This document shows, piece after piece, positions 1-64,000 of a stretch of DNA of 64,000 bases. The position numbers were made by a program, and so were the translations under genes. Origin of the DNA: Selaginella moellendorffii (lineage: Eukaryota > Plantae > Lycopodiophyta). The DNA is taken from positions 3,957,229 to 4,021,228 of the forward strand of contig NW_003314264.1 of the NCBI RefSeq assembly GCF_000143415.4, given 5' to 3'. The notes beneath the pieces are model-generated. The model was not told the origin of the DNA. It did not search any database and worked only from the letters and a program-made list of their open reading frames with translations. The first letter of the stretch is position 1; the number at the start of each line of letters is the position of its first letter.

Positions 1-493
1 CCTCCACCAAGAGAGTGACAGACCTGGAATCCTGCTCAACAAAAAAAAAAAAAAAAAAAAATCTTTTTTGCTTCAAAGTGTGGTTTTCGTTCATTTTACC
101 TTGCAGGCAGTCGCAGTTCTCAGCCTCCTTGCGAACAACGTCGAGAACAGCATCGATCAACTCGGCACCTTCTGTATAATGACCTTTGGCCCAGTTGTTT
201 CCGGCTCCAGTTTGTCCAAAGACAAAGTTGTCTGGCCGGAATATCTGTCCGTAGACGCCGGATCTCAGGCTATCCATGGTGCCAGGCTCCAAATCCATGA
301 GCACAGCGCGTGGAACGTAGCGGCCCCCACTGGCTTCATTGTAGTAAACGTTCACTCTTTCCAGCTGAAGCTCGGACGTCCCGGTGTAGCTCCCGGTCGG
401 ATCGATCCCATGCTCGTCGCACACAACTTCCCAGAACTTTGCACCGATCTGATTGCCGCACTGACCACCCTGGATGTGAAGGATTTCTCTCAT
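1..493 (-). CDS. TUB: beta-tubulin, 5' part (exon 100-493, next exon 1-31; gene continues beyond window start)
   Basis: Minus-strand translation from ATG 493: [34 protein letters not shown]...[17 protein letters not shown]...ENCDCLQG, then a GT-AG intron (32-99), then FQVCHSLGG. Not listed in the ORF track. Confidence 0.97.
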
Positions 494-780
494 GCCTGTG
501 GACCCTGGAGCAAAGAAATTCGAGTGAGGGAGAATCCGTCAAAGATCGCGCATGATATGAGCAATCTTCGCGAGATGACAGTTCACCTCGTGTTTCTAAG
601 CACAAAGAGCACGAATCGAATGGAGCACAACCTGTCAAAGCTCATGATGCACACACGGAAAGCAAGCATTAGAACCCGCAAAAATTTCTCAACACATTCG
701 AATAAACGCCAGCTCGTCAAAGATCATGATAGCAGCACTAAGAGTGGGCAGGAAGAAAGACTTGGAAGAATCTTCAGGAA

Positions 781-912
781 AATTCAACAAGACAAAAAGC
801 TTAGCTAGAACAGGAACTCCAATTCTCCAAAAGGAAATTCAAACAAGACAGAAAGCTTAGCTAGAACAGGAACTCCAATTCTGCAAAAGGAGATTCAAAC
901 AAGACAGAAAAA
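781..912. repeat. ~59-bp tandem repeat (~2.3 copies) upstream of beta-tubulin, probably in a 5'UTR intron
   Basis: The unit aattcaa(a)caagaca(a/g)aaagcttagctagaacaggaactccaattct(c/g)caaaagga occurs twice plus a partial third copy. Confidence 0.8.
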
Positions 913-2397
913 CATGACCTTCAATTCTCCAAAAGGAACAAAGAAGAAGCACAGAACCAGAAGTGTTGGAGAGAACCTGCTTGAAGATAAAAGGTTGAGC
1001 GACAGCGTCCTTTCGAGATTGAGAGAATGAATGCAGTGAGTAGGGCTTAAAGGACTTCTATTCCACTCCTAGGAGTGCCGGAAAGGAATCGAAACCGACA
1101 CACCTCTCAAGGGATAAGAACTGACAAGGAACCGCGACCAAACTCTATATTATTCCTAAGCAAATCAAAACAAGACTCTATGACTGATTCGACAGCAATC
1201 CCAATCGATCTGGTGGGATTGAAGAAGACTTCGCAGCAACAACACATACTCTTGAAGTAGCTACACGGACAAGGAGCAAAAACAATGCCTCTACGCGAAC
1301 CTTTTGGCGTGATAATTGATCCGGGACTGTCTTAGCGATCACGAACGATTTTCTCCAGCACTCTCGTACGAAAACAGCTAGTTTTGTGTGCCTGTAACAG
1401 CGTTATGAGAAGCAGTACCGCAAAATAATTTTTTTTAAAAATAAAAAATTATAAGAGTTAGTGAAGTTGATGAAAGACTCACAGCGAGATGGCGCCACCC
1501 AACTTCTCTGGACAGCTGACAACCAACTTGTGTGCGTCGTGGTCACTGACATTATGTCTTGCCGCAATTGGAGCAGCCACCGGACGCAAATAATCAAAAC
1601 AACGTACCATTCGCATTGTTTTGGTCCAACATTGCATTGTATCAAACTCTAAACGCGAGGTTTAGTTAGATTCAGAGAATGAGCAGCGCTCTTCGATCTG
1701 GCACGCGTAGCATTCCTAGTTACGACACTCACAAGAAAATCAACGTACCAGGCGCCGCTCCGCCCACGGTCTAAGTTAAGAAAGGAGAATATCCTGTTCG
1801 ACGGGTAGGAATATTTCACACCAATGCGAATATTCAAAGCGAATAATTGATGTGTGTACCAAGCCAAAGTTTTGAAAAGCGCCCATTCGATTCGCGCCCC
1901 GCCCCTCCGCCGGCCCATTCCCATGTCTCTGTACGGACGGTGGGCTCGCATCGCAGCCGTTCCACCGGCATCCAACGGCCGGCGCGCCGCCGTTTAAGTT
2001 TCGTGCATTACCTACCGTTAAAAAGGGGGGTCCGGTTTAAAGAGCTCTCGCCTTTGATTTTTAAAGAGCCCAGCATCGCCAGAAGAGACGAAGAGGAACA
2101 ACATACAGGGGCTAGGGAAGAATGTCCGTTTCTTCTCGATGGGAGCGCCTTGATTTCGTCGTCAGTAGCTGGGCACAGCGCGGCATGGCGGGAGCTCTCA
2201 TCGTTTGTGTAGATTTTCGTTCGGATCTGTGCGGGATCGCGGGCCGGACGAGGCCCCTCGCTCGCGTCATTCGCTCGCTGGTCTAAGCCGACCTAGGGGA
2301 CTGGGATCGGCAGTAATCTCTGCTGCTCGGCCGCGCGCTCGATATTTTGGGCGCTTCCTTTCAGCGATCAATCGGTCAGTCGTCGAAATCGATCGCC

Positions 2398-4359
2398 ATG
2401 GTCGTGGTCACCGCGGGTCGAGGCTGGGCGTATTTCGATCCGGAGTATGAGTCGCTCAACGCGAGCTTGAATCCACCGAGGTATCTATCCAGAGTGAAAG
2501 ATTTCGCGCTAGCTAGGCTCTGGGAGCTAGATTGATCTTGCTTTCCTCCTCTCAGGGTCGTGATCGAGAATGCGGCATTTACAGGTGCGACGGTGATCAA
2601 GGTACTCTCTAGAAAAAATTTCTGCGCATTGCGCTCTTAGATTTGGATTCGCGAGGGATGGGATGCCTGAGATGTGTATCTTTTGCAGCTGGACAGCGTC
2701 AATCGCCATGGAATCTTGTTGGAGGTTGTCCAAGTCTTGACTGATCTCGATCTCTTCATCAGCAAGGCCTATGTTTCGTCCGACGCTGGCTGGTTCATGG
2801 ATGGTATGTGATCAATCACGTTCTCTTTTGATCGATCGCATCGCACTGTTCTTGTTTTTCTTTTGCCAGTATTTCACGTAACCGATATCGACGGGAACAA
2901 GATCACCGACGAGGAAGTTCTCAAGTTCATCCAGGAGGTATGTGGATTCCCAACAATGGTTGAGTGTCAAAGCTCATTTCTTTCTTTCTGCCGACCAGTC
3001 GCTGGAGAAGAAAGCGGCAGAGATGCCTTGGATTGGATCCAAGTGCTCCAATCCATCAAAGGTATGCTCCGCTGAGGGAGGAGAGATCACCCGCGTCAGC
3101 CTGGGAACAGGTCCTCACCAACACACTGCGATTGAACTTTCAGGCCCCAACCGACCAGGCCTGCTGTCCGAGGTCTTCTCAACGCTCAGCAGCATGAACT
3201 GCAACGTCCGCTCCGCCGCCGTGTGGACACATAACCTCAGAGTCGCCGGCATGATCTTCGTGGATAACGCTTGCAGCAGCGGTGGCCCCATTGAGGACTG
3301 TGACAAACTTAAAGACATCAAGGACCGGCTGTGCCGCGTGATCCGTGCCAACGACGGCGAGCGAGGTGGCGGTGCCGGCAGGACGGCCGAATTTTTCTCG
3401 GGTTTGACACACATGGAGCGGAGGCTACACCAGATGATGTCCGCTGACGAAGATCACTGCGGCGAAAGTCGCGAGCTCGAGGGACGACTTTGCGACGAGA
3501 CGGAGCAGCGCACGGTAAACGGGAAAGGCAGACCCACTGTTACGATCCGGAACTGCGTCGAGCGGGGCTACTCAGTAGTGAACATTCACTGCCAGGACCG
3601 CTCCAAGCTCCTCTTTGACACTGTTTGCACGCTGACAGACATGGACTACATGATCTTCCACGCCACCATCCTCTCCGAGGGGTACTTTGCCTATCAGGTA
3701 CAGGAACTTGTTGCTTCTTCCAACTTTCTTCTTTTGCCGGACTCATCACGCTAGCTACGCCCGTGCAGGAGTTCTACATTCGTCACACTGACGGCTGCAC
3801 GCTGGAGACGGACGACGAAAGGCAGCGGCTCATAAAGCGCCTGGTTGCCGCGATTCAAAGGCGATTCCCTGAGGTACTTTCTTGTTGGAACCGGAAGTAA
3901 AAGAAAGAGACCCGCGCTTTATGTGTGCCTGACGCGACTGTTTGTTCGATCTATCCATTGTAGGGGCTGCGGCTGGAGCTTTGCACCTATGACCGGGTGG
4001 GGTTGCTCTCGGACGTGACCAAAGTCTTTCATCGCCACGGCCTGTGCGTCACCCGGGCCTACATCTCCACCACACGGGCCGGCACGGTAGCCAACACCTT
4101 CTACGTCACGGACGCGGCCTCCGGCGACGCCGTGGACATGAGAACCGTGGAAGCCATCCGCGAGGAGCTCGGGCAGGCCATGCTCAACGTGAGGAGCGCC
4201 CCGGTTTGCCCCCAGCTGCTCGGCCTCGACGACTCGCCATCGCCAAGGTTCTCGCTGGCGGCCTTCTTTAAGTTACACTCGGAGCGCATTCTCTACAGCC
4301 TGGGCCTCATCACCTCCAAGGACTCGGCCCCTTCCACATCAAGAGCAGCGGCCTTGTAA
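2398..4359 (+). CDS. ACR: ACT domain repeat (ACR) protein, four ACT domains, multi-exon
   Basis: Spliced peptide ...YFDPEYESL..LNPPR|VVIEN..ATVIK|LDSVNRHGILLEVVQVLTDLDL..., TAIELSGPNRPGLLSEV, THMERRLHQMM, DRSKLLFDTVCTLTDMDY, DRVGLLSDVT; GT-AG introns; TAA at 4357-4359. Confidence 0.93.
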
Positions 4360-4879
4360 AGAGTTTCGTTTGCTCTTGTCGACTGACCACCACCCGCGAG
4401 ATTGTACAGACGCATTATACCACCATCGCCATCGTCATCAACTTCGCTTGACAAGGATCTTTACTTCCTACACACGACGATATCATTCCTCGAGTTAGAT
4501 CCACACCAAAGCAAGACAAAGAAAATCACTACCTATAGAAGAGATAGATCACTGTAACATATCCATTTGCTCGTTCTATATCAAAAAGGTTGTAGCTACT
4601 CTAGCTACAATATACTTAATCTGGGCGTGCAAAGCAAAGAATATTGGCGTCAGTGGCCAACGATCAATCACGACAGAGACTCCCGGTTGCTTCGAATCTT
4701 TTCACATTTTTGAGTTCTTTCGCTTAGCTTGCTCTGTTACTGCAAGGAAGCTGTCAGTGCGTTGAGATCCAAAAAGGAAAAACAGACATGAAAGCAAAAA
4801 AAATAACACGTTGGATACTCCATGACAGCAGCCGGCATCAAGTGTTGGTTGCCTCTCTCGTCCGCTTTGTTTGTAGTTA

Positions 4880-7547
4880 TCATTGTTGCCGGCTTCTCAG
4901 TGGCCACTCGGATTCGTGGCCACTCCTTGGTGGCGTCCAGTCCTTGCTTTGCTGATACTCGCCGCTGGAGACGGAGGGATTGACACCATAGTCGCTCGTC
5001 GCGCCGCTGTATTCGCTGCCGTATTCCTGGCTGGTGCCCAGTGCCATCTTTCTAAATCTCCGCAGGTCGGTGCTATACTGTGCCGAATCATAGTCGTCAC
5101 TGGCGAATGGCGAGTCGTGCAGTCCACTAAACCCGGGCCTCGAATCTGAATCACTTTCCAGAGCACGAACGATCTGCAAGTAAAAAGGGCAAAAAAAAAT
5201 GAGAGATCAGCATCAATCCATCAATCACGCAGAAATACACCCGCAGCGCGAAGAGAACCGTAGGCGCATCGCATCAAATGCTCCGGTACGTACCTGTGCC
5301 ATTTTTGGTCGCTTATTAGCTGAGTGTCTAACACATGCCGCGGCTGATCGGAGCATCCTAAGCATCTCGTCCTTGCTGTATTCATTCAGCAATGGATCGG
5401 CCATAAGATCCAAGTTTTGTGTCTCTAGCGCCTGGTTTATCAACGGTCGAGACTGAAAATGCAGGAGCACTGTGTAAGAAAAAGGCATGGGCAACAACGT
5501 CAAGGAGTACGTACCCACTCAACCAAACTTTCCTCCCCAAGAGGCTGAGATGTGTCTACGGGTTTGCGGCCAGTAATCAGTTCGAGTAGAACTACGCCGA
5601 AAGAATAAACGTCGGATTTGTCCGTGAGCTTTCCACTTGAAGCATATTCAGGCGCCAAGTACCTGGTGACGGACAAAGATAACGCTCAGAACAAAACAAT
5701 CCTATCAGACTTCAGAGAATTTACCCGAATGTTCCCATAACTCGAGTAGTGACGTGTGTGTGAGCATCGGATGCAAGCTTTGCCAATCCGAAGTCGGCTA
5801 CCTGTTGAAACATACAGATATCCGTCAACAAAAGAAGAAAACGACATACAAACGACCTCTGTACCTGAGCTTCAAAGTTACTATCCAGTAATATGTTAGA
5901 CGATTTTATGTCGCGATGAATAATTTTCGGATGACCTGTCCAAGCCGTTAAACAAACAGTAGGCGAAATCAAAGGAACTTACAATCTTCGTGAAGATACG
6001 CTAAGCCCCGAGCAGAGCCAACAGCAATCTTCATTCTTAGACTCCAGTCAAGTAAAGGTCTGCCTTTGCCTGTAAAGTTTGTAAGAGTCAAACATTTTCC
6101 CGAAAAACCGGTGGCTCTTTTACCGTGGAGATGATGTTCTAATGTGCCATTAGGAACGAACTCATAGACAAGAAGACGCTGAGTTTCAGAAATGCAGTAG
6201 CCTACCAATGTTACAAGATGACGATGATGGATCCGAGTGATAATCTCCACTTCCGCCTGAAATTCACGTTCGCCTTGTCCTCCTCCAACCTTGAGCTGTT
6301 TTACAGCCACCTCCTGTCCCCCTGGTAAGATTCCCTTGTATACACAGCCAAAGCCTCCCTCTCCAAGCATGTTGGCTCTAGAAAACCCGTTGGTAGCCTG
6401 TGCTAGATCTTCATAGCTAAAGAAAGATCCATTGGACCCCTGGCCTCTCGTAGGTGCATGCCCAAGAGAGCCTGAAGGTGGCATTGGAGGAAAGAATGGC
6501 TTTCCATTTGCATCAGACGCGGACGAGTAACCGGAATCAAATCTTCGTCCCGGATCATAGTAAGTGTCTGCCCCTGAGATAAATCAATTCAGAAAAGAAA
6601 GAGAGAACGTCAAACTGCTCACCATCCTTGTGATAAAACGAGTGAGCTGCTCCAAAGTTCTGTGTGTTCCCGGTGCCCGATCTTCTTCTCTTCCTTGAAA
6701 AGCAAACGACCAAGAGGACCAGCATTGCCACGACCACCACGCCCCCGATAGCAATGCCTATGATCGTTGAGCTCGCAACGCCAGACGAACCTGTTTGGCC
6801 ATTCGGTATAGACGTTGGCGGCGATAGAACAGCAGGCGGACTTGGTGTTCCTGGAAAGAGCGATGGAGTGCCGCCGGTGGGAGGCGAAACACCAGTTGGA
6901 ATCGTCGTAGTAGTATTAGGCAGCGGAGGTGGCGACTGAGTTACAGGGGACGTTGGCGGAGTTGCTGCCGGCAAAGGTGGCGACGAGTCATCGGCTGGAG
7001 GAGGTGGCGAAGAGTCACCCGCTGGAGGAGGTGGCGAGAGCCTTCTCGAAGGACGAGGAGGCGGGGCCGAGGAGCCTGGATCAGATGACGATGGCGGCGG
7101 GGAGCCGGATTCGTCCGGCGGAGCTGGCGGAGAAGGAGCAGTGGGATTCGGCGGCGGTGGAGAGTTTACGACAGGTGCTGGCGGAGATGGTGTCAAATCC
7201 GGAGGCGGAGGGGACGCTGACGCCGCTGGAGGAGGAGCAACGATCACAGGAGGTGGCGGAGAAGATTGAGGGACAGGCGGCGGAGACGAAGGGACTGACG
7301 GAGGCGGTGAAGCCTGAGGGACAGGAGGCGGAGGAGATGGATTTTGTGGGGGAGGAGACAAAACCACTGGAAGTGGCGGCGGGGGAGACGACGCAGGAGG
7401 AGGAGCAGTGGCGGCGGGAGGAGGAGAGAGCACTGGAACGGGCGGAGGCGCGAGAATCACCGGCGCCGGAGGGGTGCCCCCGGCGAGTGGCGGCGACGCT
7501 GGCAGGGGCGGAGAGGTTGCCGGGGGCGATGTAGAAGGCGCTGACAT
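4880..7547 (-). CDS. PERK: Proline-rich extensin-like receptor kinase (PERK family)
   Basis: SPPP-rich ectodomain, TM segment ([22 protein letters not shown]), kinase motifs [41 protein letters not shown]|YLAPEY. Confidence 0.95.
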
Positions 7548-8769
7548 TTTGCTGGCATCCAAGCCGTTCGGGATCTCGAGCCTCAAGAATCAGGGAGAAG
7601 GAGAATGCCGCGACATAGCATTGGCGACGGGCGAGCGATCGATGCGATAGCGAGCTACATTTGCCGGATTACGGCCACTTACCGGTCGATGATCGAGGTG
7701 GAGCTCCGAGGATACGTGCGATCGTCTCCCCCTCCGCCTCCACTATCCGGCCAAACCCTAGGGTGCATGGCGTAGAGGCGTTCTTCCCCCGTGCTAGTCG
7801 TGCAGAGGACGAGCGCTGAAGCGCGTGGAAGGAAAAGAAGACAGTCGCAAAACCGTATATTCCGTCCTGGTCAAACGGATATGTTGCGTATATTCCGTCT
7901 GGTTATCAGTCGGATGTGCTAAGCACGACCACACGTTTTGGCGCTCACGACCAGGGTTTGTCCGGACTCGTGAAATTCGTTGTCTGGATTATTTCCAACT
8001 TATAAGATGAATTCCCTACCACCATTTCAAGAAATTACTCCTATTACAAGGCCGTGGACTTTTTCTTTGCAAGCTGTACCATTGAGGGTGAGATACGGTC
8101 ATTTGATTTGAAAGGTAGAGAACACTATTGACAACCAGGAGTTGAAGAGCATCGATCACCTTAGCAATTGCATGCAAAGCAACCGCTTTACTTCTGAGCT
8201 ACCCTTAATGACAGATCATTTTGTAAAAAAACATTCAAAGGGGAGGTGGGAAGAGACTCTTTCTCTGTTTATTTTCTTTTAAAAATATATTAAATTATTG
8301 ATATATACTTCACTGTTTTTTTCTCTTTGTCCCAACTTCTTGGATATTACTTGATGTTTACACTATCATATGGAATATTGTATTGATCATTTTGAAAACA
8401 AGACATAAGAGCAATTTAGATTCACTTTTGAAACTTTTATATTTCAATTCTCTCATTCAAATTTTTCTTATCAATATCTTTTAGAAATGCTCAAATTCCA
8501 AAACACAAAGGGTGGGCCTCCTAAAAAACTGTATAAGCCTACAAGATATATAAAATTAAAACACATATGTGTTTGAATGGTGGTACACAAAATAATTTAC
8601 TTTTTTTCAAGGTATATATATGAGTGCGTGTGCGTATGTGTCTATATATCCACATCCAAGGAAGGTAGCAGGCACACAAATTACCCAATCTTGATATGGG
8701 GAGGTAGTGACAATAGATAACAATACTAAGCTTCCAAAGTCTATATATGCATGCATGGCCACATATAAT

Positions 8770-9890
8770 CCATATCAGTTTATTGCCACATCAACATCTT
8801 TTTCATTTTATAGTTTCAAACCATAAAATGATTGATCTAAGACCATCTAACCCAATATCATACTAAAAGAATGATGAGTGTCCATGCTCTAGGTGTTATC
8901 CACTTCCCATTGTGACAATTTCAATAGAGTGCTTGATTAGGGCTCCTAGGGCATTGTGCACATCTGTACTTTGGGTGTCAATCTAGAGTCTTATTGATCT
9001 CTACCTTAGAATTGCAAATGTTACATCTGATTTAGAGGAGTCACAGCAGCAGTGAGTGCTAAATGAAATTATTAGTGGATTGATAAAGATTGTAGTGTTG
9101 TATGGCATGTTTGATGAGCCAGAGCGTACAATCCTATTGCTAGGTAACGTGCTTGACCCAAGCTCTTGTTTTCAATAGCACATAATCACATTTTAATTGC
9201 TATTATAGCAATTAGTGTGCATTATAATTTTGGCATGAGAAATGCTATATATGAATGTAACTTATGTCAGTTAGGATTGCTTATGACTACAAAGGATTGC
9301 AAAGATATCTAGAATTGCCAGATTGCATATTACAATTAGATGGCAAGAAAATTCAAAAATTGTGTCAGACACATTGCCTAAAAGGGCGGATTGTGTGCTC
9401 TAGCTCATCCAATATGTTATACAACACCACCATCTCTATATATCCATTAATAATTTCATTTAACAACAAGATTCTACTCACCCAAGATAAAACCCATCCG
9501 TTGAAAAGTTTGAGCACCACGATATGAAGATTCTAATGTAGAGATTGGTCAAATTCTAGATCAACACTTAAATGCATATAACTGTTAAAAATTGTGACTA
9601 TATACTTAGTGCCCCAAGAGCCTTAATCAAGTGCTCTATGGAAAGATATTTCCTCTCCTTTAAACACATGGTCAACAACTATGCACTTTCGATTTCAAAT
9701 GCACAAATGGATGAGTATTTAAATGCCAAATTAGCATAGCATCCAATGGAAAGTGGTGAAAGCCATGGTTAACACTCTTTTGGCATGATGTTTGGTTTAA
9801 CTAGACTTTTAATTAAGTCAATAGATTAATCATTTCATTGTGTATTTTTGCCAAACTAAAAGATTGTTGATGTGGCAATAATTGACAATG
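8770..9890. mobile_element. Degenerate foldback / long-TIR non-autonomous DNA element (MULE/MITE-like)
   Basis: About 8770-9015 is an imperfect reverse complement of about 9527-9890 (e.g. tattgccacatcaaca / tgttgatgtggcaata; atagagtgcttgattagggctc / gagccttaatcaagtgctctat). No TSD identified. Confidence 0.6.
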
Positions 9891-11740
9891 GTTATATACC
9901 TTAAAAAAAGTTATATGGAAAATATTATTTTGTTAGTCACACATATGTGTTATAACAATTCAAGTGATTTAATTTTATATTTTGTAAAATTATACATGTC
10001 TTGGGAAGTGTACTTTCCCCCAAAACCTACAATCACAAATTACTTGTCATATCTTAAAATTATAAAAAAGAAAAATGCAATTGTAGTAATTTAGATAGAT
10101 TAATAATTTTTTAATTTTTTTTTCCAATTTAGTTAATTATACTATGGTTAAAAGTTATTTTCATGAAAACCCTCATATTTATAATCTTCAATTGCTATGT
10201 TTTTTATAAGGCTATGAACCACTCTGTTCCACACCAGAATTCCCTCAACAACTCTTTTAACCCCTTTGGGCAGACTGTTGACTTGAGCTCATCTAATCCA
10301 TCCCATCCTGTTTTATCCACACAAGCACAAACTAAGGTTTTGCTTAAGCCCTGCTCACCATGGAGATATATACTTCCTATGTCAATTGAGGAGAAGTATA
10401 AGGCAACCTCTAAAGCATTTGCAAAGACAAGATTTTTAGAAGCAATATCACTACCCAGCTCTCATCTTGGATTTCAAACCATATTAAAAAGAATTACAAA
10501 TTTAAAGCTCACCTTTATATCAAGTTTTATTGTTTACATATAACTAAATTAAAATTTATTTTTCCAAACTATAGTTTTTAAATTATTCTTATAAAATACT
10601 ACTGTTAAGTGTCCAGCCCAAACCATATAATCTAGCATGATACTCAACTAATCTTAAAATATGTAAGAACGTATCTCGAATATATTGGCCAGAAAATTGA
10701 TAATTAGCCGGAAGTGGATTGCAATTTATAAAATTTCTAAAACCTGAAGGAATAATATAAATCCTAATCATAACTGCTTGATAACCAATACTAATAACTT
10801 CAAAAAGATAAAACCCATTATTGTTAAAAATTATTGGTTGATTAATATCAATACTATCTATTAAACGTCTTATTCGAGCTATAATATTCCCAATATTTCG
10901 ATTACTAAAATGACCAAGCCGTCCAATCCATCTTGTTTGAGGTGGTTGAGCATAGCATAAACTAGTAAATATAATTAATAAAAAGAATTTAAAAAATATG
11001 GTAAGAAACTTATAGAAATATAATATACTAGATAAGAGGAGTTTCTTATATTTTATACTAAATATTCTAGATTATGCATAAAGTAAACTTCTTTATATTA
11101 AAAATAATAATTAAATCTAATCACTTTTATTTCATCTAAATATTTTATATTAATGTTTAAAGTATGTATGGATATGTTTATAATAGTATATTTAATAATA
11201 AAACTAAGATAAAGGCTTTGTGAATAATTTTTTATTTAAAAATTATATTATTCTATTTTATAGAAAAGAAATAGTGAATGTTACTTTGTAAAAGATACTA
11301 CACTTTCATTGTGAATCTTGGGGCTCCTTTTCTGCTTCTTTGGTTGGATCCTTTGGCTTCTCGTCTTTTGCTTTGACGTTCTCGTGCTCATACATCCTTG
11401 TTGTCTGTAAGAGAGCAAAATGAAAAAGAAACTTCCATTCGATGACTGATGTCTGATGTTTATTTTTTAATTTGCGCGCAGGTGCTCAATGGAGGCGTCC
11501 AAAATGATACAGCGGTTTCTTCGAGAGAGATGGCAAATCTACAAACGAAGGCAGGAAGGAGGCGTAAGATTGTGTCTCAGTTTTCTTGCACAAGGAGTTT
11601 GACAAGGTAAATGCTGGTGTCAAGACGGCGCTGCTAGGTTTCTTGAACAAAGAGATGTTATAGTTTCTGCTTGTTGAACATTTCAATATATGCTGACATG
11701 TATTTACGGAACTTATCACTAAACTTGAAGTGGACCTTAA

Positions 11741-12218
<478 letters not shown>

Positions 12219-12694
12219 TAGGAGTAAAAAAATTAGTCAACAATCTTGCTCCAATTTATATTGAATGCATATTTTTCCAATTTAACTAACTATACTGCTC
12301 TTCATTCTTTTAAAAAGCTTTAGAGCTAATTTTATGAAAACTTTTATATTTAAATTTCTGAATTGCTCAATAGTTTTAATAAATATTAATCTTGATATAA
12401 TCTTTTGGAAACATTAAAAGCAAATATACTAATTAATAATTTTACTCTAATTTATGTTAAATGCATTTTGTTCCAATTTATGTTAAATTAGCTAAATTCA
12501 ATTGTTCACACAGCATAAGAAAATCATTTGCATGCACAAATTCCTAAACTAAATTTTTTTAGTAGATTTGATTGGATAGGTGCTTTGAATTGAAATATTT
12601 GGCTACTAGAAGGAAAAAGCCCCATCTGAAGGGGGTTTTTGGATGGGATTTACTTTTTATGGCAATTCAAGGAAATCTCCCAAATCTTTTCTCC

Positions 12695-14522
12695 ATGGCG
12701 GTATGGCTATGGACGATCGCGGCGTTGTGCATAGCTCTGGTATGGAAGGGGGCGGCAAAGCTGTTGCTCAAGCCCTGGATCCTGGAGGCCAAGCTGCGGC
12801 AGCAGGGCATTCGCGGCCCGCCCAGGTCGATTCTCTCTGGAAATGTTTACGAGATCTTCCAAATGCGCGCTCGTACAGAGGCCGAATGCATCCAAGGGCC
12901 GATCACTCACGACATTGTGGAATACGTCCAGCCACACCTCCTCCATTGGGCAAAACTCTATGGTACTAAAGCTACGTTTTTTTTTTTTTTGTGAATTTCT
13001 CTAGCAAACTTTCAAAACATTTCCTGCAGGACTTCCTCTGCTGTGGTGGTGGGGAACCGAGCCTGGCGTTGTTCTTACAGACCTTGACATGATCAAAGAG
13101 GTGCTCTACAACAAATCTGGAGCGTTTTGGTCTCCGGAGTGGCAGCGAAAGTTCCAAGTCGATATTCTGGGCCGAGGCCTCGCTGTCGTGAATGGAGACG
13201 AATGGGCCTTCCGGCGTCGCATCCTCGCGCCTGCCTTTCACGCAGAGAAGATCAAGGCAAGCAACTGCGGTTTAGAATTTTTCTGGACGTCTAGAGATCT
13301 GTTTTTTTTTTCTCTCTCTCTCTCTCTCTCTTGGCACAGTTCATGGTAGGGGGCATGCGAGATTGCGTAGCAGAAATGCTGGAGAAATGGAATGCTCTCA
13401 CAGAAGGCAAAGACGAGCCCATCGAACTGGAAGTCTGCAAGGAACTCACGACGCTAACTTCGGACATCATATCTCGAGCAGCGTTTGGCAGCAGCTATAA
13501 GAAGGGTCACAAAGTTTTCGAGCTGCTGGATCAAGTGGGAGGGCTTGTCTACAAGAAGTTCTCATCACCATGGATACAGAGGTACATATAGATATAGACG
13601 TGTTTTCCACTTGCTAAACGATTCACGCATTGCCACAGCATGCTTCCAATTTGCAAACTTAACAGGGAAATCAAAACTGCCAACTCCAAGCTCCGCTCGA
13701 CGCTAGAAGAGATTGTCCAAGCGCGAAGAGATCAAAAGTTGGCGGGAGAGATCGACAACTATGGAAGTGATTTGCTCGGGATTATGCTGGACGAAGTTGA
13801 TGCCGGGCACCACGACGACAAAACCGGGCTCTCCTTCACCACAGACAGCCTGATGGAAGAATGCAAGACGTTCTACATCGCGGGACAGGAGACCTCGGCT
13901 AAGTGGCTGGCATGGACGATGATGCTCCTCGCCGCAAACCCCTCCTGGCAGGAGCAAGCCCGAGAGGAAGTCCGCCAAGTCTGCCAGTCCCAAGCACCAG
14001 ACGCCGAGAGCTTGAGCAAGCTAAAGATTGTAAGTTCTTCTTGATCTTCCTTGGACTTGCCTAAACCCCATAGCTTTGGCGGAACTCCAGGTCGGGATGG
14101 TGCTCAACGAGAGCTTGCGCTTGTACCCTCCTGCCGTTTTCAACGTCCGGAGCTGCTACAAAGATGCCAAGCTTGGGCATTTGTCATTCCCGGAAGGAAG
14201 CGGAGTGATCATCCCCATCCTCTACCTCCTCCACGACAAGGACATCTGGGGCGACGACGCCAACGAGTTTAATCCCCAGCGCTTCGCGGATGGCATCTCC
14301 AGCGCCTCCAAGAGCCGCCACTCATGCGCGTTTCTTCCATTTTCTCAGGGCCAGCGTGTGTGCCTGGGCCAATCCTTTGCACAGATCGAGGCCAAGGTCG
14401 CCATGGCCATGATCTTGCAGAGATTTAGCTTCCGGCTATCGCCCACTTACCGGCACAGCCCCGTGCATCGGCTAGCGCTCCAGCCACAGCACGGCCTGCC
14501 TTTGCTCCTCGGAAGACCATAA
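12695..14522 (+). CDS. Cytochrome P450, CYP72 clan, 5 exons
   Basis: N-terminal anchor plus QGIRGPP, GDEWAFRRRILAPAFH, I-helix ECKTFYIAGQETS, ExxR (ESLR), PQRF, heme motif FSQGQRVCLG; one GC-AG intron (13257-13339). Confidence 0.93.
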
Positions 14523-14544
14523 AGGTCCCGTAAAAAAAACCGTA

Positions 14545-15092
14545 AGACAAAGGTTTCATAAATGCAGTAGCTTACCAATGTTACAAGATGACGATGAGGA
14601 TCCTCGACTTAGGCCCGAAATTCACGCTCGCCTTGTCCTCCTCCACCCTTGAGCAGTTTTACAGCCACCTCCTGTCCCCCAGGTAAGATTACACATCCAA
14701 AGCCTCCCTCTCCAAGCACTCCAGAAAACCCCGTGGTATAGATCTTCGTAGCTAAAGAAATAACCAAAGAAATAACCATTGGACCCCTGTGCTCTCCCAA
14801 GAGAGCCTGAAGGTGGCATTGGAGGAAAGAATGGCTTTCCACCGGAATCAAACCTTCGTCTCGGATATCTGCCCCTGAAATGAAAGAGAACGTGGCTCAC
14901 AACGCCAGAAGAACCTGTTTGGCCATTCGGTATAGACGTTGGCGGGGACAGAACACCAGGCGGACTTGGTGTTCCTGGAAAGGGCGATGGAGTGACGTGG
15001 GAGGTGAAGCAACTGGCAGAGGAGCAGCTACGGGGACGTTGGCGGAGTTGCTGCTGGCAAAGGTGGCGAAGATTCATCGCTAGAGGAGGTGA
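14545..15092 (-). pseudogene. Deletion-riddled partial copy of the PERK gene (derived from ~6165-7005)
   Basis: Near-identical blocks (ttttacagccacctcctgtcccc, cccaagagagcctgaaggtggcattggaggaaagaatggctttcca, gaacctgtttggccattcggtatagacgttggcgg) separated by many small deletions and frameshifts. Confidence 0.92.
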
Positions 15093-15099
15093 GGAGGTG

Positions 15100-16070
15100 A
15101 GGCCTAATGAAGGACGTGGGCAGAACGAACTGTGGCTCCAAGCTCGTTATGCAGTCACCAACATCCCGGAAGAGGCATTAACACAGTGCTACATCGCGTC
15201 CCTTCCAACGTCCATGGCAGCAGATATCGCTCGGATGAACCCGGTCTCAGTTCACCAGGCGATGTCTTATGCTCTTCTTGCGGACATGATGTTCTCTAGA
15301 TCCGAGTGGCCTCGGCGAGAGGGTTGGGAAGTGCGGCCGAAACAAACTCCTGCGCTAGCTCCTCCTATCTCCCAGCTCAAGGAGACTCTTCATCTCCCAG
15401 GCAAGAGTCATCGGTGGGATCGAATGAAGAGATTATTGGAAGATCTTCGTCTTGGCAAATGTTTAGACTACAGTGAAAAATGGAGCCGCGGACACCGCGA
15501 AGTTTATCAGGCTCGGAGAACCCTAGAGCTCGGATTTCAGCTTCAGGCTAATGATCAGGGCGACCTTATGCCCTGTGAGCTAGATGAGGTTGACGAGGCG
15601 TTTTCATCATGGAGGTTCAGTCGCGCTGGAGGAGGAACCGGAGCAGTTGCTCATGAAGCTGGAGACCATCTGCCACTGCAGCACGGTAGCAGGTCCGGAG
15701 TGTTTCCGAATCCAGAGAAATGTGGGCCAACGCTCTGGCGCTTCCCATACTTTTGATAACTGGAAGTCTCTGGGAAAATGAAGAGCAGCCGCTGGAGATG
15801 GAAATAGCGGATGGTGGAATGATTAAAACGTCCCAAAAGACTTGATGTTCATTGATGTCGGGGTTAGCGGAACATTCTGCGTGTTGGATATGGGGGCGAT
15901 TGACATCACCCTGGGTGTCGAAACGTTAGAGCAGCTGGGAAATATCGTTGTTAATTTTGGAGAGCAGCTTCTCGCCTTTGAAAAGAACGGCCGGACATAC
16001 AAATGGTCAACCAGTCTCAATGGCGTTAGGTTGCCGGCTAAAGGAGTGGTGTTTTGGAGTTATGATCGTG
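15100..16070 (+). mobile_element. Degenerate Ty3/gypsy gag-protease remnant
   Basis: YIASLP..IARMNPVSVHQAMSYA (gag-like), LGKCLDYSEKWSRGH (decayed Zn-knuckle of the GLCxxCxEKWxxGHxC type), FCVLDMGAIDITLGVETLEQLG (retropepsin C-terminal half). Confidence 0.7.
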
Positions 16071-16074
16071 ACAC

Positions 16075-16445
16075 CAGAAGCTTGATGCCGAGGGAGCAAG
16101 CTAAAGATTGTAAGTTCATCTTGTTCTTCCTTGGACTTCTCTAAACTCCATAGCTATGGGAAATTCCAGGTCGGGATGGTGCTCAACGAGAGCTTGCGCT
16201 TGTCCTGCCGTTTTCAAAGATGCCAAGTTTGGGCATTTGTCATTCCCGGAAAGAAGCGGAGTGACCATCCCTATTCTCAACCTCCTCCAACACCATTTTC
16301 GCAAAGCTAGCGTGTGTGCCTGGGCCAATCATTCTCCCAGATCGAGGCCAAGGTTGCCATAGCCCAGAGATATAGCTTCCGGCTATCCCCCACTTAGCTA
16401 GCGGCACACCACGGCACAGCCGGCCTTTGCTCCTCGAAAGACTCT
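16075..16445 (+). pseudogene. Deleted partial copy of the 3' end of the CYP72-clan gene (derived from ~14005-14520)
   Basis: gagcaagctaaagattgtaagttc...tccaggtcgggatggtgctcaacgagagcttgcgcttgt...aaagatgccaag.ttgggcatttgtcattcccgg matches 14014-14200 including the last intron; heme region shortened by deletions. Confidence 0.92.
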
Positions 16446-16601
16446 AAACTCAAATGGAATGAAAAGAAAACTCCCATTTCATGTTGCACTGTACAAGCGT
16501 CTCCACCCCGAAAAACAAAATTTTTTGCCGCGAAAGCGTCCTCCAGCCGCCTGCCTCCCTTTACAGGTAATTTACACTCCCGCCGAGAAGAGGAACAGCC
16601 T

Positions 16602-19600
16602 CTAGTCCTCTACGTGCTGTATCTCCCCCATGAGTATCCTGTTACTCGTCACGCTAAATCCTAGCAGCGATGGATCCACCACCTTCTTCCCCTTCTTTCC
16701 TTTCTTCTTCCCGGCCTTGGATTCCTGGAACTCGGTCTCCGCCGCTTTGCTCTTCTCGTAAAACTGGCCCTGTCCCCGGCTTGCCTGCTTCCAATCCTCG
16801 CTGATAACCGCGTCACTCACCGTGAAGACGCTGCGGAGAGCTTCCACTGGCAACAGCTCCTTGCGCTGTAACAACTCGGACTTGAATGCCTGGACGTTGG
16901 CCGTGGAGCCGAGATACTGTGTGAGGTACTCTCCGGCCTCGGCACTGGATGGGAGGGATAAGCAAAACTCCAAGAGCGTCATATCTGGACAGAGCTGTCG
17001 CTTAGCACACGCAAAGACGGAACAAAAGTTGCGGACTTACCATCGTTACCAGTCAGCTTTTTCATTTGGCTCTCGCACCACTGCCGGAATGCTTTGGCCT
17101 CTGCATTTGGGCCTGTACTCGGAGAAGTAACAGCATCTAAAGATGGCAATAGATTAAACATCTATAGGTGATCCACAAACAACGAGGACTTACCCTTCTT
17201 TCCAGCTATCTTCTTCACGGTATTCGGAGTTACTGGTGTCGACGGCCTTATCGAAGATGACAAGGATGGAAACTCCGCAGCACTGCCTTGTGAAACCGCA
17301 GCAGCAGAAGCTTGTCGAAATCCTGTTGCGAGCTCCTTGGCCGGGCCTTTCCTGCCCGATGACTCTTGCCTGTACACACAAGAACATGTCAGTCTTAAGT
17401 CTCGCATAGACAATCATACCTTTCTGACTTGGCCGCTGGCTTGAGAGCATCTTCACCGTAGTCCCAGAACAGGTCCATATCGTCGTCAACCTTCGGTTTC
17501 GACTTGGAAGACTTGTTCGATTGGACAGGAGTCGCCACAGCGGGAGATGGTTTCTGCCACGCAGAGCCATTAATACCTGCATTTCGAATGATTGCTGGCT
17601 TAGACGCCGCAAGCTGTTGCTGCTGTAGCTGCAGCTGCTGCTGTTGCTGCTGCTGCAGAAGTCTGAGCCTCTTATCTTGCTCCTCCCTGGCCTGACGTTC
17701 AGCCTCTTGGATCTCTTTCAGAGACTTAGCCGGTTTCACTTGTTTGTTTGTGTCAATCGACCAAGCAGCAAGTGGTTGAGAAACAGCTGGCTCTTCCCGA
17801 GTAAACATATAATCCGCAAGAGAAGGCCCTGGTGGCGGAGACGGTAAAATCTCTTTGCTCAGGTCTGGAAGCTGCTTCGAGCTGTTGGCCTTTGTTGTCG
17901 CAGAAGGCAACGCAGGGCTGTCGATGGCACTGACGATAGGCTTATTCGACTTGCTTTTGGATGCCCGCTTCTTGCTTTTCTTAGTTTCCTTTGGCTCGAT
18001 AAAGTCGCCGTCTTCACTTTTGAATGGAGAGACTTCATCTGCCTCTTGCACGGTGGAGTAAGCTTGAGTTGGAGCAGGGGCAGGAATGTTGGTGTTCAAT
18101 GTTGCCGACTTCTTCAACGATTCCTCCTCCTGAGACTCTTTCGGAGCTTTCGGCTGTGAAGCAGGAGCGACCCAGGCAGTTGGCGAAACGATCTTCTCCT
18201 CACTCTGCCTTTTAGCCTCCTGAAGCAAAATTTCGAGAGGAGTAGCAACCTCACTGTGCTGCTGAGCCTGGAGTAACGGTGATGTATTCTGTCCAGGAAG
18301 TGGTGGTTCAGGCACATAATCAGCAATGCTTCGTTGCGGCTTGTTCCCCGCCACCTCAATATTCTCCTTGAAGTTCACTTCGGCTGTCGGCCACTGCTGC
18401 TGCTGCAAATTTCCTCCAGGCGAATATAACGAAACAGTTGGATTATTTTCAGCCTTGAAACTCTCCTGAGTAGGATCAGTCGGAATTCTTCCCAAGCTGA
18501 GGCTCCTCTCGAAGTGAGTGCTTAGAGCTGCGTCCTTCTGATCACCAGTCCCAGGTGGCGCTGAAGTCCGCAAGAACTGCCCGTAGTCATCTATGTCCCA
18601 TACGCCGGGCATTCTAGTTTTCTCGGCCGTCGGCCACTGCTGTGCAGGCGGTACGCTTAACTGCCGTAAAAGGTGACGCTCGTCTGTAGGATAGAACTGC
18701 CTGAATGCCGACTCGTGCTGGTGTTTCAACTGCGCCAACTGCTCTAGCGGATTACTAGAAGCTCGAACTCCAGGCTTTTCAGATAACGGAGACGCGTCGG
18801 GCTGCCTGCTTAACGCCTCAAAGTTGGCATTCTGCAGTCGCTGATACTCGTTCATGCTTGCTTGTTGCAAAAGCAGCTGCTCAAGTAAAGTAGGATGTGG
18901 AGCTTGTTGATGCAGCTGCTGCTGTAACTGGAGTTGATGTTGTGGCTGGTGCTGCTGCTGCTGCTGCTGTTGTAACTGCTGCTGCTGTAGCTGCTGCTGC
19001 CTCATTTTGAGTAGCTGCTCAGTCGTTGGAGGTAAAACCGGCTGTGATATTGGCGAGTGTAGCTGTTCTAAAAGTAGTCCCGAACTTGTACGTTGAGGAA
19101 AATTCTGGTTTATGTGCTGGAAGACAAGTTCGGATTGCAGCTGCTGAGAACGAGGCCAATCTGCACCCGCCATAGCACCCGGCATAGGTGACAGCGGTGT
19201 CATGACATCGGTGGGTTTTACACTCGCTGACAGCTTAGCGACATCAGCTTCTGAAGAGTTGTCGTGTGGCCATTTTCCTTGAAAAAATCCTGGACCTTGA
19301 TCGAGTTTTTCCAGCCGACCTTGCGAAAGTACAGCTATTCTCTTTCTTGCCAAGTCTTCTTCTGCAACCTCTGAATAGAAAAATAAATTCAAGTTAGAAA
19401 AAAAAAAAACAAAGAAAAGAAAAAGAGTGAAAGAAATACCTGGCGTCAATCTACTAGAATCCGGCTTCACATCCAGTCTCTTCGTGTCAAGTTCTTGTAG
19501 TAAATGAAGGTTATTATCGAACCCCGCCTTCTCTTCCACTTTGACGTCAAAACCTGGAGGTACGCGAGCTTTCGGTTTCAAGTGCGGCATGATGTTCCCA

Positions 19601-21494
19601 AGCGGTACAAAACCAGTTCCCTCGGGAGCGTCGGAAAGACGAACGGGCAGGTCTATGTTGAAGAAACCAGCTTCAAACCATCCTATGATGTCTGCACCAA
19701 TAAAGGGGCCTTGAATGACACCCTGAGGATCTGTATAAAAAAGTTGAAGGTCTTCTGGTCGCGGCTGCGGTTTTACTTGCTCTTCCTTTCGGGCACTTGG
19801 CTTCCAACCTCTATCTTCCTTGTAAGGATCCATGTCGTCTTCATTCACCTCCCATTTCTTGGCTTCTTCAGTTGTTCTATATCGCCGAGCTTCGTCCCTC
19901 CTCCCGTCCTTTAAACCTGAACAATGGCATATATAAGAAAATTAATCTGTGCTAAACGCATGCATACCATTGTAGTTCGTCCGATTCTCGGAGTCCCCTT
20001 CGAAATCTCGAAAAGCGTCTTCATCACTGACTTTATCGTCATCCTTGCCTGTCAAAGAGAAATTAGAGCTCAAGTGAATAAACACAACACAATTACCAAA
20101 TGCTCTTCCAAGCCCAATACGCGGTCGAACTCTTGCAGTCTCCTCACGAGGAACACGACCGTCTTTGGAAGTATTCTGTGCAGCTCCGCTACCAGTTATG
20201 TCCCCTTTCTGAATAGCTTCCAATACCACCTGCTCCAAAGAATTCAGGCAAGAAAAATAACCATCAAAGCGCATACCTCTTCATCATCATCGGGGGCGGA
20301 AACGGCCAGCGGTTCCACTGGCTTGTCCGTAGTTAGCTGTTCGACTTCAATGAAACCATCGGGGAGTTTCGGCTTGACAGGACAGCTCCGATAGATGTCA
20401 AGAAGCTTGCCTCTTGGATAACGGTAAGTTGAATCACCCCGTCCCGGACGCATTTCCGCTTTGTCACCGATATGGCTTCCTTGCGCTCCAGGCAAGCCCG
20501 GACCATGCAGAGGCCCACTTCCATAAGTGTTTCGACCACGTCCAGCAGTAAACGTATCGCCACGCCCTCTGCCAAAACCCGGTGCAAACTTCGGTGGTGT
20601 ACTCCCTAGTGGAGAAGCAGCTTCACCGCGTCTAGCATGCGGCGGAACCCATGCTCGGGAAGAGTTCTCGTGATCAGGCTCTCGAATGCTGATGGGATTA
20701 CTTGCATGCCTGTCCTTCTCGCCTTCCTTGTCTGGATCCACCCATTTATCACGACGTGGTTCCTTGTCCTTGTCACCTGGACCCCAGCGGCTGTTCCATT
20801 TGCTATCTCGACGATTATCATAGCTCGTGTCCCTGTTGGAGAAATCAGTCCACCGCTCTAAGTTCCCTCGTTTTCCTTCCCCCGGCTCCTTATCTAGCCA
20901 CCTCTTACCATCCGGTGCTTCTCGGTCACCGTCCTTCCACCTCTGTCTCGTGTTCTCCCTCTCGTCCTCTCTCCATTTATCCCTGCGCTCGTCATTTCGC
21001 CACCACTTTCGATCGAGCTCGCGAGCACCATCCCCACGCCAGTTGTCCTTGTTGAGCTCGTGATGGAGTCCGGACCTGGGCGTATAAGGCGGCTCCTGCA
21101 ACGATCAAGCCTCAAAACTAAGGAAAAAAATTCTTTCCACAAATAAGTCCTTACTCCGGCTGGTTTCTCGGACGATTTGGGATGGAGCCACTGTGGAGAC
21201 AGCGGAAGATCGTTCTCTGCGCCATCTATGCACGAACCCAAGAAAAAGTCACGACTGTGAAACACAAACGAACAGAGAAGAGTGAACCTTTGACATCCGT
21301 GTCCAAAATATTCGCGAGAAGCTTCGATATCCCGTTATTCCCATCGTCTACGCCCACAGACACCATCCACGAGCTGAGCACAAAGAAACCGACACAACGA
21401 CATCCTCACCTCGAGATTTCCAGGGCGGATTCACGACCTCAGCAGCGCCGGGAGCGTTGCCTGCTGCAATCCCGTCGGTCGCCTTGCCGTCCAT
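16602..21494 (-). CDS. GYF-domain protein, EXA1/GIGYF-like, multi-exon
   Basis: N-terminal LPLSPQWL, 4E/4EHP-binding-type YRYPRGKLLDIY motif, GYF domain FYTDPQGVIQGPFIGADIIGWFEAGFF, poly-Q tracts, conserved C-terminus FRQWCE...DPSLLGFSVTSNRILMGEIQHVED*. Confidence 0.9.
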
Positions 21495-21738
21495 CGCAAA
21501 AACCCTAGATCAAACCCTAGACTGCGATTCTAGCTCTGTGCCGCCTCGCCCCTGGCGAATCACCGAAAGCAACAACAAATCCAAGCTCTGCTCGCGCCCA
21601 CAGCCTCCTCTCTCCGCTCTCGGGTATTAGGGCTTCCTGAGCAGAAAAAGTAAGTACAAGCCGGGGGCCGTACGTACGGGAGATACTAGCTAGGGTTTAG
21701 GGTTTTCTTGGGGGGACGAGATGCGCAAGTAGGAGAAA
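21495..21738. promoter_or_regulatory. Short divergent promoter (GYF gene / HSP60) with telo-boxes in both orientations
   Basis: 244 bp between start codons; AAACCCTA twice at ~21501-21520 and TAGGGTTT twice at ~21691-21705. Confidence 0.6.
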
Positions 21739-24374
21739 ATGTGGAGGGCTTTCTCTTCGCGCTTGAGGTATTTAGGTAGTACTTCTTGTTTCTCTCCATT
21801 TCAAGTGTGATTTTGTGCTCCTTTTTCCAGACTCCATGGAAGTTCTTCACAGGTAGCTCTTATCTCTTGTTTTTGGTGTGAATTGTGGGTGATTTTCTCT
21901 GTTCTCTACAGGCCGTTCGTTGGCTCAGGAGCTCTAGCAAGGATTTTAAGCCTCCACTTCCAAAGGAAGTCATGTTTGGAGTGGAAGCAAGAGCTCTTAT
22001 GCTGGAGGGAGTGAACGAGCTGGCCGATGCCGTGCAAGTGACCATGGGTCCCAAGGTGTGTGATGCGATACTTTTACACTCCTACTCTGTTCTTAGAACG
22101 AGGAATTCTCTGTTTTTGTTGATAGGGGCGAAACGTCGTGATCGAGCTGAGTTATGGCACTCCCAAAATCACAAAGGATGGAGTGACTGTTGCCAGGAGC
22201 ATGGCTTTCGAAAACCGAGTAAAAAACGTTGGGGCTGCTCTCGTCAAGCAAGTTGCTAATGCTACCAATGCTGTGGCAGGGGATGGTAAGGCTTCCGTTT
22301 TTTTTTTTGTTCTCTCTCTCTCTCCTTCTAAAACAGTTTTGAATGTGTTCTTTTTTTTTCTTGTAGGGACAACTCTGGCAACTGTTCTTGCGAGGTCCAT
22401 ATTTGCCGAAGGCACCAAGTCCGTGGCCGCTGGAATGAACGCCATGGATCTTCGCCGCGGCATGAATATGGCAGTGGACACGGTGGTGGAGTACCTCAAG
22501 AGCAAGGCGAAGACGATTAGCACTCCTACTGAATATGCTCAGGTCCGTGACGATTGTCTCGACAAATGTCCATCTTGTGAGTTCTTTCTCCAGGTTGCTT
22601 CGATCTCGGCCAACGGGGACGCCGAAGTAGGAGATTTGGTAGCCAAGGCATTGGAAAAAGTCGGCAAAGAGGGTGTCGTCACAATCAGCGTAAGCTCACA
22701 GCTAGACCTTTATACGATTTTTTTTTATATTTCCGATCTCAGGAGGGAAAAACACTTGAAAACGAGCTCGAGGTTATCGACGGTTTGAAGCTGGACAGAG
22801 GCTACTTGTTAACAAACTTTATCACCAACACCAGAACTCAGAAATGTGTAAGGAGTGAAATACTGCCCTCGTCATGATTTCCTGATTCACACTCTTTCAG
22901 GAACTCGATGATCCCCTCATTCTTGTGCACGAAAAAAAAATATCGGAGGCTAGCAAATTGAAGCCACTGCTTCAACTGGTGGTTAAGGTAGATTTTGTTT
23001 CAACTCAATCTTTCACAAGCTTGTGTTCTTTCAACTTTAGTTGCAAAGGCCGTTGTTTATCGTTGCGGATGATGTGGTGGGCGAAGCGTTGACGGCACTA
23101 GTTGTTAACAAAGTCCGCGCTGGTCTCAAGGTAACTCTTGTACGGATACTATTTGGTCGCTTTAATTCGTCACCAACATTCAGGTTTGCGTCATAAAAGC
23201 TCCTGGATTCGGCAGCTATCGAATAGATCACCTTCTCGACTTTATAGCCTTGACGGGTTCAAAGGTGATGGAAACAAGATACTGCCTTCATTCTAACGAC
23301 TTTCATCTCTTTCTTCAGCTTATAAGCGAAAGCACTAGTTTGAAACTCGAGGACGTAACAGTAGAAATGCTTGGAAATGCAAAGAAGGTTCGGAAACACT
23401 AGCCCGATAGACTAGTTGTCTTTATGCTCCTCTGCAGATTATTGTAACCAAAGACGACACCATCATTTTAGGTGCTGTGGGTGATAAGCAAGTTATTCAA
23501 GAGCGACGGGACGAGGCAAGTAGTGCGAGATTCTAAAAATGTCACTGCAATTTTTTGCTTTTCAGGTGACATCTCAGTTAAAGAAAGCTACTGCGAAATT
23601 TGACAAGGAAAAACTGGAGCAAAGACTCTCCAGGTTATCGGGAGGGGTAGCTGTGATTAAGGTGGAGAGCATTTTAAATGATTTCCGCTATTTTTATTTT
23701 TATTTTTTCTCTTATTAGGTGGGTGGAGCCAGCGACGTTGAAATATCGGAAAAAAAAGATCGAGTAGTGGATGCCTTGAATTCTGCGAGAGCAGCTGCTT
23801 ATGAAGGAATTGTGCCAGGTAGAGCAATGTAAGCTAGACTTTGTGGTAAACATTCATCCTGCAGGTGGTGGAGTAGCTCTTCTTCAAGCCTCCCGTGAGC
23901 TTGATAAGATCAAAACAACAAATTTTGAGGAGAAGGTTGGAGTTCAGATCATTCAAAACGCCATGAAGGTATGGCAAAAAGTGTATCACTTTGAACTTGA
24001 GGAAAACTTGCAGATACCCGCTTATATCATCGCCGCAAATGCTGGATACGAAGCATCCATGGTTGTAGGGAAACTGCTGGAGAAGATTGAAAACGATAGC
24101 TTTGGCTTCGACACTGCTCAAGGTGAATCCAACAGATACTTCCATTTTCGTTCCTTGCGTACTCATGAGCCACACAGGCGAGTACGTTGACATGTTCAAG
24201 GCAGGCATTGTCGACCCAGTGAAAGTTTTGAGAAGGGCAATCCAGGACGCTGTCAGGTATGTTCTTTCAAAATCTCGTGATTTAGTGTGCTTTGATCAAT
24301 CCATTTATGACAGTGTTTCAACTCTCTTGACGACAACTGAAGCAGTTGTTTACCCAAATATTAACCAGAAGTAA
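21739..24374 (+). CDS. HSP60: Mitochondrial chaperonin 60 (HSP60/GroEL family), many short exons
   Basis: Arg/Ser-rich presequence, [16 protein letters not shown]|[21 protein letters not shown]|[32 protein letters not shown]; stop after [14 protein letters not shown]. Confidence 0.92.
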
Positions 24375-26952
24375 GAAGTGTAATTACACCTCCAATAATA
24401 ACTCCATTGAAAGCTAATTTACATTATAATTAGTAGTATATTGTGTAAGTATGATTAGTTATGACAGTTATTAATAGTAACACTTTTAGAATAAATTCTT
24501 AAGAAGTCAAAAGTTTTATATTGAGCAAATTCCAAATTAACACTATATTTAAAAACCTTTCATAATTTTTAATATGGATGTTGTATATTATTATTAGATT
24601 TGTGAGATTTTGATAGCCATTAAATTGGTTTCAATTTAAATTCTCTACTCCTGTATATAAATAGAGTTTAGGTTAATTGGATATACATATTTTTATATTC
24701 CATACACTCATATTGACAACTTTAGTTGTCTATGAAGAATGCTTTGATTTTAACTTTTACATTATCTAGATTTTTCTTATTTTTGTAGTTTTCCATTTCT
24801 TCTTTTTTGTTTTTCTTTTTTTTATTCATTTTCAAGAAATTAATGCAATTGGTCAATATTATATAATTGCAATTGAATAATCAAACTCAATCAATGGCAG
24901 TGTTATGTAAGCTCTTAAGTTGGAAAACCTAAAGATGATTAACCCACCAAATATCCTAAAAGAATGTTGTTTATGGATCATTTCCTAAATTGTTCTTTTT
25001 AATTGCTTACATATTCATAACATGTGGTGTAGCTCTTCTTGCTTTTGCTACCAATCCTCATATTTGATAGAATTTTTTCCATGGGAATTTTAAGGATGAT
25101 ATGTATTATTTATAGTGATTGCTACTTATCATTCTTAGGATAATGATTAATGTATATCTAAGTTTCCCACATGTCTCTAAGAGATAGTATTGCAATGGTA
25201 CAATAGCTTGAGTGTATCTACTTATATAAATTGGAACTTTCTTATATACATTTTTAAGTGATGCTAATAATTATGATAATATTTATCATAGACTTTCTGA
25301 GTTAGTTATGTAATTTATCTAGAGCCTTTTACTTCTTGTAAAGCTAAATATATAAGAGTAGATCAAGTTGGGAATTTCGTGGCTAGTGTTTCGTCAAGAT
25401 CTTGTGATGTTTGTGTATGCATTTGCCCCAGTTACTCTTGACAATGCTCGTCGCTTAGCACAATGCTACAAAACTTCACCTCTCCCACTTATAACTACAT
25501 ATACTTTAACTCCACTTCCCATGTGAAATGCTTTTGTTCTAATGGAGATTGATGTTATTGCTATATATGTTCAAGGATAAGGGTGAGGATGTGGTTGTGG
25601 CCGTAATATTTACTATTAGATATATGATGATGGTGGCCACTCGTATCAGCATTGCCATCATTTTCTAAATTGGCATTTTTTATTTCAAGAATGGAAGCCA
25701 TGGCATTAACAACATCTTGTTGATACTGCTGTAGTGGAAGGTATTCATATAAAAAAAATTTCTAGGAAACAAAAACTCATATGAGTAGTAGAAGGTTCTT
25801 GCATAAATAAGTTAGTAACTCTTTTATCCTTCTTTTGAGAGTAATATCAAAGGGTTCACTAAACACCAATTCATTTAATATTTAATTTCTAGACTCATTT
25901 TTATAATAATAGGTCTTATATTATTTGTGTGTGTAGATAATCTTGAGTTTGAACTTCAATCATTATGGGTAGTGCCGAGTTCAAGTTTTTGAACTCATCC
26001 TTGGTACAAATTGATAGTGTGACTTTGAAATTTTTCCCCTTTATTTCATATTTCATATTTTCTCCATTCTTTTCATTTTTGTTCCACTTTGTCCTTTTGC
26101 TTTTACCTCTACTTCATTCACTTTTTAATCCTTATTACTTCTTATTTTATTTCCTTCTTGTTCTTTTATTCCCTCTTTAGATCCTTCAAATAGTGTTTAT
26201 ATTATGGTAGTTATGGTAATCTCTTTGACTTTAATTTATCATAAGGGGCCAAAATTACAATGCATCATCTTATTCTAACTAGAGATGTTAGTTTCATCAA
26301 TGTTTCTATTTACCATCGGTCACCAAAGGAAATTAAAATTTTACAAAAAACTATTTAGAAGATATTGAAAAAATGTGTTATCTGAAACTCTTAAAGTCCT
26401 TGGATATGTGGCAAAGAGTGCTAAAAGTATTTAAGTTTATATTGATTGTTATTTGTTAAATGATATACTAATCCCAGATATGTACCCTCTTTCTCTATTA
26501 ATCTTCTAGATTATTTAAGGCAGTTCACCAAGTTGGATTTTACTTCTACGTACTAACAAGTGCAAATAGCCAAGAAGAATATTCTTAAAGACTACTTTTC
26601 ATATACTATTTAGTTTGTACATATTCTTGGTGATGCTATTTGGTTTGAACAATGTTCCAATTACTTTTTAGTGGATGATGGATAAACCCTAATTGCATTC
26701 AAAGGGATTATTGCAAAATAAATGAACTTTCATCTAAATTGGGATGGTTTTCATTATCTTTTTGTTATACATATGTAAAATTCCATTGGTGCTTCACTAT
26801 ATAAACTATTATATAATCATGATTCAATATTACCAATAGAGTTGAATTTACTTTTGCAATTGCCATAAGTTGCCAATACTAGATCTTGAGATCAATATTT
26901 GACGAGTATACTTCAATTGGTTTAAGTTAAATTTACTAAACACTTAGGCTGT

Positions 26953-29900
26953 TGTCACGAATGTGACTTCAGGTATCGAAAGATACTTGTCGGCCAGTCC
27001 TTACGGACACTCTTTCTTTACTGCCATGACGGCAGGAGGTCGGTACTGCTGGTCCCTTTTATGGTCTCCACTCAAGCTAGTTGAGAAACTAGTCATCGCA
27101 TGTGCACTTGACCAGATGAGCATAAGGATGGAATTCTTACATGCTATTTGTCAAGCATACTTGACCTGGTTAGAGAAACTCATTTGTTGACTTGCACTTG
27201 CTAGTGTTGGGAACCCCCGCGATATTGAGACTAGTCCCTCAATATTCGCTAGATGATAGCTTACCGTGTCTGCCAAACACCCTCGCTATCATACCCTTTG
27301 TGTTAGTCTCATTTCGGTCCCAAATGCTAATTATGAAAAGTGTCTAGATTAGCTCATTTGGCATATCTACGGAATGTAGATATCGGCCTGAACACAATGG
27401 TGTTCGTCCCGTGTCCAAATTCGCAATCTAAGGACATTCCATATTTAGTAAGTTTCGGACTTGTCCCAGAGACTAACTCCTGGTACTAAGGGAGGCTTGG
27501 GGTGAAAGCCCAAAGCGTGTGTCCCTCAAGGGGGGGGGGGGCTGTGGGGGGTTCCAAATGTATAATAGGGATAGTGGTTGGAATGCATGTCCGACCACCT
27601 GAGACATTAGTTTGGCTCCCGCTGGGCTGTATCGCTCCTTGTTCTGCGTCCGGCTTGGGTCTAAGCCCAAGCTCCACGCTGCTCTAGTCGGTGGAGTACC
27701 CTCCTCCTTGCGTTAGGCCACCGGTATGCCAAAATTGTGCCAGACTCCGTCTGACACCATTTTGCGTGTAGGTGCTGGATACGGGGAGCTGGTGCTCGTG
27801 GGATTGCACTGGACCCTCGTTTCGTAGCGCAACGGGCTTGGAGTTCGGCTCCAAATTCAGGTGCGCTACATTTGGTATCAGAGAGATTGTCTCAGCGATT
27901 CCTATCCAACTTTTGTCGGATTTTCTGACTCAAGTTGCATACACAGAGACTTTTCTTGTAGATCCGAAGCGACCTGTGTAGGATTAGCTGGATTGCACCA
28001 TTCGGTAAGAACGTTGTATGCATGTTCAGTTACTGATAGAGGCATGCATGCAGCTAGCGGGATGGTGAAACGGAACCGTGCTGATGACGCTGAAACCTCC
28101 AGACGGGCGAATCGAGAGGAGGAAACTCCTGCTAGAGATGCTGCGGAAGAGGCAGAGGCTGAGTCGGAAGAGGAAGAGCCAAATGCTGCGGCGTTGCAGC
28201 GTACGGCTCAGGAAGTCGAGATTGAGAATTTGCGAAAGGAGATTCGCAAATTAAAGAAGGAGAACAAGAAGAGGAAGAAAGAAGCTGAGGCAGCTAAACC
28301 AGCAAAGCCTAAGCAACCGGACTCCTCTTCAAGTTCTGAGGACGATGAAGTTCTGCAGCCACCCCCGGTTGCACGAGTTTCAAAGTTCAAGCCCCCAAAA
28401 CCACCCAACTTCAGAGGCATGCGGGACTATCAGGTTTTGGAAGACTGGGTCTACGATATGGAGAACTACTTCATAGCGGCAGACGTAGATGATCGTACGA
28501 AAGTTGCGTGCGCGCAATCCTTTCTCACCGATCATGCCAAAACTTAGTGGCGCCAAGTGTGTGCTGAAAAAGGGCAGACTAGAAGTTGGACCAAGATGCG
28601 ATCTCGTATCCGTAAGGAATACTTGCCGGATGATCTTGGTCTGAGACTTCGTGCGGAGCTACGGCGGTTAAAGCAGCGAGGGGATCTCATGCATTACGTT
28701 AATGCGTTTGCTCAGAAGCGCATTATGATTGCAAATATGAGTGACGAAGATGCTCGGAGTTATTTTCTGGAGGGTTTAAGTTCACTTTCTCGCAATGAGA
28801 TTTTGAAGTTTAAGCCGAAGTGTAAGGAGGCAGCGCAGCAAGTTGCCTTTAGTCACTCGCTCATGGAACAATATCAACAACCGTATGCTGGTAACTCGGA
28901 CAAGAATAGGAATTCTGGGAATAAACAAGGTGATCGGAAACAGAGGGTGCAAAGTAGGTTCCGCCTTGGAGGCTCACAAGCAACGGTTAACAAAGGTGGT
29001 GGTGGTTGGAGACCACCAGCAGCTTCTTCTGGTCCTAGGCCCTCTGTTCCTCCTCCTGGTGGGTACAAGCAGCAGCAACCTGCAAAACCTACTCCTAGCG
29101 GAACGGGTAGTGTGGGTCATTGCTTCCATTGTGGAGAGTCAGGACATAGGTCCTCGGATTGTCCCAACAAACATAAGACAAGGTCTCGAGTTAATGTCAT
29201 GAGGGAAGACGGTGGTGATGAAGCTGAAGGGGTTGACGAGTTGGTCAATACAGACTATGAGGAAGAAGAGGTGAGTAACTTTCGTTGCTTTCCTCAAGCT
29301 TTTCTTGCAGTCAATGCAAACACTGATCCGTTGATGTATCTGGTAGGCTTTGTCCGTGGACACCGAATCCGAGTGATGATTGACACGGGAGCTACACACA
29401 GCGTGATATCCGAAGACTTAATTAAGTTGTTAGGATTGAATGCTGAGCAAATGTCGCCTATGCACTTCCGGTTTGCGGAAGGTGGGCAAGTAGCCAGAAA
29501 GTTTGTGAGTGATGTTCCAATAAAGATATCCAAGTGGAAAGAAAGAGTGGACTTGGTAGTGTTGAAGATACCAGATTTTCAGATGGTGTTTGGTATGGAT
29601 TTCTTCAACAAGTATATAAAAGGGATTTATGGTGCTGGACAAAGTCGTATCACGTTGAAGTCCAAAGGACGACCCGATGTGTCCTTCCAGTTGCAAAAGC
29701 GTTCCTCAAAGGATTGGGATGGAAAGTTCCTGACTGCGAGGGCCGCTCAAAAAGCAGCTAAGAGGGGATGTCGGACCTTTTGGGTTCAAGTGATGGAAGC
29801 GGAGAGTGTGGGTGACTCTGTTCGAATTGGCGATGGGGTTGATCTTGTACCAAAGAAGATATTGGAGTTGTTGGCGCAGAATCAGGATATCTTTCCGAAG

Positions 29901-32900
29901 GATTTGCCACCAGGGCTACCCCCTAGCCGTGAGGTTGATCATCGGATTGAGGTTATTCCGGGTTCTAAACCACCTACGAAAGCTCCGTATCGGTTGAACA
30001 TCAAGGAGATGGCTGAACTCAAGAAGCAACTCACGGAGCTTCTTGACAAAGGTCATATCCGACCCAGCAAGTCACCTTATGGAGCACCAATCCTTTTTGT
30101 TATGAAAAAGAATGGAACCATGAGGATGTGTATTGACTATCGGGCACTTAATAAGATCACGGTCAAGAACAGTTATCCTTTGCCTCGCATTGATGACTTG
30201 TTTGACCAACTCTTAAAGGCTAAGTATTTTACGTGACTTGATTTGCAGTCCGGGTATCATCAGATACGGGTGGCGGATCAGGATGTGGAGAAGACAGCCT
30301 TTAAGACTCGGTACGGATCTTATGAGTTCCTTGTCATGCCATTCGGGTTATGCAATGCTCCGGCAATGTTCAGCACTATGATGGATAGAATATTCGGAGA
30401 TTATTTGGACGCATTTGTTGTCCTATACATTGACGATGTTCTAGTCTTCAGCGAAACGTTGGAGGATCATTTGAAACACTTGGAGCTGGTGTTTCAGAAG
30501 TTGCGCGAACACAAACTGTATGCTAAGGAAAGTAAATGCGCTTTTGGTCAATTGCGTGTAAACTTTCTCGGACATATAGTTGGTGGTGGCGTGATTGAAG
30601 TCGATCCAAAGAAAGTGGAAGTGGTGAAGTCTTGGGAAATCCCGACCACTGTATCAGATGTTCGTTCCTTTCTCGGTTTGGCGGGATACTATCGCAAGTT
30701 TGTCCGCAATTTTGCAAGGATTGCTCTTCCGTTAACTGAGTTGACGAAGAGTAGTATTCTGTTTCATTGGACACTAGCTTGTTAGCGTGCTTTTGTACGG
30801 TTGAAGGAGATCTTGACTACGGTTCCTGTTCTCAGGATCCCAAATCTTGATAAACCCTTCGAAGTGCATTGTGATGCGTCTGGCTATGCTATTGGTGCCG
30901 TGTTGCAGCAAGATTGTGACAAAGCGGTTGGTGTTACGCTAAGGCGACATGGTTGTCCCGTTGCGTTCTATTCCAAGAAATTGGATGAAACCCAACGAAG
31001 ATGGCCAATGCATGAGAAAGAGATGTTTGCTATAGTGTCAGCCCTGGAACACTGGAGACACTACTTGGGTGGACACACCAAGGTTTATACAGATAGTAAC
31101 ACACTAAGCTACTTTGCTACGCAGCCTAAGCTTATGCCGAAGCAGGCTCGTTGGCAAGAGAAGCTTGCTAGATATGATATTGAAATCATATATAAACCTA
31201 GTAAAGACAATATTGTTCCGGATGCGTTGAGTCGTCAAGCTCAATTCCGGGCAATATCGACAATCAGTTCGGACTGGTTGGAAGACGTTCGGGCTTCATA
31301 TGGAAGTGATCCATTGGCGAAGGCAATCTTATGCCGTGCGGGGTTGTTGAAGCAGAGCCCTGGTAGCGAAGCAGCAAAAGTTGCTAGTCGCACTAATGCG
31401 AAACTTCACTTCTCAGTTCGGGATGGGCTTATATTCTATAAGCAAGAAAGATTGTATCTTCCCTCTAAGGATCTTTAGCAGTTATTTCTGCGGGAACATC
31501 ATGATGTTCCGGCAGCGAAAGACTCTAGCTTCATTGAAAAAGGGATTTTTCTGGTCTGGTATGGAAGGCGATGTAGTGGACTATATCCGTTCCTGCCCTA
31601 TATGCCAGCAATGTAAGCGCAAAGCTGAGAAGAAGGCTGGAAAGTTGCAGTGCATTCCAGCACCGGCATGGCCATTTCAAAGTGTGACACTTGATTTCGT
31701 CACTTGCTTGCCGAAGTCTAAGGGTTATGATACTTTGATGGTGGTTGTGGATCGGTTGTCAAAGATTGCACACTTCATTCCAACTGTGGGAACAGTGAAT
31801 GCGAAACAAGCAGCAAAGCTCTTTTTCCATGAAGTAGTGCGAGTTCGTGGTCTTCCTAAAGAGATGATCTCAGATAGAGATTCAAGGTTTACGGGGAAGT
31901 TTTGGGGCACACTGTTCCAATTGTTTGGTACCAAGTTGAAGTTTAGTACGGTTTATCATCCTCAAACTGATGGGCAGACCGAACGTGTGAATGCTCAAGT
32001 TGAGGATTATCTGCGGTACTATGTCGCGGCGGACCAACGCGACTGGGTTGAGCATTTGGATACAGCAGAAATATGTTATAACAACACATTTCACAGCGCT
32101 ATCGGCTGTTCTCCATGGGAGATGCTGCAAGGAAATGCTCGTGGGGTTCCTCAACAGATTGTTGTACCGAAACCAATGTCCGAGGTGTTGGTCCCAGCCG
32201 TTGAGACTTATGCGGAGCAGCTACGCCAAGGTTGGTCTAGAGCTACTGAGGCGATGGGCAAAGCTCAAGATAGGTATCGACGTGATAAGGATCAACATCG
32301 TCGGGATGTATCCTATCAAGTGGGAGATCAGGTGTGGCTATCTTCCCGAAACTTGAACATTAAGGGTTCTCTATCTCGGAAGCTCTTGCCGAGATATGTT
32401 GGACCCTATCGGGTGCTAAAACGCATTGGTGATGTATCCTATCGGTTGGATCTGCCTGTGGAGATGTCCAATGTTCATAATGTATTTCATGCCAATCTAT
32501 TGGCTTCTTACACTATGGATGATGCACGTCAAGGGGAGATTCGTCCGCCACCAGATGTTGTGGATGGTGAACCTGAATATGAAGTTGAAAGCATTCTGGC
32601 TTGTCGCCGGAAACGTGGTGGTCGTGCAAAGGAATATCTAGTTAAGTGGAAAGGTTATCCAACTTGTGAATCAACTTGGGAACCTCTTAGTAATCTTGCA
32701 CATGCCCGTGAGCTTGTCACGGAGTATGAGAATAGTAATAAAGACTAGTTTTTGTCAAAACCTTGTAATAAATCTTACAAATCAATAAAGTAATCTATTT
32801 TTATAAATCAAAGTGTCGTTTCTCTCATTCATTAGTACTTGGGTCAGTTTTGGCAGGCTGACTTCGGCACTTCGGTGCATGGGTCCAATCCATAACCATG

Positions 32901-34259
32901 GGGATAACTATTATAGACTGATCACAAGTCCCCGCCTCTCTCTCGATGACTCATTTCAAAAAGGGGCGTGGTCGTGTAAACAACTTAATCTGCCAGTTTA
33001 TAGTAGTTATCTAAATCTTCCCGACAGGGTCGATTTCTTGCTCAGGGGACGTTGGGCCTCTGGCCTTCTCCCTATGTCCCTGCGGGCAGGGATGTATCAT
33101 TCCTTTGTAAGCCGAGTGGTACTCGGAGCAGCAAAGGTGGCTAACTTTGTTAGTCATTTCCTTGTCGGTGACGGCCGGAGGGTGTCTGAGTCTTAACGTC
33201 TTTGGACGTAGAGGAGAGGTCGTTCCATAACTCATTTAAGTCGGTGTGTTTCCCACATAGTGTGCTTTCCGTTAACTTTCGGAGTTGTTTCCTTGACGGT
33301 TTGCTAGACTCGGGTATACATCGACGAGGACGTCGATCTTCCCCAAGGGGGGGAGAGTGTCGCGAATGTGACTTCAGGTATCGAAAGATACTTGTCGGCC
33401 AGTCCTTACGGACACTCTTTCCTTATTGCCATGACGGCAGGAGGTCGGTACTGCTGGTCCCTTTTATGGTCTCCACTCAAGCTAGTTGAGAAACTAGTCA
33501 TCGCATGTGCACTTGACCAAATGAGCATAAGGACGGAATTCCTACATGCTATTTGTCAAGCATACTTGACCTGGTTAGAGAAACTCATTTGTTGACTTGC
33601 ACTTACTAGTGTTGGGAACCCCCGCGATATTGAGACTAGTCCCTCAATATTCGCTAGATGATAGCTTACCGTGTCTGCCAAACACCCTCGCTATCATACC
33701 CTTTGTGTTGGTCTCATTTCGGTCCCAAATGCTAATTATGGAAAGTGTCTAGATTAGCTCATTTGGCATATCTACGGAATGTAGATATCGGCCTGAACAC
33801 AATGGTGTTCGTCCCGTGTCCAAATTCGCAATCTAAGGACATTCCATATTTAGTAAGTTTCGGACTTGTCCCAGAGACTAACTCCTGGTACTAAGGGAGG
33901 CTTGGGGTGAAAGCCCAAAGCGTGTGTCCCTCAAGGGGGGCTGTGGGGGGTTCCAAATGTATAGTAGGGATAGTGGTTGGAATGCATGTCCGACCACCTG
34001 AGACATTAGTTTGGCTCCCGCTGAGCTGTGTCGCTCCTTGTTCTGCGTCCGGCTTGGGTCTAAGCCCAAGCTCCACGCTGCTCTAGTCGGTGGAGTACCC
34101 TCCTCCTTGCGTTAGGCCACTGGTATGCCAAAATTGTGCCAAACTCCGTCTGACACCATTTTGTAGGTGCTGGATACGGGGAGCTCGTGGGATTGCACTG
34201 GACCCTCGTTTCATAGCGCAACGGGTTTGGAGTTCGGCTCCAAATTCAGGTGCGCTACA
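26953..34259 (+). mobile_element. Full-length Ty3/gypsy chromovirus LTR retrotransposon (family A), disabled
   Basis: 5' LTR 26953-27870 and 3' LTR 33358-34259 (TG...CA); TSD GCTGT at 26948-26952 and 34260-34264; tRNA-iMet PBS TGGTATCAGAG at 27873; PPT aagggggggagag; gag ([14 protein letters not shown]), protease (DTGA), RT (YIDD), RNase H, integrase, chromodomain (YEVESIL...YLVKWKGY...STWEP). Confidence 0.97.
28061..32748 (+). pseudogene. gag-pol-chromodomain polyprotein of family A, interrupted
   Basis: In-frame stops ending at 28547, 30236, 30785 and 31478, plus a frameshifting deletion near 31515 in the integrase HHCC region. Confidence 0.9.
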
Positions 34260-34908
34260 GCTGTGTACAAGTGGGATTATAAATTTTATTATCATCCACT
34301 TATAAAGCACAAAATAAAGGATTTAGTGTTGGTTTGTTTTCCCAAAAATCTTATAATATATGGTTTATTTAAGGGGCTTCTTACTCAGTGGAAGGGATTT
34401 TTTCAACAAGTTGGACTATAAATTTATAAGATTTGGCCCAATATCCAATAAATCAATCCCCCAAAAATTATATATGTATAATTGCTAAAGTGTCATATAA
34501 AAGGATCATGAATAAGTGGCACTGTTTGTAGATCCACTAGTGCCTCCTCCTAATGTTCCTCTAGATCCAAGCCCATTAATTAGAGAACCCTAAATGCCAA
34601 AAGAAGAGATGATTGGTGAGGTTTAGATATAAATAATGCTGTATACTATTATTAGAGTAGTAGGATTTTAATTTTTCACTCATGTATATAAATTAGGGTT
34701 TTTGATATACACATTTCTAATTACACCTCTAATAATTCTTAATTTATATTATATTTAGTAGTATATTGTGTATGCATGACTAGCTTTGACAAGTGGTAAA
34801 TTTCTCCAACTTATGGCAAAAGTTATTAAAGTAATACTTTGAGAATAAAGTCAAAAGTGCTATATTGAGTAAATTCTAAATTAGCCTTATATATAAAATC
34901 ATAAGTTT

Positions 34909-35463
34909 TTGGTTTGCTTAAGTAAACCTATAGACGAACTGTTATGGTAATGGATATACCTAAAATATACTTGAATATTCTAGGATATTCTACCATCTAA
35001 CAGTTGTTATTCATTTAGATTAATCTTGTATTTATAATTTATTAACATGTTTATAATTTATAAACTTTCTTAAACCCTTTCTAGTATATATTTGTTTTAA
35101 TTCTATCATCTATAAGAAGAATAACACTACTTTTAAGCAAACCAAGTGTTAACTTATTTGCTAATATTTTTATAAGTTTTAAAACTTCTAAATTCAAATC
35201 AGTTTAGAAATTGTTTGGTTCTCTTAAGTGGTGGTATGTGATATACCTAGAATATTCTTGGATATTCTAAAATATTCTGTATATTGTAAAGTTAATAATT
35301 TATAAACTTCCAATAAATTCTTTTTAGTATATTTTAGTTTATTCTACCATTTAATGGTTGATATGCAATAAGATCAATTTTGTGTTTATAAATTATAAGC
35401 ATATCTTATAATTATAAAATTCTTATTGATCAACAAAAATAACAATACTAATAAGAAAACCAA
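34909..35463. mobile_element. Two adjacent MITE copies (34909-35145 and 35215-35463)
   Basis: Terminal inverted repeats TTGGTTTGCTTAA ... TTAAGCAAACCAA (second copy TTGGTTCTCTTAA ... TAAGAAAACCAA), with shared AT-rich internal sequence. Confidence 0.7.
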
Positions 35464-38239
35464 GTGTTGTTGCACCAGTAAACTTTTTATAATTGAGAGA
35501 TAATAAAATATTTGTAAGATAATTAACACCACCAGATTTTGAATTTAATATATTAATTGATAAGGAGATTCAAAAAATTTCATAAAAGAAAAAGTAGTTT
35601 AATTTAATATGTAATAATTTTTTGTTAAAGTATATCTCTTAAATATTAATTGTTTTTTCTAAAATATAGTTTTGATTTTAATGTTAACTTTTTGGTTTGC
35701 CATTTAGTGTTTTAAGCATATAACTTTTATGCTGTTTGGATGGCTGAGATTCTGTTGTGATTTTTTTTATTAAATATGGTTTAAAAATATTAATCACATT
35801 GTTGGAGTTTTAGCATCTCATGCGAAGGCTGGCAATCGTGATCTAGTATCAGTAATTAAACTTTGTGGGAGCCTATATGATTTCCTATTTTAATCTAGTT
35901 AGTGAGGTCATGCATCCCCAGGAATCTTCAAGTAGGGAAAGTAGGGAGCTGTTGGTGAACCCAGAGTCCTAGAATTTTTCGAAGAGCTCCATGATGAGCC
36001 AAGTAGCACAGCAAGTGGAGGACTTCGCAGCTGGAGACGATAGTGACTCTGGGCGAGCTCGTCCAAAGGTTGACAGACTAAGATCTTCCACAAGACTTGG
36101 AGCTTAAACTCCTTGCTGGAACTTATGAATGATGCTAGGAGGGTGAGGAATTCTTTTATTTTGATTGAGGTCAACACAATCTAGGTGAGTTATAAGTCCT
36201 TTTGGCCATCCCAGACTTAAACTCACTAAACTTAAGACTAGGAATAAGTTGGTCTCCTTTGTTTTTTGGTTTTATGATTTTCTCTCTTTCCTTTCTTCCT
36301 CAGATACTGCTCAAACTCCACAAGGCCAGTGTATGTTTGAGAATTGAAGAGATTCCAGGTTTCCAATTGAGAACCGACTCCATTGCCAAACAGAGGAAGC
36401 TGGACCGCTATGCCTTGGAGAGATGCCAGAGTCACGGTTTTGGCAGTGGCTGTCACTGAACACACTGTTCCTGCCACAGAGCTAGCTGCAAAAGAGTCCG
36501 AGCTCGCCAATTAAGAGCTCAAGATTGAACAAGCGGCTGCGGGGCGTGAAGGAAAAACGTTAAGTTCTCTCATCTCTTGAGGTTGATGCTAAAGCTTGCT
36601 CTCGTTTCTTCCAGTAATGAACAGTCATCAACTCACATGATTCAAGAGGCAAGTGGGCTCGTTTTTACTTCCTTTTTACGAAGCTTTCTTTGTTCCAACA
36701 GCTCTGCCACAAGATGCAGTAAAGCAAACACCAAGAGGAGCCGGAAGTGGTAGCATACACGAAAATGACGATGGTGTATGGTCAGGGTGGTTGAGTGCCC
36801 AATGTTATTCTGATTATTATTATTATTGGACAAAGCATAAATATATTCAAACTACGCTAATGCGATCAATAATTTGAAACACATGGATTCATTTATTTAG
36901 ATTGATTCAGTTTTTATACCTATGACAAAAAAGTAGCTCTGCTTGGAACGTGACCATTTTTTCCTTGTTGTATATTGCTTTTTTATTACTCTTCTTGAAG
37001 CCTGGTGCCTTGTTTCCAAGAAAAAACGAAGAGTTCGCTTCTTTCTTTTTCACACTAACGCTAAGTTCAGTGTTCTTCCAGCGTAATGGTCCATAATTGC
37101 AGCTAGTCCCGTACAGTCACGCATCCCGGCCGTCTTGTTGCTGTGTTTAGGAAATGTTTCTATTACCAAGAGCCAGAAGAAGTCAAGTGTTTGCATCTGA
37201 TTTGAGCTGCCGTTCTTCTAAGCGTGTTTCTTCCATATATATCTTGCCGCCTCATCCACACAGAAGTTTGAGTGTGAACTTACACCGCTCTCGCTTTTCT
37301 CTTATTTTCTCTCCAATTCTTTGGTTTTAAGCTCTTTTTTTTCCTTGTGCCGAAGGACAAGGCATGGCACAGGCTTGTCAAGGTTTGAGCATGACACAAT
37401 GGACTGGACTATGGAAACTAGTAAGCAGCAGTAAGTCCTTGATCATGCTTGACAAGGTGTGCCGCGAGATGTGCTAAAGTCAGCTGGTCTCCCTGTCACA
37501 AACAAGTGGCTTGCACATGAATATCTAAGCTCTCGGATCAGAACAAGCAATCTGGAAGTCGGATGGACGCAAGAATTTGGGATCTGTTAGTCTATCTTCC
37601 TCGATTCCACCTGGATGGAATAGAAGTCTGGCCTGCAAAGATACATATATAAAACATGAATGGGACCGACAAGCCTTTACGAAGTCAGCCTGAAAAGTCT
37701 AGTTTTTTTGCTCGCGGTGAACAAATCTAAGATTTACCCAACCTACCATTCTCAAAGTAGTCAAAGGAGCGCTTTTCTATCCTTGTCAACCATTATCTTG
37801 CATGCAAATATACTGTTTTCTTGACACTTTCAAGGAACTGTTTTCTTTTTATTTCGTAGTTTTGCTAGTAGAATGCCTTACGTTGTCTAATTCACCAGTC
37901 GTGATCATCGATATCGAACAAAACATAAGAACAGAAGTAGATGCGTGTAGTAGAAAAAGTCCTGCTCTGATTAACAATGTAAAACGCGTGTTTGCCGTCT
38001 AGAAGGAATTCACGAGTTGTGATAATCGATATCTAACAAAGCATAAAAACAGAACCAACCAGAAGTATAAAAGTGGTGACAAGTGATTATTTGATGTAAG
38101 ACGTGCGTTTGGCAAAAATCCAAGCCGTGCCCATCAAACAAACAAAGCCGACCTCACTCAGGAACAGAAGTATTAATTGAGAGACGACGTAGAAAACTTC
38201 AGTCGTATTGTTTATTACTTTTGACACAGTGCCTTGCTT

Positions 38240-39505
38240 TCACTTGTGGAACTCCACTACTGATATGAAGTCTACAGTCACGGGAACTTTGACGCTCGAG
38301 AAGCCCGACGCCTTGGCGAGCTTCTCAAAATCCTCAAACGTCCTCTCCTTGCCACCCGGATTATAGACGAGCATCAAGAGATCGATGCTGAGAGCCACTC
38401 GAGCTCCAGCGCCCGTGTCCAGCACCGAGGGCAGAACGGAATCCACCACAATAACTTTTCCGTGCTCGGGGATGGACTTGTAGCAGTTCTTGAGCAGCGT
38501 GATGCAAGCCTCATCGCTCCAGTCGTGCAGGATCCACTGAGTCAACGCACGGTCAGCTCCAGTCCACGATAGTCAACGAGAGGGGGCGCTTGCTTACCTT
38601 CATGAAGATGGCGTCTCCTTGCGGGACGCTCACAAACATGTCCCCGCCAACGTGCTCCACACCTGGATATTCCCACATGGAAGTGAGAAATTCAATCGCT
38701 TCCGTGCTAGCTAGATTTGTTACCTGGAATTTGAGGAGCCTTGGCAACGACGTGAGGAAGATCGAAGTTGATCCCTTTGATCTCGGGATACTTCTTGAGA
38801 ATCACCGTCAGAGAAGTCCCGACTCCACCACCAACGTCGACTAGTGTCCCAATTCCCTTGAATCCGTGGTAGGCCTCCAGGATGGCGTTCATGTAGAGCT
38901 TAGAGTGATTGGACATGGCGGCGTGGAAGAGATTGTTGACCCTGGAATTCTCCTTTCCCAGCTCAAACTCGGTCTGCCCAAACGCCTTGGTGAAGGGCTC
39001 GCCGCCGTCAAGAACAGCTTCGTGGAGATACTGCCAGGTCTCCATGAACACCTAAATTCCCCCCAAAAAAAAACAGAGTGATACTCCGGATCAAAATGCG
39101 GATGGAAAGAAGAGAAATTCGAGGAGTTCCCACCTTGTCTTGATTCATGAGGACATGATGCGCCAGAGAGACCCCTCTCTCGTCCTTGATGAGATGCTTA
39201 CACATGGAAGTAAGCCCATACTTGCGCACGCCCCCTTCGTCCACCTCCTTGAAGATCTTGCGGCTGGCCAAGACTCGCATGATCCGGTCGAGGTAGATCG
39301 GCGACATGGGGCTGGAGCACTCGGGGATCTGTGACACGATCTCGGCGGCGGACAGAAGCCCGCCAGGCCCCGCCTTTTCGATCCGCTCCGCCACATCCAT
39401 CTCCACCGCTACTTTGAGCGCCATGGGCACCGAACACATGGTCGCGAGCTCCATTATCTGGAGGCGATCTTCATCCTCCACGATCACTCCCCCGGCAGAC
39501 CCCAT
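38240..39505 (-). CDS. COMT: Caffeic acid/caffeyl-alcohol O-methyltransferase (SmCOMT-like), 4 exons
   Basis: Dimerisation domain [19 protein letters not shown]|VFMETW, SAM motifs [28 protein letters not shown], catalytic MK|WILHDW, GGKERT. Confidence 0.95.
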
Positions 39506-40161
39506 ATCCTCGAATTCTTCGACCGATCGATAAAGATCTTTGCCAGAAGAGAGAGAGAGTAAGAGTGGAGAGAGAGCGAGAGAGCGAGATAGAGAGAGAG
39601 GGGGGATAGGGAAGATGATATAGGTATAGAGCAGTGCTTACGCGCTGTAGATTTCTAATTTAACCACCATGCCTACTCTTCCAAGAGCTTTATCTCTCAA
39701 GGACTCATAGCAAAAGAAGAACAGCGAAGTCTCGGATCCAGCAGGCAGCAACAATCAGCTCTAATGTTTTTGGGGCCCTTTTTTCTTCTTCTCTTGTGGC
39801 ACCCATGTCCAAAAGAAGTATCAACTTCAGAAGTTGGGAGGGACCCTTTGCTTGCGTTTTACTCGTTCAAACCGTGTTATGAAATTGTTACACGAGAAAG
39901 GGTAAAAAGTTGGCGGATTACTTACATGTGGCCATTTCCTATGCAACGTAAGCGTGATGTCGCAAGAAGCCACACGGACTCTGTAGTTGCCAAAGGGCGT
40001 CTGCTTTTAAATCTCCGCTTTCTCGTAGCTGATTCTCAGAGCTTCCCCAAAGCTCGCACTCTCTCCCCTCACTCTTTGTATCTCGACGGAGAGTCTTTCC
40101 CTGCGATCGACCAATTGAATCGACGCTGCTCACTCAAGTGGTATCACTCACTCAGTCAGTC
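39506..40161. promoter_or_regulatory. Shared bidirectional promoter of COMT and F5H; (GA)n microsatellite at ~39547-39600
   Basis: 656 bp between divergent ATGs; this matches the arrangement I recall being published for Selaginella SmCOMT/SmF5H. Confidence 0.8.
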
Positions 40162-41873
40162 ATGAATCTCTCCTCGATCATGGGCGAGTACACACAGCAT
40201 GACAATTTCACGGCCGTGGCCTCGCTCTCGCTCGTCCTCGCCGCCGCGATTGCGCTCCTCGCTGCCTTGTTCTCCCGGCTGAGGAACTCCAAGCGCCCGC
40301 CGCTGCCCCCATCGCCGCCCTCCAAGCTCATCACCGGCCACCTCCACCTCCTGGACCAGCTTCCCAATCAGTCTCTGTACAAGCTCGCCAAGATCTACGG
40401 CCCGCTCATTCAGCTCCGCCTGGGTGTGGTGCCGGTGGTGGTCGCGTCCACCGCGGAGATGGCCCGGGAGTTCCTCAAGGTGAACGACTCCGTGTGTGCG
40501 TCCCGGCCGAGGATGGCCGCCCAGAAGATTATCACGTACAATTTCACGGACATCGGGTGGGCAGCGTATGGTGCTCACTGGCGGCAGCTCCGTAAGATTT
40601 GCACGCTGGAGCTCTTCACACACCGGCGGATGCAGGAGACGGCGAAGGTTCGAGCCCGGGAGCTGGCGGACACCATGGCCGGCATTTACCGCGACCGGGA
40701 GACGAGCATCAACATGAACACCCGGATCTTCTCGCTCACCATGAACGTGATCAACCAGATGGTGATGCGCAAGAAGCCATTCTCCGGCTCCGATACCAAG
40801 GAGGCGCGGGAGTTTATCGACCTCATTAATGGAGTCTTCATGGTGTGGGGAGCGTTCAACATTGGAGATTACATTCCGGGACTTTCCATCTTTGACTTCC
40901 AGGGGTACATCGGCATGGCCAAGGTCCTCCACAAGAAGCTCGACCATCTCCTAGACAAGGTAATTGAGGAGCACATCCAGCGGAGGATGGCCAAGTCGGA
41001 CGAGCCGCCGGACTTCGTGGACGTGCTTCTCGCGCTCACGCTCGAGGACGGGAGCAAGGTCAGCCACAAGACGATCAAAGGCATAATTGTGGTAAGTGAT
41101 CCTTTCCCACTGAGTGGGTTCTAGTCAAAAGTGGGATCGATCATTCGCCCATGACGAAGAGAGATCAAAGACGAGAGGGGGTGGCGGGCGATCTCGAGAG
41201 ATATTTTATTTGATGTCTATCTCTTCTCTTTGTGCAGGACATGATAGCCGGAGGAACCGACACGGCAGCTGTTACCATCGAATGGGCCCTCTCCGAGCTC
41301 ATGCGAAAGCCACACATCCTCAAGAAGGCCCAGGAGGAGATGGACCGAGTCGTAGGGCGGGACAGGGTGGTGGACGAGTCCGACTTGCCAAACTTGCCAT
41401 ACCTCGAGTGTATCGTCAAGGAGGCACTCCGGCTCCATCCCTCGGTACCCATCCTCCGCCACGAGTCCATCGAAGACTGCGTGGTTGCCGGCTACCGGAT
41501 CCCCAAGGGAACGGGTATCATGATTAACGTTTGGGCGATTGGGAGAGACTCAGCAACCTGGGAGAACCCAATGGAGTTTGATCCGGACAGATTCATATCG
41601 GCTGGTAACACTTTGGACGTGCGGGGCAATCACTTTGATCTCATTCCCTTCGGTTCCGGGCGGAGGATGTGCCCAGGAATGCCGCTGGGCATCAGCATGC
41701 TGCAGATGAGCCTTGGCCGATTCATCCAGTGCTTCGACTGGGGGCTGCCACCCGAGATGAAATCAGCCGAGGAGATCGACATGACGGAGACCTTCGGGCT
41801 CACGGTTCCTCGCAAATATCCCTTGCATGCAGTGCCTATTCCGCGGCTGCCGGCCCATCTCTATCAAGCTTGA
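40162..41873 (+). CDS. F5H: CYP71-clan P450, Selaginella ferulate 5-hydroxylase (CYP788A1-like), 2 exons (intron 41092-41237)
   Basis: PPLPPSPP hinge, AYGAHWRQLRKICTLELF, DMIAGGTDTAA, KEALRLHP, FDPDRF, PFGSGRRMCPG; head-to-head with COMT. Exact CYP name is from recollection and context. Confidence 0.88.
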
Positions 41874-42416
41874 TCCAAACAAAAGGCGAAGTTCCAAACG
41901 AAGAGAAAGCGCAAAAAAAAAGAGAGATAACTCTCTCCATCCTCAAGAGTCGTATTTCAATTTGAGTAGTGTGTACATGTCGTGGTTTTAGAAAATGGAT
42001 GTGGAGCCAGGCAGTCCAAGGGATGTCGGGAGGTCCATCATCCATCAAGAAACACAGGGTGATAATAAATTTATTTTTATGCTTAAATCTATAGAATACG
42101 GTGCATTAGCCAGCACTGTCAAGTTATTTGGAATGAATAACAACCGACATGTTTAAGTGATGAAGCCGGTCCAAGTCCTCTCCTCACCGTCAAGTGGTTC
42201 ACATCTATAGGTGGCTTTTTCAACATGCATTCTGGCATGATCAAACGTGAGGCACAAAGATTTTTGGGAGTGAAGTTCTAAGGTGGCCATTTCCAAATTT
42301 TCAAAGATTAACTCTAATGGCCATAACTCTAGTTTGTTTTAAGTAAGAAATCGTTAGCTAACATATAATTTATTATTATTCAGAAAATCATATTTCTAAA
42401 TGATGGAGAAATGCAT

Positions 42417-42702
42417 TTGGTTTGCTTAAGCAGAGATCGTAGTGGATATACTTAGAATATGCTTGGTTATTCTAACATATTCTACCATCTAACGGATGTT
42501 ATTCATTTAGATTAATCTTGTATTTATAATTTATAAACATTCCTAAATACTTTCTAGTATATTCTTTTTATTCTACCATCTAATGGTTAATATGCAATAA
42601 GATTAATCTTGATTTATAAATTATAAACATGTTTATAATTATTGATCAATTGGATTATTTAAAAATACTAAATAAGTATGACACTACTATTAAGAAAACC
42701 AA
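42417..42702. mobile_element. MITE, same family as 34909-35463
   Basis: TTGGTTTGCTTAAG ... TTAAGAAAACCAA termini; internal tattctaccatctaac...gttattcatttagattaatcttgtatttataattta shared with the 34.9 kb copy. Confidence 0.72.
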
Positions 42703-45700
42703 AAGTTACTGCATGCAATGCACAACAAATTATTATTTTTTTAATTTTATTTTGTGTTTTTTGCAGTATATAATATATCTATAAATAACATTATGTGGTA
42801 TGTGTTTTTTGTTCTAGTATTATGATATTTAAGTGGTAGTAAAGGCTTTTATCTACAATTTATTGATAGTTTATGTTGATTATTAGGATATCACTTATTT
42901 AGGCTAAGTTTTTCTTCAGTTATTAGGTATTGCATTAGGATATCACCTAACTTGCTGTTTTTTTTATGTCAAACATTAAGATCTTCCTACACTATTGATT
43001 CTTTTTGTTAATTATTAAGATTTATGTTGTATTAAATTATTAAACTATTTATCACTATTGATTCTTTTTGTGAATTTTTATGTCACTTATTCTACTAATT
43101 TTCTTTTATATAATTCAATACTGTCTTCCAAAAAACATAAGACCAAGGGATTTAAATAGGCTGCCAATGTCTTTTATGGTCTCCCCCTCTGGTGTGCCAA
43201 CTATGATTTGTATTACCAATGATGAAATAAAAGTTAGAACCTAAGAGTTGGAGGTGTTTACAATATGTAAAATAATTATTAATGATGTGGTTCACATCTT
43301 ATACCTTATCAAAGCAAGAGGGGCAGAATTACAATTCTCATAGGATCTTTGGCTTGGTGTGATATCTTAACTCCACAATGCGTCAATGCTATCTTATTCA
43401 GCAACTTGTGAGAATCTTTATTGTTAGGCCTATCCTTTAGAGGATTGTTAGCTAATTTCTTTTTTGTATTGTATTATATCAAATCTGTTCTAAAGGCTTT
43501 TCAAATTAGCTTAATTTGCAATACCACATTTGAATGTTTATATTGTGGTAACAAATACTTGTTACCACCCATAAACCTTTTTTTTTTTCACATTGCGTGA
43601 ACCTAGGTGTGCCATAGAGCAAGCACTAGATGTAGTAGGGATGCCCACACATAAAGATGTGATTGCATAGATGAATAAAAAAAGTGCTCAAAGGCTATAA
43701 AGTAAGCAATCTCATCATTGCAATTAGTGTGGACCAAAATAAATTCCATCAACATTTGAAGAGCATAAGCTGGAAGGGAGTATATTCAATTAAGAGTGTA
43801 AATGGGGTAGAAGTAATTCTTTAGTAAATTCTGCCATAATGTGAGAATGTTATAATGTGGGGCCTCACATATGCTAATGGAGAGTTGCGGAGTAGGAAGC
43901 AGGATGTTGTAGAAAAATAGTTGTTGCATTAACTTACATTTGTCTCAAGAGCATGATTTAGAGGCATCTTGAACCGATAACATGTATACAATATCAAAAG
44001 CCTACATTGGCAATAAGTATTTGTGATTTTTTGATTCTTGCCTGATAACTCAGCATTGATTGTGGATAGCTTATTATAGGTTAAAGTTGTGAGGTCTATA
44101 TTTGCATGGAATCATTGACACTTGCATGTGTAATATTTGTAGGGACCCATTATATAGTGGACATATTTGTGTCAACAAACAAAAACTAATATATGAATAC
44201 TACTATACAACAATTTTAAAATACAGTTGTGGAAAGCTAATGTGTGGTGATTGGGTGGTAGAGTTCAATGAAATTGAATTTGATATAATCAATGTATAGA
44301 AGGGCAAAAGAGGTTTATGTGTTGATCATTCATCACAACTAAATACATTATGCAATAGACTATAGAGACTAATAAATTTATTTTTAGAGAATTAAACACT
44401 TTTGAAGGGAGATATAATGTAGAGTGACACAACCCATCAAAAGTTAAACTAATATCTAAATTGATTATATGATTTTTTAAGTCTTTAGTATGTCAAATTT
44501 TTTTTTGCATCTTTGAAGTACATTTTAATATGGTTCTATGTCTCATAGTTGAAGTGGCTCCTACAATAAATGAGCATATTGTGCAGGGCAATGCAAGGGC
44601 TAAGGAGGTTATTATAGTGCTGTATAGTTGTGGAGGTGATAAGGAATATTCTAAGCATATTTCATAGTATATAGTAAGAGTATATTCTAGAGTTTCGCCT
44701 TTCTTTATTCATTTTTGGCACATTATATAGGAAAGAGTGACTTTATAGTTTTCTTGCTCTGTAAATCTAAAAAATTGAGAGAAATAGAGGTAAAAAATTG
44801 GCAGTTTAGGTGATTTGATATATATATTTAATAAAAATTCTTGTGGGATATGGTTGCAAAGAAGGAGCTTCATTCAAGTAATTGTTTGGTCATCAAGATA
44901 TTTTGAAGTGATTTGAGGTTTTTTAGTATTTAGTGTGTTAATTTAAGATATTTTGCTTTTTCGCTTATGCTTACGTCTATAACAAAAGCTACACACTGAA
45001 AGCTAGAAATTTCAAGACAAAAATTCTTTGACATTTGAGATATTATCAAGAAGTCCACCCCATAATTATTTCAAAGAGCAACACAAAGTTTAAATGTTGG
45101 TGAAAGATCAGATGGAGTTGTATCAATGGGGTTATTATTTGACTTTTTATTTTTCCACCACTAGAAAAGATAAAAATCAATCTTTATAGTGTTACAATTC
45201 TACCAAAATTCTTAGATATAAACAAGGAGGAGCTACAGACATATTTAAATTTAGTAGAGTTATTATTGGAGATTTTGGATGTGACAAATGTTACCAAGAT
45301 TGTTAGGAGGATGTTTGGGCTTTATATGGAAGTGATCTGTTAACAGAGGTAATATTACACTATGTGGAGTTGTCGAAATAAAACTCTAGTAGCAAAACAA
45401 CAAGAGTTGCTAATCATACTAACGTGAAGCTTCACTTCTCAGTTAAGGATGGGTTTATTTACTATAAGCAAAAGAAATTATATCTTCCAACCAAGGATTT
45501 GTGACAGTTGTATTTGCATGAATATCATAATGTTCTAGCAATGGGACATAGCGGTAAATAAAAAACTCTTGCCTCGTTAAAAAAGATAGTTTAGTATAGA
45601 AGGTGAGGTAGTAAATTATGTCCATTCTTGTCTTATCTACTAGTAATATAAGTAAAGGATTAAGAATTAAGTTGGGAAGTTCTAGTACATTCTAGTACCA

Positions 45701-45870
45701 ATATGGCCATTTTAGAGTGTGATACTTAACTTTATCAGTTGTTTGTCAAAGTCTAAAGGTTATGACAGACAGTAATTATAAATCAATTGTCAAAAATTGC
45801 ATATTTCATCCCAATTGTGAAAATATAGAATGCTAAACAAGCAATAAAACTCTTTTTCCATAAGATAAGA

Positions 45871-46290
45871 TGTGAATTTAGACTTCTTAGGATGTCACCC
45901 AGCCCAGTATTATTCAAACCCAAGTATATTTTAACTTTAAATATCCCAAGACCCTTAATCAATTAGAAAAGAGGGTGAACTTACTTCAGTGCAAGTTCAC
46001 ACATTTGTGAACAAAAGTTGATTCTCTTAGCCAACCCATAGAGTTAGACCCAAAACCTCTTTAATACTAAATGTCTTTACAAATTCATACTTTGAGTTAA
46101 ACCCAAGACTTTTTTGATACTAAATGTCCCTGCAAATTCATGCCCTTGTGAACAGATGTTGATTCCCCTAGACAACCAATAGAGTTGGATCCAAGACCTC
46201 TTTCATACTAAATGTAAAATGTCTTTGAATTTAAACTTTCTGGGAGGTCAATACTTCAAACCCAAATACACTTAACCTTAAATATTTGTC
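45871..46290 (-). mobile_element. Old degenerate Cassandra-like TRIM
   Basis: gacttcttaggatgtcacccagcccagtattattcaaacccaag...aaatatcccaagacccttaa matches the LTR at 49660 onward; a second LTR start at ~46213 is preceded by decayed internal/PBS sequence. Confidence 0.7.
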
Positions 46291-49200
46291 TCTCCCACGT
46301 CACCATCTCCCACAGCTTCCCCTACTGTTCATCAAGTCTGAATCAGGAAAAGTTCCCTAAACTCAAATCGGGGTTCTGTTCCTGACTCTACGAAGTTTTC
46401 ACCCTCTTCTTTTCCCTCTCTTCCATCTTACATTGGACAGTATCTTCGTCTTATCATTCTATTCATTCGTACGCCTCCTCTTATCTCCACAATCACTATG
46501 AAAGAACTCCTTCATGAAGAACTTATTTTCCTTTTTGCTTTGTATGTTTCTCCTATCAATCTTCCTGAGAAGTATCATGATTTTAGGGATGTGTTTGACA
46601 AGAAAAAAGCTAGTGTATTGCCTATTCATCAACCTTACAACTGTCCCATTGATTTACAGGAAGGAGAGTCACCTTCGGAACCATTATCTGCTGCCCTTGA
46701 TCTCGGACCTATTGGAATGCTTCAGCGGTGCTCGCTTCTTCACGAAGATTGACCTCCATGGAGCATACAACCTGATCTGGATCGGGCCTGGTGATGAATG
46801 GAAGACTGCATTCTGAACCCGCTATGGCCACTTCGAGTACACTGTCATGCCATTTGTCTTGACAAATGCTCCAGCAGTTTTCTAACATATGGCAAACGAC
46901 GTCTTTCAGGAGTTTCTTGATCAAATGGTGATCGTTTACCTCGACGACATCCTCATCTACTCAATAACTTAGGAGGAGCATGATAAGCATGTGCGCAAAG
47001 TGCTAGCAAAGTTGCGGGAACACGGCCTATATGTGAAGCTTGAGAAATGTTCCTTTGATCAAGAGTATGTGGAGTTCCTTGGGTACATTGTCACTCTTGA
47101 GGGTATTACAATGGATCCTACCAAAGTCAAGACTATTCTCAAATGGGAGCCTCCACAATCAATGTCGGACGTTTAAGTTTTCCTTGGCTTCGCCAACTTT
47201 TACCGCAAATTCATTGATCACTACTCTGACATTCTCACACATCTCACTTGCAAGGATGTTCCCTTCTCTTGGTTTGTTGCTGCCCAGTAGGCCTTTGACA
47301 CACTCAAGGCAGCCTTCAGTTCTACTCTCGTCTTGATCCACGTTGATCCCTCACAACCTTTCTTCATCGAAGCAGATGCCTCCGACTTTGCCATCGGTGC
47401 TGTGCTGTCTCAACCCGGAGGGGATCAAGAATTTCATCTAGTCGCTTTCCATTCTTGGAAATTCTAGCTTGCAGAGATCAATTATTAAATCCACGACAAG
47501 GAGCTCCTTGCCATCGTGGACTCCTTTGGAGAGTGGCATCGTTTCTTGGAGGGGGCGAGCCATCAAACAACGGTCTGGACAGATCACAAAAATCTCGAGT
47601 ACTTTGCCACTTCCCGAGTTTTGAGCCATCATCAGGCAAGGTGGGCACAATTCCTGAGTTAGTTTGACTTTGTTATCAGGTACAGACCTGGAAAGCTTCA
47701 AGGCCTTCCTGATGCTCTTTCAAGGCACTCCTATCTCAATCTCAAGCCTGGTAATCTTGCCTTCGATTAACAGGATCAGGTTATCCTTGGTCCTGATCGG
47801 CGTCAAGTTATGGCAATTTCCCTGGCCCCTTAGGACTCCTCCTTGATGGATGTGATCAGAAACAATCTTCAATCTGACGACCTCGCCAGCGACATTTTCC
47901 CCCATCTTCAGGCTGGACACCCAATGAGTCCTGACTGCCGGCGATTTGACGAGTTCGAGTTCTTAGATGGCTTGTTGTACCGTGGGGAGCAGCTTTACGT
48001 TCCTGAAGGTGATGCTCGAAGGTTGATCCTGATGGCATGCCACAATAGCCCGACTGCTGGTCACTTTGGCATTGCAAAAACCTATGAGCTGGTTGCACGG
48101 GACTTTTGGTGGCCTCACATGGACAGCTACATCAAAGCTTTTGTTACCTCCTGTGACACTTGCACCTAGAATAAGGTACCTCACCATCTTCCTTTAGGTT
48201 TGCTTCGTTCCCTCCCGGTCCTTTTAGGTCCTTGGGAATTTATCTCCATGGATTTCTTGAGTGATCTTCCGAGTTCTGGAGGCTTCAACAACATTTTAGT
48301 CGTGGTGGATTGCTTCACAAAGATGGCGCACTTCTTGCCGTGTACCAAGGAGTTTTCGGGCAAGGACATGGCAAAACTGGTATTCAGGGAAATTTTCCAA
48401 CTTCATGGGATTCCTGCAGATGTGGTTTCAGATCGGGGACCTCAGTTCATCTCTCATTTCTGGAAACGATTCTTGCAGCTGCTTGAAGTGAAGGCCAACC
48501 TCTCTTCGGCGTATCATCCTTAAACTGATGGACAGTCCGAGTGAATGATTCAGATGTTGGAACAATTCCTGAGGTGCTTCATCAACTATCATCAGGATGA
48601 CTGGTTCGATATCCTTCCCCTTGTTGAGTTCTCCTATAACAATTTTGTTCACTCCTCCTTTCGAGTTTCCCCCTTCTTTGCAAACTCTGGCCAAAATCCT
48701 TGATTCAATCTCTCACTTCCTTCTCCATTCGAATCCTCTCGTTCAAATCCCCGCTCTAAGGCATTTGTCTCTAACCTCCAAGAAATCCATAACTCCATCT
48801 CCTTCCACCTCCATCGTGCTCAGGAATCTCACAAAACATTTGCCAATGTCCATCATCAGGATTGGCCCCCTTACAATATCAGGGATAAAGTCTAGCTCCT
48901 TAGGTGAAATATCTCCACTAGCAGGCCATATCCCAAACTCAATTTCAAACACCTCAATCCTTTCCCTATCACTGCCATCATTAAATCCTGTCACTTATTG
49001 CTTTGCAGTTCCCTCCTCATATCAAATTCACCCCGTTTTTCACTCCTCTCTCCTTAAGCCTTATATTCCTAGTCCTATTCCAAATTGGGTCATTCCTTCG
49101 CCTCCACCAGTGCAGCTCAAGGATGGGTTTGAGTAGAAAGTTCAGGACATCCTTGATTCCAAGATCTCACGGTCTAAACTCTACTATTTGGTAGACTGGA

Positions 49201-50421
49201 AGGGTTACGGACTTGAGGAATGCACTTGGGAACTTGCGAACAACTTGATTCATTCTCTTAACCTTATTCAGAACTTCCACTATTGCTATCCTTCTTGTCC
49301 CAGTCCTCATTCTTTTCATTCTCCATCTTCCGTCCCTCGCTGCCCATCTCATCCTCCTCTTCATTCTCATTCATGTCCTCGTTCCACTAGTTCTTGAGGA
49401 GGGGGTGCTGTCAGGAATCCCCCATTCTTGCCACATTCTTGACTCTCGCCGGATTCTTGACTTGCAAACCATATTCCTGACTCTCAAGACACTTCCTTAT
49501 TCCTGACTCTTGAGACACTTCCCTATTCCTGACTCTCTCTCTCTCTCTCTCTCTTGACGATTCATGAGTCTCAAACCACATTCCTAATTCACATTTCACA
49601 TTCATGAGCACCTCCTCGACCTCAGCTATATTTAGGCCGTCCTCGATCCAAGAGTGGTGTGTAAGCTCCTGAGTTTAGACTTCCCGGGAGGTCACCCAGC
49701 CCAGTACTATTCACACCCAAGGACGCTTAACCCCAAATATCCCAAGACCCTTAACCGTTTGGAAAAGGGGGTGCACTCTTGTTCATGGGCCCTTTCCCTC
49801 TATATTTGAACCCCTATGGATCGTCACTCGAGTCGTTCCCCCTATGGATCGTCACTCGAGTCGTTCCCTTTGGTTGCTTACAATCCAACACGCTTCCCTA
49901 CTAGTTCACACCCTCGTGAATGGAAGCTGAGAGCCGCAGCTCTCCCGAGAGCCCCGCTCTCTTGACACCCTACCCCTCGGGTCGAGCCCAGCGGGAGCAA
50001 ACTGGACCAACCAGATGTCAATCAACATGTGGTGCGATTCCCTTAGCCAACCAACAGAGTCGGACCTGAAACCCCTCTGATACCAAATTGTAAGCTCCTG
50101 AGTTTGGACTTCCCGGGAGGTCACCCAGCCCAGTACTATTCACACCTAAGGACGCTTAACCCCAAATATCCCAAGACCCTTAACCGTTTGGAAAAGGGGG
50201 TGCACTCTTGTTCATGGGCCTTTTCCCTCTATATTTGAACCCCTATAGATCGTCACTCGAGTCGTTCCCTTTGGTTGCTTACATGGTGGAGCTTCATCAA
50301 CTTATAGTATATATAGGTTAGCGTTGTTCCATTTCTCCACAATCTGAATCAACGCCAGTTTAAGGCCTCTTCCTTGTTTGAGGTAGCGCGCGCTTAGCTA
50401 GGATCTAGCATTGTCTTGACA
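46290..50421 (+). mobile_element. Second Ty3/gypsy chromovirus (family B, Tcn1/Tf2-like), 5'-truncated; 3' LTR 49409-50421 interrupted by a TRIM
   Basis: RT ([17 protein letters not shown]), RNase H (HDKELLAIV, TDHKNLEYF), integrase (AGHFGIAKT, SCDTC, SDRGPQF), chromodomain (YYLVDWKGYGLEECTWE), PPT gaggagggggtgc, LTR TGTCAGG...CTTGACA; many premature stops. Confidence 0.85.
49660..50283 (-). mobile_element. Cassandra-like TRIM with 5S-rRNA-derived segment in each LTR
   Basis: LTRs 49660-49882 and 50089-50283 with TGTAAGC...GCTTACA termini; TSD TGGTG at 49655-49659 and 50284-50288; minus-strand PBS TGGTATCAGAG at 50075-50085; 206-bp non-coding interior; LTR core GGTTAAGCGTCCTT(A/G)GGTGTGAATAGTACTGGGCTGGGTGACCTCCCGGGAAGTC. 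Confidence 0.93.
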
Positions 50422-50569
50422 ATAATCAAAAATAAGTTTTGTAATAAATCTTGCAAATCAATAAAATAAATTAAAAATTTCTTCTTCTATGTCAGTTTTG
50501 GCAAGTTGATTTTGGCACTTCAGTGCATGGGTTCAATCCATAACTATGGGAATAACTATTATAAACATT

Positions 50570-51308
50570 TAACTTTTGGGGTTTATTTGTGCTTAAGGGA
50601 GTTGGGCCTTTGGCTCTCTCTATATCTCTACAAGCAGAGTGTGAGACACAAAATCCCTAGGCCCCAAAGTGGAGCCGAAAGGGCACCATGTGGTAATGGT
50701 TGAAGCGAAAGCCAAACGAACGTAACACGTTTGGACTAAAAGCTCCAACTTGAAAGGTCGAGAGCAAGAGTGGAACTCCCAACAAAGTGCTCGAGGAATG
50801 AGCACGAAGTGAGCAATAAGCGAGGCTCTAAAAAAGGGACCCAAAAGGACCAAGACATGACATGTGGAAGTGTTCGAGATGGACTCGAGATGGAGTCCGA
50901 GATGGACCAAGACGGAGTTCAAGATGGAGTCCGAGATGGACCGAGACGAAGTCCGAGATGGAGTCCGAGATGGATTGAGACGGAGTCCGAGATGGAGTCC
51001 GAGATGGAGTCCAAGATGGACCGAGACAGAGTCTGAGATGGAGTCTGAGATGGACCGAGACAGAGTCCGAGATGGATCCGAGATGGAGTCCGAGATGGAC
51101 CCGAGATGGAGTCCGAGATGGACCCGAGATGGAGTCCGAGATGGACCCAAAATGGAGTCCGAGATGGAGTCTGAGATGGACTGAGATAGAGTCCGAGATG
51201 GAGTCTGAGATGGACCCGAGATGGAATCCGAGATGGAATCCGAGATGGAGTCCGAGAAGGAATCCGAGATGGAGTCCGAGAAGGAATCCGAGATGGAGTC
51301 CGAGGTCA

Positions 51309-51340
<32 letters not shown>

Positions 51341-52440
51341 GCCGAGGCCGAGTCCGAGTCTGAGGCCGAGCCTGAGTCCAAGTCCGAGTCCGAGTCTGAG
51401 GCCGAGCCCGAGTCTGAGGCCAAGCCCGAGTCCGAGTTCGAGTCTGAGAGGGTGAAAGCCCAAAGCGTTCGTCTCTTAGACCCTGGGGGGTTTGGTGAGT
51501 TCCAAAAGTATAGTAAGGGGGAGAACTACAGTGGAGCCAATTTGGCCAAGAAAGGCTAGTTTGGCCTAGAAAGGCTGTACCCAGTGTTAGGTGATGAGTT
51601 GCCCACTGGGAAGTCCAAGACTAGAGTGAACACGGACCGGCAAGCGGGGTAGCTTGGTGAAGTGTTCAAGAGCCGGCTCTAGTTCCCCTGGGAGATCGAC
51701 TAGCCGATGCTCTCTGTCCAAGTGTGGGTGGCACTATCTACTTGGATACCTGGTGTGGCTTAACGGAACCTCGCTCTAAGCCCATGGCTAGAGCACCTAA
51801 AGGCGGAAGGCGGGGAGAGTACCCATGAGGCCCACATAGGGCCACAGTGTTCCAAAATGTTATCCCAAAGTCCCAGATTGTGGAAAGGAAGAGGAGTAGC
51901 CCTCAGGTGTGGTGACTAAGGACATAGTCACATAGTGAGGAAGTTCTAGAGGACAATGGGACTTAGTGGTCAGGCCCATAGGCCTTGATCTAATGGTAGT
52001 GTTGGTGAATACGGCCAAGGACAGAAAGGGACTTGATGGGGACCAGAAAGGAGATATTGGGGAAGGTTATTCCCCATGTCTGCGGGCATCCTAAGGATGC
52101 TAAGGAGTGAATCTAGGATGCCACTCATGGACGGATGGCCCAGTCTTGGAAAGATGGGATTGCAATGCAGGTGGTGTTAGACCACCGATGTGACCAAGGT
52201 GATTGGGCATGGCCTAGCGTAACAGGCTGGTATGTTGGTGGTGTTTTGGGGTGTCGGTCATGGGACCAAACACGTGGAACACTTGGACTAAGTGCAAAGG
52301 TTGAGTGGTATGGATGCCATTCTCGGGGCTAGCAAGCCCTAAGTCTTGAGTGGAACTTATGGAGGTTGTGAATGAGACTCCTCCAAGTGGTCAAAGGTGT
52401 GGTTAAGTGACTAAAGTAAAATGGAAAAAATTAGTCACTT
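50570..52440. mobile_element. GC-richer insertion, probably a solo LTR related to family A; boundaries approximate
   Basis: Interrupts the old family-A 3' region; 51450-51520 (gggtgaaagcccaaagcgt...gttccaaaagtatagtaagg) resembles the LTR-A promoter core at ~33905-33970. Confidence 0.5.
50872..51449. repeat. Hexamer-based minisatellite (GAGATG/GAGTCC/GAGACC/GAGGCC units)
   Basis: About 580 bp of GAGNNN units, mostly the 12-mer GAGATGGAGTCC, grading into CCGAGA and GCCGAG repeats. Confidence 0.92.
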
Positions 52441-53041
52441 ACATAGAGCTATATCATTCCTTTATGATCTAACTAGTAAGGATGATTAATTTTATTAGTC
52501 ATTTCTTTGTCGGTGATGGCTAGAGGGTGTTTAAGTGTTAACATCTTTTGATATAGAAGTTTTGCCACTCATTTAAGTTGGTATATTTCTCACAAAATGT
52601 GTCTTCAATTAGCTTTTAGAGCTATTTTTTTTATAGTTTATTAAACTAGGTATACATTGATGAGGACGTTGATCTTCCAAAGAAGGGGAGTATGTCATAA
52701 ATATGACTTTGAGTATCAACAAATATTTGTTAGCTAATCCTTTTAAACATTTTCTCTTTGCTACTATAACAATAAGAGATTGGTATTATTAGTTCCTTTT
52801 GTTGGCCCTTCTTGGGCTAGTGGAGTTAATTGGACATCTTGAGTATATTTAAACTAGACAAGTATAAAGACATAATTCCTACATGCTATTAACTAATTAT
52901 ACTTAACCCAATAAAGATTCATGTCTCCTTATGTCTTGCATTGGTTAGCAATAAAAACCCTTATATATGAAGCCTAGTCCTTCAATATTATTATATGATA
53001 TTTTACTGTATCTACTAAACACCTTTGCTATCATGCCCCAT

Positions 53042-53660
53042 TGTAACACACTTGATTTTTGAGCTAAACTTCAAGCCCATTATGCTACAAAATAAATATC
53101 TAATATATACTTAATATCCTCTATGAGCATTAACTCTCTATAGCCAACTCTTAGATACAAAACAATATTAAACAGTATTTGGCAAAATTTCAATATGCCA
53201 GTGGCCCAAGCAAAGAGGTGCATACCCCACTAGCTAAAGCAACATGGAACTTGGGCTTAAGCCTAAACTAGATGCCAAATAAAAAATAAAATAGCCCAAT
53301 GGGGGCTAAACTAATACCTCATGCATGCTATCCTTACTTTACATTTAGAACCCTTTATAGCTCCCCCCCCATATGAAACACACACTTTGGAAGTCTTAAG
53401 AGTTCCTAACACTCTCTACATTTTGTAAATATGCCTCTCAGGTAGATTTAGATGTTTATCATAAATAGCATATAGATCCGAAACGAGACCAACATATAAA
53501 ATATAATAGTAAGGGTGTCTGACGGAAATGATGACTAAGCTCAATATCATAAGGGTTCCTAACACTAACAATGCAAGTAAACAAATAAATTTCTCTAATC
53601 AAACCAAGTATCCTTAGTTAATAACATTTAGAAATTCCATTATGCTCATTTGGTTAAGTA
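53042..53660 (-). mobile_element. Inverted degenerate solo LTR of family A
   Basis: tgtaacacacttgatttttgagctaaacttcaagccc is the decayed reverse complement of the LTR-A end; further blocks match the reverse complement of ~27110-27350 and ~33920-34075. Confidence 0.72.
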
Positions 53661-54887
53661 GAGACCACTCAGAATTAGTAGTGCTGAATTAATAATATTG
53701 ATCTTATGTGAGATAATTAGTTATCCACCTAGAATCAGTAATACTGATCTTATATGAGATAATTATTACTTATGTGGATGCCTTACAAGATGATGTACTA
53801 TATATAATTTCAATATTTTAGGGGTAAGAATATACCTTGCTCAAGGGAATATTCATGGATGCTACAAGATGAAAGGACATCCTTTCTTATAATTTCAATT
53901 TTTTGGGGGTAAGAATATGTTTTGCTCAAGAGTATATTATATTTTAAGTAACCATTAATAAATAGGAATCAAACTCATGCTATAACATATCTTAATCCAA
54001 CTGGAAAAAAGGGCAATTACTTAATGAAAGATCTTTTAGTGGCTATTTTATCTTTATTTATCCCCCAAGGTTTTAAGGATCCACAATAACAATATATATA
54101 AATTTTATCCCATAACTACATCTAAAATCCCTAAAAACCATTATATTGTTTTTATATCTCAATTTACAATTTAGTGCCATTCTATATGAAGTAAGTTTTC
54201 CAAAACTAATTCCTAGAATTAAGATGAAAGCCTCGAGGGAGCTTTCGTGTGGGGGGGGGATGGGGAACTCCAAATATATAGATATGTAATAAAGATAGTG
54301 GTTAGAAACATGACTAACCATTTGTGGTTTTGCCAACCAAGGCACAGCTTGTAGTCACACCTTTGACTATTCTATATATCATCATACTTCCTCCACCAAT
54401 TGAGGATGTTCCATCACTTCTGGCACATTCTGTTCTAGAACTAGACTAGAGCTGGAGTATTCAAGAATTCCCAGACCATCATGCATTAGCTTGGGCCTTA
54501 GAGGGGAGTATAAGATCCCATCAAGTGGTAGGATATGGGGAGCAGTGGGGCAAGTGAGGAACTAAGGCTCTTGGGTGTTGCTACAAGCATGCTTAGCTTT
54601 GGCAAAGTGTGAAGAAGACTTCCTACTTAGCATCTTAAGGCCGGGAGCAAATTTTCCTAATGCCTTCCTGCAAGTCTGCAACAATGACTGATGCTTATGT
54701 TAACTTTAGGTGTAACACTTTGCTTAAAACAACTAAATTGGTGTTCTAGCCACCAATGTGATATTTTTTCTTTCTGTATTTGTTATTTTCTCTCTTTTGT
54801 CCAAATTGAATAATATATTATTCTTTAACAAGTAAACCATATTTTGTGTATTTAATTTTAAACCTGACCTAACGAAATGTAGGGTTC

Positions 54888-55501
54888 ATGGCGAGCAATG
54901 CAGCGGCGAGAGCGCAGAAGGAGGCGGATTCGCACCTCAAAGCTCTGATGGCATGGCCAGAGAATCAGAAATGTGCTGACTGTGGAGCCTCCAAGCCTCG
55001 GTTTGCATCCATCACGCTGGCTGTCTTTCTGTGCAATCGCTGCTACGGGATCCATCGCGGCGTCGGTGCTCACATCACGCGCACCAAATGTGTGGGGTTG
55101 GATCGATGGACCCCCGAGGAAGTGCATCGCATGAAATGCATTGGGAATGCGGTCGCAGCGGCATATTGGGAGCGTAAGTGTGAGAACCTCACTCACTTTA
55201 TCTTTCTTTTTATCCTGGACTGATTTGGCGTTCTTTTAATTTTGTAGAGAGACTGCCTCAAGGAATCCAGCGGCCATCGCCGGAATCGCCGGACTCGGAG
55301 GTGGAGAGATGGATCAGAGACAAGTACGAGAAGAGGCTCTTCTGCCCTCCGGATTTGCCTCCTCCGGAAGCTCCAAAGTTTGCGATCGAGGTACTTCAAA
55401 GAGTTTTCTTTGCTGATACTTTGCTAAAAGGCCTTTGACAGGAAACGGGAGCGTCAGTACGTTCTTCAACTTTTCAAGCCGACTGGAAACCATTTGGATA
55501 G
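54888..55501 (+). CDS. Small ArfGAP-domain protein (~160 aa, 3 exons)
   Basis: ENQKCADCGASKPRFAS...FLCNRCYGIHRGVGAHITRTKCVGLDRW (CxxC-16-CxxC with arginine finger), WIRDKYEKR; the third exon ends DWKPFG*. Confidence 0.85.
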
Positions 55502-56515
55502 ATGGATACGTTTGGAATCCAAGTGCCTGGAACTTCTGTTACTTGATAGCGATTTCTGGCTTGCGTGCCGCAGCCGGAATAGTTAGATCCAAGAGATCCA
55601 AGGGAGTTCTGGTCTTCTACAACTCCACAAACTAAGTACACAAGCTTTTTTTTACCTTCTGGCAAGCTGGCGGGGCATGTTTTCTTAACTTGTCCCTTAG
55701 ATGTCACTTTTCACCAAAAGAGTTTTGGCAAGATCCGCACCGGGATAGCGATTGATCGCTCCCGCTAACTATCCAATTTCTGTTCATGATGTGGCTCTCT
55801 CCGAGCAAGATGTGTCGCTTTTACAAAAGCTGACGTGAGTCCTCTCTGTCGCCAGCGAGATCCGTGCTCGCTTTGCCAGCCACACACCAATTACATCTCG
55901 AGAAGTTACGCGAGAACATTTGTTTCAAGAATGGCTGACGGACTCGTCGTTGGATTGATCCCCAGGAAGACAAAGGGAGGCCACGTCGGAAAGTCGGGCA
56001 AAGACAGGAGATCATCAATCATCAACTTGTTTCGTGTAGGTTTGATCAACTTCCGGTCCGCAGGTCAACGCAAATTAAACCTTCCCACATGGCCAGACCT
56101 AGAAGCATTGCTCATCAATGAGGTCAGCGTGGAATCATTAACGGGTCCACCCTGGTCAACGTATGGTCAATTGAGGTCAACACTCTGGCACGCTTCTAAC
56201 ACTCGCACCAACCACAATAGATCCCCCTGGAATCTTGGTGGATCCCCCTCCTTTACAGCGGTGTGGGATGGTTTGGCTTTGCGCCGGGGCGAGTCTTGTG
56301 TGAACCACGTGGATTTTGTTTTGAGCAATAACGCCATTTCTTTGTACTTCCAACTTGGGTGACGGAAATGTACAGGGCGACTTGATCGCCAATCCTATCA
56401 ATCAAGCTGCTATCAATCTAGAGCCTTTACTCTCCTATAAGTTGAGAAGCTTATAAATGGTGGTGGTGGTGGTAGTGTTGTGAAATGTATACTGTTGAGC
56501 TGATCCTCCCGATCA

Positions 56516-57639
56516 TCAATAGACGAGAGCCGAGAGTTTCTTGTTGGAGAGGATCTGCTCATTGCTGCCAAGGAAACGAGCGCGAAAGTCGAGTCAGAGA
56601 AGATGGAAGTGCCAGTTTGATTGATAGATAACCAAACCTTTTCTTGACATTGCTGCCAGTGACAATGTCTCCAAAGCATATGTATCTCCCCACCGCGTTT
56701 GGCTTCTCCAGAGCTACGAGATGCGCAGACGCAACTTCTTCAACGTGAGCGTACGCCAGCACTTCGTCACGGTGGAGTTCCCTCACTCCTGGTCCATTTT
56801 GACAAAAGATTATCGCTCGTTCAAACTTGTAAGTTCTTGGAGAGTTACCTTGGATCGAGGGATCCCGGGAAACAACCGTGGCCGGATTTAAGACCACCAT
56901 ATCGAGGCCTTTGTCGAGGGCGAGAGCCCAGGCAGCGCGCTCGGCCAACGTTTTCGAGAGAGGCGACCATAGCTGAGCTCAAGAACAAGACAAGGAATAG
57001 TGTCAGGGAGACAGTGTGATGGACACACACGCAAATCTTACCTTGTTTTCTCTGCAAAAATCGAGATTTGTCCAGCACTTCTCGTCCAGAGAAGTTTCCT
57101 CCTGCGTGTAGACAATGGTGGAGAGACACGAGGTAAGAACCAAGCGCCTCACGGTCTCGGAGTTGGCGCATGCCTCCACGACATTGAGAACTCCCTTGAT
57201 TTCGTACTCGATCATATCGGCCTGGAAGAAAAAGAAGAAAGAATCTTTCTAGCTCGCAAGAAAAACATTAAACGAGAGTGTTTCTTTGGCTCACCGGATA
57301 GTCTCGCATTCCATTCATGTCGTGTGGCGCTGGCGAGTGGATCACTCCCGAGCAGCCCCGGATCGTCTTTGCGAGGCTCTTGTAATTGAGAACGTCGACC
57401 GAGACGAGGTGGAGCCTTTGCGCGGCTCCTGGCAAAGATTGGAGCTGGGAAAGCTCCTCTGCGAGGGATCACAGCTCGTTAGGAAGATCACATCATGATC
57501 CAAAGAACCTACCTGAGCTTAGATGGACTCCACAGCGAACAGAGTATCCTCGCTCCAGCAGCAGCTTCACAATCGAAGAGCCCATCAATTCCCAGCTCCC
57601 GGTGACACACACGAGATCGACAGTGTCCTCAGCACCCAT
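56516..57639 (-). CDS. Cinnamoyl-CoA reductase-like SDR (SNL6/CCR-like subgroup), catalytic Tyr replaced
   Basis: VCVTGSWELMG..LLERGYSVR, EIKGVLNVVEACA..VRRLVLTSCLS, DEKCWTNLDFCRENK|LWSPLSKTLAERAAWALA, MVVLNPATV, GRYICF, last exon SNEQILSNKKLSALVY*. Confidence 0.85.
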
Positions 57640-58037
57640 TGTAAGACCAGAGAAATAAAAACAAGAAAAGAAACAAGGGAGAGAGAGAGACGAGAGATCA
57701 AAGAGTGGCGGCGATGAGTGGAGGAATTGGGGGGCGCGGGGCGGGATTTTATAAGCAGGAGCAACGAGAGGCCACGAAACCCAAGTCGGGTAAAAAGGCG
57801 AAACGTGGAGGGAGTCAATCTATGGCGGGGTTGACTCGCGGCGACCGGCAACGACCGCGAGAAGATGGCTGGCTATGGCGCGCCGAGAGAAAGAGAGAAT
57901 GACATTAAATACGTACAGGTGGGGAGACAAGATCGTGGCCGTTCGTTGCGGGCGGTAAATGCGACATAAGCAACGGTGATGGTGCTAATACTATGGGTTT
58001 TATTCAAATGATTTTGATTTGATTGATTAATCATAGA

Positions 58038-58834
58038 CTAGCACTCAGTAGCGATGCTCTTGGCCACAGATTCTACAGTGGAGGGTGTCATGCAGTTTTC
58101 TCCCAAAATCCACTCGATAATGGAAGTGGAAACGTTCTCGTTGTTGACAATGAATCTGGAAGGAGCTTTTGATCCTTCCTCGCGAACGAAAACCTGTGAG
58201 AATCATACATTGATTTGGAGAAAAATCTTTCCTGAGAGGAATTTTTGAGATCTTGCCTCAACGTGAGAGCTTGACGATGGCCAGGAGTAGACGATGGTGG
58301 AGTTTGGCTCCAGTTTCTTGCTCTGGAAGAACTCGCAGAGATTTGCGAGAGCTATCTCCTCGTCCTCCTCGTATTTGTCATCGTAGGCTAGCCTGTCGCG
58401 AATGCTAGTCTCGATTGTGGATGCGTACTGGCTCCCAAGTTGCCCCTTGACGAGCAAGATCTTGATGAGCTTAGAAACCGGAGCTGCGAATGTTTTCTAA
58501 GATTTTATTTTTTCTTCCCGAGCGAAAAGAATTGAATCACTCACCTTGTATGAGCTGCTGGAAAAACTCACTGCCATCCTTGAGGAGCTCGGATACCGGG
58601 AGGCACTTGAAGGACTGGAGATGATCCTTGACTTCCGGAGCAAAGTAAACGCCGATCTTGGTGAAGATGACGTGAATTGTCTCGATGGTCATGTCCGTGA
58701 TGCCTGCGAAAAAAGCAATGGTCCGCAATCACAGCGAGCAGCAAACAGAGATTTTTACCATGCCCCAGGAGAATGAGTGTCTCCGACGAGGAGGGAGATT
58801 GAATGGATTGCGCAAAAGTGGGATCCATCTCCAT
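58038..58834 (-). CDS. CHIL: Chalcone isomerase-like protein (type IV CHI fold, CHIL/EFP), 4 exons
   Basis: Spliced: MEMDPTFAQSI...LILLGH|GITDMTIETIHVIFTKIGVY...FFQQLIQ|APVSKLIKILLVK...GSQYASTIETSIRDRLAYDDKYEEDEEIALANLCEFFQSK...|VFVREEG...VNNENV...EWILG...TPSTVESVAKSI. Carries the CHIL signatures GITD, RDRLAxxDKYEE and FFQSK. Confidence 0.9.
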
Positions 58835-59122
58835 CGCTTGAGCTTGGCCACTGGAGAAAGAAGCACGAAAGTAAGAAGAAAAAGAGAATTCAAGTGCTTC
58901 TTTGCGTACTCCAAAGCATTGAAGACAGATGAGAGGAGGGCATTGGGGAAACGTTGAGAAGATCGACAGTAGCCACGTCTTTGCTGTGTGAGGTCCCAAA
59001 CTCCGCTGATTCTCCTCCTACCCGACGACGGCTTGACTGGCCGGTGTCAAAGGGAATTATTAGGGTTCTTCATCGACCTTTAATCCATTTGAAATATTTG
59101 TAATGTTATGTGCCCTAAATCG

Positions 59123-61047
59123 ATGAGAGCATTGAGGAGCATGAAGGCGATGCTCGCCTTGGGTGGGATCACTGCGGTGTGGCTCTTCTTCCAATGGATC
59201 ATGCTTCTAGGTACCAACATTGGATCTATCTCCTCAAATCCTCTTCCTATCGTTTTTTTTTGGTTTGGATTTCTAGTTCCAAAGCCCTGGGTTTCTCTAT
59301 CGCATGAAGATAAGAGCACATTGAAGGAGTTCCATGGTAAATTTCATCAGTGTGTTGTAAGTGCTGGCGAGCTTATCAAGTTTTATCCTGGCTGCGATGA
59401 TTTGCTTGCAGCGAACAAACGGGATTGGAATCTACAGCAGGTCTATGGATTACTGCACTGCAAACTTCTACTTTTCTCATGATACTGAAGCGAAATGGGT
59501 ATGCTTCAATAGTTTTCATGGTTGTTTTGATCTCCTCGCTTGTGTTACAGACGGATCCAAAGACTGGAAATCTCGAGCCTGTCACTTACAATCTGGATTT
59601 GTGCGAGGCAATGAGAATCTGGGAACAAGTGAGTTTTTTTTTTTGTTTTCTTGACATCGTTTTTTGAATGAACTTAAAATTTGCTCCAGGTTCGCAACAG
59701 CAGTACGATTCTTACAAAGGAATACATCGATGGTTTACCAAATGGCTGGCATGACTACGCTTGGAAGAGAATCAACAAAGGCATTTTGCTGTATGTGATT
59801 CTTTTTCTTTTGGTTTTATTACCATTAAACATGACAACGCACAGGAGAAATTGCGAGGATAAAAAGCTGTGCTTGGATAAACTGTCGAAAGTGCTGCCAG
59901 ATACTCCACCGTTTGTGCCTCGTCAATTTGGACGCTGTGCTGTTGTGGGAAATTCTGGTGACTTGCTCAAGGCAAAGTTTGGCAGGGAAATAGACGGCTT
60001 CGACGCTGTAGTAAGGCATAATGGTGCTCCAATAGAGGTAAATGATTTTTTTTCTTTACGATTCATGTTATCATTCGATATCCTGATAGTTCGTGACAGA
60101 ACTATACAGATTATGTTGGCTCCAAGCGTAGCTTTCGACTTCTCAACCGCGGATCTGCTAAGGCGTTGGACAAAGTAGCAGAATTGGATGGTTAGTAGCT
60201 TTAAGTTTTTTATGTTCTATAGTTAAATGGATATCTCAGGAACGGGAAAGGAAGTTCTGATTGTCAAAACCACGATCCATGACGTGATGTCGAAAATGAT
60301 CAAGGTAATCTTTCTGTCGTCTCTGGTTTCTCGTTTAAGCTCTATAGTTTCATCAGGAAATACCGATCATCAATCCAGTTTATTTGATGCTCGGTGCGTC
60401 CTTAAGCTCTTCGGCAAAGGGGACCGGTGTGAAAGCTTTGGAGTTTGCATTGTCAGTTTGCGAGACGGTGGATATCTACGGATTTACTGTCGATCCTGGC
60501 TACGTTGAATGGTTTCTTTCTCTTTCTTTACTTTTTTCCTGCTGCTTGAATTCTACTTCACGTTTTTACAGGTCTCGGTATTTCTCGGAATCAAGAGGCG
60601 GTCACACTCCGCTACTGGGAAGAGCTTATTACCAAATGATGGAGTGCTTAGGAGTAAGAAGAACTACTTCATCTCGATGATTTAGCTAATCCATTGCGTT
60701 TTGCAGCTAATCCGGATCCACTCGCCAATGCGCTTGGCAAGGGGCAGCAAAAGTGGCCAAGTTCCCAGCAAAAGCACTCTTGATGCTGCAAGAAGAGTTT
60801 CTCAAAAGATAGTGAGGTGAGCTTTCTTACACTGTAGAAAAGTCACTCAAGTTTTTTGTGGTCCTCACGCAGGAACGATGCTCACAGTGATCCACTGAGC
60901 TCTTGTTCTATATGGAAAAAGAGGTCGCACGGCCATCGCCGTGTGCTTCCAGCGAGTAAAAAAGCGGCCGAGCACGATAGCGTCGTAAAGAGCGTCACTC
61001 AGTACCCACTAGAGCATGGCACTGGGATGCTTTGTGTCCAAAGCTAG
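59123..61047 (+). CDS. Sialyltransferase-like protein (GT29, SIA2/SIA1 type), multi-exon
   Basis: Type II anchor; L-sialylmotif [12 protein letters not shown]...[18 protein letters not shown]; S-motif [23 protein letters not shown]; GHTPL; ends [14 protein letters not shown]. Confidence 0.9.
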
Positions 61048-61506
61048 CGCGTTTGCTCCACCTTTGAAGTCCCAACAGGTGGGCGTTTCGAATCCCGACG
61101 CGTGCAAAGCTTGCTCCATTGCCACGCGTCAAAATTATTTCCCTTCTCGGATACCAGCATTCAAAAAATTTCTTTTTTATGGCGTACAGATTTTAGGGCG
61201 TAGCGATTCCAGCGCTCTGGCGGGAGCGGCGAGCTCCGGGCGAAGCTTGTAAGTCTCTACTCGTAGATGTTAGCTGCGATTTCTTCGTGTGATGCACTGG
61301 ACTTTCTCGCGGCATTGGCTAGAATGCGAGCTGCTTGAGCTTAATCCATCGCTCTTTCTCCGGAAGAACTTTCGCGATTGAGTTTAGTCCATGTTAGAGC
61401 TGCTTGAACAATCGAATTCATCGGTTAGAAGAGGGAATTCTCACTCTTTATGGTTTTTTTTTGTGTTCCAGATATTGGAAGGATATTTTTCTGGATGTAT
61501 ATCTAG

Positions 61507-64000
61507 ATGGTTGTTTCTTTGGCGGTGGCTCCAGTGCCCTTGTACACAGCAATTGCCGGAGCCTGTGGAAGTACTATCGCGAGCACTCATCACAACAACG
61601 AGGCTGATGGAAAGGTGAAGCTTTCAACGTTTTTACGTATCGACTCGCGGGGGGTTCCGTTCTATGGTTTGAAGGCAGACCTCCATTTTCTATCGTCGAA
61701 ACGCTGGCGCTATACACTCTTGACGTGCGTCGCGTTGGACAAGGGATGGAGCCAGAAGCGTAGCGGCGATTCGGGTTTTAAGCCGCTGGTAGAGCACACG
61801 TACAGAACTGCTGCAAGTTTAGTGTCCGAAGCCACAGGAAAGGAGAAGAGTTTTGAGGCTACAGTTGCTACAGGTTCTACTCCAAGTTCATCATGGGACT
61901 ATGCGAACTCGTCCAGGGTGCTCGGTGCCTCTCGGTTTGCTGTCCTCCTTGGAGTGGTGATCACGATTTTTGGAGCTGTGTCATTGACGGCTGTTTTATT
62001 TGGAAGGTGGTGGAATCGGTTGAGAAATCAAGACAGGAATGATTTGAAGACAAGTGATTCTTGGCCTGGAGGAGTCGCAAGTCCGTCAGTTGTGTTTGAG
62101 GCTCCCTCGGCTTTTTCGTTCTTTCTGAAGAAAGACTTGAAGCGGAAAGAGTCTGTAGAATGGGTGAACATGGTTCTTGGCAAGCTCTGGAAGATATATC
62201 GCCGTGGCTTGGAAACCTGGCTCGTTGGACTTCTTCAGCCTCTGATCGACAATCTTCATAAGCCGAGCTATGTGCGGAGAGTTGTGATCCAGCAATTCAA
62301 CTTGGGAGACGAACCCTTGACGGTAAGAAGTGTGGAACGAAGAACATCTCGTCGAGCGAATGACTTGCAGTAAGTTGACGTGACTGTGACTATGTGAGTA
62401 CTGACTGCTTTTTTATCAAGGTACCATATAGGCCTCAGGTACACGGGTGAAGCAAAGATGCGTCTTATGATCACTTTAAGCGCCGGCTTTCTTCCTGTCA
62501 TGATTCCTGTTGGAGTTCGGGGTTTCGATGTGGATGGAGAAATTTGGGTGAAACTACGATTGGTTCCGTCAGAGCCGTGGATCGGCACCGCAACCTGGGC
62601 CTTCGTATCTTTGCCAAAAATAATTCTGGCCTTGGCACCTTTTGGTCTTTTCAACATAATGAGTAAGTGAGCTACTGCTCTTTGAGCCTTACTAATCATT
62701 ATTTTTGTGTCCTACACCAGCATTTCCGTTCATTTCAAGGTATTTAATACTTCAATTTCTGGCTCTCTTAAGTTTTGATTGCGTGCATGAAGATTTTTGA
62801 CAAAGCTGCTTACCGAAGATCTGCCACAGCTGTTTGTAAGGCCGAACAAGATAGTTGTCAATTTTCTAAAAAATCCGGCAAGTGGTCCATTTGCTCAACA
62901 GTTTCAAGACGAAGGTGTTAACGTGGAAGGCAGCAAAGACTTTACTGGGGAGTTGTCTGTCACTCTAATGGATGCACGGAAGCTGAAGTATTTCCCAATT
63001 GGTGAGTTCTATTTTTTGGATTTGAACGATTTCATTGACATTATTGTACCTCCCAGGTAAAACTGATCCATATGTAAAACTGATGTTGGGCGATCAAGTG
63101 ATTCGTAGCAAGAAAAACAGCCAAACATCTATCATCGGACCTCCGGGAGCCCCGATATGGAATCAAGTAAGTTTTTCTTCGTTTACAAACGATACGACGG
63201 TGTTTGGTGCATTTACAGGACTTTCAGCTGCTGGTTGAGGACCCAAAGACCCAAAAAGTAGCAGTCCGTGTTCGAGATACCGTTGGCTTGGGAGTTTTCA
63301 CTATCGGTTATGGCGAGGTAAATGATCCTTCAGTCTGAAAACTATGTACTGATGTGCCTCTTTGTTTTGTAGATTGATCTGAGCACACTACAAGATACCG
63401 TTCCTGTTGATAAAATCGTGACACTTCGAGGTGGCTGGGGTTTTCCTAAACGTTTTGCTGGAGAGATTATGGTCCGATTGACTTACAAGGCATATGTGGA
63501 AGATGATGAGGAAGAAGATGACGGGCCTTTCAATCAACTCTCGGACGTCGAATTGGACTCGGACAAGGACGAGTTTAGTACGAGGAAATTCTTTCGCAAG
63601 AAGAGGAGACTGGACTTTCTGAGGGACTTATTCGCTGCTGTGAACGTCGTCATCAAGGACTTCGGCTACGATAACGTCCTTGTAGAACCAAAGAAATTCG
63701 TCGACAAGAAGCGAGAACACGCTCAAGGTGATGGTCACAGGGGATCATCTCAAAGTGAACCGAGGCGTCAGGGTGATACGGGACGGCTACCGCCTTCAAA
63801 AGCCAAACACAGACAGGTGCCACCATCTCAAAGTGACGATGGCGCTGGGAAGAAATCACAGGAGGTGACGGGCCAGGGAAACTTGCAAGAACCAAGACCC
63901 GATATTCCTGCACAGACACCGGAAGCCGAGAAAGAACAAGCCGAAAACGAACAAGCTGAGGAGGAGACAAGAAGAACGAGCTTGAACTCCGGAGGTGGAA
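61507..64000 (+). CDS. SMP + C2 domain synaptotagmin-like protein (NTMC2T5/tricalbin-like), runs off the window
   Basis: Transit-peptide-like N-terminus, TM, KESVEWVNMVLGKLWKIY (SMP), VERRTSRRANDLQ|YHIGLRYTG, C2 domain GELSVTLMDARKL...GKTDPYV...GAPIWNQ. Confidence 0.9.

What the first reader, a model, noticed from the sequence alone, without database searches (positions are those of the whole stretch)
38240..58834. Possible extended phenylpropanoid gene neighbourhood: COMT-F5H plus tandem CCR-like and CHIL 'helper' genes
Seen: COMT(-)/F5H(+) at 38.2-41.9 kb, then CCR-like (56516-57639) and CHIL (58038-58834) in tandem on the minus strand. The spacer is an AT-rich/TE block plus one small ArfGAP. 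Known: SmF5H and SmCOMT make syringyl monolignols independently of angiosperms, CHIL proteins are non-catalytic partners of chalcone synthase, and SNL6-type CCR-likes are linked to lignin/defence. Inference: without the nested TEs these four genes from three phenylpropanoid branches would lie much closer together. They may be a co-regulated cluster or metabolon of two enzymes plus two non-catalytic scaffold or rectifier proteins, possibly also making 3',5'-methoxylated flavonoids. I know the two-gene pair as described but not this wider linkage.
Basis: partly seen in the sequence, partly recalled or inferred. Interest (0 to 1): 0.85.

Follow-up and report, generated by a model that had tools for sequence, protein, structure and literature searches.

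The report
Known lignin gene pair plus neighbours

Summary
The window is Selaginella moellendorffii scaffold GL377568.1.

- **Known pair:** COMT (38240-39505, minus) and F5H/CYP788A1 (40162-41873, plus) sit head to head with 656 bp between start codons. This is the published SmCOMT-SmF5H syringyl-lignin pair.
- **Spacer:** 14.6 kb of AT-rich and transposon DNA follows, then an expressed small ArfGAP gene.
- **Tandem pair:** a 264-aa CCR/DFR-family gene (56516-57639, minus) and the CHIL gene (58038-58834, minus). RNA contigs from four studies show both spliced.

The other haplotype (GL377652.1) keeps the gene order. The scan had already noted this same neighbourhood there (s1-385219). Its spacer is 12.3 kb with different insertions.

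No test I could run supported a four-gene functional unit:
- No CCR-like gene lies within 10 kb of CHIL in Marchantia or Physcomitrium.
- The promoters share no motifs above a control.
- The major expressed allele differs between CCR-like and CHIL.

Random placement gives a post hoc probability of 0.2-3%. Co-expression levels and synteny in other Selaginella species could not be tested.

The CCR-like protein has lost the catalytic Ser and Tyr and the glycine-rich NADPH loop. It is still well represented in RNA and under purifying selection.

Verdict: a known two-gene cluster plus probably coincidental neighbours.

The parts
38240..39505 (-). SmCOMT-type O-methyltransferase gene. Four exons, in-frame pieces about 39131-39505, 38722-39048, 38598-38660 and 38243-38536. 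353 codons.
   Evidence: Pfam Dimerisation plus Methyltransf_2 across the four pieces. A 353-aa gene is called at the same place on the other haplotype. dN/dS between haplotypes is 0.03. [quoted passage not shown] Identity as SmCOMT is inferred from adjacency to CYP788A1.
39506..40161 (.). 656-bp divergent intergenic region between the COMT and F5H start codons. Presumed shared bidirectional promoter.
   Evidence: It has no AC-element match. It shares no specific k-mers with the CCR-like or CHIL upstream regions beyond low-complexity runs. Promoter function is inferred.
40162..41873 (+). SmF5H (CYP788A1) gene. Two exons, about 40162-41091 and 41238-41873. 521 codons.
   Evidence: Pfam p450. 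Exon 1 is 99% identical to P0001. Cluster member P0140 on the 4.34-Mb scaffold is named CYP788A1. tblastn of P0001 gives the exon map. CYP788A1 is the bifunctional meta-hydroxylase for S-lignin (PMC8426635). dN/dS is 0.055.
41874..46253 (.). AT-rich spacer (about 30% GC), mostly shared with the other haplotype at 83-89% identity. No long ORFs.
   Evidence: Composition. Haplotype alignment.
46254..53412 (.). Haplotype-specific insertion block: degenerate Ty3/gypsy fragment (46.5-49.1 kb), TRIM (49660-50269) and a 12-bp-unit minisatellite (50852-51239).
   Evidence: This 7.2-kb block corresponds to only 1.8 kb in GL377652.1. SH3_Tf2-1 hit. 181-bp direct repeats at 98% identity and the minisatellite family.
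54888..55700 (+). Small ArfGAP gene (158-aa product in the annotation). Expressed, and unrelated to phenylpropanoid metabolism.
   Evidence: CxxC...CxxC zinc-finger motif at 54972-55058. ORFs. Pfam ArfGap on the called gene. RNA contigs lie at 54915-55663. The 3' end is approximate.
56516..57639 (-). CCR/DFR-family SDR-like gene. Six exons: 57513-57639, 57294-57458, 57042-57220, 56848-56972, 56638-56787 and 56516-56564. 264 aa. Predicted non-catalytic. The transcript spans about 56333-57871.
   Evidence: All five introns, each with GT..AG ends on the minus strand, appear in RNA contigs of four studies. A 264-aa product with Epimerase and 3Beta_HSD is called. Exons match solved CCR, DFR and CAD2 structures. 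In those alignments LWSPLSK stands in place of LWYVVSK / WYCYGK (Tyr to Ser), LTSC in place of FTSS (Ser128 to Cys), and TGSWELMGS in place of TGAGGFIAS. dN/dS is 0.12, binomial p = 2e-4.
58038..58834 (-). SmCHIL (type IV chalcone isomerase-like) gene. Four exons: 58758-58834, 58545-58702, 58256-58483 and 58038-58192. 205 aa. The transcript spans about 57998-58951.
   Evidence: Pfam Chalcone. Best solved-structure matches are CHIL proteins and the CHI/CHIL ancestor, with true CHI only at E about 1. P0081, SELMODRAFT_227414, is named 'probable chalcone-flavonone isomerase 3'. L002 matches the window at 100% identity. Introns are seen in RNA contigs. SmCHIL was used in CHS-interaction work (PMC7018950).

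Best explanation
The region holds the already described two-gene syringyl-lignin cluster of Selaginella moellendorffii. SmCOMT and SmF5H/CYP788A1 are transcribed divergently from a 656-bp shared intergenic region.

Three genes further on lies a tight tandem of two other genes. They are reached only after 12-15 kb of haplotype-variable AT-rich and transposon DNA and an expressed ArfGAP gene. One is the single CHIL gene, whose product binds chalcone synthase and rectifies its product profile. The other is a 264-aa CCR/DFR-family protein that has lost the residues needed for SDR catalysis.

The four-gene proximity is most likely coincidental synteny in a gene-dense genome rich in phenylpropanoid-family genes. 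It is probably not a co-regulated cluster or metabolon.

Shown: gene identities, splicing, transcription, the arrangement on both haplotypes, and the loss of catalytic motifs. Inferred: absence of functional coupling.
For: - **Identities:**
- **Pair already known:** PMC8416159 and PMC8426635.
- **Intervening gene:** ArfGAP is called and expressed between the two pairs.
- **Variable spacer:** it is 14.6 kb here and 12.3 kb on GL377652.1, with different insertions.
- **CHIL neighbours elsewhere:** in Marchantia (L003), Physcomitrium (L005) and contig L008, no SDR gene is called within 10 kb and tblastn with the CCR-like exons finds nothing.
- **Diphasiastrum:** the nearest Diphasiastrum P450 relative of F5H has no OMT within 10 kb.
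- **Promoters:** AC elements occur at the chance rate in the window and none lies in the promoters. Shared promoter k-mers are only low-complexity runs, and the ArfGAP control upstream region shares as many.
- **Allele use:** in all four RNA runs the CCR-like contigs match this haplotype, with the other allele at about 22-33% by contig depth. The CHIL contigs carry the other haplotype's variants.
- **Base rate:** other windows of this genome were also flagged for OMT, CCR-like and P450 neighbourhoods. These are unchecked notes, but they suggest a high base rate.
Against: - Under uniform placement, two more phenylpropanoid-family genes this close to the pair has a nominal probability of only 0.2-3%.
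- Flavonoids (amentoflavone, naringenin) make up about 14% of aromatic units in a Selaginella kraussiana lignin fraction, and the authors say amentoflavone signals are also visible in published S. moellendorffii lignin spectra (PMC8528957). A link between flavonoid flux and lignification is therefore biologically plausible.
- Co-expression levels were not measurable here. The runs are kept as contigs, and read laying was limited to one call of at most 6,000 letters on this genome.
- Synteny in other Selaginella species or Isoetes was not tested.
- The bryophyte comparisons are very distant.
Confidence: 0.75

Rival explanations
1. Only the CCR-like and CHIL tandem is a functional unit. Two non-catalytic helper proteins, one CHI-fold and one SDR-fold, would act together in flavonoid or phenylpropanoid metabolism, for example by binding chalcone synthase or a CoA-ester intermediate. 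The COMT-F5H pair would be unrelated to them.
For: - The two genes lie on the same strand. The CHIL transcript ends near 57998 and the CCR-like 5' UTR reaches 57871, so they are about 130 bp apart.
- Both are among the best-covered transcripts of the stretch in four studies.
- The CCR-like protein has lost its catalytic residues but is under purifying selection, dN/dS 0.12, p = 2e-4.
- CHIL is an established non-catalytic partner protein (PMC7018950).
Against: - The adjacency is absent in Marchantia and Physcomitrium.
- The dominant expressed allele differs between the two genes in all four runs.
- The ratio of contig depths varies about five-fold between runs, though depth from contigs is a poor measure.
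- Tight spacing is normal in this genome: eight genes are called in 14 kb of L002.
Confidence: 0.12
2. One reading: all four genes form an extended, co-regulated phenylpropanoid cluster or metabolon. It would couple S-lignin meta-hydroxylation and methylation with flavonoid flux, and might also make 3',5'-methoxylated flavones.
For: - Nominal chance probability of 0.2-3%.
- The arrangement is kept on both haplotypes, though that is expected for alleles.
- Flavonoids occur in Selaginella lignin fractions.
- CYP788A1's sequential 3- and 5-hydroxylation resembles that of the grass tricin enzyme A3'H/C5'H (PMC8426635).
Against: - The genes belong to different pathways, and one of them probably has no enzyme activity.
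- An unrelated expressed gene and 12-15 kb of variable transposon-rich DNA lie between the two pairs.
- The promoters share no motifs.
- Allele use is discordant even within the tandem.
- No conservation was found where it could be tested.
- The tricin papers I read cite it for Lycopodium, not Selaginella.
Confidence: 0.07
3. The CCR-like gene is a decaying pseudogene that happens to be transcribed, so the tandem has no functional meaning.
For: - Ser, Tyr, the glycine-rich loop and, by manual extension of the alignment, the R-X5-K and H-X-X-K motifs are lost.
- The stretch between the 'NP' motif and the following conserved block is about 13 residues shorter than in petunia CCR.
- The C-terminus is truncated to 264 aa, against about 320-340 aa in CCRs.
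Against: - The reading frame is open in both haplotypes with the same length.
- All five introns are correctly spliced in four studies.
- There are 10 synonymous against 4 non-synonymous differences between haplotypes, p = 2e-4 for constraint.
Confidence: 0.06

Closest known systems
SmF5H (CYP788A1)-SmCOMT two-gene syringyl-lignin cluster of Selaginella moellendorffii (Weng et al. 2008, 2011, as cited in PMC8416159)
   Same: It is the same locus. A CYP788A1 P450 and an adjacent 353-aa plant O-methyltransferase lie head to head on both haplotypes.
   Different: Nothing differs for the pair itself. The papers I could read describe only a two-gene cluster and do not mention the CCR-like, CHIL or ArfGAP neighbours. 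I could not read Weng et al. 2011.
Plant biosynthetic gene clusters in the usual sense: three or more non-homologous, co-expressed genes of one pathway (for example avenacin, thalianol, noscapine). Definition from my own knowledge.
   Same: Non-homologous genes of specialised-metabolism families lie within about 20 kb.
   Different: - The genes belong to different branches (monolignol and flavonoid entry).
- One is an auxiliary protein and one is probably catalytically dead.
- An unrelated gene and variable transposon DNA intervene.
- Co-expression is not shown.
CHIL (type IV CHI-fold) proteins, rectifiers of chalcone synthase (PMC7018950; solved structures 4dok, 8dlc, 8dld, 9kah)
   Same: The window's 205-aa protein matches solved CHIL proteins far better than catalytic CHI, and the SmCHIL gene of this species was used in that work.
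   Different: No link of CHIL to lignin enzymes is reported in the papers I read. The two alleles here differ at 6 residues.
CCR-like proteins of the CCR/DFR SDR family, including rice SNL6 (PMC2940737; overview in PMC12693918)
   Same: Sequence similarity to CCR, DFR and CAD2 runs across all exons. It lacks the NWYCY signature and the H-X-X-K substrate-binding motif, as CCR-like proteins do.
   Different: CCR-like proteins are described as keeping the Ser-Tyr-Lys triad and the G-X-X-G-X-X-A/G NADPH motif (PMC12693918). This protein has Cys and Ser in place of the Ser and Tyr, has GSWELMG in place of the glycine motif, and is shorter at 264 aa. Membership of the SNL6 clade was not tested.

Membership tests
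SmF5H-SmCOMT gene cluster | The P450 is CYP788A1 | tested here: met
   Exon 1 is 99% identical to P0001. P0140, on the same 4.34-Mb scaffold, is named CYP788A1 by UniRef. tblastn of P0001 covers both exons at 98.6-99.4% identity.
SmF5H-SmCOMT gene cluster | A plant-type O-methyltransferase lies directly next to the P450 | tested here: met
   Pfam Dimerisation plus Methyltransf_2, 353 codons, 656 bp from the F5H start codon on the opposite strand. That this OMT is the published SmCOMT rests on the review's statement. No sequence comparison with the published protein was possible.
Plant biosynthetic gene cluster (four-gene version) | Three or more non-homologous genes of the same pathway | tested here: not met
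   COMT and F5H act in S-monolignol synthesis. CHIL acts with chalcone synthase. The CCR-like protein lacks its catalytic residues, and no pathway is known for it.
Plant biosynthetic gene cluster (four-gene version) | Co-expression of the members | not testable with these tools
   The runs are held as contigs, so they give no expression levels, and only one read-laying run was available. Indirect signs point against co-regulation: discordant major alleles and no shared promoter motifs.
Plant biosynthetic gene cluster (four-gene version) | Contiguity without unrelated genes, or linkage kept in related species | tested here: inconclusive
   An expressed ArfGAP gene and 12-15 kb of variable spacer intervene. 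The linkage is absent near CHIL in two bryophytes. No other Selaginella or Isoetes genome could be reached.
CHIL (type IV CHI-fold) | Closer in sequence to CHIL than to catalytic CHI or FAP | tested here: met
   Exon 3 hits CHIL chains and the CHI/CHIL ancestor at E 1e-11 to 3e-14. Exon 2 hits them at E 1e-9 to 1e-4 and hits CHI 4doi only at E 0.98. NCBI names it 'probable chalcone-flavonone isomerase 3'.
CHIL (type IV CHI-fold) | Binds and rectifies chalcone synthase | not tested
   PMC7018950 lists S. moellendorffii among the CHIL and CHS sources it tested. Nothing was tested here.
Genuine cinnamoyl-CoA reductase | Ser-Tyr-Lys triad, G-X-X-G-X-X-A/G loop, and the NWYCY-type and H-X-X-K motifs | tested here: not met
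   Exon alignments to 4r1s, 4r1u, 2c29 and 4qtz show Ser128 to Cys, Tyr to Ser, Lys kept, and TGSWELMGS in place of TGAGGFIAS. The H-X-X-K region falls in a stretch about 13 residues shorter than in petunia CCR (with the intron; manual reading).
SNL6-type CCR-like clade | Groups phylogenetically with rice SNL6 and its orthologues | not tested
   The 129-aa ORF piece found nothing in its length range. The Atlas look-up gave only 'Epimerase family, Streptophyta'.

The most novel reading that the evidence does not exclude
The 264-aa CCR/DFR-fold protein next to CHIL would be a new kind of non-catalytic auxiliary protein of phenylpropanoid metabolism. It would be an SDR-fold counterpart of CHIL that binds a CoA-ester, an aldehyde or a partner enzyme rather than reducing anything. 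Together with CHIL it would form a two-gene helper module, and the module's position beside the S-lignin pair would reflect coordinated supply of flavonoids and syringyl units to Selaginella lignin.
Probability: 0.08. Interest if true: 0.7.

Novelty: already known. Interest (0 to 1): 0.27.

Why it matters
If the wider linkage were functional, it would be the first plant gene cluster to combine enzymes with dedicated non-catalytic helper proteins. It would also tie flavonoid entry to syringyl-lignin synthesis in a lineage that invented S-lignin on its own.

My tests give no support for that, so the region is best read as the known SmCOMT-SmF5H pair in an ordinary gene-dense neighbourhood.

The part worth following is narrower. 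A well-transcribed, selectively constrained CCR-family protein has lost its catalytic Ser and Tyr and its NADPH loop. It is a candidate pseudoenzyme of unknown role.

Tried and rejected
1. **AC-type MYB elements (ACCWAMC).** There are 24 matches in the window against 24.2 expected, and none in the COMT-F5H, CCR-like or CHIL upstream regions. This was uninformative.
2. **Shared 7-9-mers between the promoters.** Only CT/GA and A-rich runs are shared, and the ArfGAP control upstream region shares as many with the COMT-F5H region.
3. **Homologue search with the 129-aa CCR-like ORF piece.** It found no hit in the 71-225 aa range, so the SNL6 question stays open.
4. **ESM Atlas look-up of the same piece.** It returned only generic Epimerase-family plant clusters.
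5. **Expression-atlas supplement of bioRxiv 10.1101/744326.** Searching for the JGI protein numbers of F5H and CHIL found nothing. I do not know the PACid identifiers, so co-expression clusters could not be read.
6. **Papers not held.** Weng et al. 2011 (PMC3226203) is not held. The id I recalled for the Selaginella genome paper (PMC3166216) is not held either, and it may be wrong.
7. **Exact-protein look-ups.** P0082 (Diphasiastrum CHIL) and P0125 returned no locus.
8. **Depth from Logan contigs.** This is not a valid expression measure, so the five-fold variation in the CCR-like to CHIL depth ratio is mentioned only as a weak hint.
9. **Is the window a different species?** I considered this because L001 is only 94% identical, and rejected it. 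L002 from GL377568.1 matches the window at 100%, and GL377652.1 is the alternative haplotype.

Full report
**What is in the sequence**

The window is a plant sequence with short introns. Locus L002, from Selaginella moellendorffii scaffold GL377568.1 (assembly GCA_000143415.2), matches window 48038-64000 at 100% identity. Locus L001, from scaffold GL377652.1, matches at about 94% with large insertions and deletions. The window is therefore one haplotype of the reference assembly, and GL377652.1 is the other.

Pfam scans of ORF pieces and the annotated gene calls give this gene order:

| Position (kb) | Strand | Gene or element |
|---|---|---|
| 2.9-3.7 | + | ACT-domain gene |
| 5.9-7.5 | - | Protein kinase |
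| 12.6-14.5 | + | CYP72-clan-like P450 |
| 17.4-21.1 | - | GYF-domain gene |
| 21.9-25 | + | CCT/TCP-1 chaperonin |
| 27.0-34.3 | + | Full-length Ty3/gypsy element |
| 38.2-39.5 | - | COMT |
| 40.2-41.9 | + | F5H |
| 41.9-54.9 | . | Gene-free spacer |
| 54.9-55.7 | + | Small ArfGAP |
| 56.5-57.6 | - | CCR-like |
| 58.0-58.8 | - | CHIL |
| 59.1-60.7 | + | GT29 glycosyltransferase |
| from 61.5 | + | SMP/C2 gene |

**The COMT-F5H pair**

F5H exon 1 is 99% identical to P0001. P0140, a member of the same 90% cluster that lies on the window's own scaffold, is named CYP788A1.

CYP788A1 is the bifunctional phenylpropanoid meta-hydroxylase needed for syringyl lignin in this species (PMC8426635). [quoted passage not shown]

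The adjacent methyltransferase has 353 codons in four exons. It lies head to head with F5H, with 656 bp between the start codons. Between haplotypes both genes are strongly constrained, with dN/dS of 0.03 and 0.055. This part of the finding is already known.

**The CCR-like and CHIL tandem**

RNA-derived contigs from four independent studies were laid on 54600-60500. They show all five CCR-like introns: 56565-56637, 56788-56847, 56973-57041, 57221-57293 and 57459-57512. They also show the three CHIL introns: 58193-58255, 58484-58544 and 58703-58757. All have GT..AG ends on the minus strand.

The resulting products are 264 aa and 205 aa, the same lengths as the annotated genes. The CHIL transcript ends near 57998 and the CCR-like 5' UTR reaches 57871. 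They are separate transcripts about 130 bp apart.

*CHIL.* Its exons match solved CHIL proteins and the reconstructed CHI/CHIL ancestor, and match true CHI only at E about 1. The protein is P0081, SELMODRAFT_227414. Work showing that CHIL binds and rectifies chalcone synthase used the CHIL gene of this species (PMC7018950).

*The CCR-like protein.* Every exon aligns with solved CCR, DFR, ANR and Medicago CAD2 structures, but the functional motifs are gone:

| Motif | Reference enzymes | This protein |
|---|---|---|
| Catalytic Tyr | LWYVVSK / WYCYGK | LWSPLSK (Tyr to Ser) |
| Catalytic Ser | FTSS (Ser128 of Vitis DFR) | LTSC (Ser to Cys) |
| Dinucleotide-binding loop | TGAGGFIAS | TGSWELMGS |

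Extending these alignments by hand suggests three further losses:
- The R-X5-K NADP motif is absent.
- The H-X-X-K substrate-binding motif falls in a stretch about 13 residues shorter than in petunia CCR.
- The C-terminus stops soon after the 'SNKKL' motif.

CCR-like proteins are usually described as keeping the triad and the glycine motif (PMC12693918), so this one is unusually degenerate.

It is not a dead gene, though. The frame is open and the same length on both haplotypes. Splicing is correct in four studies. The haplotypes differ by 10 synonymous and only 4 non-synonymous changes, giving dN/dS 0.12 and binomial p = 2e-4. The label 'SNL6-type' was not tested.

**The spacer**

I rebuilt the other haplotype from L001 and L007. 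It has the same gene order, and COMT to CHIL spans 18,232 bp there against 20,595 bp here. This agrees with an earlier first-stage note on that scaffold (s1-385219).

The F5H to CCR-like spacer is 12.3 kb there and 14.6 kb here:
- Window 46.25-53.41 kb corresponds to only 1.8 kb on the other haplotype. It holds a gypsy fragment, a TRIM with 181-bp direct repeats and a 12-bp-unit minisatellite.
- The other haplotype has its own 3.8-kb insert.
- About 7.4 kb is shared, including the AT-rich 42-46 kb stretch and the ArfGAP gene.

Transposon fill is real. Removing it would still leave an unrelated, expressed gene between the two pairs.

**Tests of a functional four-gene unit**

1. *Conservation.*
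   - CHIL in Marchantia polymorpha and in Physcomitrium patens has no SDR gene called within 10 kb.
   - tblastn with the CCR-like exons finds nothing in those loci or in contig L008.
   - The nearest Diphasiastrum relative of F5H has no methyltransferase within 10 kb.
   - These species are distant, and no other Selaginella genome could be reached.
2. *Regulatory sequence.*
   - AC-type MYB elements occur at the chance rate, and none lies in the relevant promoters.
   - Shared k-mers between promoters are low-complexity runs, and a control promoter shares as many.
3. *Allele use.*
   - In all four runs the CCR-like contigs match this haplotype. The other allele reaches about 22-33% by contig depth at 57559 and 57575, in the three runs where its contig was kept (X1, X5, X15); in X7 it is absent.
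   - The CHIL contigs carry the other haplotype's variants at 58635, 58403, 58155 and 58093.
   - Contigs drop minor variants, so this is weak evidence. It does point to separate cis-regulation even for the two adjacent genes.
4. *Chance.*
   - With 200-800 phenylpropanoid-family genes placed uniformly in 106 Mb, two or more further members within 17 kb of the pair has P = 0.002-0.028. The genome size and family numbers are my own estimates.
   - The figure is post hoc and depends on how widely the families are drawn.
   - First-stage notes flag several other OMT, CCR-like and P450 neighbourhoods in this genome, which suggests a high base rate.

The nominal chance figure is low. Flavonoids (amentoflavone, naringenin) make up about 14% of aromatic units in a Selaginella kraussiana lignin fraction. 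The authors also see amentoflavone signals in published S. moellendorffii lignin spectra (PMC8528957). CYP788A1's sequential 3- and 5-hydroxylation has been compared with that of the grass tricin hydroxylase (PMC8426635). These points make a lignin-flavonoid link conceivable, but they are not evidence for this locus.

**Limits**

- The joined CCR-like and COMT proteins were not searched, clustered or folded.
- Expression levels could not be measured, because the runs are held as contigs and one read-laying run of at most 6,000 letters could not cover both pairs.

**Verdict**

The core is the known SmCOMT-SmF5H cluster. The wider four-gene unit is unsupported and probably coincidental (confidence 0.75). 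The degenerate but constrained CCR-family protein next to CHIL is the one new detail that deserves a bench test.

Noticed in passing
window 26953-34259: A full-length Ty3/gypsy chromovirus-type LTR retrotransposon lies between the CCT gene and COMT. It has gag-protease, RT, RNase H and integrase-chromodomain ORFs. Its LTRs, about 0.9 kb, are 96-98% identical. It lies inside an 11-kb stretch (25.2-36.2 kb) that is absent from the other haplotype, so the insertion is young.
   Followed up: partly
window 56516-57639: The CCR-like protein lacks the SDR catalytic Ser and Tyr and the glycine-rich NADPH loop, and is only 264 aa. Even so, it is well covered by RNA contigs in four studies and shows dN/dS 0.12 between haplotypes. 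It is a candidate pseudoenzyme.
   Followed up: partly
window 58038-58951 compared with 56333-57871: RNA contigs of all four studies carry the other haplotype's CHIL allele, including a TCTA insertion behind 58898 in the 5' region. The neighbouring CCR-like contigs mainly carry this haplotype's allele. This may be discordant allele-specific expression in genes about 130 bp apart.
   Followed up: partly
window 58038-58834: The two CHIL alleles differ by 6 amino acids against 3 synonymous changes (dN/dS 0.56, not significantly different from neutral). That is far less constrained than COMT, F5H or the CCR-like gene over the same divergence.
   Followed up: partly
window 12572-14522: There is a second cytochrome P450 gene on the plus strand, with an N-terminal pattern I recognise as CYP72-clan. 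It lies 24 kb upstream of COMT and has no evident link to phenylpropanoids.
   Followed up: no
window 49660-50269; L001 16082-16251: A TRIM element has 181-bp terminal direct repeats at 98% identity. A 170-bp match to its repeat lies at a different place and in the opposite orientation in the other haplotype's spacer.
   Followed up: partly
window 50852-51239: A minisatellite with units of about 12 bp (CGAGATGGAGTC-like) produces long spurious low-complexity ORFs on both strands at 50.6-51.5 kb.
   Followed up: no
L009 (Diphasiastrum complanatum CM055093.1); P0008 and P0010: Two P450 genes that are close by locus-tag number (O6H91_02G035100 and O6H91_02G034900) are the nearest lycophyte relatives of SmF5H found, at 34-38% identity over exon 1. 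No close orthologue outside S. moellendorffii appeared in the search.
   Followed up: partly
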